NCBI GenBank assembly: GCA_964016885.1
Contig: OZ024744.1
Location: 44,268,001-44,332,000 of the forward strand
Origin: Eledone cirrhosa
Taxonomy: Eukaryota
DNA: 64,000 nt
Reading direction: 5' to 3'
Part shown: piece by piece, positions 1 to 64,000 of the stretch
Position numbering within the stretch: position 1 is the stretch's first letter
Layout of the letters: each line of letters starts with the position of its first letter
The notes under the pieces: model-generated
Database searches by the model: none
Told to the model about the DNA's origin: nothing
What the model saw: the letters and a program-made list of their open reading frames with translations, nothing else
Program-made: the position numbers and the translations under genes

Positions 1-57
1 ACCAGTAACGTACTGGGTAATTGCTGGCCTTGTGCCAAATGTAGAAACAATTATTGT
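1..57 (+). mobile_element. 3' tail of tRNA-derived SINE
   Basis: accagt...aattgctggccttgtgccaaatgtagaaacaattatt matches the 3' end of full copies at 6060 and 11453. Confidence 0.85.
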
Positions 58-296
58 CATAAATTCCATGTGACTCACTTTTGGGCTGCTGACTTCCTTG
101 TGGCATAGTTCGCGTTTGGAGCTTCACCGTGTCAACGTCACACTTTTACACTCATTTACCTTTCATATGCCATAACATTTTACCGTTTTTACATCGAACA
201 ACACATACTTCTTATGGTTAAAAATAAATGTTTTTGGGGGTTCGTGCTGCGTTGATTTCTCTTTAAAAAAAATATTTACTAATGGTAGACTTACAA

Positions 297-323
297 CCGG
301 GCAACGCCGGATATGGCTGCTAG
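297..323 (+). mobile_element. Helitron-type 3' terminus
   Basis: GC hairpin CCGGGCAACGCCGG followed about 10 nt later by CTAG and then T; 5' end not identified. Confidence 0.6.
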
Positions 324-351
324 TACTATAATAAACTACACCACCCAACAG

Positions 352-864
352 TTTAACGAGCATAAAGGTAGTCGATTGTTATTTAGTGTTTACATTATTT
401 GGTCATAAATTTAGGAATAAAGTAATTAAATGAAACATGCTGAAATATCTCACACGAGTGTCTATAATTGTCTAATCTTTATTGCTATGAATGCGTGTTA
501 CAACTTGGAAATAAGGCATACCTTTTGAAATAATATATGTATAATTGGTATCATTAGTTGTCGTATGTGCCAAAAGTAGAAACAATTATTAGTTGTAGAA
601 TTGGCAACGAGGTGAGAGAATAAGTTAGTCTCCATATGGTGTTATTGGTTTTCTGTTCCGAAGTTGAAGTCGCCTGAGAGTTGCTTTTAATATGTTCACT
701 CCACATGGTGTGGTAAAAATGAAAAGTGGGAGAAGGCAAAATTACATCTTAACTCCTGGACGACTAGCTTTGTAAGAGAGCGGGTACTTTCAGTTTCTCA
801 ATTTATAGTCTTCATGGGACGTAACTCTCATTAACTCTCCTTCTCGCCCCAAGGGGTCAATACA
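352..864 (-). repeat. 3' LTR of Gypsy-1
   Basis: Homologous to 5344-5828 and adjacent to the PPT. Confidence 0.9.
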
Positions 865-929
865 ATACCTTCTCCCAGACGATAGGCCAACAACCCGAGG
901 GTAATTGGAGCGAACCCGCAAGAATGGGA

Positions 930-3900
930 TCAAGGCAAAGGTATGAAAAAGGTATATGCATATACAATACACAAAAAAGACACTCTATAGTTAAAGAAGA
1001 CTTTCAACTGTTTAGGAACAAGATAAAGAAAAGCATGTAATACACAATACAAAAAAGGCTCCATAGTGGCCAGTTCAGATGTTTGACAAAGTATTTTGGG
1101 CCAGTGGACTCTTCGACCAGAACGGGTCGTGGTCTTGTATGTAGGTGAAGGTGGGACAGAAGGAGCAGGTGTATGTACAATAGAGAAAGATGGGAGTATT
1201 AGTGGCTCAGGTGTATGAGCGTCTGTGAATGCCCTTTTCAGTCTGTCAACCCAAATTGTCTCTCTGGATCCCTTAATTCCTACAGTAAAATGTTTGTCAG
1301 CACGTGCTAACACATGGTAGGGTCCAGAGCACGGTTGTGTGAGAGGTGGTCTAACAGCGTCGTCTCTGACAAAGACATGTGTCCACGAGGCAATATCCCT
1401 CGGGACTGCAATTTTAATAGTTTGTTTCCTGGTATCCATAGGCGGTAAGTCCTGAAAATATGAGCGCAAACGAGATACGTAGGAAAGGGGATCTTGATTA
1501 GCAAGATCAACAGAGGCAAGCATTTGCCCAGGCAACGCTAGAGGGGCACCATACAATAATTCAGCCGGGGAGAACCCAAGGTCCTCCTTTATTGAAGACC
1601 GAATTCCTAACAACACAATAGGAAGGTACTCGCTCCAACGTAGAGAGTCTGGATAGGCACGAAGAACGGCCTTTAATTGGCGGTTAAAACGCTCCACCAT
1701 TCCGTTTGAAGCAGGATAAGATGTAGTCCGAATGCGTTGAGTGCCAATAATTTTTGTTAACTCCGAGAAAAGATGTAATTCGAATTGCCTACCACGGTCT
1801 GTAGTAATTTTGGTTGGCACGCCATAGCGGGCAATCCACGTGTGGGCACGCGCTATTGTCTCGGCGGTAATGTCCTTTAAGGAGATGGCTTCAGGCCATC
1901 GCGAAAAACGATCAATGCAGGTCAAAAGGTAAGAATATCCACTACTGGCCAAGGTCCAACGATATCGATATGGATGTGTCGAAAACGAGCATCCGGAGTA
2001 CTGAAAGTACCAAGTGGAGTCCGGATGTGTCTGTGGACTTTAGATTTTTGACACTGTATACAGGAACGGCACCAAGCAATAATTTCGAGCCTCATATTTG
2101 GCCAGAAAAATCTAGCCGTTATGAGCTTTACTGTGGCTGAAGATCCTGGGTAAGAAATGCTGCGCAAAGCAAGGAACACAATTCGACGGTGAGTCTCGGG
2201 AACATAAGGTCGTGGTGAATCCGTAGATACATCGCAGAGAATCTGCCTGTCGGTAGTCGACAAGGGCAGATATTTCAGGTTGCAAGTCGCAAATTCGGCT
2301 GATGAAGTATCCAACGATTCGAGTGCAGGTTGGTCTGCTGCCAAACGACTTAAATCTATCTCCTGGGTTGACGAAATCAAGCTGATTGGCAAGCGTGACA
2401 AGGCGTCTGCAGCTGTATTTAGTGAGCCAGAAATGTGCTGGATATCATTGGTAAACTGCGAAATGTAATAGAGGTCCCTTGTCTCTCTGGGCGAATATCT
2501 GTCGGCTTTAGCCCTCAAAGCGAAGGTCAGGGGTTTGTGGTCAGTGAAAACCGTAAAATTTCTTCCGTCAACAATATGAGACAGATATATGGCAAATAAC
2601 TCCCGACCAAACGTGCTGTAACGGGTTTCTGCCGGTTTCAGCTTCCTGGAGAAAAATGCCAAAAGTTGTTGGTGTTCAGCGTTATACTGTTGTAAAACTG
2701 CTCCCACAGCGGTATCAGATGCATCGACAGAAAGCGAAAGCTTGGCATCGGGTACTGGGTTGGCTAGCAAAGATGAATTAGCAAGTGCTGTCTTGGCAGT
2801 CTGGAAATCTTCGAGTTGTGCTTGTGTCAAGGAAATATCCTCATTCTTCTTACGACGATCTTTCAAAATCTCGGTAAGGGAAAACAGTAATTTTGCACAT
2901 TGAGGAACGAAACGTCTATAAAAATTGATTAGGCCTAGGAAGTGACGCAACTGACGAAGTGAGGTAGGCAGAGGTAAATCCTGTATAGCCTTAACTCGCT
3001 GTGGAAGGAGTCGAATACCCTCGGTGTCGATGATGTCACCTAAAAAATTCAGTGAAGCGGATCCGAAAACACACTCGAACGCGGTAAACCTGGAGTCGGC
3101 AAAATAAAAGGTTCATGTGACGCATATGCTCTTCTGGAGAGGAACTAACGACGAGAAGATCATCTATATATGCATAAACAAAGTCCAGACCACGAGTGAC
3201 CTCGTCTATGAACCGCTGAAAAGTGCTAGCGGCATTCATGAGTCCGAAAGGCATGTTTAAAAACTCGAAGGATCTGAAAGGAGTCGTAATAGCTGTTTTC
3301 GGGATGTCTTACTTCCTGACTGGTATTTGGTGGTAAGCTCGCACTAAATCGAGTTTGGAGAAAATCTTACAACCCTGCAACGAAGATGCACAATCCTGGA
3401 GGTGGGGTAATCGGATATATATCTGGGACTGTCATCGCGTTTAATCTCCTATAATACCCAGTGGGTCTCCAGTCGCCAGAAGTCTTGGGCACCATATGTA
3501 ACGGGGAAGCCCCAGGACTCGTAGATGGGTGAATAATGCCCAGCTGCAGAATATGGTCGAACTCGGACCGTGCTGCCTTTAACTTGTCCGCCGGTAAACG
3601 ACGTGGACATGAAAATACTGGAGCACTGGTTGTGGAAATAAAATGTTCGGTTGAGTGAGTTGGCTCAGTAACTCGAACATTTCCATCGATGAGCTCCGGG
3701 AACGATTCTAACAACGAATAGTAGGCGTTTCCAGCGGCAGCGATGAAGAAGTTTGGGCTAACCGTTGAAGCACCGGCTCTTCGGCCACGCATTGAGAAAC
3801 CGGTGATGTCATCCACTAGACGTTGGCCTCGGACATCCACAGTCAAGGAGAAATTGTGTAGAAAATCCGCTCCTAAGATTGGGTATGCAAGTCAGCGACC

Positions 3901-4100
3901 GTAAAAGTCCATTTAAAATCCCTACAAAGATTGAGGGGAAGCGAGATTTGTCCGTACGTCTTTATAGGCGAGTAGTTAACAGCCTGCAGAGTAACGGATG
4001 ACTCTGCGGGGGTATCCTTTAGGCCATGGACCGGCCAAATACTACAGGAGGCTCCTGTATTCACGAGGAAGGCTCTTCCAGACAGGAGGTCCTTGATGAA
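930..4100 (-). pseudogene. pol: Gypsy pol (protease, RT, RNase H, integrase), frameshifted
   Basis: FLVNTGA protease-like site; YAYIDDLLV RT; VDASDTAVGAVL and TDHKPL RNase H; CIQCQKSK, IDRFSRWPEA and NGMVERFNRQLK integrase. Confidence 0.93.
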
Positions 4101-4199
4101 GAAGTGGCGGTTTGGGTGCTTTACGCTGAGGTTGACTGCCGCCCTCAGCGAACCTCTCTGTCGTTTCCCGACTTCACAAAAGAACAAGTCTGTACACAG

Positions 4200-4951
4200 T
4201 GGTTCGCGTTCTCAGCAAAACGCTTGTGGTACCAGCATAAATATGAAGCTGGTGACCTGGGGCGGTGTCTGAAAGAGGTAGATCTACCGCGGCTGCGTGA
4301 GCGTGAACGAACATTACCATAGTCCTACAGCTTCTGTAGCTCCAGTGTGAGTTCTTGAATAGCTTTTTGCATAGCCATTATAGCTGCGCTGTCTGCATGA
4401 TATGCCGCGCAGATGGCATGGCCAGGTGTGGCCTGAGCTGGGGGAGAATCAGTAGCAAGGGCCTAGCTGCCTCCAGCACCCGTGACCTCAAAAACCTTGT
4501 CCGCAGAGCGGGCCAGTTGGTCCACAGAACATGTATCCCTAATGGGGGCCAAAATTGCTTGAACGTTGGTCGGTAGCCGCGAGAGAAACAACTGCTTCAA
4601 CATCGCGGTTTCCGCTACCGACCCCTCTGTTAGGTCTTTCATCGGACGTAAGAGGTCCGATGGAGTGCCATCCCCGATATGCTCTAAATGGACCAGAGCT
4701 CTAAAGCGTTTCTCGGCGGACTGTGCAGTCCGGCTGAGTATTTCCGCCTTCAACGACTTGTAAGTAGTGTCAGTCAGTGTCTCCAATACGAGATCCTTAA
4801 TAGTTGGGAGAAGTGCCGGAGGAATGGCACTAAGGACGAGGGGACGTTGCTGTGCCTCAGCGATATTGTTAGCCTCGAAAAATGCTTCCATTTCAGCGAA
4901 CCATAATTTCACGTCACCCGTATAAGTAGGGAGAATAGATTGAACTCCCAT
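4200..4951 (-). pseudogene. gag: Gypsy gag
   Basis: LWFAEMEAFF...GDGTPSDLL...LKQLFLSRLP, followed by a CWYH zinc-knuckle remnant near 4230. Confidence 0.85.
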
Positions 4952-5343
4952 TGGTACAATCTCAGTACGCGGCAACATGCGTCTCCGTAAAGAAAAATAC
5001 CTCGAGCACAAGTGAAATAGAAAATAAACCCACTTGTTTTTTTTGTTTTTTTGTTTTTTTGTCTTTTCTTCAAACAACCGGACAGGAAAAAGAATGTATC
5101 CGAAATATTGTGTAAGTGAGCGGCTAAGCAAATAATGGCATTATCTATACATCTACAGAGAACTTAAAGCAAAAACCAACATGGCGCACGGTTTCGCGCA
5201 AAATAAACTGTTGAAGAAGAAAGCCGCCATCTTGACAACTTCAAAAATTTCACCAAAGGAAAAAAAATACGCCAAACACTTGTTTTTTTCTTGTTTTTTT
5301 TTTTAGTGGTATATTTTCCATATACCAACGTCTCAGACACCAC

Positions 5344-5828
5344 TTTAACGAGCATAGAAGTTCGTCGATTTTTATTTAGTGTTTACGTTATTTGGTCGTA
5401 AATTTAGGAATAAAGTAATTAAATGAGACATGCTGAAATATCTCACACGAGTGTCTATAATTGTCTCATCTTTATTGTTATGAGTGTTTGTTACAACTTG
5501 GAAATAAGTCATACCTTTTGAAATAATATAATATGTATAATTGGTATCATTAGTTGTAGAATTGGCGACGGGGTGAGAGAACAAGTTAGTCTCCACATGG
5601 TGTTATTGGTTTTCTGTTCCGAAGTTGAAGTCACCTGAGAGAGAGTTGCTCTTAATATTTCACTCCACATGGTGTGGTAAAAATGAAAAGTGGGAGAAGG
5701 CAAAATTACATCTTAACTCCTGGAAGGCTAGCTTTGTAAGAGAGGAGGTACTTTCATGTTCTCAATTTATAGTCTCCCTGGGACGTAACTCTCATTAACT
5801 CTCCTTCTCGCCCCAAGGGGTCACTACA
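5344..5828 (-). repeat. 5' LTR of Gypsy-1
   Basis: Homologous to 352-864 and adjacent to the PBS-like site. Confidence 0.9.
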
Positions 5829-6860
5829 ACAGTATGCCACTACAATATACCACACCACAGTATGCCACTACAATATACCACACCACAGTATGCCACACCA
5901 CAGTATACCACACCACACTATAATATACCACACCACACTTCAATATACCACACCACACCACACTACAGTATACCACACGGCACTGCAATATCAACACCAC
6001 ACCACACCCCACGCCACACTACAATATAGAAAACCACACTACCCTATACAACATCACATTGGATTGGCAGTATCGGTAGAGGGTCTGACGCCATGTCTTG
6101 CAGCAAAGAGTTACGGCCCTTTATAGTCTGAGTTCAAATCCCGCCGAGGTTAACTTTGCCTTTCATCCTTACGGGGTCGATAAAATAAAGTACCAGTAAT
6201 ACACTGATATAATTGCTGGCCTTGTGCCAAAAGTAGAAACAATTACTATGTATCACCCCACACTACAATATACCACACCACATCACACGCCACTATTCCA
6301 CACCACACCATACTACAGTATACTACACCACGCTACATTATACCACACTACACTACAATACACCACACCATACTACAGTATACCACACCACACCACACTA
6401 CAATGTACCACCCCACACTAATGATATCACATGACACTACACTATACCACACCTCATACAATATAACACACCACACTGCACCACTCCACACTACAAAATA
6501 CCACACCACACTACAATACAATATACCGCATACACTACAGCATACCACAACACACTACAGTATACGTAACCACTCAACACTATACAACACTACACTACAA
6601 TATACCACACCGTACTACAATATACCACACAACATTATACCTTACTACACTACAATATACCACACCACACTACAATATACCACACCACATTACAAAATAC
6701 CACACCGTACTACAAAATACCACACCACACTACAAAATACCACACCACACTACACTTCAATAAACGAGACTACACTACAATATACCACATTCCACTACAA
6801 TATACCACACCACACTACAATATACCACACCACACTACACTACAATATACCACACCACGC
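5829..6860. repeat. Degenerate minisatellite, unit approx. ACTACAATATACCACACCAC
   Basis: Visible 20-25 bp units; similar sequence at 324-351 on the other side of the Gypsy. Confidence 0.9.
6060..6248 (+). mobile_element. tRNA-derived SINE, full length
   Basis: A-box TGGCAGTATCGG, B-box GAGTTCAAATCC, core gcctttcatccttacggggtcgataaaataaagtaccagt (Nin/Deu-like by recall), ATT tail. Confidence 0.9.
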
Positions 6861-6919
6861 TTTTCCAGCGCGTCTCCCTTGCTGTCGTCCGGGAAAACGC
6901 CTTCTCCATTCTGTCCAAA

Positions 6920-7370
6920 CAGTGGATTCGGCTGCTATTTCTAGCAAGTGGACCATCACATTAACTAGACTGAGACACATTTCAATATTAAAACATAACA
7001 CCCAGACACCTGAAGTGAAGCGAAGTTAGTTGTTGTTGAAAATAAACAGGACAGAATAGTTAATTGAGATAGATATAAAATCTACTTTACTTCAGAGAAG
7101 GAAAAAGGAATATGATTACTACTAATCATAAAAGTACAAAGTTGTATGTAAACATTAAAAATGAATACCGTGTTTTCGAATAGAAGGTGGCAGGCTATCG
7201 TCCGTCATTTCTATCACCATAGAAGTTGAACGCCAAGTCACCAGAGAAGGTGTCGTCTCTTTTTTGACAGAAAATTCTCTCTCTGTCCTCGTTCCATGAC
7301 AGCCTATTTATCGAAAGCTGGTTATTATTTGCTCAAAGGTTGATGACCTCCCGCTGAGTTCTTTTTCAAA
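6920..7370 (-). repeat. Dispersed repeat X, probable LTR fragment of the Gypsy-2 family
   Basis: Homologous to 13590-14070 and, inverted, to 18790-19180. Confidence 0.6.
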
Positions 7371-7439
7371 GGAGCGCATATACTGGAGAACAGAGAGCCC
7401 TTCGCCTATCCAGTCGTTCGTGGACTGCTCAAGTTATAT

Positions 7440-7650
7440 GGTCATATCAGGTTTGGCTGACTTGCTGAGGACCTCGCTGACGAGTTTCTGACTGGAGGGG
7501 ATTGAGGAGAGATAGGTCAGCAGTGCCAAATCCGAAGCGGATCGAAGGCCGAGGCCACCGAACCTCACTCAAAGCTTCACCTCTTCCCAGTCGGTGCAGT
7601 CGAAACTGACATTGCAGATGAGTTTTGCACAACGTCGGATGGTGGCTTGA
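7440..7650 (-). pseudogene. CRE-like RLE non-LTR retrotransposon fragment
   Basis: Reverse complement of 12320-12510; translates IRRCAKLICNVSFD...FGGLGLRSASDLALL. Confidence 0.75.
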
Positions 7651-8099
7651 AAGCATTTGCAATACCTATATGTCGTGCCTATCTTCGAGTCTTTGACCTT
7701 TTTATGGGTTCTCCATGATTTCATTTCATTAGGACTGCAAGTGAATGTTATAAATATACAGCGCTACCTACTGCTTTTGCATTGAGTACTCCTTCATTAT
7801 TTAGAGAATCTTTTAAAAGCGAATACTCTCCGACCTTTAGCTTAGTTTGGTACTGTTTAATATACAATAATCGTTGAAACTCAATTTTGGAATACATATC
7901 AACTAAATATATTTGGAAAAAATGATTTACATCTTACAATTTTATTCCAAATGATTTAACAGAACTACGTAGTTCAGCATACCTTGATCTTTTTACTTCA
8001 GTTACAATTTCTTGTACCTCCCTATTCTGAGAATCTCTCTCGCCCTCCCCATCTCTCTGTATGGTGAGCAAATGGGGTCCCACGTGCTGGCCTCCCCAC

Positions 8100-8790
8100 A
8101 GCCCCGGCGGACAGAATGGAGAAGGCGTTTCCACGCAGGATGGCAAGGGAGATGCGCTGGAAGAGCCATTCCATTTTACGAGGCTCACACCGGCAGCTGT
8201 GCAGCTCAGCGCCTATGGCGGTGAATAGGAAGGTAACCCTAGGGCCAAGGACACCAGAAGTCTCCACTGCCAAGAGCACGACCGCGAACCGGTCGGAGAA
8301 CGACCGGTACTTGGAGAGCTTGGCCTCCTCATCCCGACATGCAGCAGAACCTGGGTTAGTCGCAGACTGCACCAGGTTGTGGTTGGAGAAAGTGTCGTTG
8401 TAAGTGGTATCCCAGAGGAGGGAACAAGAAGATGGTCATACCTTCCGGCCTTTTGACGTCACCTCGGTTCAGCCCCACCAACTCGAGCTGGGAGGGGAAG
8501 CCTGCAGCGTCCAATCAAATCTTTATGATCTCGTTGAGGGCAGCATGGAAGGTGGCCGGCACTGTGAAAACAGGAAAACGGGTGGAGGCCGAAATACTCC
8601 ACGGTGGATCCACAGCGATATTTGTGTGGCCCGCAGATCCGGAGGCCAAACCTCAGGGAAAGGCCAATGCGCAGGCTATCGTTATCCAGCTGTGTGCCAG
8701 TGGAGAAGGAGGGCATGGCATGGAACAAGGCACCACTGTGGGGTTTTAAGGCCGCGCGAAAACAGGCATGGCGGTGCTGGAAATTCATAA
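8100..8790 (-). pseudogene. CRE-like non-LTR 3' fragment (zinc knuckle plus restriction-like endonuclease)
   Basis: SLRFGLRI...CGSTVEYFGLHPFSC; K..KY...AVETSGVLGP; WLFQRISLAILRGNA. Confidence 0.85.
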
Positions 8791-8911
8791 CATTTACTTT
8801 CTCAACATATATTCATGAAAATTACTGAAAATCCCAGCATCTGAGGAGTTCTTCCATGTTTGTTTTAGAGAGTTTTCTAACATATTCGGAAATCTGTAAA
8901 ACATAGACATC

Positions 8912-10280
8912 TTGTTGTTGTTGTTGTTGTTGTTGTTGTCATGGAGACAGAGTCCTCAATCACGCCTTCCAGAGGTTCCTGTCAGAAGCAACAGAGCTCT
9001 TGGGTGTTACTTCCCTTAACACACGTTAACATACAAACATAATGTCCTCCAACGTTTGTTTTGTTCTTCCTCGACAATATCCAGCTGGAACTCCTCTCCG
9101 CTGGTTTTATGTCTTTGGTCCTGTTCTACCCAGATCCTGAAAGTTGTTTCATGATATTGTAGGTAGATTTACCTACAAAACCTCTGGTTCCAACTTCTAT
9201 GGTGATAACTTTGAGCCAGAAATTGACTTCCCCCCTGGCTATTGTCCCAACGTATTTTCGGTGTTAAACACGTGCCTCTTCTAGTCTACTGATGCAAGGT
9301 GAGTTGAATCAAAATCACATGTTTTGATGAACTGGAATGGAGTATGATATCCGGCCTCAAGCCATTCTTTCTGGTGATTTCTAGTTGCTTTACCGATTCG
9401 GTGAGGTGTGCTGTACACACCCAGTCCTCTGTACCACCCAGAAGACTCTATTCCCGTGCCCTGTATGATAGAGCTACTCCTGGCCATGATTTTCTGCTCC
9501 CTCTCGTGTAGAAGGTTGTTGGAGATTCTGGTACTGCGGATTTTACATTAGCTATACTTACCTCATGTACGATCTCCTTATGATTGTGTTTCTATGTGTA
9601 TCTTCCTTGGGCTAGTGCTACTCTGTATTAGGTCAGAATGTGTTCCACTATCTGTCTACCCTGGCAGAATGGGCACTCAAGGTTATTTGATTTTCCCCAC
9701 TTCACTAGGTCCATATTCGATGGCAGGATACCATAGAGCGATCTGAGGAGTAAATTGAACACAAGATGTGCTATATGTCACACGTCATTCCGAAATACTC
9801 TGGATTGCACATTCCCACGTCATCCATTGGCCCTGTCGATTCTACTGTACTGTCTTCTGGCATCTTCTTCTTTGTTCACCCCGTGTAAAATCATATCTCT
9901 CTTCATCTTTTCCCTAGCCTCTTACCCCTCTGCCCATGAATATGAGTGTGTCCCATATTTTCTTTGCATCTACCGTCTCATAAACTTTCCACTTACTGCC
10001 TGCCATCAGCTTTCACCAAATCGCTCTCACGACATTGTCTTGCGAGTCATCAAGCTTGGTCAAGAGCCTGGCTTTACCGACTTTGTATTCCTCAACGATG
10101 GCTTTGAGATGTAGCATCAACTTGGCCTGGCGACAGTAGAGTGCAACATCTGTGAGACTTGGTGGAACACCAAGCCACTTGTATCCTTGTTGATTTTGAC
10201 CGTCATAACTTCCACTGTACTGGAGCTAATATCATATTTTAGCAGATATCTGAGAAGCTTTGGGATCAACGTAACCTGCA
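8912..10280 (-). mobile_element. Hero/NeSL-like RLE non-LTR retrotransposon, 5'-truncated, with (AAC)n tail
   Basis: Minus-strand remnants QGQWMTWE, LLRSLYGILPS..LVKWGK..CPFC, AQGRYT and IEVGTRGFVG; (GTT)n at 8912-8939. Confidence 0.75.
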
Positions 10281-10319
10281 AACACTAAACCACGTGTTTG
10301 CTAGAGAAGTCACATTGGT

Positions 10320-10660
10320 CTATGTGTATGTAATATGTAACTATCTAGTGCCTGTATGTGTCTGTTTATGTATATGTAGGTGTAGATATGTGTATGTAAT
10401 ATGTATATATCTAGTGTCTGTATGTGTCTGTTTATGTATATGTAGGTGTAGATATGTGTATGTATGTAATATGTTACTATCTAGTGTCTGTATGTGTCTG
10501 TGTATGTATATGTAGGTGTAGATATGTGTATGTATGTAATATGTAACTATCTAGTGTCTGGATGTGTCTGTTTATGTATATGATGGTGTGAATGTGTGTT
10601 TATATAATATGTATGTATTTGTCGTATGAAAGTATGTGTCTGTTTATGTATATGTATGTG
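10320..10660. repeat. Tandem repeat of about 66-70 bp, about 4-5 units
   Basis: Recurrent atctagtgtctgtatgtgtctgtttatgtatatgtaggtgtagat. Confidence 0.85.
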
Positions 10661-10701
10661 TGTTTCTTTGTGACCAGTTTTTTTTTATATGAATTTGTCA
10701 C

Positions 10702-11023
10702 CCGATATTCGCGGGCGTTACGTTCCTAGAGCACCCGCGAAGAGTGTAAAACCGCGAACGTGGTCCATAAAAATCCCTATAAACGTCAAAATATAACGTA
10801 CAATATAATTTTTTAAAAAAGAGGGAGCGTCCAATAGGCCGGCCAATATAGTATAATGTTCTTGATAATTTAGAGTTAAAAATATATATATTGCCACGAA
10901 AAAAGCCATAAAAACATCATGGCAGATATCTACGACTCCGCGAATATACGGTGGTTTCCACAAACAATTATTATTTAGCTTCTCAGGAAAATAACCGCGA
11001 CCGCGAATGTCGGACATACACTG
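10702..11023. mobile_element. MITE, Tigger/pogo-like
   Basis: Inverted repeats ccgatattcgcgg (10702) and ccgcgaatgtcgg (11001); internal ccgcgaa repeats; right end CACTG. Confidence 0.6.
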
Positions 11024-11452
11024 GACTTCAAAATATCTGTAAACAAATGATATTTAAATTAAAAAAAGGAAAGAAGATAAAGAAAAAAGAGAATCAAGCT
11101 ACGAAAGAAAGAGACACAGGGGGGGGGGGGGAGACTCTACACCCTAGTCTGAGCTATGTTTCAGTTGTGACCTGTATTTTACGGCCAGACTGGGGCACCT
11201 AAGGACTGGTTTTCAGAGAATAAATGAAATATCAGGCTAAATTGTATGACAATTATTTATTTGGAAATGTAAATAATTATATAATATATACAGAAAAATG
11301 TTATTTTACAAGATTTAAGATAAACTAGGTGTAGATATAACTAGAGTTGTTTTTAATAGAAAATATAAGTGATTATTTGTACGTGTATCAGAGACTTTTG
11401 TCTCCTCATCTACTGATAACTTACCGCTATGATTCAACTTGTATTACATTAT

Positions 11453-11636
11453 TGGATTGGCAGTATCGGTAGAGGGTCGGACGTCATGCTTTGCAGAGTT
11501 ACGGCCCTTTATGGTCTGAGTTCAAATCCCGCCGAGGTTAACATTGCCTTTCATCATTACGGGGTCGATAAAATAAAGTACCAGTAATACACTGGGATAA
11601 TTGCTGGCATTGTGCCAAAAGTAGAAACAATTATTA
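11453..11636 (+). mobile_element. tRNA-derived SINE
   Basis: Same A/B boxes, core and tail as 6060-6248. Confidence 0.9.
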
Positions 11637-11929
11637 AGAGCGTAGTTTTAACACTTCAAGATCCTAGTAGAAGCTAGCTGTAAGTATACCAAGCAAGCTT
11701 TAGGCGAGATCACGTCATAGAAACGTGTCTCTGACGAGCACCCATAATTGACCTTCTAGCTCATCTCCCGTACGGAAGACCCAGTATACACATGTTCGTT
11801 GACAAGGTTACTTCCGCTACGGGTGTCCAGCATGGAGACACACTCAGCCCGTCTCTTTTTGCACTGGCAGTTGACCACGTCACACGCTGTCCGGCGCCCT
11901 TCAACTTTTGGTTATGAAAAACTCGACCA

Positions 11930-13360
11930 TGGTTGGCTCGGCTGAGACGATAGTTGAAGATCTTCGGCTAATCATCCTAGCTCCTCGAACTCGAGATCAT
12001 CCCACCCATGTCCGAGGTGATTAATATTAGCTACGGGGAGGCGGAATTCCATGACATCGTACTCAGCATCAATTCCGTCTTGTCCTTGCTCTCCTAACGC
12101 CCAAAGATGCCGCCTGCATTCTCGGCTCTCCAATTCTCTCGAAATCCATAACAGAGTGCCTGGAGACCAAGCATGCAGACTTGTCACGAATGGTAGTGAG
12201 GCTGTGTCTCATCGACGCTCACCTGGTTGAGAAACTGCTTCGCCCTTCCAAAATGTCAGTTGACGCTGCGTGGTGCACCTTGTTACCCACACACAGATAA
12301 CCTCGGGGAACTCGATGCTACCATCCGACGCTGTGCAAAACTCATCTCCAATGTCAGTTTCGACAGCACCAGGTGGGAACAAGTGAAGCTTCCAGCGAGC
12401 TTCGGTGGCCTCGACCTCCGATCCGCTTCGGATTTGGCACTGCTGGCCTACCTCTCCTCCATCTCCTCTAGTCACATCCTCGTCAGCGAAGTTCTCAGCA
12501 AGACAGCCAAATCTGACGTGACCACATAACCAGAACAGGCCCCAAACGACTGAACAGGCGAAGGGCTCTTTGTTTCCCAGTATACAAAGTTCCAAAGTAA
12601 CTGGGTCGGAATCAAGTGCAGATCTTCCTTCAGCTAGAACGGGTCTGGCTTCGATCAACACTGCCACGCTTGCCTCCGATCACTTTCGCAGCCAAACAGC
12701 GATACATGGCTCAATTATGTGCTCTCCTCATCAACCAGTACCCTTCTGGATGACGAGTGCATACACATCGGAGTGACCCAACGCCTCGGCCACCACGTGT
12801 GGGATTCACATAAATACTGTTGTGGGGGCTGTCGTTGGCGAGGGTGGGCTGCATCCACTGTCATGCCGCTAGAACGCAGGTCGGTTCTCCCGACATGCCC
12901 TCCTCAACGACATACTGAGAACGACCCTGGACTCAGCTTGTTTCCCATCACAACTGGAGCCAGCAAGTCTCGACCGTGGAGACGGCAAGCGCCCCGACGG
13001 AATTATCCTCTTTTCATTCGAAAGAGGTAAATCCCTAATCTGAGACGCTAAATGCTGTAATACGTTCGCCGCCACAAACCCCTGTATTTCAGCCCACATT
13101 GCAGAGGATAGGAAGACAAGTAAATACCAGGGCTTGTCCGGCCGCTTCCTCTTTGCACCGGTCACCATCAAGAACCCCGCCAGGTGGGGTGGCTGTTGCT
13201 GGCCATTGTCCGCGGAAATGTCTTTCCAGTATTGTCCGTGGTGTGTAGCCCAAACAAAACCTGGCCCCAGACATAAAGCCTATCCCCCTCCCTCTCTCCT
13301 GTGACCTCATAATCTTAGTTTTACCCTCCGTTTCCTCTCATTTATAGTATTTATAGCCCT
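11930..13360 (+). pseudogene. CRE-like non-LTR fragment with 3' UTR
   Basis: KLPASFGGLDLRSA; LLDDECIHIGVTQRLG; gacggcaagcgccccgacgga encoding DGKRPDG (RLE motif). Confidence 0.85.
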
Positions 13361-13502
13361 TTGTCCTACTTTGATGGTTTATTCATTCTGGTAGTGGTGG
13401 TGGTGCTGGTGGTTGTGGTATTGTTGTTGTTGTTGGTGGTGTTGTAATTGTTATTAGTGGTGGTTTTACTGTTGTTGTTATTGTTGACGCTAGTGCTGGT
13501 TA

Positions 13503-14120
13503 TGTTTAGCTGCAAGTCAACTAAGAACGAGAGTAGCTTAAAAGGTGTCCTAACTGAACATAAAGTGTGTCCCTCACTCGAAAAAGCAGTGGATTCGACT
13601 GCTATTTCTAGCAAGTCGACCATCTCATTCACTAGACGAAGACACATTTCAATATTAAACTAGAACGCCCAGATATTTGAATTGAAACGGAGTTAGTTGT
13701 TGTTGTTGTTGAAAATAAAGATGACAGAATGGTTAATTTTGGTTAGATATAAAATTTACTTCACTTCAGTTAGAAAAGGAAAAAGGAATATGATTACTTC
13801 TAATCATAAAAGTACAAAGTTGTATGTAAACATTCGTAAATGAATACCGCGTTTTTGAAGTTTTGTTGAAGATACTTTGTTTTATGTTTTATGCTGAAAT
13901 AGAAGGTGACAGGTGACGTCATTACTATCACCATAGAAGTTAAAAGCCAAGTGACCAGGGAAGGTGTCGTCTCTTTTGTAACAGAAAATTCTCTCTCTGT
14001 CCTCGTTCCATGACAGCCTATTTACTCTTTGATCAAACATCGATGACCTCCTGCTGCGTTATCTTTCATAGGAATGGCCATGTCAGTGAGAGGAAACGCT
14101 GGAACATTTCATTCGCTACA
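13503..14120 (-). repeat. Repeat X, probable solo LTR (TGTAG...AAACA on minus strand)
   Basis: Its start tgtagcgaatgaaatgttccagcg matches the sequence directly after the Gypsy-2 PPT at 18611; no TSD found. Confidence 0.55.
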
Positions 14121-14294
14121 CACCATCATTAATTCAAGGGAATTAATTTGAAAAAATATAGGGGAAATAACTTCCATTTAACATTACTTTCTCTGACTAC
14201 AGTTTAAAGCAGCGGTGGCCAACTGGTGGTCCGATAGAAAATGTTGATGGTCCGCAGAAAGATTTGGACATTATTTGCAATTTCTATGTCTTAT

Positions 14295-14795
14295 TAATAA
14301 TGGTTTCTTATATAGGCACAAGGCCAGCAATTTTGGGGGAGGAGAAAGTCGATTAAATCGACACTAGTGCGTGACTAGTACTTTATTTTATCGACCCCGT
14401 AAAGATGAAAGGCAAAGGTAACCTCGGCGGTATATGAACTCAGATTATAAAGGGCCGTAACTCTAAGCTGCAAACCATGGCTTCCGACCCTCTACCTATA
14501 CTGCCAATCCACTGCCCCATGTCTTATTAATAATTGTTTCTACTTTTTGGCACAAGGCCAGCAATTACCCAGTGCATTACTGGTACTTTATTTTATCGAC
14601 CCCGTAAGGATGATAGGCAATGTCAACCTCAGCGGGATTTGAACTCAGATCGTTAAGGGACGTAACTATGCTGGAAAGCATGGCATCCGACCCTCTACCG
14701 ATACTGCCAATCCACCTATTAATAATTGGCAAGGGCCGTAACTATATACGTCAAAGCATGGCGTCCGACCCTCTACCTATACTGCCAATCCACCG
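14295..14795 (-). mobile_element. Cluster of three SINE copies (two full length, one head fragment)
   Basis: Reverse complements of the SINE; the 14295-14515 copy has a different 3' part (ggagaaagtcgattaaatcgac). Confidence 0.85.
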
Positions 14796-15299
14796 CCCTA
14801 ATCCAACTATTAATAATAAAACAAAATTAATATTAGGTTAAAATATATTTTATAGCTCCCTTCCCCTAAACAAAATCCTCCTCAGTAAAGAACTAACATC
14901 CATGAATTTTACATATATGTGTCATCTATCGACAATATGATGCATGTATGCTTCAGTATTGTTTCTACCATTACAACAGTTATCCCGCTCCGCAAATACC
15001 GATTCTCATCCGATTGTTTTATTTTATTTGGCTTTGATAGCTTTGTTTGTTCTTAGATTCCAATGAAATAAACCCATAATGAGTGAGAAAAAGCAAGCGA
15101 CTATATTGCATTTCTTTAGTAATACCAAAGTAACTATTGATAATAATAACACTAGTAATACTTCACTTAACCGTGAGTTGATCAATGAATCAGAGCCTCT
15201 ACAGTCCACGTCAGGCAACAAGAAGAAGAACATTCTAACTAGAGGAGGATTTGGTTCAGATATATCGAGGTCCAATTTCAAACACATAATGTTTCGGTA

Positions 15300-18200
15300 G
15301 ACAGGACCAAAATTTCTCCTTTTGTCTGGCCACTTCCCCTTGAAAGCCTGCAGAAGATCCAGGATTTGTTGACAGCCCCACCAGGTACATATTCATATGC
15401 TACCTTAAGGTCCGAACTTATAAAGCGGACATCCCTCTCTCAGCAGCAAAAGATTAACCAGCTTCTTTATTCGAGAGCGTTAAGCGATAGGAAACCGTTA
15501 CAGTTCTTAAGACAGTTAAAACAACTGTTGGGTGAGAACACCATGGAGTCGGCCATCTTGAAACAACTTTTCCTACAAAGGCTGCTGCCAGCAACTCGCG
15601 GCATTTTGGCGGCCAGTAAAGCATCCACTCAAATCGAGGTGCTAGCGGATTCAGCTGATAGAATAATGGAGGTAGCAGCACCACGGTCATTTGTGGCCCA
15701 AGAGAGACACACACATCCACTAATAAGTTCATTTTCTTCCCCTCTTTCTTCCTCGTTTTTTCCTTCTTCTCCTTCCTCGTCTTCTGTCTCGGAGATGAGA
15801 CAAGAGGCACAATTGAACGCACTTATGGCTAAACTGCAGATACAGCCTCGCAGCAACGCCAGCTCATCTCGGCGCGATTTACATCAGCGCCCGCGAGATC
15901 CGAGCGACCGATCCCTTATGCTATCACCACAGTAAATTCGGTGAAAGGGGCCGTAAATACCTATTGCCCTGTTCTTTTAGAAGGGATTCCCGTCATGTTC
16001 CGGGTAACGACGTGGCCAGGTAGAAACGATGGCAACTACACCTGGCTCTTCCAAATCTAGTCTCTTGTTCCACATTAGCGACCGATCTACCGGTTTCTAG
16101 TGGACACCGGGTGGAGGTTAGAGTCATACCATCTGCCCTGGTGCCAGGTAGTAGGGAACCCACAGCAATGCTTCTCAAGGCGCTGAACCACTCTGTTATA
16201 CCCACATGCGGAGAAAAGTCCTTAACCCTGGATCTTGGGCTCCGCCGAATTTTCCAGTTGGTTTTTGTCATCGCCAAGTTGCCGACTCCGATCCTAGAAG
16301 CGGATTTTCTACTCCATTTTGGCCTCCTGGTGGACGTTAAACACAACAGACTGATTAATTCCACTACTGGTCTGAATGATCGCGGTATCAGCACAATGGC
16401 ACCCTCCCTCAACCTTGTATTTTTTTAACCAGGCAGTCTGGCATATACGACGTTATTCTGAGCAGGCATCCTGACATCTCACACCCTATTTTTAACAGTC
16501 GGCCGGTGACCCACAGTGTTACGCATCATATCGTGACCAAGGGCCCTCCGGGTTCTGCTAAACCATGGTGACTCGCTCCTGACCACGCTAAGATCGCTAA
16601 AGCAGAGTTCGATCATGTGTTGGAACTGGGCATTGTTCGTCCATCCAGTAGCAGCTGGTCTTCACCACTTCACATGGTTCCCAGAAATCTGTAGGTGATT
16701 GGCGACCGTGTGGAGACTATCAGTTTTTTAACACACACAATACCCAATAAGTACCCTGTACCTCACTGAATTTCTCTGCTACCCTACATGGTGCTAGGAT
16801 CATTTCAAAAATTGACCTCGTGTGGGCGTACAACCAGATTCCTGTTGAACCGGATGACATACTTAAAACGGCCATTACAACTCCTTTCACCCTCTTCAGA
16901 GTTTCTTAGACTGCCATCCGGTTAACGCAATGTTGCATCAACCTTCCAGCGTTTCATCGACACAGTAGTACGTGGTTTACCCTACGTCTACTCGTATATT
17001 GATGATATGCTGATAGCCAGCACATCCCGTGAGGAACACGAAAGGAACCTACAATTGCTTTTCGAGCATTTTTCTTAGTTTGGCGTCATCAGCAACCCCA
17101 GAAAATGCCTTTTCAGTGTTTCTTCCCTTGATTTTCTGGGACACAATATCGACAAACAAGGAATCCGACCCCGTCACGACAAAGTTAAGTCCATTTTAGA
17201 TTTTCTCACTCCAACGTACCCGAGGAAAGTACGTGAGCTCCTCGGCCTCATAAACTTTTACTGCCCATTCATACTTCGTTGTGCAGAGTTTCTCCAGCCG
17301 CTAACAGACATCCTAAGGCAGTGCAATCGGAAGAACCAGCTTATCACTTTCGATGATGCACAAGCAGCTGCTTTTCTTAAAATGAAGAGGGTCTTGACAG
17401 AGGCCACAGTGTTGGTTTATCTCAAACCTGACGCACCGCTTTGTCTGTTCGTCGATATATTGGATGTCGGGGTCGGTGGCGTCCTCCAACAATGTGTAGA
17501 CAATGCATGGCAACCAATTTCATTCTTCTCTAGGCGACTCAAACCTGCTGAAACAAAGTATAGCACATTCGGTCGGGAATGTTTGGCAGCGTACCTCAGT
17601 GTGAGACATTTCCGGCACATATTAGAAGGTTCTGTGTTTCCACAGATACGCGTTTCCAACATATTAACATCGTCAGAGCACTGCCTCCTGTTAGGGGTTG
17701 CACTCAGCTTTTGACCTGTGCGGATAGATTCTCCCGGTGGCCTGAGGCCATTCCCCTTTCCGACACTGCAGCTGAATCTATTGCCAAGGCACTAGTACAG
17801 CATTGGATTTCGCGTTATGGCACACCTTCTACCAACACAATGGACAGAAGCGGCCAGTTCGAACCGAACCTTTTTAACAAATTGACACGCCTCCTAGGTT
17901 GTAGCCGAATAAATACAACAGCTTATCACCCTACAGCTAACGGTATGGTGGCACGTTTCCATCCACAATTAAAATCTTCTCTCAGAGCATATGTCAACAA
18001 CAACAACTTGTTAGACATTTTACCCCTTATCACTCTTGGAATTCGCTCCACTGTAAAAGAGGGACTCGGTTTTATGCCAGCTGCGCTGGTTTATGGCACG
18101 ATATTGGTATTACCCGTCTTAGATCCAATGAACTATATATATCACCTGTGGACCCACATGGCAAACCTGCCATCTGTTGCCCCTCGCCCTCAAAGTAACA

Positions 18201-18640
18201 CTACTCAAATTCCATCTGACATACAGCAACGGAGAGACATTTTTGTCAGAAAGGACACTATCAGAGCTCCTTTGCAACCAGGGTCCTACCAGGTACTCAA
18301 AAAGACACCCAAGCATTTTATCTTGGACACTGTCAGTGTCTACCGGCTAAAAATACTCATGTGGATTTCAATGGACCCTAACCGTACCAGGTTAACCTAA
18401 CATCAACGCTCCCACGCACCGGCAATCCTAACTCTGTGCCAACAACAAGAACCATATCCGGTCGACATGTGTACTGGCCATCTTCCTATGCCCAATATGT
18501 CGAGTAACAGTATCCTCTCTCTCTATTTACAAGGTAAGTAGGTGACAGTTTTTGGTCCGAGGTTATTGGTTCTCTATTTCACTACCGTTTCGATCTGGGC
18601 GGGAAACTAATATGGCGAAAGAAATGTTCCAGCGTTTCTT
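15300..18640 (+). mobile_element. Decayed Ty3/Gypsy element (gag-pol) with internal deletion
   Basis: gag LSDRKPLQFLRQ; FLVDTG protease; YSYIDDML at about 16990; RNase H FFSRRLKPAETKYSTFGRE; integrase DRFSRWPEAIP; PPT-like site at about 18596; 5' LTR not seen. Confidence 0.9.
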
Positions 18641-18741
18641 CTGTAATCCAGGTTTAAACCGTAGTCAGAGAACGTAATGTCAAATAGAAGTTATTTCCCC
18701 TACATTTTTTCAAATTAATTCCCTTGAATTGATGATGGTGT

Positions 18742-19180
18742 GTAGCGAATGAAATGTTCCAGCGTTTCCTCTCACTCACATGGCCATTCCTATGAAAAAG
18801 AACACAGCAGAAGGTCATCGACCTTTGAGCAAAAAATAACCAGCGTTCGATGAATAGGCTGTCATGGAAAGAGGACAGACAGAGAATTTTCTGTAACAAA
18901 AGAGACGACACCTTCCCTGGTCACTTGGCTTTTAACTTCTATGGTGATAGTAATGACGGACGATAGCCTGCCACCTTCTATTTCAGTATAACACATAAAA
19001 CAAAGTATCTTCAACAAAACTTCAACAACACGGTATTCACTTACGAATGTTTACATACAACATTGTACTTTTATGATTAATAGTAATGATATTCCTTTTC
19101 TAACTGAAGTGAAGTAAATTTTATATCTAACCGACATTAACTATTCTGTCCTATTTATTTTCAACAACAACTACTAACCT
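18742..19180 (+). repeat. Repeat X / probable LTR copy
   Basis: Begins TGTAGCGAATG; inverted copy of 13700-14120. Confidence 0.6.
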
Positions 19181-19209
19181 AGTTTCAGAAAGGGCAGATC
19201 TGACTGTAT

Positions 19210-20015
19210 AGGAAAGTAGGAGAAAGGACTATAAATGTTATAAATGAGAGGAAACGTATGGTAAAACAAAGACTATGAGGTCACGGAAGAGGGAGGAGGG
19301 ATAGGAGGGATGTCTGGGGTCAGGTGGTGTTTGGGCTGCACACCGCGGACAAAACTGCAAGGTCATTTCCGCGGGCAATGGCCAGCTACACCGCTGCAAC
19401 AGCCACCCCACCTAGCGGAGCTCCTTCTTCAGAGGGGCTACTGTTCTGATTTTACGGAGGAGCTTGGCAATACGGGGTCTGATGACGACTGAGTTCTTGG
19501 CGGTGACCCGTGCAGAGAGGAAGCGGCCAGACAATCCCCGGTATTTACTTGTCTTCCTATCCTTTGTATTGTGGGCCGAAATACCGGGGTTTGTGGCCAA
19601 AGAAACAAAATAGGGGCGGAGAACGTATTACAGCATTTAGCATCTTAGATGAGGGATTTGCCTCCTTCCAATGAAAAGAGGGTAATTCCGCCGGGGCGCT
19701 TGCCATCTCTGCTGCCGAGGCATGCTGGCTCCAGTTGTGATGGGAAACCAGCTGAATCCAGGGTCCTTCTTAATTTGTCATTGAGATCGGCATGTCGGGA
19801 GTACCGGCCTGCGTTCTGGTGACATGATAGTGGATGCAGCCCAAACCCACCAACAACAGCCCGACAACAGTATTTATGTGAACCCCAAACGTGGAGGCCA
19901 GGGCGTTGGGTCACTCAGATGTGTGTGCACTCGTCATCAACAAGGGTACCGGTTGATGAGGAGAGCACAGATTTGAGCAATGCATCGCTGTTTGGCTGCG
20001 AAACAGATCGGAGAC
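19210..20015 (-). pseudogene. CRE-like non-LTR fragment
   Basis: GLHPLSC..GRYSRHADLND..LEP..DGKRPGG; inverted homolog of 12670-13360. Confidence 0.85.
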
Positions 20016-20090
20016 AATATCTTGGACTTCCAACAAAAGTAAAATTACAGCAACTACCTAATTCTTGTGCATTGAGTACTCCTTCCTTTA

Positions 20091-20212
20091 TGATCTGAGT
20101 TCAAATCCTGTCGAGGTTAACTTTGCCTTTCATCCTTACGGGGTCGATAAAATAAAGTACCAGTAATGCATTGTGATAATTGCTGGCCTTGTGCCAAAAG
20201 TAGAAAGAGTTA
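20091..20212 (+). mobile_element. 5'-truncated SINE
   Basis: B-box, core and tail; a homologous empty site lies near 7795-7805. Confidence 0.85.
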
Positions 20213-20264
20213 TTTACAGAACCTTTTAGAAGCGAATACTCTTCAACCTTAAGCAAACATACAG

Positions 20265-20556
<292 letters not shown>

Positions 20557-20711
20557 GTACACATACATATCTCACTTTGGCAGTGTTGGTGGGAGAGAGC
20601 TGTGGTAGTAAGAAGAGTACAGACAACAGTGACAGTAGGAGTAGGGTGTGTGACGTCATAAGATGGACGCTGTAGAAAGTTTTGAGATAGGTGGGTTGGT
20701 AGGGAGGTATA

Positions 20712-21280
20712 TCTACTATAGAAGTCCCGTTCTGTCTGTCTGTGTAAAGTATTATAACTTGCGTATTGTTCATCGATCTCGCTAAAATGTTACACATTAC
20801 CAAAGGAGGATGCGAGACGTGTCAATAACAACTATTATTGCATAATTGTTACTTTCAATGTGATAATCGCCATGTTTCTAATACTTGTGTGTCTTTGCGT
20901 TAAAACATCTCCATTAGAACTGCCGTAAGCAGTAACCCGGCTGAGAAAGAGAAGGAAGTAGAAAGTGCAGAGTAGAAGAGAGAGAGGGACAGAAAAAGAA
21001 AGAGAGAGAACGTCTATAGGAGGGAAACAGCGACAGAAAGAAAGAGACAAAGAAAAAAGGTTGAGAGAGAGAAGGCTGTGTGAGAGAAGGGACTGGCAAA
21101 AAGAGAGAGAAAGAAGAGGCTGTGTGAGAGGGGAAAGAAAGAGAGAGTGAGACAGTAAGTAACCACATGTGAGAAGAGAAGCAGACGACAAGATAAAATA
21201 TTAAACACGATATTGAAAAATATTTTTGTAAATATGGCAATATTTTATATATACATACATGCATAGATAAATCTACATAT
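20712..21280 (+). mobile_element. Helitron A 5' end module, unit 1
   Basis: A|TCTACTATA..GTCCCGTTCTGTCTG; the same start follows the CTAG 3' end at 47147. Confidence 0.75.
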
Positions 21281-21760
21281 ACAATTGCATGTGTATAGTA
21301 AAGAATATGTGTATGTACGCATATGAAAACACGTATACATAAATGAAGGTAGAAGTAAAATAGGTATTTAGTAGTTGATAGACGACTATATACGCACATA
21401 TAAATAAGAATATATACATACATTAAAATATAAAAATGAAATGGTAAAATAATATAATAAAAATTAAAGATAAAAATAAAAATAATAAAATTAAAATAAA
21501 TAACCTTATGCAAAAAAAAAAATATATAAATTATAAATGAATAAAAACAAACATAAAATGATCAAAAATAAATATAAAATAAGAATAAAAATTAAAATTA
21601 AAATAATAATAAAAATGAAATAAAAACAAGCATGCACACTTCCGGAGGTAAAGACAAAAAACATAAACAAAAGGCGAAGAAACAAAAAACTAAATTAAAA
21701 CACAAAAAACACACTCATAGAAAAGCAATAAAAAGTTAGGGCTAAACACACACAGTTCAC

Positions 21761-22575
21761 ACAAATACATACATACATATATGGCGACGTACACAAATAT
21801 ACATATACACACATACATACATATATGGCGACGTACACAAATATACATATACACAAATACATACATACATATATGGCGACGTACACAAATATACATATAC
21901 ACACATACATACATGAATATATGGCGACGTACACAAATATAGATATACACACATACATACATGCATATATGGCGACGTACACAAATATACATATACACAC
22001 ATACATACATGCATATATGGCGACGTACACAAATATACATATACACACATACATACATGAATATATGGCGACGTACACAAATATACATATACACACATAC
22101 ATACATGCATATATGGCGACGTACACAAATATACATATACACACATACATACATGCATATATGGCGACGTACACAAATATACATATACACACATACATAC
22201 ATACATATATGGCAACGTACACAAATATACATATACACAAATACATACATGCATATATGGCGACGTACACAAATATACATATACACACATACATACATAC
22301 ATATATGGCGTGGTACACAAATATACATATACATATATACATACATACATATATGGCGACGTACACAAATATACATATACACAAATACATACATGCATAT
22401 ATGGCGACGTACACAAATATACATATACACAAATACATACATACATATATGGCGACGTACACAAATATACATATACACACATACATATATGGCGACGTAC
22501 ACAAATATACATATACACAAATACATACATACATATATGGCGACGTACACAAATATACATATACACAAATACAAA
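21761..22575. repeat. 48-bp minisatellite ATATGGCGACGTACACAAATATACATATACACACATACATACATGCAT
   Basis: About 17 units; second array at 58228-58450. Confidence 0.95.
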
Positions 22576-22679
22576 CATGAACATTTGAAAGATGAGCAAG
22601 GGTAAGGGGTGTGTGATATAGTGAGACAATGTCAAAGGTATGGATACATATATTATTATATATGTATCCATACCTTTGA

Positions 22680-22840
22680 CATATATAATAATACATATAT
22701 AATAATACATATATAATAATACATATATAATAATACATATATAATAATACATATATAATAATACATATATAATAATACATATATAATAATACATATATAA
22801 TAATACATATAGAATAATACATATATAATAATACATATAT
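22680..22840. repeat. 16-bp tandem repeat ATATATAATAATACAT
   Basis: Direct observation; second array at 58520-58700. Confidence 0.95.
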
Positions 22841-22841
22841 A

Positions 22842-24250
22842 TTTCGTTTCTGAATTTGTTTAGCAAGATTCTTTATCTGAAAACGTGTGTTGAAACCGAT
22901 ATTGTTATACTTTGGGAGGGTCATGTTGCCAATAAGAAACACACGCACCAGGTCTTTACACTTCAATTTATTATAATAAATTTATAAATTTAGGAATTTA
23001 TAAATTTCTGGTTGGTTCCACAACCAGATTGTTGTTTATATATTGTCAAAGTTCTTTCGTCACACATTCTGTGACCTCTTCAGTGACTGGGGATTCTTTT
23101 CTTTGTTTTTGCGCCTCTCCTTTGTCCTGTCCTACGCATTTTGTTTCTGTGTGTGTGCTGTATGCTCAGTCTGCGCATGCGCCACATCCGGGTGTCTGTG
23201 TGTGTTTATATTCGTTTATTTATTTGTTTATTTACATGTTACCGGTTGGTTGTTTGTTCTATGTGTGTGTGTGTTTTCATTTTGTCCTTAATTGTAAGTT
23301 GTGATGTTGCTGTTCCACTCATATTTTCTATTTAATTTTGGTTGTAATTCTTTTATGTTTATTGCCTCTGTGATTTGTCTAAACATTGCGTCTTTTCTGT
23401 GTGTAGATTCTATTTTTATTTCTATGTTCTCTAATTTACCCTTGTGTTCTATCTTAGCATATTGGTAGAGTACAGATGATTCTTTATTATCTTGAAGGTC
23501 TCGCCAGTGTTCATTTATCCGTTCCCCTACACTACGAGCTGTCTCACCTATGTACACTATATTTTTGTCTCTACATTGTCCTTCAGTACATCTTATGCTA
23601 TACACTACATTTCTAGTTTTACAGTTAATATGGGAGCTTAATTTACAGGTTATACATTTCTTATCTATACAGGGTGGGAGGGGGGGGGGGTCTTTGAAAA
23701 GGGTATGTCTTGCTAATAAGTGTTTTTACGGAGGTACCTGGTCTTTCTACTATCTTAATATTGAGTTTATGTTTGTCTAGGGCCCTTCTAAATTTGTAAG
23801 CTAATTCACCTCTAGGGGTTGTATCGATGAACATTACACTCTGGTATTTATTGCTATCATACCATGAGTTTATTCTATTAGTCTTATTCCTAGTTCTTTC
23901 TATTCTATTCCAAAATTTGCTCCTATACAAGGGGCAGGTCCCATTTGCGTCATTATTTACCATTTTTTCCCATTTGGTTCTGGCTCCTCTATACACTCTG
24001 ATTTTAACTCTCTGATTGTAACCAGAGAACTGCATACGGTGGATGAAGTGTTGTATGTGTCTCTCTAGTTCTTCGGGGTTGCACATGCGGGACACGTTTC
24101 TCATCACCCATACCAAATCCGCAATCAGTATGTTTAGGAATAAGACTAATAGACTAAACTCATGGTATGATAGCAATAAATACCAGAGTGTAAATGTTCA
24201 TCGATACAATCCCTAGAGATAAATTAGCTTACAAATTTAGAAGGACAAAT
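22842..24250 (-). mobile_element. 5'-truncated Penelope-like element, same family as 31908-35020, with 5' inversion
   Basis: GIY-YIG VVYSIRC..YIGETARS.GERINEH; 24150-24245 is an inverted copy of about 23785-23880. Confidence 0.9.
23045..23087 (-). ncRNA. Type I minimal hammerhead ribozyme
   Basis: GUCA-CUGAAGA-G-GUCACA/UGUGAC-GAAAG-AA-CUU-UGAC. Confidence 0.75.
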
Positions 24251-24272
24251 TTAGACAAAAAAGGAAGCGGAG

Positions 24273-24356
<84 letters not shown>

Positions 24357-24361
<5 letters not shown>

Positions 24362-24680
24362 CTGTGTGAGAGAAGGCACTGGCAAAAAGAGAGAGAAAGA
24401 AGAGTCTGTGTGAGAGGGGAAAGAAAGAGAGAAAATGTCTATAGGAGGGAAACAGCAACAGAAAGAAAGAGACAAAAAAGTAAGCGGAAGGGGTAGAGAG
24501 AGAGATAAGGCTGTGTGAGAGAAGGGACTGGAAAAAGAGAGTGAAAGAAGAGGTTGTGTGAGAGGGGAAAGAAAGAGAGAGTGAGACAGTAAGTAACCAC
24601 ATGTGATGAAATGGAAGAGAAGCAGACGACAATATAAAATATTAAACACGATATTAGAAAAATATTTTTGTAAATATGAC
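24357..24680 (+). repeat. Helitron A arm module copy
   Basis: aaggctgtgtgagagaaggg...gagacagtaagtaaccacatgtg...taaatatg, as at 21070-21240. Confidence 0.8.
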
Positions 24681-27372
24681 ATGGATGACCGCCACCGACA
24701 ATGTTTGCCCTTGTGACTTGTTAATGGACATGGCAAAAAATGGCCTCACCGGGAATTGGGATCGCCGGAAATCGAACGGGATATCTGACGCCGAGGGGAA
24801 AAGGTTCATCCTTGGAATGAAAACATTCTCCCCTCTTCCGCACCCCGTTACAATGGGGGCCTCAATCAAGTGGGTGTCAGTGACTTGACGACCATGCGAG
24901 TACCGTTGCACTGCTTTGGTGGACGCAAGTTCCTTATTAGCATAATGGGACAGCCAACCCTAAGCTTAATAATGTGAGGTGGGAGCCCTGGGGGCTCAAG
25001 GAGATTTAATAACTCAACTGGATAATTAACGATATCGTCGGGGTCTGATTTGAAGATGTGTTCTTTACCGGGAATCTTCTCAATCAGCTGCTCGTTAATA
25101 AAATTAACCATGGTATTTTTCGGAGCAAGGATGGCTCTTTCGCTGAGCCAATCGAGGTTTTTAAAGTTAGATGAGACATTAGGAAAAACTGCTTCCCAAA
25201 GGTCAGAAGGGCTGCTCACAATGTTGCACAGGGTGTCGATTGCTATGCCGCCCTTGTCATCCGCAGGGATCTTGCCCTCACCAAGTGCTAAAATGTTCTG
25301 TGCTGCAGACATGTTGTCACCATGCAAATGAGCACACATATTTGTGCTCCGGTACAAACTATTCACCTGGAGCCACAACATGGACGACTTAAGACAGGCA
25401 CGCACTTCATCAGCTCTTGTCCATTTGGGGATGACAGGCAGCGTTTTCCGAAAATCCCCTGATAGCAGAAGGGTTACGCCACCCATAGGAGCCGTAGAAT
25501 CCCTAATGTCTTTCCGGGCCCTGTCCAATGCCTCAAGTGCACCCTTGTGTGCCATTGTGCACTCATCCCAAACAATGAGGTAACATCTTTTGAGAACCAG
25601 AGCTTTGTGTGAACTCTTGCTGATATTGCATGTTGGTGTCTCAGTTTTTACTAAATCCAAAGGGAGTTTAAAGGTTGCATGTGCTGTCCTGCCTCCCGGC
25701 AGCAAAGTAGCAGCGACCAGGACGATGCAACGGACAACGCAACTTTTTTCTCCTGACGAATCTTAGCGAGAATCAAATTCGTTACAAAAGTTTTTCCGGT
25801 ACCCCAGGAGCGTTTTTTATTGGGGGGGGATCAGGGTTTTTTTTTTTACCTTGAGGTATAACCAGTCAGTAGTTCCTTCAAAGGCTCTGGCGGTTCCGGA
25901 AGAGGGGGCAAGGTGACCTTACCGTTTAAGCAGCACATTGCAGGTGGCTCCCTAGCCCACTTTGTAGCATTGCAGAATTGGCAATTGAAGCGCATCTCGC
26001 CTATATTTATGTCAGAGCGCATCGAGTAATTAACGTTTTGCTCATACCTGAAAGCCTGTAGGTGCCAGTAAGGGCTGTTGGGGCTCGTCACACCGCGTGC
26101 AGCTTCTCGCCGTCGACTGTTACGCTTGAACGTAGAACATTGGTCGTGTGGTTGGTGGGAAGGTCAGGCAGCAATAGCAGAAGCAACATTTGCAATGCTA
26201 ATGGACCGCCCGTCTGCATCTTCAGAAGCCATGGAAGTAGTCATAGCCGCAGCGTTCGTAGGAAGGCGAGCCGTCCGTTGTTTTAAACGTTCCAAAGACC
26301 TGGAAGCAGCATTAGTCGCATCGTTTCTAGCCAGGCGCTTCGACCTTTGTTCCCGGCTCTCTGAAGCCCTGGAAGAAGCCTGGTATGAAGACATTTTGGC
26401 TAGGCGTGCGGTGCGCTGTTGGAAACTTTCAGCGGCTCGACATTCTGCTAAACGTAAGGCTGTCTGTGAAAGTCTTGAAGCATTTTCCTCAGAGGACTCG
26501 TTTGCTATAGTAGCCTTTTGCGTCACTGCTGACGCGGTATGTCGACTGAGGCGACTTATCTTTTTAGGTGGCATTTTATGTCCAAAAGAAAGGGTGAAAG
26601 TTACTTCTACAGAAAAATTGACTTTGAAAGTCTACTGTCTGTTTATGAATATTGTTATTGTTGTTGTGATACAAATGTTAGTAAGTAAATCGGTATCGAA
26701 AAATAAATTGTGAAAGTTACTTCAACATAAAAATTGACTTTGAAAGTATAAGGCTGATAATTGAATGTAAAAAGATTGATAAGAAAGGCCCCCCAAAAAA
26801 ATGTACAGGTATTTGTATGTATGTGTGTATTTTATGTCGAAAATAAAGGGTTAAAGTTACTTATACTGAAAAATATAGTTTGAAAGTGTAAGGCCGATTG
26901 AAAAACTTACAGTTTAGTAAATGAAAGTCAGCTTCGAAATGGAGCTAAAACAAACTGTGTATGCGTTGATTGATTGAAATTCCCGCGTTCCTGTTTCTAT
27001 GACGTCTATCGTAACCATACCAACATATATGTGTGTGTATGCACCCACATATATGTGTGTATATGTTTTTTTTCAATGTTTCTCTTTTTCACAAACACTT
27101 ATAAGAGAAGGTAGCAATTTTAAGGGGAGGTGATGAAGGGAGTACATATACGAAACGTATATTATATGAGAGAGGAGAAATCATCGATTATTGAAATAAA
27201 TCGATTTTTGCGTAATTGTGGCATTTTTTACCCAATAAGTTCGCCTATGACACAAGTTAGAATATTTGTAAACATTCTGCTTAATTATTCATTCAATATT
27301 TTTGGAATTGTGTGAATGTATAAAATTGAAACATACATACAGACACGAAAATCTGCCTTTTATAGTTAATGA
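24680..27372 (-). mobile_element. Helitron B: internally deleted (Rep missing), 3'-truncated
   Basis: 5' end TCATTAACTATAAAAG at 27372; N-terminus MPPKKISRL; CQFC..CCLNGK; PIF1 motifs GRTAHATFKLP, WDEC, GDFRKTLP, FAMSINKSQGQT. Confidence 0.9.
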
Positions 27373-27377
27373 TATAT

Positions 27378-27432
<55 letters not shown>

Positions 27433-27435
<3 letters not shown>

Positions 27436-27898
27436 AACGGAAAAAATGAAACGAAATTTCATTTCCCACTCTTAGTACGGCTGTTACTTAAATATAAGTA
27501 TGAACACGTTCATACATATATGTATACTAACGTACAGTAGTATGTATATATATATACATACATGCACACACATATATATGTACGTATGGATTCACCGAAC
27601 ATTTATTATAATGCTCGGTGTGTTTGTAAACAAACATCCCGTATTAAGCCGTAGTGTCCAGCAACCATCGTTGCTCGTTTGTTCAACACTGATAATGGAA
27701 CGCTGTACTAGTTTCAAGCTTATTAGCTATCGTCAGCAACGTATACCTTCCTGCCAGATTGTTGAACGTATATACTTACCTTATGCATATTAACGGCTGA
27801 GTAGCCCAATTTGCTTATCGAGTGGGTTAATCGGCTGGGTGCACCGAAAACGATAAACGGAAAAAATGAAACGAAATTTCATTTCCCACTCTTAGTAC
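27433..27898. mobile_element. Non-coding element in (TA)n with 46-bp terminal direct repeats
   Basis: ataaacggaaaaaatgaaacgaaatttcatttcccactcttagtac at 27433-27478 and 27853-27898. Confidence 0.75.
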
Positions 27899-27931
27899 TA
27901 TATATATATATATTATTACTATATATATTAT

Positions 27932-27975
<44 letters not shown>

Positions 27976-27984
27976 ATAATAATG

Positions 27985-30835
27985 AATTTGAAGACTAAAA
28001 TCCAAAGAGGGCTCGATAAGGATAAATATATATCAAATATATAAGAACCGTAGAGCAAATATTTATTAAAATAACGTTAAAGTTTAAGCAAAGAATCGCT
28101 GCTTTCACCCTTAACGGGATCTTCTGAAACTAACAAAGTCAATCTGTAAACGCAGAAGTCGATATTTCAAAAAACGTTGCAACCGGAGGAAGACAGGAAG
28201 ACGATACTTTGGTTCGTGGAAACTTTCAATGGCAAAGAACGGGGAAAAAACGAATATAATACGTCATTAATAGAAGCGGTGGAAAACAATTACGCACAAA
28301 GACAGAACCACGTTTATGGTATAAAAGAAGTCGTAGACTAATGTTCTCTTAGGTGGTTCATAGAGACGTTCTCTGGCAAAGAACGGAAAAAACGAAGATA
28401 ATACGTCATATGTGGAGCGTGGAGAACAATTGCACGCAAAGTCAAAACCACGTAAATGGTATAGCAGAAGTCGTAGACTAAAATTCTAACTAGGAAACCG
28501 ATTGATTCTCCGCTTTAGAGTTAAGAATAAAGTAAATAAAATACAATACAGAGGTAATTGATATTAAATAAATACATACACGCATCCAAATACGTTCATA
28601 CACAGGCATACGCGAAAAAACTCGCCATAGGTATACAAACCATGCACATATAAATATGTGTGTGTGTGTGTGCGTGTATACAAATAAATAAGTAATTAAA
28701 TAAACGTATATAAATAAATAAATACGTATATAACAAGCGCACACACATACTTACATGTAAATACACAAATGTTCGGAGACTACGTCAACCAAAACACGAA
28801 GTACACATATACACAGACCCAACATACGTACGAACCCGCATACTTACACAGATGCAAAACTCCCGTATACACATAACCAAAAGCATATGTACCAGAATAT
28901 ATACAAATATACGCCATAACATATACAATCAAATATACGTACGAGAAAGTATACGTACCTTCACAAAACATACAGGTAATATATACTTACCTATGCAAAT
29001 AAGTAATGGTATAAACATAACATATACTTAGCTACCACATCAAGACGTAAAATATCCACGTATAGATCGTACTATCCGTTAGGGTATAATGTGGGGCTGT
29101 AATACAGAAAAGTTCTGTGCAATTTATGTTTACAAGCCGAAATTGCCTCAGATTTTTTGTTTAAGATGTGGTCTGTGGCGTAGAGTATTTCCAGGGCCTC
29201 AGCGGCGCAGAGGTCACATGGTCTTATTTTTCCGTTATACGATCTAGCCCTAGCTAGGATCTCCCAGTGTAACTTATATTGGGTGTGGTTGTCTTTTAGA
29301 CTCCAGATATAAGCTGAAAGTGACGTCATATTCATTCTTAGTGGGTAACGAAAATAATGGGTATGCATGTAAAGACGCTGCTTGAATCTATTGGCGGTTA
29401 ACCCTATGTAGGCCCTACGGGACGTGGGTGTTTCAACCTTACATTTGTAGACAATGTTACTAGAGAGGCATTTCTCGGATAGGGGGCAAACAACCCGATT
29501 CCTACAATTACAGTTAGTACTAACTACGGAGTTGCACGTGTTCCTACGGCAAGGTAATTTAGCTAAATTTGAAGCTGTGATGTTATGTGCAAGGTTAGGA
29601 GTCGTAGAGTAAGACATTTTAATAGTATTTCTATTAAAGATTTTACTATATTTATGTGTAGGGGGAAAATGCTTCGTAATAAGGGATAGAAAGTTCTTAG
29701 CTAATGGTGTGGCCACCTCCATATTATATGGTGGGTTATACCATATAATGCGACGGGATCTATTTCTTCTAGGTCTATTCTCGTACTCTGTATATGCTAC
29801 ACTATCGACAAATCCACTCCGAACAAGAGCTTCATTGTAATAAGTGGAATGGTCGTTGAAAATATGCTCGTTAGTAGATAGACGGGAAAGCCTCAACGAA
29901 ACGTTTCTTACCAGGTTCTTGGTTATGCTGGCAGGATGGTTGGAATACTTACTTATGTAATTAAGCGTATCATTCGGCTTTCTATACGGGTAATACAAGC
30001 CATTCGATAAATTGAGGGTAACGTCGAGGTAATTAACGACCGAGAAGTTGGCCTCAACCTGTATAGAGAGGTTGAAGCCTTTAAAGAAGACACACACACA
30101 CACACACACATTTATATGTGCGTGGTTTGTATACCTATGGCGAGTGTTTTCGCGTATGCCTGTGTATGTACGTATTTGGATGCGTGTATGTATTTATTTA
30201 ATATCAATTACCTCTGTATTGTATTTTATTTACTTTATTCTTAACACTAAAGCGGAGAATCAATCGGTTTCCTAGTTAGAATTTTAGTCTACGACTTCAG
30301 TTATACCATTTACGTGGTTTTAACTTTCCGTGCAATTGTTCTCTACGCTCCACATATGACGTATTATCTTCGTTTTTTCCGTTCTTTGCCAGAGAACGTC
30401 TCTATGAACCACCTAAGAGAACATTAGTCTACGACTTCTTTTATACCATAAACGTGGTTCTGTCTTTGCGTGTAATTGTTTTTCACCGCTCCTATTAATG
30501 ACGTATTATATTCGTTTTTACGATCTGAGTTCAAATCTCGCCGAGGTTGACTTTGCCTTTCATCCTTACGGGGTCGATAAAATAAAGTACCAGTAATACA
30601 CTGGATAATTGTTGGCCTTGTGCCTAAAGTAGAAACAATTATATTCGTTTTTTCCCCGTTCTTTGCAAGAGAACGTTTCCATGAACCAAAGTATCGTCTT
30701 CCTGTCTTCCTCCGGTTGCAACGTTTTCTGAAATATCCACTTCTGCGTTTACAGATTAACATTGTTAGTTTCAGAAGATGCCCTTAAGGGTGAAAGCAGC
30801 GATTCTTTGCTTAAACTTTAATCTGTTATTTTAAT
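27985..30835 (-). mobile_element. 5'-truncated PLE (Hydra-like by motif) with inverted pseudo-LTR
   Basis: ORF 29072-30090: VNYLDVTL, WYNPPY, CNCR..CPL..C, YIGLTANRFKQRLYMH (GIY-YIG); 30095-30835 is an inverted copy of about 28065-28670. Confidence 0.88.
30520..30637 (+). mobile_element. 5'-truncated SINE with 15-bp TSD
   Basis: TSD attatattcgttttt at 30505-30519 and 30638-30652. Confidence 0.9.
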
Positions 30836-30841
30836 AAATAA

Positions 30842-30884
<43 letters not shown>

Positions 30885-30887
<3 letters not shown>

Positions 30888-31779
30888 GAATAATCGAGTA
30901 TCGAAAAATCGGCGCACGAGTTCACGATAAACAAAATTCGATATGAGTGGCAGAGTGCTCAATAATTCAGATAAATCAGAGCTATAACTATCGTTAAAAT
31001 ACCAACACACATAGATTATGTCTAAAATCAACCATACGACCGAAAAATTACGATCTGGAAGATTCGGGTCACTCAGATAAAATATCAATAAATCAATAAA
31101 TCATATGAATGTAAAAAGCTTACCCGGACCCGCTAGAAAGATGGTAAATCTAGCTTCTTGGGTTTCTGTAAATCCTTAAATCGCCCACTATTAGCCCACA
31201 TAAAAATATATAAGACTTCTAGGGAGCAGCGGACAGGAATTACTTTATCAACGAGCTTTTGTCCGAACGAATAAAAAGGCATAACCCTAGCTGAAAACGC
31301 ACATGGAATTCAGCAAGGGAGATAACCTCTATATCCGCGAAAAATATTCGGGAAAATGTGGAAAATCACATATCGAATAAGAGTGCTCAATAGACATGTT
31401 AAAATAAACAGGAGCTATTCATCATTTAATAGAATCGACAAAAAATGAACAATAAAATTAACTGGTCAATAGCTAAGTCTAGAGCAAAATATAGTAGAAT
31501 AATCGAGTATCGAAAAATCGGCGCACGAGTTCACGATAAACAAAATTCGATAAGAGTGGCAGAGGGCTCAATAATTCAGATAAATCAGAGCTATAACTAT
31601 CGTTAAAATACCAACACACATAGATTATGTCTAAAATCAACCATAAGACCGAAAAATTACGATCTGGAAGATTCGGGTCACTCAGATAAAATATCAATAA
31701 ATCAATAAATCATATGAATGTAAAAAGCTTACCCGGACCCGCTAGAAAGATGGTAAATCTAGCTTCTTGGGTTTCTGTA
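30885..31779. mobile_element. Non-coding retrozyme/TRIM-like element with 286-bp direct repeats, in (TA)n
   Basis: 30885-31170 is nearly identical to 31494-31779 (period 609). Confidence 0.75.
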
Positions 31780-31856
31780 TACATATATATATATATATTA
31801 TAAATACATACATGCATAGATAAATACATATATATGTTTACAGGTATATATATATG

Positions 31857-31907
<51 letters not shown>

Positions 31908-31909
<2 letters not shown>

Positions 31910-34900
31910 CGTTTCTGAATTTGTTTAGCAAGATTCTTTATCTGAAATCGTGTGTTGAAACCGATATTGTTATACTTTGGGAGGGTCATGTTGCCAATAA
32001 GAAACACACGCACCAGTAGCTTTCACTTCAATTTATTATATATTTATAAATTTACAAATTTATAAATTTATAAATTTCTGGTTGGTTGGTTCCACAACCA
32101 GATAGTTGTTTATATATAGTCATAGTCCTTTCGTCACACACTCTGTGACCTCTTCAGTGACTGGGGATTCCTTTCTTTGTTTCTGTGCCTCTCCTTTGTT
32201 CTGTCCTACGCCATTTTGTTTCTGTGTGTGTGTTGTGTGCTCAGTCTGCGCATGCGCCACATCCGGGTGTCTGTGTGTGTTTATGTTCATTTATTTATTT
32301 GTTTATTTACATGTTACTGGTTGGTTGTTTGTTCTATGTGTGTGTGTGTTTTCATTTTGTCCTTAATTGTAAGTTGTGATGTTGCTGTTCCACTCATATT
32401 TTCTATTTAATTTTGGTTGTAATTCTTTTATGTTTATTGCCTCTGTAATTTGTCTAAACATTGCATCTTTTCTGTGTGTAGATTCTATTTTTATTTCTAT
32501 GTTCTCTAATTTACCCTTGTGTTCTATCTTAGCATGTTGGTAGAGTACAGATGATTCTTTATTATCTTGAAGGTCTCGCCAGTGTTCATTTATCCGTTCC
32601 CCTATACTACGAGCTGTCTCACCTATGTACACTATATTTTTGTTTCTACATTGTCCTTCAGTACATCTTATGCTATACACTACATTTCTAGTTTTACCGT
32701 TAATATGGGGGCTTATTTTACAGGTTATACATTTCTTATCTATACATGAGGGTCTTTGAAAAGGGTATGTCTTGCTAATAAGTGTTTTTACGGAGGTACC
32801 TGGTCTTTCTACTATCTTAATATTGAGTTTGTTGTTTATTTAGGGCCCTTCTAAATTTGTAGGCTAGTTCGCCTCTAGGGGTTGTATCGATGAACATTAC
32901 ACTCTGGTATTTATTGCTATCATACCATGAGTTTATTCTATTAGCCTTGTTCCTAGTTCTTTCTATTCTATTCCAAAATTTGCTCCTATACAAGGGGCAG
33001 GTCCCATTTATGTCATTATTTACCATTTTTTCCCATTTGGTTCTGGCTCCTCTATACACTCTGATTCTATCTCTCTGATTGTAGCCAGAGAACTGCATAC
33101 GGTGGATGAAGTGTTGTATGTGTCTCTCTAGTTCTTCGGGGTTGCACATGCGGGACACATTTCTCATCACCCGTACCAAATCCGCAATCAGTATGTTTAT
33201 TTTGGTATGGTCCGAAATGGCCGAGTTTCGGTGGATCAGATGTTTGGAAGTCATGGGTTTGGCATAATGGGATGGAGGATTTGTTTTTGGTTGTTAATGG
33301 TATCTAACCAGAGCTCTGTGTCTAGTACAGCTAATCGATTGTTGGGGTGTCTACTTGGGTAGTCTATAGTAACTCTAATGCTCTGGTGGATGGAGTTTGC
33401 TATTTGCTGGATGCTTTCCATTGTGTTTTTCTCTAGTTCCTGACTGTTCTCTAGTGGGGGTGTCTTAACTACGATGTTTATATCATCTACGTAGCGGGAG
33501 TACATTATCAGGATTAAGCTGTCTTCTAATTGTTCTTTAAGTTTAAGTTTAAGTCTACTGTCCCACCATACCATGAATAAGTTAGCTATGTCGCCTGCAA
33601 TGCTAACACCAATGGCTGCTCCTTCCTCTTGGGCATATGTTTTTCCATTAAATTTGAACATATGTTCCTTAAGGGTTAGTTTTATGCTGGCCCCTACCGC
33701 ATATGCAATCATTTTCTTCAGTTCATCGTGGTTTTCGGGTGTCCGTATGGCTCTGGTCCACCCGTTCCATCTATCTGTGTGGGTTTTCTTGGCCATTGAG
33801 GTAATGGTAGGTGGTCTGCCTCTTGCTGGTCTTGTAGGGCACAGGTTGCTAAGGTCATATGTGTCTAGGTAACTATTACTATAGGTAAGCTTAAGTAGAA
33901 GTCCCAGCTCACTGGTATCAATCCCATGGAACTCAACCTTGCTCTCACTGATCATTTCTACGCATTCCTCCACAGCAAAATACACGTCAATAGATGGATA
34001 CAGGGACACAACATCCATACTGCCTATTATGCAGTTTGTTAGGTCCCCAGATCGGTTACTCACGCCGATTCTGCTGAGGAGGTCCTCCGTGCTGTCACAT
34101 ACATCTGGGGACATTTCAATGATGGGGCGTATGATCAGGGAGAGGAAGTAGGACTGTCTGTAGTTACTAGCAATGTTAGCTCCACAGATTGGCCGTGTTG
34201 GTGGTCCCGCGACAGGGTCACAGCCCGTTTTATGGTCTTTTCGAAGCCCATACAACGCCGGCACGTTATTATTCCAGGCCTGGAAGTTGTTGGCAGTCCT
34301 TTTGTTGGGCTGCATTATATTCGTCCACATCACCATATGGGCATTGAGGGCTTTTTCTCTATCCTCATGCTCCTGTGGTGTTACCTCTCTTGTGTTAGTG
34401 ATGTGGGGTTGCATTGCCTGGATGTAGTTTGGCAGGCTTTCAACCGACATTCTGCCAGACTTGTCTGTTGGAAAGCTTGCTATCTCTCCATTACGTGAGC
34501 GCTGCATGAGCTTACGCAAGCCATTTGCAGATTTTTCTCCCAGTTGCTGGGCCTCCATTCTATTATGCTTCTTGCTATACTGTTCTATAATATTTCTAAG
34601 TTCGGATCTAGCTATACTAAATTGTGCTTCTGTTTGTTCATCGACCTGCGACGGCAATTGCGTGCGTTTGTTAAATGGTAAAGTCGTGGCGTGGACTCGT
34701 CGCAGGTCGAATGATTTATCGGAGGGATTATAAAACGGAGAGTACCAGGCTGCTGCTTTATGTGTACTAGTGCTATTGTTATTGTTAGTTGTGTTGTTTC
34801 TATTTCTATTTCCACCAACAGCCTCATGGCTGTTTCTATGTCTCTCATAATTACTCCTGTCTCTTTCCACTGGCTCATTGTTGTTATCTACCCTATTTTG

Positions 34901-35020
34901 TGTGTCTGTGTGTTCGTCTTGGTTATTCTCTTATATATAATATATAATATATAATAAATTTAAGTGAAAGCCTGGTGCGTGTGTTTCTTATTGGCAACAT
35001 GACCCTCCCAAAGTATAACA
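31908..35020 (-). mobile_element. Near full-length PLE (Nematis-like by motif), frameshifted
   Basis: RT GSMDVVSLYPSI, GAAIGVSIAGDIANLFMVWWD, YSRYVDD; Cys linker; C-terminal GIY-YIG; 34955-35020 is an inverted copy of 31965-32030; (TA)n flanks. Confidence 0.92.
32118..32162 (-). ncRNA. Type I minimal hammerhead ribozyme
   Basis: AGUCA-CUGAAGA-G-GUCACA-GAGUG-UGUGAC-GAAAG-GA-CUA-UGACU. Confidence 0.85.
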
Positions 35021-35028
35021 ATATATAT

Positions 35029-35377
<349 letters not shown>

Positions 35378-35520
35378 ATATTTACTCGAATAATTTGTTG
35401 AGTGCTTTATATCAGTATAAAAATATTTTGCTTGTTGTATCCCAACAAATTAAATATCACCTCTACATATATATATATATGAATATATATATTATAAATA
35501 CATACATAGGTTTTCAGGTA

Positions 35521-35599
<79 letters not shown>

Positions 35600-36790
35600 C
35601 CATTTTTTAAATCCTTATGGGACTTTGCATTCAAAATCTTCATTAGAAGTCCTATAAACAGAAAACAGGTAAATTTCTTTGATTTGATTTGTTTCAGATG
35701 CACTCAATTACAGATTTTCGATGAGTTCAACTCCCGTTCTGTCTGTGTGTAAAGTATTATAACTTGCGTATTATTCACTCAATCTCTTAAAATTTTACAC
35801 ATTGCTAAAGGAGGATGCGAGATGTTTTTATAAAAGAAACATAACCACTTTAGATGACGCTGCATATTGTGTATTACAAGACTCTTTTATTAATTAGCAC
35901 TGATGAACTATAATACTTCTAGAACCTACAAGGTAGACAAGTATTGCACTCAGTATTTTGATTGCCGATGTCACGGAATATAGTTGTGACAATTCCTTAA
36001 CGACATGTACATAACATTTACAGCATTGTGTTTCACAATTTCATCTCGGTGATCAGTCAGTTTGTAATGATATTTTCTTTGAACATTTGAAGTAGGTTCT
36101 GTAGTATGTCAGTCTCTGGTTGAGAGTTAATGATTTGAGAAGGAAGTAGAAAGTTCAGAATACAAGAGAGAGGGGGACAGACAAAGAAAGAGAGAGAATG
36201 TCTATAGGAGGGAAACAGCGACAGAAAGAAAGAGACAAAGAAAGAAGGGGAAGAGAGAGAGAAGGCTGTGTGAGAGAAGGGACTGGCAAAAAATGAGAGA
36301 AAGAAGAGGCTGTGTGAGAGGGGAAAGAAAGAGAGAGTGAGACAGTAAGTAACCACATGTGATGAAATGGAAGAGAAGCAGACGACAATATGAAATATTA
36401 AACACGATATTAGAAAAATATTTTTGTAAATATGACAATATTTTATCTATGCATACATGCATAGATAAATACATACATATTTACAGTTATATTTATATAT
36501 ATATATTTTTTATATATACATACATGCATAGATAAATACATACATATGTTTACAGGTATATATATGTATATATAATTATCTGTCATTTGTCTTCTCAAGC
36601 TAAATACTAAATAAGTTATAACTTAAGCTACGTCTTGCTCTATACTTTCCACTACTCCATAGTTGTATAGTAGTATTTTAAATATTAATATTCTATAACT
36701 GTTGCATTAAGGCAATGTATTTCTTAAAATATATTACTCACATACTCTCTCTATTGATTCTATTACGTTTTCTCATGTTCTCAATATTAG
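35600..36790 (+). repeat. Helitron A arm segment, duplicated at 39965-41160
   Basis: About 1.2-kb direct duplication containing the leader seen before the RepHel ATG plus the 5' module. Confidence 0.85.
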
Positions 36791-38861
36791 TGTGAGACAG
36801 TAAGTAACCACATGTTGTGAGAAGAGAAGCAGACGACAATATAAAATATTAAACACGATATTAGAAACATATTTTTATAAATATGGCAATACATACATGC
36901 ATAGATAAATACATACATATGTTTACAGGTATATGTATATATATGCATGTATGTATTTATAATATATTTATATATATATATATATATATATATTTTATAA
37001 ATACATGTATGTATAGATAAATACATACATATGTTTACAGATATATATATATATATGCCTATATATATATATATATACAATATATTAACAAATGGAAAGT
37101 ATATTTCTCAAACCCTATTTATTTCATTATACATATTTCAAGGGCCACCAAGGCAAATTATGGTGCGCTTATATAGGTTAGTTTTATAAATAAATATTGA
37201 CATAATGTATAATGAAGTCAATATGGTTTTATAAATATAGTTTCCATTTGTTAATATATTGTATATTTACTCCAATAATTTGTTGAGTGCTTTATATCAG
37301 ATATAAAAATACTTTGCTTGTTGTATCCCAACAAATTAAATATAACCTCTACATATATATATATATATCCTAATATACCATATAGCCTTAATTGGCGAAT
37401 AGTAGCACGCTCTAATAACCTTTCAACACATACTAAATTTTGTAATCTCTGTATCTTTGAGACCCACTCTATCATTTTCTCTAGGGAAACCTTACTTAAT
37501 AGAAAGTCTGAGATATTCTCTTCTTGCCCCCACGCCACTTAAATTCTTACTTTTATTATAAACCTAAAGGTTCTAGTAATGTAAATTGTATCCATTAGCT
37601 GCTATATTCCCTTATCTTTTTAGTTTAGGTTCAATTTGTTTACCACCATCATTATCGTTATTATTATTATTGGTTTTTAACAGCTTTTCATTCTAGCTTT
37701 CATAGTCCTTTGGCTACTATACCATATCTTTATTATATTTTCACTATTAACACCTTATGAGTTTATATCTGATTATATATTTTATTTTATTTTATTTGGA
37801 TTCTTCTTTGGATAATTACCCCCCCCCCCCCGCCACACACACTTGTCATTCGCCCCTTCAAATATACTATAATTATATTCAATTCCCTTTTATGCTCCTT
37901 TCTATTGTATAATACAGTATATTGATTATGATTTTATGCTCCTTCGTATCATCCATACATTTCTTTTTTCTGTCCCCATTGGCCTACCATAATTCTACTT
38001 AAAGTCCGTTTATTAGATAACGTTATTCAACTGATAGTAGAATATTTCATTCTTTTCCAGAGATTTTTATAGTGATATCTTAAACTTTGGAGATTTTGAT
38101 TACTTAAACCATAGCTAATTTTGTATTGACTTATTATGTATTTTAAATACTTTCAATATTAATTAATTTAATAGGGTTTTCTAGTCATTTATCCGGGTTT
38201 GTTTCCTAAATTTTATACTTAACTGCATGTGACACCTAAGTAAATACTTTTGTTTTTGTTTTTCGATTTTAGGTTGATTTTTTTTATATATTTATACTAC
38301 CGTGCGTAGTTTTCTGTCTGGTTCTTATTCACTTATTCACAAATGTCTGTCCACCAACCACGTAATTATGTATATTATACTATGTTCAATATTTTATATT
38401 GAAATTTTTATATCATTTCACTCTTTGTAAACGTACTACTGATCTTTATTATTTACCGATTATTAAATGTACCATTATGCTATGTTAAATTTTGTAAATT
38501 CTGTAATATGTTTATATTTTTATAATTTTTGTAATGTTTGGATAATATTTATTTACACCAATTGTAGAGAAATGTGACCTCCAACTGTTTTCTTGCAATG
38601 GTTTTGATATTTTTCCAACATAATTTTTCCAACATAATTTAGCTCTGTACAATATTTTTTCTCACCCGGTCTGTAACTCTATATGGTTTGTTAAGTTATA
38701 TGCCATTATATTATAATATTGTTATTATAGTGTTATTGTAACATTTATATTGTTTGTGCAAATTAACCGGAGATTATCTATTATATAATTATATAGTTTA
38801 TTATATATTGTTTACTTTTAATCATTTCTTCTTCATTTTATACTGTAAATAATATATATTA

Positions 38862-39265
38862 TATTTTTATTTTTATTTTTATTTTTATTTTTATTTTTAT
38901 TATTTATATTTTTATTTTTATTTTTATTTTTATTTTTATTTTTATTTTTATTTTTATTTTTATTTTTATTTTTATTTTTTTTATTTTTATTTTTATTTTT
39001 ATTTTTATTTTTATTTTTATTTTTATTTTTATTTTTATTTTTATTTTTATTTTTATTTTTATTTTTATTTTTATTTTTATTTTTATTTTTATTTTTATTT
39101 TTATTTTTATTTTTATTTTTATTTTTATTTTTATTTTTATTTTTATTTTTATTTTTATTTTTATTTTTATTTTTATTTTTATTTTTATTTTTATTTTTAT
39201 TTTTATTTTTATTTTTATTTTTATTTTTATTTTTATTTTTATTTTTATTTTTATTTTTATTTTTA
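38862..39265. repeat. (TTTTTA)n microsatellite
   Basis: Direct observation. Confidence 0.98.
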
Positions 39266-39688
39266 TTATTATTCTTATTTATATTTAAACTCTTAATAAG
39301 GGTTAGTTTGTGCTTGTATTGATGGAAATGTGTATTGATATATATGTATATATGTGTACATATGTATATATATATATATGTATACTGGGCCTTTTAATAT
39401 TATTATTATTATTATCATTATCAATTATATTATATTATATTATATTATATTATATTATATTATATTATATATAGTACAATAATTCCCGCTCTATATCACC
39501 ACCTTTGTTTAGCTTTAGTTTTTGCATTGGACTATATTTGTAATATGGTTCAAAATGATATTCAATTCCTTACCAATTTTTACTTGATAATTTTTACCCG
39601 ATAATTTTCCTATGCTTTAATGTATGTACACTCCATATTCTTCTGAGTTTTTGGCTTGTATTGGCCGATAGTGCTTCTTATAGCTTTA

Positions 39689-39733
39689 ATTGCCCTGATG
39701 AGTCCTTAATAGGACGAAACATTGTTGGCTAAT
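39689..39733 (+). ncRNA. Type I minimal hammerhead ribozyme
   Basis: GCC-CUGAUGA-GUCCU-UAAU-AGGAC-GAAAC-AUU-GUU-GGC. Confidence 0.85.
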
Positions 39734-41439
39734 AAAGACTTTTGATGTATTGAAGGCTTCTTTGTTTTATTTTCATAATATTTTCATAATTCTTCGGCTC
39801 TGTTTAATTACATTGAGCTATACATTTACTGTCATTTCTATAATACGAAGAGGGTGTTTACCTCCAACACGCTCTAGTATTTTAATTCTTATATATATAC
39901 ATATATATATATTATAAATACATAAATACATACACATGTTTACAGGTATATTTATATATATATATATCGCTATTTTTCTAATCCTTTTGGGACTTTGCAT
40001 TCAAAATCTTCATTAGAAGTCCTATAAACAGCAACCAGGTAAATTTCTTTGATTTGATTTGTTTCAGATTTATTCAAACACAGATTTTGGATGAGATTGA
40101 GTCTCGTTCTGTCTGGATGTGTAAAGTATTATAACTTGCGTATTATTCACCCGATCTCTTAAAATTGTACACATTGCTAAAGGAGGATGCGAGATGTTTT
40201 TATAAAAGAAACATAACCACTTTAGATGACGCTGTATATTGTGTATTACAAGACTCTTTTATTAATTAGCACTGATGAACTCTAATACTTCTAGAACCTA
40301 CAAGGTAGACAAGTATTGTACTCAGTAATTTGATTGCCGATGTCACGGAATATAGTTGTGACAATTCCTTAACGACATATACATTTACAGCATTGTGTTT
40401 CACAATTTCTTCTCGGTGATCAGTCAGTTTGTAATGATATTTTCTTTGAACATTTGAAGTAGGTTCTGTAGTATGTCAGTCTCTGGTTGAGAGTTAATGA
40501 TTTGAGAAGGAAGTAGAAAGTTCAGAATACAAGAGAGAGAGGGACAGAAAAAGTAAGAGAGAGAATGTCTGTAGGAGGGAAACAGCGACATAAAGAAAGA
40601 GACTAAAAAAGGGGAAGAGTTAGAGAAGGCTGTGTGAGAGAAGGGACTGGCAAAAAATGAGAGAAAGAAGAGGCTGTGTGAGAGGGGAAAGAAAGAGAGA
40701 GAGAGAGTGAGACAGTAAGTAACCACATGTGATGAAATGGAAGAGAAGCAGACGACAATATAAAATATTAAACACGATATTAGAAAAATATTTTTGTAAA
40801 TATGACAATATTTTATCTATGCATACATGCATAGATAAATACTTACATGTTTACAGTTATATTTATATATATATATTTTTTATATAATCATACATGCATA
40901 GATAAATACATACATATGTTTACAGGTATATATATGTATATATAATTATCTGTCATTTGTCTTCTCAAGCTAAATACTAAATAAGTTATAACTTAAGCTA
41001 CGTCTTGCTCTGTACTTTCTACTACTCCATAGTTGTATAGTAGTATTTTAAATATTAATATTCTATAACTGTTGCATTAAGGCAATGTATTTCTTAAAAT
41101 ATATTACTCACACACTCTCTCTATTGATTCTATTACGTTTTCTCATGTTCTCAATATTAGGGTATAAATATTGAGATTTCTCATAAGTTAATCACTACCT
41201 TGATTAAATCTTAACCATCTACAATGCCAGGGTTTGTCATGTAAAATTTCATTTCATATGACGAGGACGTACTGTTGAACTTAATTCAGAACTTCTGAAA
41301 TATGTATAATATAATTTAATTAATCACAAGAATATCTATTTTTGTTAATATTTGAATTAATATTAATAACTCTGGAAAATATTTTCCAATCTACTGTAAA
41401 ACTCATTCTTTGATGTACTCATTGAATCTTGTTTAACTC

Positions 41440-41530
<91 letters not shown>

Positions 41531-41531
<1 letters not shown>

Positions 41532-41721
41532 CAAAGGAATTATGGTAAGGAACTGGATGGAGCATAACGTACCAGAGTAATCAATACTTAGGGTAGTAGA
41601 GTGGGAAATAGGAAAAAGTATGACGCCTACGGCAGAGCTCAAGCCGTTTCGACGGCTATTTCTTGACTCAGAAATAGCCGTCGAAACGGCTTGAGCTCTG
41701 CCGTCGGGGTCATACTTTTTT

Positions 41722-41724
<3 letters not shown>
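41531..41724. mobile_element. Palindromic half-hammerhead mini-element, copy 1
   Basis: About 55-bp inverted arms at 41609-41725; (TA)n flanks. Confidence 0.8.
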
Positions 41725-41770
<46 letters not shown>

Positions 41771-41991
41771 CATATATGCATACATGCATAGATAAATACA
41801 TACATATGTTTCAGGTATATTTATATATGTATATATTTTATATATACATATATGCATAGATAAATACATGCATATGTTTACAGGTATATTTATATATACC
41901 TGCAAATATTAGAACTCCCATAAACAGAAACGAGGTAAATTTCTTTGATTTGATTTGTTTCAGATTTATTCAATTACAGATTTTCCATAGA

Positions 41992-44900
41992 ATGCCTCGA
42001 AAAAGCAAGAGTCACATTCGAAGAAAAAGAAGAAATGCTTTTGCTTAGCGTTCTTTGCGCGCAAGCGAGGCAGAAGAACAATGTATGCTACGGCGTGCTC
42101 GCAATGATGCTTCTACTTCGATCGCCAGAGCATTACAGACAACTGAACAAGCAGAACTCCGGCTTGCTCGCAATGCTACTTCTACTTCGAAGGCCAGAGC
42201 ATTACAGACTGCTGAACAAGCAGAACTCCGGTTTGCTTGCGATGCTGATTCTACTTCAAATAACCGTGCTTTAGAGACTGTTGACCAAAGGGCAACAAGG
42301 CTTGCGGCTGATTCTCAACGGAAAATGCGCTCTCATGTCTTTCCGAGGGTTTCTTCCTGTTACTGGTCTAAGAAGGCTTTTCATTACAGCCTCCAAGAGG
42401 ACTACGCATCCCACCCACATATCATCATTGGTAGCATGTCAACTGTTTGCGTCCATTGTAACGCAATGAGGTGACCAGCGGAATCTACCGGTATATGCTG
42501 CTCCAATGGAACGGTTAGATTGCCTCATTTACAAGTCGGTGCCGAACCTTTGAATTCTCTGCTGCTTGGAGACACCCTGATTCTAAACACTTTCTTAGAA
42601 ATATAAGAGCCTACAATTTGGCTTTCCAAATGACAAGCTTTGGTCATACACCAATAAAACATGGAAATTATATGCCCACATTCAAAGTGCAAGGCCAAAT
42701 TTACCATCAAATTTGCTCCATTATTCCACAAGATGGCGATGAACACAGTTTTCTCCAGATTTACTTCATGGGGAACGGACCTGAAGAAACTGCACGAAGA
42801 GCTTCAGTTGCTAAAGGAACAATACCTTTTCCTCTGCAGTCCCTTCAATATATGCTTCATACCATAAACCTCTACATCACCATTTTCAAAACTGCTTTTA
42901 AGCGTAGAGATGCTAACACCAATCAATTCAAGGTTGTCATTCGAGGTGACTACGCTCCACCAGGGCAGCATCAGAGCTCCTTTAACAGACCCCAAACCTA
43001 TGAAGTTGCGGTGCTTATTAGAAGTCCTAATGAGAGTGCTTCAAATCGTGATATTGTTCTTGAATGGCAGGACTCGCGTCTTCAAAAAATAAATGAACTT
43101 CATCCTGCATATGATGCCCTCCAATATCCATGACTGTTCCCCTTTGGCGATGATGGCTACCGCATTGACTTGCCAAAGTGTAATCCGGTAACCTTAATGC
43201 ATCTTCAACCACGGAAAACCATTTCACAAATGGAATTTTATGCATTTAGGCTTATGGTTCGCAAAAACGACATCAACATTCTGCATAGAACACGGATGCT
43301 CCTCAATCAATACTGTGTAGACGTACTTGCTAAGGTAACTATTTCTTATTTTATGATTTCGTTTGGAAAATTTCCTTAGCCAGTTCACTCAATATTTACC
43401 ACAACAATTTCTTCCTTTTCCAGATTGACACTGAACGCCTCCAATGGATAAGACACCATCAAAGGAACTGCGTTCAGAAGAATACGGCCATCTACGTGAC
43501 GAAGTCAACCGAAATGATCAGGTTATTGCTCGGATGTTGGGCTTTTTGTCATTCTCCCATCGTCATACACTGGAGGCCCCCTTTTACATGCATGAAAAAA
43601 TGTAGGATGCTCTCACCTATGTCCGCCATTGTGGCCGTCCTGATCTTTTTATCACCTTCACATGCAATCCAAAATGGTTTGACATCTAGGCTCACTTACT
43701 TCATGGCCAAAATCCTTCACACAGGCATGATATCACATCTAGAGTGTTTCACCTAAAGCTTATGAAAATGATGGATGTTATAAAATACGGACAACTTTTT
43801 GGACCAATAAGGTGTTTCATGTACACCGTAGAATGGCAGAAGAGAGGACGCCCACATACCCATATTCTCCTTTGGCTTCAAAAAAAGCTCATATCAACTG
43901 ATGTTGATTCCGTTATACGTGCTGAATTGCCAAATCCCAAGACGACCCTGTCTTTTTTCAAATTATAAAAGCCAACATGATCCATGGGCCGTGTGGCCAC
44001 CTAAATACAAAATCTGCATGTACGATAATGAGAAATGTACAAAGCGTTACCCACGTAAACTCATCCATGAAACCAAAACTGGTGATGATGGCTACCCTTT
44101 ATACCGTCGCAGGGCACCACAGGAGGGTGGACATACGGCAACTATAACAATGGTTGGTGGTCAAGATTTCAATATTGACAACCGATGTGTTGTACCACAT
44201 AACAAGGTGCTTTGTAAAATGCTTTCAGCCCACTTAATGTTGAATTCTGCAAAACTCCGTAAAATCAATCCAATACATCTGCAAGTATATTCATAAGGGA
44301 GCCGATCGAGCAGTTATTGAGTTGGCTAAGACCGATAACCCTGATGCCGCCACAGATGAGGTCACGTTTTTCCAAACTGGACGCTACATCTCTTCTAACG
44401 AGGCATTTTGGCGCATATTCCGTTTTCCGATCCATGAACATGAACCTGCAGTTATTCACATCAGCGTTCATTTGGAGAATGGTTAACGGGTGTATTTTAA
44501 CCAACAAAATATGCTTGACTGTGCAAGACAACCTCGAAGAACGACCCTTACCGGATTCTTTGAACTTTGTACTTCTGACTCTCTTGCCAGAACACTGCTT
44601 TATGCGGAGTTGTCTACAATCTACACGTGGAATAAATCTTCCGGGTGTTGGCAAAGAAGAAAACGAGGATGCATTTCACAAAGGGATGCTTCGATGCGTG
44701 AGTCTGATACCCTCTCCAGAGTGTACACAGTTCACCGGCTCAATTCAGAATGCTTTCACCTTCTATTTTTTCGTCTTCTATTGCACGTTGTCAAAGGTCC
44801 AACTTCCTTTGAAGACCTTCGTACCGCCAATGGCCATATTTGTTCAACATTTAAAGAGGCCTGCTCCAAATTAGGCCTTCTGGACAATGATCACCATGAC

Positions 44901-46638
44901 CACGACCTCCATGAAGCATCAATGTTACAGTCACCAATTGCACTTCGTAAGCTTTTCGTCGTTATGCTGGAGTACTGCAGTCTTGGGAATCCAGTCTTTC
45001 AGGGAGAAATATCGCGACAGCCTGTGCTTGGACATCCTAATGCAATCTCTCTTCGCGTCCACACACATGAATTTACAGTTTACACCTGAAATGTACACCT
45101 GCAGTCTCATATTTCTAGAAGATAGACTTATACTTTTGGAAATGGGTGGTCGTCCCTTGAAGAACTACTGTATGGAATATCCTAAAAGAGAAAATGAGGC
45201 TGTTTGTAACCGCCCCCTACTAAGGGAGACATGCTACGATGCTGCCAGGCTTCTGTCCTATGTTCAAGAAAGAGAAAAACTTTTGAATCTTGAACAAGCT
45301 GATGTCTATACATTTGTTTTGACCATGCTTGAAGACACCAACAGTGGCAGTCACTTCCTTGATGCGCCAGGTGTCACAGGAAAGACATTTCTCCTCAACC
45401 TCCTTCTTGCCAAAGTTCACCAACGCGGACAGATTGCCATTGCAATGGCGTCTTCAGAAATAGCAGCAACACTGCTAGACGGCGGCAGAACAGTCAATTC
45501 AACATTTAAGCTTCCTCTTAACATCGGTCATGTTGAAAATCTGACCACCAATATAAAGAAGAATTCTGATGAGGCTGCTGTCTTTCAAAGATGCAAATTG
45601 ATTGTCTGGGACGAGGCAAGAATGTCCCACAAGAGCACTTGATGCAATCAATACAACGCTACAAGACCTGCGCTCCAATTCTAAACCGTTCGGTGGCGTC
45701 GTTCTGCTTCTTGCTGGAGATGTTCGTCAAACACTTCCCATTGTCCCGAAAGGCCAACCAGTTGATGAAATAGATGCTTGCATTAAACATTCTCATCTTT
45801 GGCGCTTCTTCCAGTCGAGAAAGTTAACCATCAACATGCGATCGATTCTCCACCAACAAGACGGTGACAATTACTTTGCTTCAAAGTTATTGGATGTGGG
45901 TAATGGGAACTTACCAATCGACGTAAACGGTTTGGTTGACATAAGTACCATCGGTAACTACGTCTCCAGCCCTGAGGACATTTGCACAAGTTTACCCCAA
46001 CCTCTCAACAAATTACGTCAGTCATCAATGGATGTGTGAAAGGGCCATCTTAGCTCCTACAAATGCCATCGTCCAAGCTCTTAACACATGTCTGCTTCGT
46101 CAACTTCCTTCCCAAGAGCGATGTTATGCTTCGATTGATTTGATTACGGATCCCACGCAAGTAACGTTTTATCCAACAGAGGTTTTAAACTCACAAGAAC
46201 CATCGTGAATGCCACCGCATAAACTCTGCCTAAGACTTGGAAGTCCCATCATACTCTTGAGAAACTTGGAACCTCCTCAGCTTTGCAATGGCACACGCTT
46301 GGTTATAACGCAAATGTTGGGTGACGTTCTCAAGGCTACAATCATTAGGGAAAAAGCGCTAGCGACTCTGTTTTTATTTCCAGAGTTCCACTTATCCCAA
46401 CTGACTGTGTCTTTCCGATGAAAAGAGTCCAATTCCCCATTCGATTAAGTTTTGCAATAACCATTAACAAAGCCCAGGGGCAGTCACTAAAAGTGGTTGG
46501 GCTGGACATCAGTACTCCATGCTTTTCACACAGGCAACTGTATGTGGGATGTTCAAGAGTTGGAAACTCGGCCAATCTATTTTACTAAGCTCCCGGAAGA
46601 TTTCAAAAAATGCGGTTTACAAGGCAGCCCTCCAATAG
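41992..46638 (+). pseudogene. Helitron A RepHel (HUH Rep plus PIF1 helicase), disrupted
   Basis: PDLFITFTCNPKW, EWQKRGRPHTHILLW, YICKYIHKG; DAPGVTGKTF, WDEARMSH, GDVRQTLP, LCNGTRL, FAITINKAQGQS. Confidence 0.95.
43335..43423 (+). other. GT-AG intron in RepHel
   Basis: AAG|GTAACT...TTCCTTTTCCAG|ATT; splicing restores VDVLAKIDTERLQWIR. Confidence 0.8.
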
Positions 46639-47116
46639 TTTTTCAGTGGAGATGAAAGCCCCTTCAGGTTGGTCCTTATTGCGATTACTTACTTTTCACA
46701 ATAGGTAATGTTACTCTTCCAACAAATGCCCATTGATGAAATCAACCATTTTTTCATTTCAATGGACAGCCTTCCACATGCCCCAGGTTATTTCATAATT
46801 CAATTACACATGTAGTTTCTTACAGATTGCTTTCATGTCAACCGAACTGTCGTCTATGCTTTTTGTACCGATTCTTCAGCCATTCAGTCAATTAAACGAC
46901 ATTCCAAACGATATTTCCATCTTTCTCTATTTTCTATTTTCGATATTTCTATAATTTTCACATTTTAATGACAGATATCTGTAAATAAAACATGCTCTTT
47001 TTGAATACCGTCTCATTTTTTATTGAAAGATTTGATCACGTAACATTATCCTCCATGTTAAACATCGACAAGACGGAATTTCACCATTAAGACTGCAGTT
47101 CAACCAAGAACTAACA

Positions 47117-47146
47117 CTGTCCAATGGACAGGGGGGCATTTGCTAG
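47117..47146 (+). mobile_element. Helitron A 3' terminus
   Basis: Hairpin CTGTCC-AAT-GGACAG, 11 nt spacer, CTAG. Confidence 0.85.
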
Positions 47147-47740
47147 TCTACTATATAAGTCCCGTTCTGTCTGTCTGTAAAGTATTATAACTTGCGATAT
47201 GTTCACCCGATCCCGCTAAACTTTTACACATTGGCAAAGGAGGATGCGAGACGTGTCAATAACAACTATTTATTGCATAATTGTTACTTTCAAAGTGATA
47301 ATCGCCATTTTTCTAATACATGTGTGACTTTGCGGTAAAAAAATCTCCATTAGAACTGCCGTAAGCAGGAACCCGGCTGAGAAAGAGAAGGAAGTAGAAA
47401 GTGCAGAGTAGATGAGAGAGAGGGGCAGAAAAAGAAAGAGAGAGAATGTCTATAGGAGGGAAACAGCGACAGAAAGAAAGAGACAAAGAAACAAGGGGGA
47501 GAGAGAGAGTGAGTGAGAGAAGGCCGTGTGAGACAAGGGACTGGCAAAAAGAGAGAGAAAGAAGAGGCTGTGTGAGAGAGGAAAGAAAGAGAGAGTGAGA
47601 CAGTAAGTAACCACATGTTGTGAGAAGAGAAGCAGACGACAAGATAAAATATTAAACACGATATTAGAAAAATATTTTTGTAAATATGACAATATTTTAT
47701 ATATACATACGTGCATAGATAAATACATACATATATTTAC

Positions 47741-47745
<5 letters not shown>
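47147..47745 (+). mobile_element. Helitron A 5' end module, unit 2
   Basis: TCTACTATATAAGTCCCG immediately after CTAG; homologous to 20712-21280. Confidence 0.8.
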
Positions 47746-47771
<26 letters not shown>

Positions 47772-47952
47772 ACGAAGGAATTGTGGTAAGGAACCAGATG
47801 GACCATAACGCACCAGAGTAATCAACACTGAGGGTGGTAGAGTGTGTAATAGGAAAAAGTATGACACCGACGGCAGAGCTCAAGCCGTTTCGACGGCTAT
47901 TTCTGAAATAGCCGTCGAAACGGCTTGAGTTTTGTCGTCGGGGTCATACTTG

Positions 47953-47954
<2 letters not shown>
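47772..47954. mobile_element. Palindromic half-hammerhead mini-element, copy 2
   Basis: Homologous to copy 1; (TA)n flanks. Confidence 0.8.
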
Positions 47955-48031
<77 letters not shown>

Positions 48032-48333
48032 GTAATTCTGTTGGAAAGGTCCAGGAAAAAAGAGTGCTCTCTGTAGGTTACAGAGCTTATTAGTTATGTA
48101 ATAAACAACATAAGATAATTATTTCATTTACCAGTGGTTTCTTGGAAGCAAACAAAATTTGCTTTCAGTCATCAGAATGAAAAAAATGCAGGTGTATTTA
48201 TTGACAGTAGATTTTAAAAACAAAAATATAATATATATGAAAGTGAAGCTGGAAAAAGAAGAAGGAAAGGAAAAAGAATAAATATAAAAGTAGATAAACA
48301 CACACACACACACTCACACACACACACATACAT

Positions 48334-48398
<65 letters not shown>

Positions 48399-48631
48399 TA
48401 CACATACATATATATATTTACCCTTAATTTTATTCTGAGTTAAGACTCTATAGATTTTTTTCCCTGGATTAGACAAAATCTGTGGATAAAATTTCTGTCT
48501 TGACTTTTTTTTAATTGAGATTGAATTATTTTCCTATTTCTTACGTTAAATATTTTCCATCTTGACGTAATAGTCACTTATATGTTTGAATTACTGTTGG
48601 CTTCTTGCTCACATTAATTTCTCTATTATTC

Positions 48632-48689
<58 letters not shown>

Positions 48690-48890
48690 TTAGTTATACT
48701 ATTTATGGTTATGCAAATACAAAACCTTAAGCAGTTGTAAGTATTTTACACACACCCTAAATAGTGGTAGGCAGTAATGTATTACTACCTTATTACCAGT
48801 AAGTTAAGTAGCTCAATGTAAAAACATCAGATGATTTACAGAGCAGTTATATGAAATATAAGAATCAAAGAACTGCTCAAAACATTATTG

Positions 48891-48937
48891 TGCTTACAGC
48901 TGTTTCCTCCAAACCGAGGTTTGGATTCTTCGGAGCA
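48891..48937 (-). ncRNA. Hammerhead ribozyme, variant core CCGAAGA
   Basis: UGCU-CCGAAGA-A-UCCAAACC/GGUUUGGA-G-GAAACAGCUGUA-AGCA. Confidence 0.75.
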
Positions 48938-50385
48938 ATTTATTAATGCATGGACAGTTATATGACCTCCTTTTCAGCCGAGAGACATACCAAATACATA
49001 TTCAAACATTGATACATATTCAAACATTGTGGGTCAACATTCATTACAGAATTTAGAGTGGCAGTACACACTTCGAGATTACATTTATATTAATAGGTAC
49101 AATCAAAAATCAAAGATATAGGTTAAAGTACAACATGAAGATAAGTGGTTATATAGTGCAAATGTTATATGTGTGGCACGCATGTGCGTCTTGTTTATAT
49201 AGTGTGGCAGAGAGATATGTGTGGTAGAGGCACTTAGGTAGGTAAATAAGAGTGTTAGGTTGGTAGATCTGGTGGCAAAATCTTTATATGATTGATATAG
49301 TTTGTGTGTGGAGAAATATTATAAGCATTAAAGATAGTGCAAGCATTAAAAGTGTTAAAAGTGTTATAAGTATTGGAGATGCACAGCGCAGGGATGTCAA
49401 GTATTTCATGTACTTCGGCATTTTCATGGTCAGGGGAGTGTATATTTCGATTATACGCCTTTCACATAATCCACGACAATCCAGTTAGAGATCGTAGTCT
49501 GGTGTTCTTTAGTTCGATACAGGAGGTTGTTACGTTTCGAGAAACGCCATTGAATACCGGAAGTGTGTGTGTGGCTAAGGGGAGTTAATGCATGCGGGGA
49601 GGTAACTCTGGGGTTTCTATATCTAGCCATTAGAATGTGTCCCATTATAGACCCTAAATTCTATGGTGAAGTGCACCTTCCAAGAGAGACTTTTAAAGTA
49701 TAAAGTGTATTAACTATAGAGTAGTTTAACTAAGTTATGCTGAAGGTGATCATATTATTATGGTGGATTAACCCATCTTAAGGTGCTACAAATGGAAATT
49801 ATAGATGAAGCGAGGATTCTAAATTAATGATCTCTGTGGTTGTAGTCTGCTCATATGACCAGGCGCGGTGACTGCAGGATTGCTTCAGGACCCAATGATC
49901 TCTGGTAAGATCTGGGTCATCGCTTGCTACATTGGATGTCGAAAGATAATCGTCCCCAGGCAGGCCAAAGGTCAATCCGCAGTCCTCGCGACCCCTCTCT
50001 GACCGTCAGATCCTCCATATACGTACAACCCGCACGGCAGTTGCATTGCATTCACTCACTGCACTCAGCAGCCCGGTCCTACTGGTCAACAGCGCTACTC
50101 GATTAAATCATTTTACATCTGTCTAAGGAAGGTGTTTCCTCTGCCCAACACTATCCAACCGATCAATTCATGCTCAAATTACCCTTAGAGCGGTGTAGTG
50201 CCGTTCAAGTGGGTGGATGTTGTCACACCTGCCGTAGAGGTATAAATGGGTATTTTCCCTGCGAAGGGTTCCGGAGGGATGTCGTTGTTTGTGTTATAAA
50301 GGATCAGCTAGTGTTGGGTATGTAGTATAGGGTGTGTCTCTGGTGTTTGATGCTAGATGTGGTGTTAGGTTCCAGTCCGACATTG

Positions 50386-52845
50386 CTATATATAGGGCTT
50401 AAAGTTTTGGAAGGAATGTCTGAGGCGGTGCTGGCAAGTTGCAAACACCTCAGATTTTTTGTTAAGTAGGTTACGGTTGGAGAAGATAATATTGTGTGTC
50501 TCTAGTATACAGAGGTTACAGAATTTATTAGGTGGTTTGTACGAGGTCGCGCTGCCTATCACTTCCCATTTGAGTGTGTATGGTTTATTTTTAGATTTTA
50601 GATAGTGTATGTAGCTAGAAAGTGAGGTGGAGTTGGCTAGGCTGTGCTTTTTGAACGAGTGGATGTGCGAGTTATATCTGATTTTGAAGCAGTTAGAAGT
50701 GGAGCCTACATAGGTTTCTGAAGAGTTATTAGTCGTGACTGTGCATGAGTATATGACATCCTTGGTTAGGCATTTTTTATCTAAAGGGCAGGTTCTATTA
50801 GCTCTACAGTTACAATTATCCTGTGCGTTAGTCCGCTGGTTATAATGCAATGCGGAAGTCTGTGTGGTGGATATAGGATTTTGGGTGTTCGGGTTGACAA
50901 CCCTGGTGTTATTACTTATACTAGTGTTATTTCTATTGTTACTGCCGTTGCTATGGTTGCTTGCTACAGTGGTATTTAGAGGGTTTGCATCCCGTTGTGA
51001 TTTTGTTTGTTGGAAGTAAGAACTAATTTTACTATTATTGCTGCTAGCTATGTGGTATGCTAAGTTAGGCGTCGTAGAGTATGAGATTTTAATGGTGTTT
51101 TTGTTTAAGAGGTTGTGGTACTTGTGTCCTAGAGGGAAGTTTTTATCTAGTAGTGAGAAGAAAGCCCTAGGTATGTTGGTGGAGACATTTAGGTTGAAAG
51201 GAGGGTTGAAAAATGTATTATTTCTTCTTCTATTTTTGCTTTTAGTGTTTGGTGTGTTGCTTCCTCCTAAGGCCCCACAGTAGTTTCCATGGTAATGGTT
51301 ACTTCCGGTGGCACCCTCCGTTTTGGTGTACTTGTGGTTGCTATTCCTATTATTAGATTTCCTCATGGACATGTTGTGCGAGATGATGTTGTAGCTATGT
51401 GTTTTCTTAGGTAGGAACTCAATTTCTATATTATGGCCGGAGCAAGCTAATGCTTGATTGTAATATTGTGAGTTTTTGCTAAATATGTTTGCGTCATAGG
51501 ACAGACTAGAGATTCTATTGGACACCCCCTTAGAGATAGAGTTTAATATTGATCTAGGGTGATTAGACTTGGTATCTACGTAAATAAGTTTCTCATTAGG
51601 CTTATGGAAAGGTGTATATATTTTTGAGTCTAGGTATAGTGTGGCGTCTAGGAAGTTAACATTTTTAGTGTTTTTGTCCATGGTGATACTAAGGTTAAAG
51701 TTTTTGAATGTCTTATGCAGTTGTTTTCTAGTTCTTTCTATATTAAATTTTTTATATTCTATGAGTAGAAGTGCATCATCGCGGTACAAACCACCGTTGA
51801 GGTAAGGGAGGTCTTTATGGATTTCATTGAGGAGGTATAGGCCGACCAAATCAGTGACCTGCGCCGAGTCACTAGATCCCATGGTTATGTCGAAGTTGTT
51901 GTGCGTATCCTTGCGTGTCCATAGTTGGTCCTCGAAGGTGATTATGGTTTTACGGGCCGCAAGGATGACATCAACCTGGGCTCTAGTCAGGTCGCTATTG
52001 GTCATGGCCATGATAAGTGCCTTATTTAATAGGATAGGGGAAATAGAGGTGTAGTATGAATTGATATCAAATTGAATAAATTTTTTGTTCTTATTATTCT
52101 TGATATCCTTGAACCATTCAATTACTTCACCCGTATTTCCTCATTGTTTAAGGTGTATCTTGTGTTTAATTTGTGGGATGATTTTATCCAAAATCTTCTT
52201 GCTGATAATACCAATGTCGGACTTGGAAGGGCAGATAAGTCTTATCGTGGGGTTGCTGATGAAGTTCTCCTTATGGTCCTTCAGAGAGAATCTAGGGAGG
52301 TTCGGAGTGAAAGGTTGTGTATGCCTCTGTAGTCCTAGTTTAGACACTATATTATAACCCTCTACATTAATATCTTCTAAGTTTTTCAAGGTGGTTTTTT
52401 TGTAGCTTTTATGTAGTTCATTATATATAAACTTTCTATAAGTAATATAATCTAGGCTGTATATGTTATTAGTTTTATCTGCGTGTACAATAATTTTATT
52501 ACTAGTTTTGAATCCATTAATAGAAGTGTTAAGTTTGTTTAAGAAGGTGTTGCTTCTAATATGGTGCTTATTGTATTTAATGTTCTTAACTAGTTTAACT
52601 AGGTCATTTTCAAAGGAGTTAAGTAGAGTGTTATGAGGGGGGCTTTTAAAGGTTTTAAAGCCTAAGGAGTCAAAATTGTTAGTATTATTCAAGTTGTTAG
52701 ATTTGTTTCTATCATAATGGAATGTCCTCCATCTCACTCTATTGATAAATGAATTTACACTGTTGATCAGCAATTTCTCATATGTATTCCTGGATGGTAT
52801 TGGTATGTTCTTGGTTGACATGGGGAGTTGGTCTTTGATTAGCAT
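50386..52845 (-). pseudogene. PLE RT plus GIY-YIG polyprotein with a single in-frame TGA
   Basis: ADKTNN, FIQFDINSYYTSI, DITMGSSDSAQVTDLVG, LYRDD, YVGSTSNCFKIRYNSH; the two listed ORFs are in frame across the stop at 52141-52143. Confidence 0.92.
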
Positions 52846-53094
52846 ATTGGCAATATTATATGTCAGCTCAACGATATGGAGCAGTTAATAGTATTAGTTA
52901 TACTATTTATGGTTATGCAAATACAAAACCTTAAGCAGTTGTAAGTATTTTACACACACCCTAAATAGTGGTAGGCAGTAATGTATTACTACCTTATTAC
53001 CAGTAAGTTAAGTAGCTCAATGTAAAAACATCAGATGATTTACAGAGCAGTTATATGAAATATAAGAATCAAAGAACTGCTCAAAACATTATTG

Positions 53095-53141
53095 TGCTTA
53101 CAGCTGTTTCCTCCAAACCGAGGTTTGGATTCTTCGGAGCA
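53095..53141 (-). ncRNA. Hammerhead ribozyme copy in 5' pseudo-LTR
   Basis: Same sequence as 48891-48937. Confidence 0.75.
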
Positions 53142-53853
53142 ATTTATTAATGCATGGACAGTTATATGACCTCCTTATATGGCTAGATATAGAAACCCCA
53201 GAGTTACCTCCCCGCATGCATTAACTCCCCTTAGCCACACACACACTTCCGGTATTCAATGGCGTTTCTCGAAACGTAACAACCTCCTGTATCGAACTAA
53301 AGAACACCAGACTACGATCTCTAACTGGATTGTCGTGGATTATGTGAAAGGTCTATAATCGAAATATACACTCCCCTGACCATGAAAATGCCGAAGTACA
53401 TGAAATACTTGACATCCCTGCGCTGTGCATCTCCAATACTTATAACACTTTTAACACTTTTAATGCTTGCACTATCTTTAATGCTTATAATATTTCTCCA
53501 AACACAAACTATATCAATCATATAAAGATTTTGCCACCAGATCTACCAACCTAACACTCTTATTTACCTACCTAAGTGCCTCTACCACACATATCTCTCT
53601 GCCACACTATATAAACAAGACGCACATGCGTGCCACACATATAACATTTGCACTATATAACCACTTATCTTCATGTTGTACTTTAACCTATATCTTTGAT
53701 TTTTGATTGTACCTATTAATATAAATGTAATCTCGAAGTGTGTACTGCCACTCTAAATTCTGTAATGAATGTTGACCCACAATGTTTGAATATGTATTTG
53801 GTATGTCTCTCGGCTGAAAAGGAGGTCATATAACTGTCCATGCATTAATAAAT

Positions 53854-53900
53854 TGCTCCGAAGAATCCAAACCTCGGTTTGGAGGAAACAGCTGTAAGCA
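53854..53900 (+). ncRNA. Hammerhead ribozyme copy in inverted pseudo-LTR
   Basis: Same sequence, plus strand. Confidence 0.75.
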
Positions 53901-53931
53901 CAATAATGTTTTGAGCAGTTCTTTGATTCTT

Positions 53932-53992
<61 letters not shown>

Positions 53993-53994
<2 letters not shown>

Positions 53995-55100
53995 TCCAGT
54001 GCCACGGAACACCCGCCCATCGCCTCACGGTCGAACAACGTACTATCTTCATCTTACAGACCCACACTCCCCCCGGCCTGAACTCTCCACCCTTATTCCT
54101 TTAGCGTTCGACCCCACCGCTCCCCTCCTTCAAACGCGCACGCAATCTCCGCACCCTCCTCGTCCACAGCTCCCTACCCCCCAACCCACGCCCCCCGGTT
54201 CCTTCCCCTGTTCTAGGCCCCGCTGCAACACCTGTCCCCACATCACCAACACCACCACCTTCCAGGGTCCCAACGGCCACCCTCTCTCGGTCCGGCATGC
54301 CTTCCGCTGCACCTCCTCCAACCTAGTCTACGGACTTCGTTGCACGGAGTGCAGCGCGACTTATGTCGGACAGACGGGACGTCGCCTGGCGGACCGAGTC
54401 ACGGAGCACCTCCGGGATATTCGTCTCGGGGGCAGTTCCCCCATCGCCCGCCACTTTGGTGGCCCTGGACACTCCGCACGCCATCTCACAGTCTGTGGCC
54501 TACTCCAGTGCCACGGAACACCCGCCCATCGCCTTACGGTCGAACAACGCACTATCTTCATCTTACAGACCCACACTCCCCCCGGCCTGAACTCCCCACC
54601 CTTATTCCTTTAGCGTTCGACCGCCCCCCTCCCCCCACACTTATCCTCCACTAACACCACTAAAACACCCCTCCTTTTCACCGCCCACCCCACACTAACA
54701 ATACTAACACCTCCACTCCACCCCTCATCTGACCACCCTTCCCCAACTAACATACTAACATCCCTTCCCTCCCCTCTTCTCCTACTCCCCCCTCCTTATC
54801 ACACGCACACACGCACCCACTTACACCACCCACCCCACACGCAACTAACATCACTAACACCCTCCAACCCCACGCACACGTACCCACACACCCTCGTACA
54901 CCACCAACTCTACACACCCTACCCCCACTAACCCCCACTCACACCTGCATTCCACCCCTCCCCACCTCCCGTCTACTAACACCCACTAACACCTCCTCAC
55001 CAAACTACACACACACCAGTACACCACACTCCCTCCATAGAACCACACACACCCTTCTCTCCCCACTCCACACTCACTCATCCCACTAACACCCCTACTA

Positions 55101-55147
<47 letters not shown>

Positions 55148-56094
55148 CCTCACTCCAACTCTCACACCTACCCATCCTCGCCTCCCTACCATTCCGCTGA
55201 CTGCTGCTATGCCCTTCCGACCACTGTCTCAGCACCAACTGACCACAGCACTTCCACTGCTGACCACTTCCTGTTGCGCGCGCACCCCACATCTCTCCTC
55301 TTCCGACCACCGCTTCTTGGATTACCGACACGCGTTTTGACTTCCAACCAAAATCTCCATACATCCGTGTAACTTACCACTTTCAACCATCCTCTAACAC
55401 CATCACCTATATAACTCACCCACACACACATCCCAAAAAAATTTTTTTTATCCACACGCCACCCACACCCACAACACGCTTAAACCACACACACGTGCTT
55501 CCCACCACATATTTACACCCTCAGCCCCTGATTCCTCTCCCCCACCCCCTATCCACACACGCACAGACCTTCCGACACACAAAAACACCCCCCACACACA
55601 CCTTCCTGAACATGCAACCCCGTTCTTCCCCCAACCCTCACTTTCACATACACACACACGCACACACACGCACACCTAACCACACACACCACCTTCAGCC
55701 CTCCCCGCTCGGACACCCCGTCTCCCTCTCCCCACTCCACCCGCCTCCACCTCTACTCACCCCACACCCTTCCACCACCTGTTTACCCCCCTTTTAATTT
55801 CAGTTTATTTTGATCATGCCTTTATTTTTAAATGTTCTCATTCCTTGTATTTTGATCATGCTTTATTTTTATTTATTATTTATTATATTTTTGTCTTTAT
55901 TTGTTAATTTTTCATTCGCACCGTTTCCTTTCGCTATATGTCTCTCCACCACTCCCCTACACACCTTTTGAACTCTTACCTGAAGAAGGGCTTATGCCCG
56001 AAACGTCGTCCTCCACCTACCCCCCACTCTCCTGAGCGTGAATCTAATAAACATTTGTCGTACTGCCTCTCTGTTCTGTCCCTGTTCAATTTTT

Positions 56095-56100
<6 letters not shown>
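53993..56100 (+). mobile_element. 5'-truncated C-rich PLE (Neptune-like endonuclease)
   Basis: PGSFPCSRPRCNTCP..CTSSNLVYGLRCTEC..YVGQTGRRLADRVTEH; C-rich 3' UTR; HHR at the 3' end; (TA)n flanks. Confidence 0.88.
55978..56010 (+). ncRNA. Minimal hammerhead motif
   Basis: CUGAAGA-A-GGGC-UUAU-GCCC-GAAACGUC; stem I weak. Confidence 0.7.
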
Positions 56101-56137
<37 letters not shown>

Positions 56138-56138
<1 letters not shown>

Positions 56139-56320
56139 CGAAGGAAATGTGGTAAGGAACCAGGTGGACTATAACGCACCAAAGTACTCAATACTTAGGG
56201 TAGTAGAGTGGGTAATAGGAACGAGTAGGACCCCGACAGCTCAAGCCGTTTCGACGGCTAATTCTGGACTGAATTAGCCGTCGAAACGGCTTGAGTTCAG
56301 CCGTCGGGGTCCTACTCGTT

Positions 56321-56323
<3 letters not shown>
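56138..56323. mobile_element. Palindromic half-hammerhead mini-element, copy 3
   Basis: Homologous to copy 1, with changes mirrored in both arms. Confidence 0.8.
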
Positions 56324-56359
<36 letters not shown>

Positions 56360-56663
56360 ATACATACACATACACATAAATACACAAACACAAACAGACA
56401 CATATATATACACACACACAATTATATATATATACACACATACATACACACACATACATACACACATATATACACGCATACATACGCACACACACAATTA
56501 ATTATAATAAAAAATAAAAAACCATGAACAACCATATAATGCAATAGGCCGTCACATACAAATAAAAAATATAAAATAAGACTGAAGAAAATAAAAATTA
56601 TTATTAAGTTGACAGCGATTCAGGAAAGGACACAAATAAATAAACAAACATACGTGGTAAGCA

Positions 56664-56694
<31 letters not shown>

Positions 56695-56747
56695 TGCATA
56701 TAAATATATACATACACACACACATATAAACACACATATACATATAT

Positions 56748-58225
56748 GTCTAGGGCGGGTAAAATTCCCGAGATCCATGGACGAGTTCTCTCCAGCGGTC
56801 TCTGTCCCTCATTATCGCTGCCATGTCCTGCATCTCCAACAGACCAGTGTCTGTCCTTAGGGCATACGTTAACCTTGTTCTTCCTGTTCCAGTGTGTCCA
56901 TGTAGTGGCTCCCACAGGAGCACTGAGTGCAATGTCAACTCTGGATGTCGGTGAGCATGTTCAGCTAACCTCATTCTCCTCTGTGTTACTTTTGAGCTGA
57001 CTTTTGGGAGGCTCCCATACAGCTCTGAGTTTTTCATCCTCAGTGTATACTGATTAATGTTCAGAGCCATCCTCAGAATTCTCGTGTAACACCCATCCAC
57101 CATCCGAGTGAGTTTCTTGGTCAGTGTCCAAGTCTCAGATCCGTACAGCAGCACAGACTCCACTACAGCAATGAAGAGGCGGATTTTCAGGTCTTTACGA
57201 AGGTGCGACTTTCACACCGATCTCAAGCTGTGGCACGCCACCCAGACTTTGCTCTTCCTCTGAACCACATCATCTTCCGTATTCCCAATCTTTGCTCCCA
57301 AATACAGGACGCCCTCAACCAATTCTAGCGGCTTCCCGCCTACATAAGTGATCCCCTCTGGCTTCTCAACATTCTCTACCAGATATTTTGTTTTAGTCTC
57401 ATTCATTCTCAGCCCCACACTCATCGACACAGTCTCAACCTACTACATCAAATCCTCTTCCTCCTTCACTGTATTTGTCACCAAAACTATGTTGTCGGCA
57501 AATTCAGCATCTGATACCTTTTTCGCCTTAACTCTCCTGCTCTGAGCCGGTGCTACAGTAAAGCCAGAGTCCTGGTGTTTCTCCAGTGAAAGGCGCATAC
57601 AATAGTCCACTACGATGATAAAAAGGTAGGCAACCAACATATCTCCCTGGAGCACTCCAGCCAGTATCTCAAAGAACTCTGTCATCCCATCAGATGTAAT
57701 GACTTGGGCTTTGGTGTTGGTGTAGAGCAGTGATATCAGGTCCACTATCTTCTTGGGGATTCCATAAGCCTGTAAGATCTTCATCAAGCAGTGACGGTCC
57801 ACAGAATCAAAAGCCTTCCTAAAGTCAATGAAAACCATGACCGCAGGAAGGCACTTTGCTCTAGCTCCCTCTAATATCCTCCTAAGCATCAGGATGTGAC
57901 TGGTGGTTGATCTTCCCTCTCTGAAGCCGTTCTGGTTATCCCTGAGCTTCTTCTCCATCTCAGGCTGGATCCTGGTCAGAATCATCCTGTTGAGGGTCTT
58001 TGCCACAAGTGACGTCAGTGAGATCCCCCTGTAGTTGTTGGTGTTAGAGAGATCTCCCTTCTTTGGCACTGGGACGATGTTACTGATCCTCCACTGATTC
58101 GGGGCAACTACTTTCTCCAGTTCCCGGTTACAGAACCCCAGGATGATATCATCATCACACCTCTTCATCACCTCTGATGCCACTCCATCTTCTCCATGAG
58201 CCTTTCCCTCCTTGATCTTCTTCTT
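56748..58225 (-). pseudogene. RTE-like LINE, 5'-truncated RT fragment
   Basis: PVPKKGDL..NYRGISL, QNGFREGRST, FIDFRKAFDSV, GVLQGD, FADNI, LLYGSETW. Confidence 0.9.
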
Positions 58226-58227
58226 GT

Positions 58228-59168
58228 ATATATGGCGATGTACACAAATACATACATGCATATATGGCGACGTACACAAATATACATATACACAAATATA
58301 CATACATGCATATATGGTGACATACACAAATATACATATACACAAATACATACATGTATATATGGCGACGTACACAAATATACATATACACTCATACATA
58401 CATGCATATATGGCGATGTACACAAATATACATATACACACATACATACATGAACATTTGAAAGATGAGCAAGGGTAAGGGGTGTGTGATATAGTGAGAC
58501 AATGTCAAAGGTATGGATACATATATAATAATACATATATAATAATACATATATAATAATACATATATAATAATACATATATAATAATACATATATAATA
58601 ATACATATATAATAATACATATATAATAATACATATATAATAATACATATATAATAATACATATATAATAATACATATATAATAATACATATATAATAAT
58701 AAAAGTAAAGAATAAAAATATATATGAAAAATGAAAAAAGTTAGAATACAGTAAAAGTAGTAAGAGGGTGTTATAAAGTAAAACAATAAAGCTAAAAATG
58801 AATATATAAATGTATATTTATATCTGTACGTATACGTGTGTATATTTTTACTCATAACTCCGATAAACGCGGTACATTGAGAAAGAGAAGGAAAGGGAAG
58901 TACAGAGTAGAAGAGAGAGAGTGAGAGAGTGAGAGAGAGAGAAGGCTGTGTGAGAGAAGGGACTGGCAAAAAGAGAGAGAAAGAAGAAGCTGTGTGTGAG
59001 GGGAAAGAAAGAGAGAGTGAGACAGTAAGTAACCACATGTTGTGAGAAAAGAAGCAGACGACAAGATAAAATATTAAACACGATATTAGAAAAATATTTT
59101 TGTAAATATGACAATATTTTATCTATGCATACATGCATAGATAAATACATACATATGTTTACAGGTAT
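58228..59168 (+). repeat. 48-bp array, 16-bp array and Helitron arm module (unit 2 equivalent of 21761-24680)
   Basis: Shared unique spacer gaacatttgaaagatgagcaagggtaagggg and same order of parts. Confidence 0.85.
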
Positions 59169-59349
59169 ATATATATATAACAACAGAACCCTTGCTCATC
59201 AACAACCACAACACATACCACCCCCACCATCACATTCACCCTCATGAAACAACAAGCTACAGACCCACACGCAACAGACCAACAAAATATAATCACACAC
59301 AAAACTACATTCCTTTTTTAGGGAAAAGCCTGAAATACCAGGATACTCG

Positions 59350-61620
59350 ATGGCCCCCCCTCAGGAGAAACCAAAAATAATCAACCTCTCAAAGACACCT
59401 CTAACCAACACACAAATCAACATTTTAAGTAAGGGCCTGAAATTTACACCTACACCACGTAAACCAAACTTCCCCGAAATGAAGGATGACATCATGGAAT
59501 ACTGCCGAAAGCTGCGACTAACGGAATTCTTCCACAACGACACCAACACTGAAGACGAATCACTGGTTAGAAATAAAAGCAATTTCTGCCCACAAAAGGG
59601 AAGAAATAAAGCACTGGACACGTACTGCGAACACATCACCAACTTTCCCTATGAAAAAATTACAAATAAACACACGAAATCAAACCTATCTACACACGAA
59701 TGGGAAGAATTATTCACACTTAGAAACAACCCTGAGATAACCATCAAAGAAGCCGATAAAGGCAGTACTGTTGTCATTATGAATACGGACTACTATAGGA
59801 CCCTCGCACTTAACATTTTAGAAAACAACACATACTATGAAAAAACAGAAAACTACAAACACACCAAAACAATGGGGAACCTTTTGACCTTACTGAATAA
59901 ATACCACAACAGCTTAACCACAAAAGAGTTTAACTATATAAGCCACTTCAAATGCAATACAAGCTCTTTTTACGGCTTACCGAAACTCCACAAATGTAAA
60001 CCTATAAACGATGCATGTGACACCTCAACCAACAATTACATTGAACTAACACCACCAGAATACCTAAAACTCAGGCCAATTATAGCAGGCCCTACATGTG
60101 AAAGACTTAGCAACTTTCTGGACATCCTACTGAAACCCTTTCTACAACATATACAGAGCTACATACGAGATGACCTTGACATGCTGAAACACCTCCCTAA
60201 AATAGTAAGTGCAAATACAATTCTTGTCTCCTTTGACGTAATAAACCTCTACACAAACATACCTCACAACTATGGAATAACAGCAGTCCAATACTGGCTT
60301 AACACACACCCATCAGAAATACCGACACGCATCAACACAGATTTTATCACTGACGGACTCCGCTTTATCCTACAAAATAACTACTTCACATTCAATGGTT
60401 CAACATACAGACAAGTATCAGGTACGGCAATGGGCACGAAAGTAGCACCCACATATGCCAACCTAGTCATGGGATTCCATGAACAACAAATATACAGTCA
60501 GTCCCTTCTCTTATTTGGAGACTCTTTCCACACACACCTCAAAGCCAATTGGAAAAGATATCTAGACGACTGCTTTATCCTATGGCAAGAAGACATGAAC
60601 TCACTTACTACGTTTAAAAACATGATAAACAACATAGATAATAACATACAATTCACAATGGAATCCAATCCTAAGGAATTAGCCTTCTTGGATATTCTCA
60701 TCTCTGTAATAGACGGGAAATTAGATACAGATATATTCTATAAACCCACAGATTCCAAGCAATACCTCTTTTTCATATCAAGTCACCCAACACATACAAA
60801 ACTTAACATTCCTTACGATTTGGCCAAACGTATATGTACCATAGTATCAGATCCACCTAAACGGGAGCAAAGACTAAAGGAACTAAAAGACACCCTTATC
60901 TTAAGAGCCTTTCCACTTGAAATAATCAACAATGGAATAGACAGGGCAAAACACCTAAATCCCCATCAACTTAACAATCCAAAACAGAAAACCACACTCA
61001 ACACCCTGCCATATGTATCCACTTTCAACCCCAGAAATACCGAAATGTTTGATCACCTACACAAAAACCTCCCCATCCTACTTAAAGATGTAAAAATGAA
61101 GTCTATTCTTGAAACACACAAGATCCTTAAAAGTAAAAGACAACCCAAATCACTTAAACGCATTCTCACTGGACCAAATATACCCAAACCAATCCTCAAC
61201 CCTACAGTTACCAAATGTGGTAGAACAAACTGTGGAACGTGCCTCTACCTCACTGAAGGACAAACATTTACATTCAAAGATGGCCAAACATTTACAGTAA
61301 AAAACAATTTCACCTGCAACTCGGAGAACTTGATTTACGCAATAACTTGCGGTGGGTGCAAACACAACTACATAGGACAGACGGGCACCTCATTACGCAA
61401 AAGAATGACCATCCACTGCCAACAAATCCGGGACGCTAACACAAGAAAAATCCCCTTGAGCAGCCATATTGCGAACTGCGCAGGAATGACACTACCCAAC
61501 TTTAAAATCTTCCCCTTCTACAAGTGCTCAGATTCGTTCACACAGCAACAAAGAATAAACAAAGAAAATCTATTCCTTAACAAATTTAAACCAAAACTAA
61601 ACGGGTTATCACCCCAATAG
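59350..61620 (+). CDS. PLE (Neptune-like) RT plus GIY-YIG endonuclease, uninterrupted 756 aa
   Basis: LSKGLKF, ADKGSTVV, FYGLPKLHK, SFDVINLYTNI, GTAMGTKVAPTYANL, WKRYLDD, CGRTNCGTC, IYAITC..YIGQT. Confidence 0.92.
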   Translation: MAPPQEKPKIINLSKTPLTNTQINILSKGLKFTPTPRKPNFPEMKDDIMEYCRKLRLTEFFHNDTNTEDESLVRNKSNFCPQKGRNKALDTYCEHITNFPYEKITNKHTKSNLSTHEWEELFTLRNNPEITIKEADKGSTVVIMNTDYYRTLALNILENNTYYEKTENYKHTKTMGNLLTLLNKYHNSLTTKEFNYISHFKCNTSSFYGLPKLHKCKPINDACDTSTNNYIELTPPEYLKLRPIIAGPTCERLSNFLDILLKPFLQHIQSYIRDDLDMLKHLPKIVSANTILVSFDVINLYTNIPHNYGITAVQYWLNTHPSEIPTRINTDFITDGLRFILQNNYFTFNGSTYRQVSGTAMGTKVAPTYANLVMGFHEQQIYSQSLLLFGDSFHTHLKANWKRYLDDCFILWQEDMNSLTTFKNMINNIDNNIQFTMESNPKELAFLDILISVIDGKLDTDIFYKPTDSKQYLFFISSHPTHTKLNIPYDLAKRICTIVSDPPKREQRLKELKDTLILRAFPLEIINNGIDRAKHLNPHQLNNPKQKTTLNTLPYVSTFNPRNTEMFDHLHKNLPILLKDVKMKSILETHKILKSKRQPKSLKRILTGPNIPKPILNPTVTKCGRTNCGTCLYLTEGQTFTFKDGQTFTVKNNFTCNSENLIYAITCGGCKHNYIGQTGTSLRKRMTIHCQQIRDANTRKIPLSSHIANCAGMTLPNFKIFPFYKCSDSFTQQQRINKENLFLNKFKPKLNGLSPQ

Positions 61621-62079
61621 AATTGTCATAAAATATAAACACACACACGCACGGAATCACTATTATTAAAGACCAGAGACCAATTCTGTAGAATCAGGTT
61701 TATTCGTTGACAGACCATGCCTTTGTGTGACCAACACATCCATGTTAAACCCTGCACGTGCACACACATATATCTATGTATATATGCGCACACAGAATTC
61801 ACCACTGTCGGTTGCGCGGCCCAATCTACATGAAGAACTCAATGTGATCAGAATGACTTGTATTTTAATTTCACTGTCCCAACTTCTTATATTATGGAAA
61901 AAATATATGTGTCTGTATGTATATATATATATATATATATTTGGAGGCCATTTCTCTGTGTGTGGGTGTATGTATATGTATATGTGTGTGTGTGTATGTG
62001 TGTGCATGTGGATGTATGTATTGTGTGTGCGTGTGTGTGTGTGTGTATGTATGTGTGTATGTGTATGTATATATATGTT

Positions 62080-62136
<57 letters not shown>

Positions 62137-62199
62137 ATGTGTATATATGTGTGTGTGTGTATGTGTGTGTATATGTATGTGTGTGTGTATGTATGTGTG

Positions 62200-62264
<65 letters not shown>

Positions 62265-62627
62265 GTATATGTATATGTATGTATGTGTGGATGAAGGTAT
62301 GTGTGTATATATAGGTGTAAGTGCACTAAATCCCTTTCTATCACGCTCCACTCTCCTACCCACCACAGGAAGATATGTGTATGTATATTGCTTCCACCCC
62401 CTCAATGACCAGCAGCTGGCCAGTTGGCGATTGCTAAATCTGACCTTTATAAAATAACCCACACCCCAAATAACTTCTCATTCACTACCAGAAAGGGACA
62501 CAGCAGTCAACCTGTTGTTGCTACCTAGATGAAAACTGCTATGAAATCCCACAATAAATTTTATACTTGAATTTTCAAATCTCAAATTTTAACTCTTCGT
62601 ATTATTAATTTTTCTTAATATTAATCA

Positions 62628-62673
62628 ACATTTGAAAAGATGGCTTTTGTAGACCCATCGAAACCGGTCATTT
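62628..62673 (+). ncRNA. Hammerhead-like motif, variant core UUGAAAA, at the 3' end of the Neptune-like PLE
   Basis: UUGAAAA-GAUGG..CCAUC-GAAACCGGUC; stem I weak. Confidence 0.55.
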
Positions 62674-62811
62674 TTTATACCCTTTATTATTTCCTTACCT
62701 TATAAAATTACGTTTTTTCACAAAAAAGTATTCTGTCTCTTATATATTCCATGTGCCATTACCAACCTCAATTTTCTCTATAACCTTCGTTTTGTGTAGA
62801 AAATTACACTG

Positions 62812-62864
<53 letters not shown>

Positions 62865-62926
62865 CAACGGTCAATTTTTAAAGGGGTACATCAATGTCTA
62901 TTTATAAAACTGTTATATATTGTATT

Positions 62927-62981
62927 TTGTCTGATGAAGGCATACCATAACGTAACTTGGTATCCTTGAAATATATTATAA
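62927..62981 (+). ncRNA. Hammerhead-like motif in a short (TA)n-flanked element (about 62865-63028)
   Basis: UUGU-CUGAUGA-AGGCAUACCA/UGGUAUCCU-U-GAAAU-AU-AUU-AUAA. Confidence 0.6.
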
Positions 62982-63027
62982 TGAAATAAATATGGTTTTA
63001 TAAATATAGTTTCCATTTATTAATATC

Positions 63028-63070
<43 letters not shown>

Positions 63071-63071
<1 letters not shown>

Positions 63072-63256
63072 CGAAGGAATTGTGGTAAGGAACCAGATGG
63101 ACCATAACGCACCAAAGTACTCAATACTTAGAGTAGTAGAGTGGGTAATAGGAACAAGTATGACCCCAACGGCAGAGCTCAAGCCGTTTCGACGGCTATT
63201 TCTGAAATAACCGTCGAAACGGCTTGAGCTCTGCCGCCGGGGTCATACTTGTTCTT
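63071..63256. mobile_element. Palindromic half-hammerhead mini-element, copy 4
   Basis: Homologous to copy 1. Confidence 0.8.
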
Positions 63257-63278
63257 ATATATATATATATATCTGTAT

Positions 63279-63632
63279 GAAGTAATTCCGTCGGAAACGT
63301 CCAGGAAAAAAGAGTGCTCTATGTAGGTTACAGGGCTTATTAGTTATGTAATAAACGACATAAGATAATTATTTCATTTACCAGTGGTTTCTTGAACGCA
63401 AACAAAATTTGCTTTCAGTCATCAGAATGAAAAAATCCTGGTGTATTTATTGACAGTGGATTTTAAAAACAAAAATATAATATATATGAAAGTGAGGCTG
63501 GAAAAGGAAGAAGGAAAGGAAAAAAATATATAAAAGTAGATAAACACACACTCACACATACACACACATACACACACACATACATACAGACATATATATA
63601 TATATATATATACATACACATACATATATACA

Positions 63633-63691
<59 letters not shown>

Positions 63692-64000
63692 ATACATACA
63701 CATACACATAAATACACAAACACACACATATATACACACACACATATATATATATATATATACACATACATACACACGCATACATACACACATATATACA
63801 CGCATACATACGCACACACATATATAGATGTATATACACACCTACATACGCACACACAATTAATTATAATAAAAAATAAAAAACCATGAACAACCATATA
63901 ATGCAATAGGCCGTCACATACAAATAAAAAATATCAAATAAGACTGAAGAAAATAAGAATTATTATTAAGTTGACAGCGATACAGGAAAGGACACAAATA
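63279..64000. repeat. Unclassified dispersed repeat; parts shared with 48029-48330 and 56357-56640
   Basis: aagtaattc...ccaggaaaaaagagtgctct and aaaccatgaacaaccatataatgcaataggccgtcac blocks. Confidence 0.7.

Follow-up and report, generated by a model that had tools for sequence, protein, structure and literature searches.

Shortest insertions of a Penelope-like retrotransposon in Eledone cirrhosa and the two places at which their inverted arms meet

Insertion units of EN+ Penelope-like elements (PLEs) carry a head-to-head inverted pLTR, a tail at one end only, a (TA)n target and a palindrome at the junction (Craig et al., 2021, PMC8557442; Arkhipova et al., 2013, PMC3846280), and the same features were found in the four copies described here (Table 1). 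The formation of the inverted pLTR, the strand that is copied and the role of the hammerhead in PLEs are stated to be open in papers on these elements (PMC8557442; PMC4209133; PMC11167929; PMC3846280). For PAc Poseidon, both target strands are nicked and extended; RNA-seq reads were not found at the site of hammerhead cutting, and in vitro the cleavage was dispensable (PMC11167929). Among the listings and selected passages covered by our literature search, none dealt with PLE insertions that end at a cap-G or at the cut site.

We analysed a window of 64,000 nt from Eledone cirrhosa (GCA_964016885.1, contig OZ024744.1, forward strand, 44,268,001–44,332,000). An earlier note, made from the letters alone, had described four related palindromic elements in the same orientation and in TA surroundings, and all four indeed share one orientation and lie in (TA)n.

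Table 1. Coordinates in the window of the four copies and of their parts
Feature	Positions	Strand	Remarks
Copy 1	41531-41726	-	tail-bearing arm, RNA sense (-), joined head-to-head to tail-less arm, RNA sense (+)
Copy 1, tail equivalent	41531-41607		
Copy 1, junction TTGACT-C-A	41663-41670	+	arm extends to A of AGTCC; next C is 41669
Copy 1, hammerhead 3' half	41683-41711	+	GAAA 41683-41686, helix III, GTC 41703-41705, helix I 3' strand GGGG
Copy 1, predicted scissile bond	directly after 41705	+	predicted from sequence; complete motif present in parent
Copy 2	47772-47956	-	junction 47904; arms discordant
Copy 2, tail equivalent	47772-47848		
Copy 3	56138-56323	-	junction 56265-56270; belongs to the subfamily whose helix II has AATT and whose helix I is extended by CCTACTCG
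Copy 3, tail equivalent	56138-56214		
Copy 4	63071-63256	-	junction 63203
Copy 4, PLE tail (77 nt)	63071-63147	-	in parents continues into 5' UTR and ORF
Copy 4, tail-bearing arm, palindromic part	63148-63203	-	
Copy 4, internal 'short' priming site (TTCCTAT)	63148-63150		
Copy 4, tail-less arm	63204-63256	+	terminates at short site in (TA)n

The four copies and their parent element

In each copy, unique sequence accounts for about 77 nt and a palindrome for about 105–115 nt; the palindrome contains GAAA, a G(T/C)C-GGGGTC site (GCC in the + arm of copy 4) and a stem-loop. Copies 1–3 are 87–92% identical to copy 4. The palindrome of the earlier note, with its GAAA/stem-loop/GUC-GGGGUC centre, is thus present, but only the 3' part is palindromic. 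All four copies lack the 5' core strand of the hammerhead, and a complete type I core is absent from the stubs, as we call these short copies; an Rfam search of the four copies and the window gave no match for the hammerhead motif. Copies 2 and 4 have 269 bp of downstream flank in common (94%), and therefore the four copies are not all independent. Copy 2 also has a rare tail variant in common with copy 1 and is likely a local recombinant or duplicate. The four mirrored pairs of changes quoted in the note exist (in copies 1, 3, 3 and 4), whereas copy 2 is unmirrored (AAAAAG vs. CTTGTT). They are not copy-specific, being haplotypes of parent subfamilies, and every copy also has one-sided changes; the haplotype of copy 3 recurs in the long ORF-linked copies L085/L161, L198, L202 and L203.

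The four copies do not form an element of their own: they are the shortest inserts of a Penelope-like retrotransposon that probably belongs to the Hydra clade. This parent is a PLE of about 3.1 kb with RT and GIY-YIG, a complete U3-A8 hammerhead and a long 3' UTR, and its ORF pieces, into which the stub arm and tail run on, show YRDDG and YIG motifs; all ORF copies examined are broken. Atlas neighbours carry RVT_1, GIY-YIG and HTH_animal, and 938 homologues, many of about 700 aa, are mostly unnamed. A Pfam search with three ORF pieces gave no direct match and a PDB search no relevant match. Motifs in the translations point to the Hydra clade for the parent. Most of 20 copies show RLRWR, in which R stands in place of K, as well as SDKTGN; CNCPDRSTC fits the CxCX5C linker, and CNLCSEE and CKH fit the CxxC and CxH around E and N. 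No CCHH motif was seen on reading the translations. In addition, the pLTR stands at both ends with an adjacent inverted 5'-truncated copy, RT and, at the C-terminus, GIY-YIG share a single ORF, and the tail is at one end only, as in EN+ PLEs. The element class itself is ordinary.

The complete motif in the parent bears out the earlier suggestion that the centre of the stubs is the 3' half of a genuine hammerhead. The parent motif shows the type I core, with the 3-8 pair, G10.1-C11.1, GAAA and NUH around three helices, N7 being free (G15, A5, C5, T5); helix II is 56 nt including its loop. The free fold of one parent, L193, gave helices I–III with the core unpaired. Rfam gave no match for the parent motif, and no covariation supported its helices because the copies are too alike. 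A parent with a complete hammerhead had been predicted and exists, but its core is (T)ACCCC-TTGANAA, with UUGANAA as the known U3-A8 variant in place of the canonical Hydra hammerhead, and not GACCCC-CUGANGA; eight genomic matches to CTGANGAGTCC were all junction products with differing upstream sequence. Across the genome, the 5' half of the hammerhead was counted 4,133 times and the 3' half 46,814 times, an 11-fold step between motifs about 50 nt apart. Ultra-short loci numbered 298 and 62 in two subfamilies; these counts have no denominators and the subfamily ages differ, and stronger ribozyme activity of one subfamily is only a lead.

Genome-wide architecture and two junction pile-ups

The genome-wide collection proposed in the earlier note found 36,904 occurrences of a 27-nt tail motif; the family is genome-wide. 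Local duplicates of stubs are present on the same chromosome. Among 93 copies ordered by position, 76 have an inverted arm, 67 of which end at the short site, and 67 of the 93 show the known PLE layout of a tail-less inverted arm and an arm with the 77-nt tail in (TA)n. Only one tail–tail pair occurred among the 76, and a single tail was found in 50/50 ultra-short pairs and in 6/7 long inverted pairs. The parent has two end sites, 77 nt apart, and long copies ended 12 times at the tail site and 12 times at the short site (24 of 30 classable).

The centres of the palindromes pile up at two places, one with a likely cap signature and one at the predicted cut site, which is new here. The first lies inside helix II, 29–31 nt downstream of a TATA-like box found at this distance in 28/28 parents; of 169 arm ends, 130 were scored, and 88 of these fell 10–26 nt upstream of GAAA while only 10 reached further. 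The main peak was broad (12–25 nt upstream), with its tallest bins at -17, -15 and -12, two scored arms at -18 and a -25 bin that is partly an alignment artefact. In a second cluster at -22, some arms join in the self-complementary apical loop, and the cap reading is ambiguous there.

At the AGTCC within this pile-up, an untemplated C followed the A on the cDNA of both arms at 46 of 50 loci (hand count of the first 50 of 293, with a search pattern that is blind to an untemplated A); one arm had T in 4 loci, and no locus had T on both arms. The untemplated C occurs across several subfamilies, and 0/28 parents have G at the base before AGTCC. Moreover, 28 of the 50 loci had C-A-G or C-T-G centres, in which each arm has its own untemplated base. 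These junction sequences suggested that the untemplated G in both arms (RNA sense) is likely a cap signature, in a double-cap class that is a minority (293 loci vs. 4,064 with both arms reaching -18, counted with slightly different patterns). In the window, one arm of copy 3 stops at the A of AGTCC, and the C at 41669 in copy 1 is likely cap-derived, as the parents have T or C and never G (0/28) on the RNA strand there; alternatively, it is the first base of the other arm. In assembled contigs of run X2, depth rose from about 147,000 to 3.2 million at AGTCC; since this depth is not a copy number and the run is possibly the source sample, the step does not count as evidence here. The contigs held no informative joints. 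The 'half hammerhead' of the stubs is likely the capped 5' end of the RNA.

The second pile-up coincides to the nucleotide with the bond predicted to be cut, and most of its junctions have gained an untemplated A. In 50 of the 298 ultra-short loci, both arms ended at the bond in 16 clear and 9 ambiguous cases, and 39/58 unambiguous arm ends were exactly there; 9 of the 25 junctions with both arms at the bond had no insert, which CG microhomology could explain. These ends are likely a footprint of self-cleavage in vivo. Taken together, the extra G at one pile-up and the extra A at the other indicated that both arms are likely run-off cDNAs from sense RNA.

How the stubs may arise

As the shortest PLE insertions, the stubs were probably made from two target-primed cDNAs that are joined after run-off at the capped or cut 5' end of the RNA. 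Priming of the two cDNAs would take place on both sides of a (TA)n tract that has been cut, at the element's two fixed end sites; the cDNAs would run off the RNA 5' end and then be joined head-to-head, with end-joining trimming many cDNA ends by a few bases. The main 5' end would be capped and would correspond to a transcription start in helix II, which has the TATA-like box upstream and an Inr-like TYAGTC and lies 61 and 138 nt ahead of the two priming sites; of the ribozyme, the RNA would consequently carry just the 3' half at its start. A minority of templates would be RNAs cut by the complete U3-A8 hammerhead. The mirroring would arise because RNA of one subfamily, perhaps in most cases a single molecule, serves both arms as template; in L140 and L142 the arms come from different subfamilies, and thus a single template molecule does not account for every copy.

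In the same two-primer insertion, the main peak could instead reflect stalling of RT in the folded hammerhead, at helix II's apical hairpin, with joining by microhomology afterwards. The breadth of the peak, the many junctions at 1–5 nt microhomologies or in the palindromic apical loop, and the 5' pLTRs of ORF-linked copies, of which only 2 of about 20 (L047 and L060) start near -18 while most others have other lengths, fit such stalling, but it seems unlikely given the C added at a single nucleotide on both arms, while scissile-bond ends mostly gain A, the TATA-like box in every parent and the 11-fold copy-number step. Fold-back (self-priming) of one cDNA or an antisense template, as in Arkhipova et al. 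(2013), would directly account for the mirrored haplotypes and for the short locally templated inserts in a few centres; we consider it very improbable, since the two arms gained separate untemplated bases at one and the same RNA end in 28/50 loci, long copies also use the short site as a primary 3' end and some copies combine arms of different subfamilies.

The chance is slimmer still that a non-autonomous palindromic parasite, MITE- or SINE-like, spreads as a unit with its hairpin under selection, a reading already largely refuted. The very high copy number, a few recurring centres (e.g., TTTC-T-GAAA) and the local duplicates speak for it. Against it, 30 different centres were found among 36 scored copies, so each palindrome was likely made anew, arm lengths form a continuum up to kilobases and full ORFs, the arms decay independently, and terminal inverted repeats are lacking because the tail is on one side only. 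The ribozyme-less PLE parasite of the earlier note therefore survives in its relation to PLEs but not in its replication as a unit. Rare arm variants, 78 one-sided and 10 mirrored, further argue against the selected hairpin and against arm-to-arm repair or gene conversion, although both arms do appear to be templated at insertion, as the note had proposed. A MITE, with terminal inverted repeats and a fixed interior, is likewise dismissed by the one-sided tail and variable centres. Non-LTR retrozymes are defined by units in tandem, every one of which holds a complete hammerhead (10.64898/2026.07.22.740005), and this reading was rejected, the stubs being single, head-to-head and without the complete motif. 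Helitron-like and AAV-ITR-like readings were dropped once the parent was found.

Beyond the joining of two run-off cDNAs, we tentatively speculated that the stubs may be PLE 'strong-stop' cDNAs of an element whose promoter lies inside the hammerhead and whose mRNA is terminally redundant, with half a ribozyme at the capped 5' end and the entire ribozyme at the 3' end. A dimeric RT would prime twice near the cap; if the cDNA jumped to the repeat at the 3' end, much as LTR elements do, a pLTR with its TATA box would be rebuilt, and without the jump the two cDNAs would be ligated into the palindrome. The 3' hammerhead copy could also cut the 5' half-ribozyme in trans. On the strong-stop reading, the second junction class would be direct genomic evidence of PLE hammerhead cutting in vivo, and cut RNA would still serve as a template. 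The tens of thousands of junctions would form a fossil map of 5' ends, which would place the start site to the nucleotide, shows insertions stopping at the predicted cut and points to a sense, likely capped template for both arms.

Comparison with described elements

Relative to EN+ PLE units (PMC8557442; PMC3846280), the tail is 77 nt vs. 30–40 nt, and minimal palindromes are the majority product here. The junctions point to two sense-RNA cDNAs, in contrast to the self-priming with antisense template that PMC3846280 prefers. With the Hydra clade of C-terminal GIY-YIG PLEs, the parent shares RW(K/R), DKT, the CxCx5C linker, CxxC/CxH around conserved E and N, (TA)n insertion and a 3' hammerhead; it differs from the canonical hammerhead described there in its U3-A8 core and 56-nt helix II, at about 3.1 kb with a long 3' UTR (PMC8557442). 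The same U3-A8 covariation, and likewise a short helix I, a long helix II and close motifs on opposite strands, are described for Schistosoma Cercyon PLE hammerheads (Cervera and De la Pena, 2014, PMC4209133).

In PAc Poseidon in vitro, RT likewise starts at two internal sites, and these delimit the tail, but insertions here end exactly at the predicted cut, unlike the picture drawn for that element (Frangieh et al., 2024, PMC11167929). In Drosophila virilis Penelope, transcription likewise starts within the pLTR, from a downstream, TATA-less promoter, whereas the putative TATA-like box here lies upstream, in the hammerhead 5' strand (Schostak et al., 2008, PMC2377424). Full-length L1 5' junctions likewise carry an extra G at the RNA 5' end, which is cap-derived in L1, and L1 twin priming also uses two primers from one break; however, its cDNAs cover adjacent parts of the RNA, whereas both cDNAs here would cover the same part up to the same 5' end (PMC11702581).

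The window copies and their family

The four palindromic mini-elements (copies 1–4) were confirmed at the positions tabulated below, in identical orientation and with (TA)n tracts on both sides. The layout is 77 nt of unique sequence (the tail) followed by a palindrome of ~105–115 nt. Arm-versus-arm alignment recovered the mirrored changes quoted in the earlier note in copies 1, 3 and 4 and none in copy 2, and all four copies also carried one-sided changes. The family extends across the genome: a first-look search yielded 3,395 candidates for the complete mini-element, and a 27-nt stretch of its unique sequence is matched exactly at 36,904 places. A 269-bp downstream flank is common to copies 2 and 4 and also occurs at other loci of the same chromosome, indicating that the local cluster is partly duplication. 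Copies 1 and 2 share the rare tail variant GTAATC (about 41577–41581 and 47818–47822; 2 of 152 contexts in fetched loci), yet the right flank of copy 2 is that of copy 4, which suggests local gene conversion.

The second Penelope-like retrotransposon (PLE) of the window, framed by identical inverted arms, belongs to a related family and is young. In addition, two fetched loci (L031, about 1570–1790, and the upstream part of L078) hold, beside a young copy, a diverged and older relative that is likewise built of a palindrome plus a tail.

Features in and around the mini-element cluster (window positions)
Feature	Position	Strand	Remark
Copy 1	41531–41726		
Copy 2	47772–47956		
Copy 3	56138–56323		
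Copy 4	63071–63256		
Second PLE ORF	50497–52836	-	36–44% identical to the parent's protein pieces
Inverted repeats framing second PLE ORF	49012–49630 / 53179–53797		619 bp, 100% identical
Third related PLE fragment	29195–30088	-	50% identity; inverted arms 28060–28675 / 30090–30840
Canonical CTGANGA type I hammerhead, other family	39689–39733	+	weak Rfam Hammerhead_1 match, 29.1 bits
Canonical CTGANGA type I hammerhead, other family	55980–56010	+	element ends in the (TA)n tract of copy 3
Multi-copy local repeats and 0.5–1.3 kb duplications around the copies	20712–24700, 35597–41163, 47147–47743, 58225–59179		

The parent element and its two end sites

The mini-elements are genuine and belong to a known class. 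The analysis recovered a parent, a pair of end sites, a single tail in each insertion, junctions that are new each time and two precise junction hot spots. The parent is a PLE about 3.1 kb long in which RT and GIY-YIG motifs are present (20 fetched copies), and its ORF-start piece has 1,046 genomic candidates. The atlas neighbours of its protein are animal RT and GIY-YIG proteins; a Pfam search of the ORF pieces gave no direct match. A parent with a complete hammerhead exists, as the earlier note had proposed, but the strand absent from the stubs reads ACCCC-TTGANAA-G (4,133 genomic occurrences) rather than CTGANGA. The eight matches to CTGANGA before the helix were all junction products, one of which links the unique part to the ORF start. 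All four bases occur at N7 of the core, and in the single parent copy folded, helices I, II and III formed with the core unpaired. An Rfam search of the parent motif did not detect a hammerhead, and no covariation was obtainable for its helices, the copies being too similar.

Long copies have one of two termini: TTCCTAT, called the short site, or the tail site 77 nt further along. The outer ends of the mini-element coincide exactly with these two sites. In the first 17 Mb of contig 1, 93 tail-bearing copies were ordered by position; an inverted arm was present in 76 of them, ending at the short site in 67 and at the tail site in 1. Moreover, six of seven long inverted pairs had one tail and one short end.

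Origin of the mirrored arms

The arm comparison covered the 44 copies in which 35 or more positions were paired, 2,104 positions in all. Changes were mirrored in 98 cases vs. 90 one-sided, against averages of 27 and 211 for shuffled arm pairs. Common alleles were mostly mirrored (72 vs. 14 one-sided), whereas rare alleles, present in at most two other copies, were mostly one-sided (10 mirrored vs. 78), and the window haplotypes were also found in single long arms. These results indicate that both arms are drawn from one source subfamily at insertion and afterwards accumulate changes independently. Templating of the arms at insertion, one of the earlier proposals, is therefore retained, and a selected hairpin is contradicted by the one-sided rare alleles. 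A parasite replicating as a unit is at odds with the 30 distinct centres found among 36 scorable by pattern (67 in total); since centres differ between copies, each palindrome is likely a separate insertion event. In a few copies (L140, L142), the arms came from two different subfamilies. Separately, a complete pLTR in L109/L190 has the haplotype of one subfamily at helix I and that of another at the tail, possibly by crossover inside the terminal repeat.

Junction hot spots and proposed mechanism

In the genome, the hammerhead 3' half is found 46,814 times and the 5' half 4,133 times. Ends were scored for 130 of 169 arms; 88 lay 10–26 nt upstream of the hammerhead GAAA and 10 extended further. 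Both arms reached the A of AGTCC, a helix II motif, in 4,064 loci, and in the first 50 of these they rarely ran more than 4–6 nt past it. A C or T followed on both cDNAs in 293 loci, a pattern blind to untemplated A; by hand count of the first 50, both bases were C in 46 and one was T in 4, with no double T, and 28 had the centre C-A-G or C-T-G. The RNA-strand base at this position in parents is T or C, with G in 0 of 28. The double-C class covers several subfamilies and both orientations (20 regions), and the junction of window copy 1 fits the hot-spot class. Furthermore, a TATTTA-like box starts 29–31 nt upstream in all 28 parents; we take this box to be TATA-like and TYAGTC to be initiator-like. 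From these motifs and junctions we infer a probable capped transcription start inside helix II, so that the stub would contain half a hammerhead. The peak is broad and the double-C class a minority, the cap test was ambiguous for the cluster 22 nt upstream of GAAA, and the roughly 20 ORF-linked copies included only 2 whose 5' pLTR started here. Four loci (L037, L047, L061, L134) have lost internal sequence, and the part downstream of the deletion resumes at AGTCC or within 2 nt of it, in two cases with an extra G; template jumps from a capped 5' end into another RNA are possible.

The second hot spot, at the predicted scissile bond, was seen in ultra-short palindromes of one subfamily group (298 loci; search restricted to centres of at most 20 nt, making the test local). 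In the first 50, both arms stopped exactly after the bond with an untemplated insert in 16 (9 of them just one A or T) and without insert in 9, which are ambiguous; one arm stopped there and the other 1–3 nt short in 9, and the remainder comprised 9 of GAC/GTC type and 7 others. Among insert-bearing junctions, 39 of 58 arm ends lay at offset 0. The class was less frequent in the other subfamily group (62 vs. 298 loci, counts that lack denominators); some parents of the richer group pair better at the base of helix II (GATC). The arm ends at the bond suggest cDNA run-off from ribozyme-cut RNA. Our literature search found nothing on PLE insertion ends at the hammerhead cut site, which is no proof of absence, and the cited PLE papers, PMC11167929 among them, state that cleavage by PLE hammerheads lacks in vivo evidence.

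In the proposed mechanism, the endonuclease would cut (TA)n on both strands, and each 3' end would prime RT at one of the two end sites. Both cDNAs would run off the RNA 5' end, capped or ribozyme-cut; their ends would then be joined, in many cases with some bases trimmed first. Tiny insertions would be in large excess because of priming close to the cap, and a strand jump to the 3' repeat may rebuild the pLTR. What makes these elements valuable is their junctions, which supply positions at which transcription start and ribozyme cleavage can be tested.

Several features resemble known systems. The parent's protein motifs (RLRWR, SDKTGN, CNCPDRSTC, CNLCSEE and CKH) fit, by motif match, the description of Hydra-clade PLEs (PMC8557442), and one-tailed insertion with an inverted arm is a published PLE pattern (PMC8557442, PMC3846280). 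The U3-A8 core of the parent hammerhead is shared with hammerheads already known in Schistosoma PLEs (PMC4209133). The two end sites parallel the two RT start sites of another PLE in vitro, where both target strands were extended (PMC11167929), and the untemplated base inside helix II resembles the extra G at 5' junctions that is an accepted cap signature for L1 (PMC11702581).
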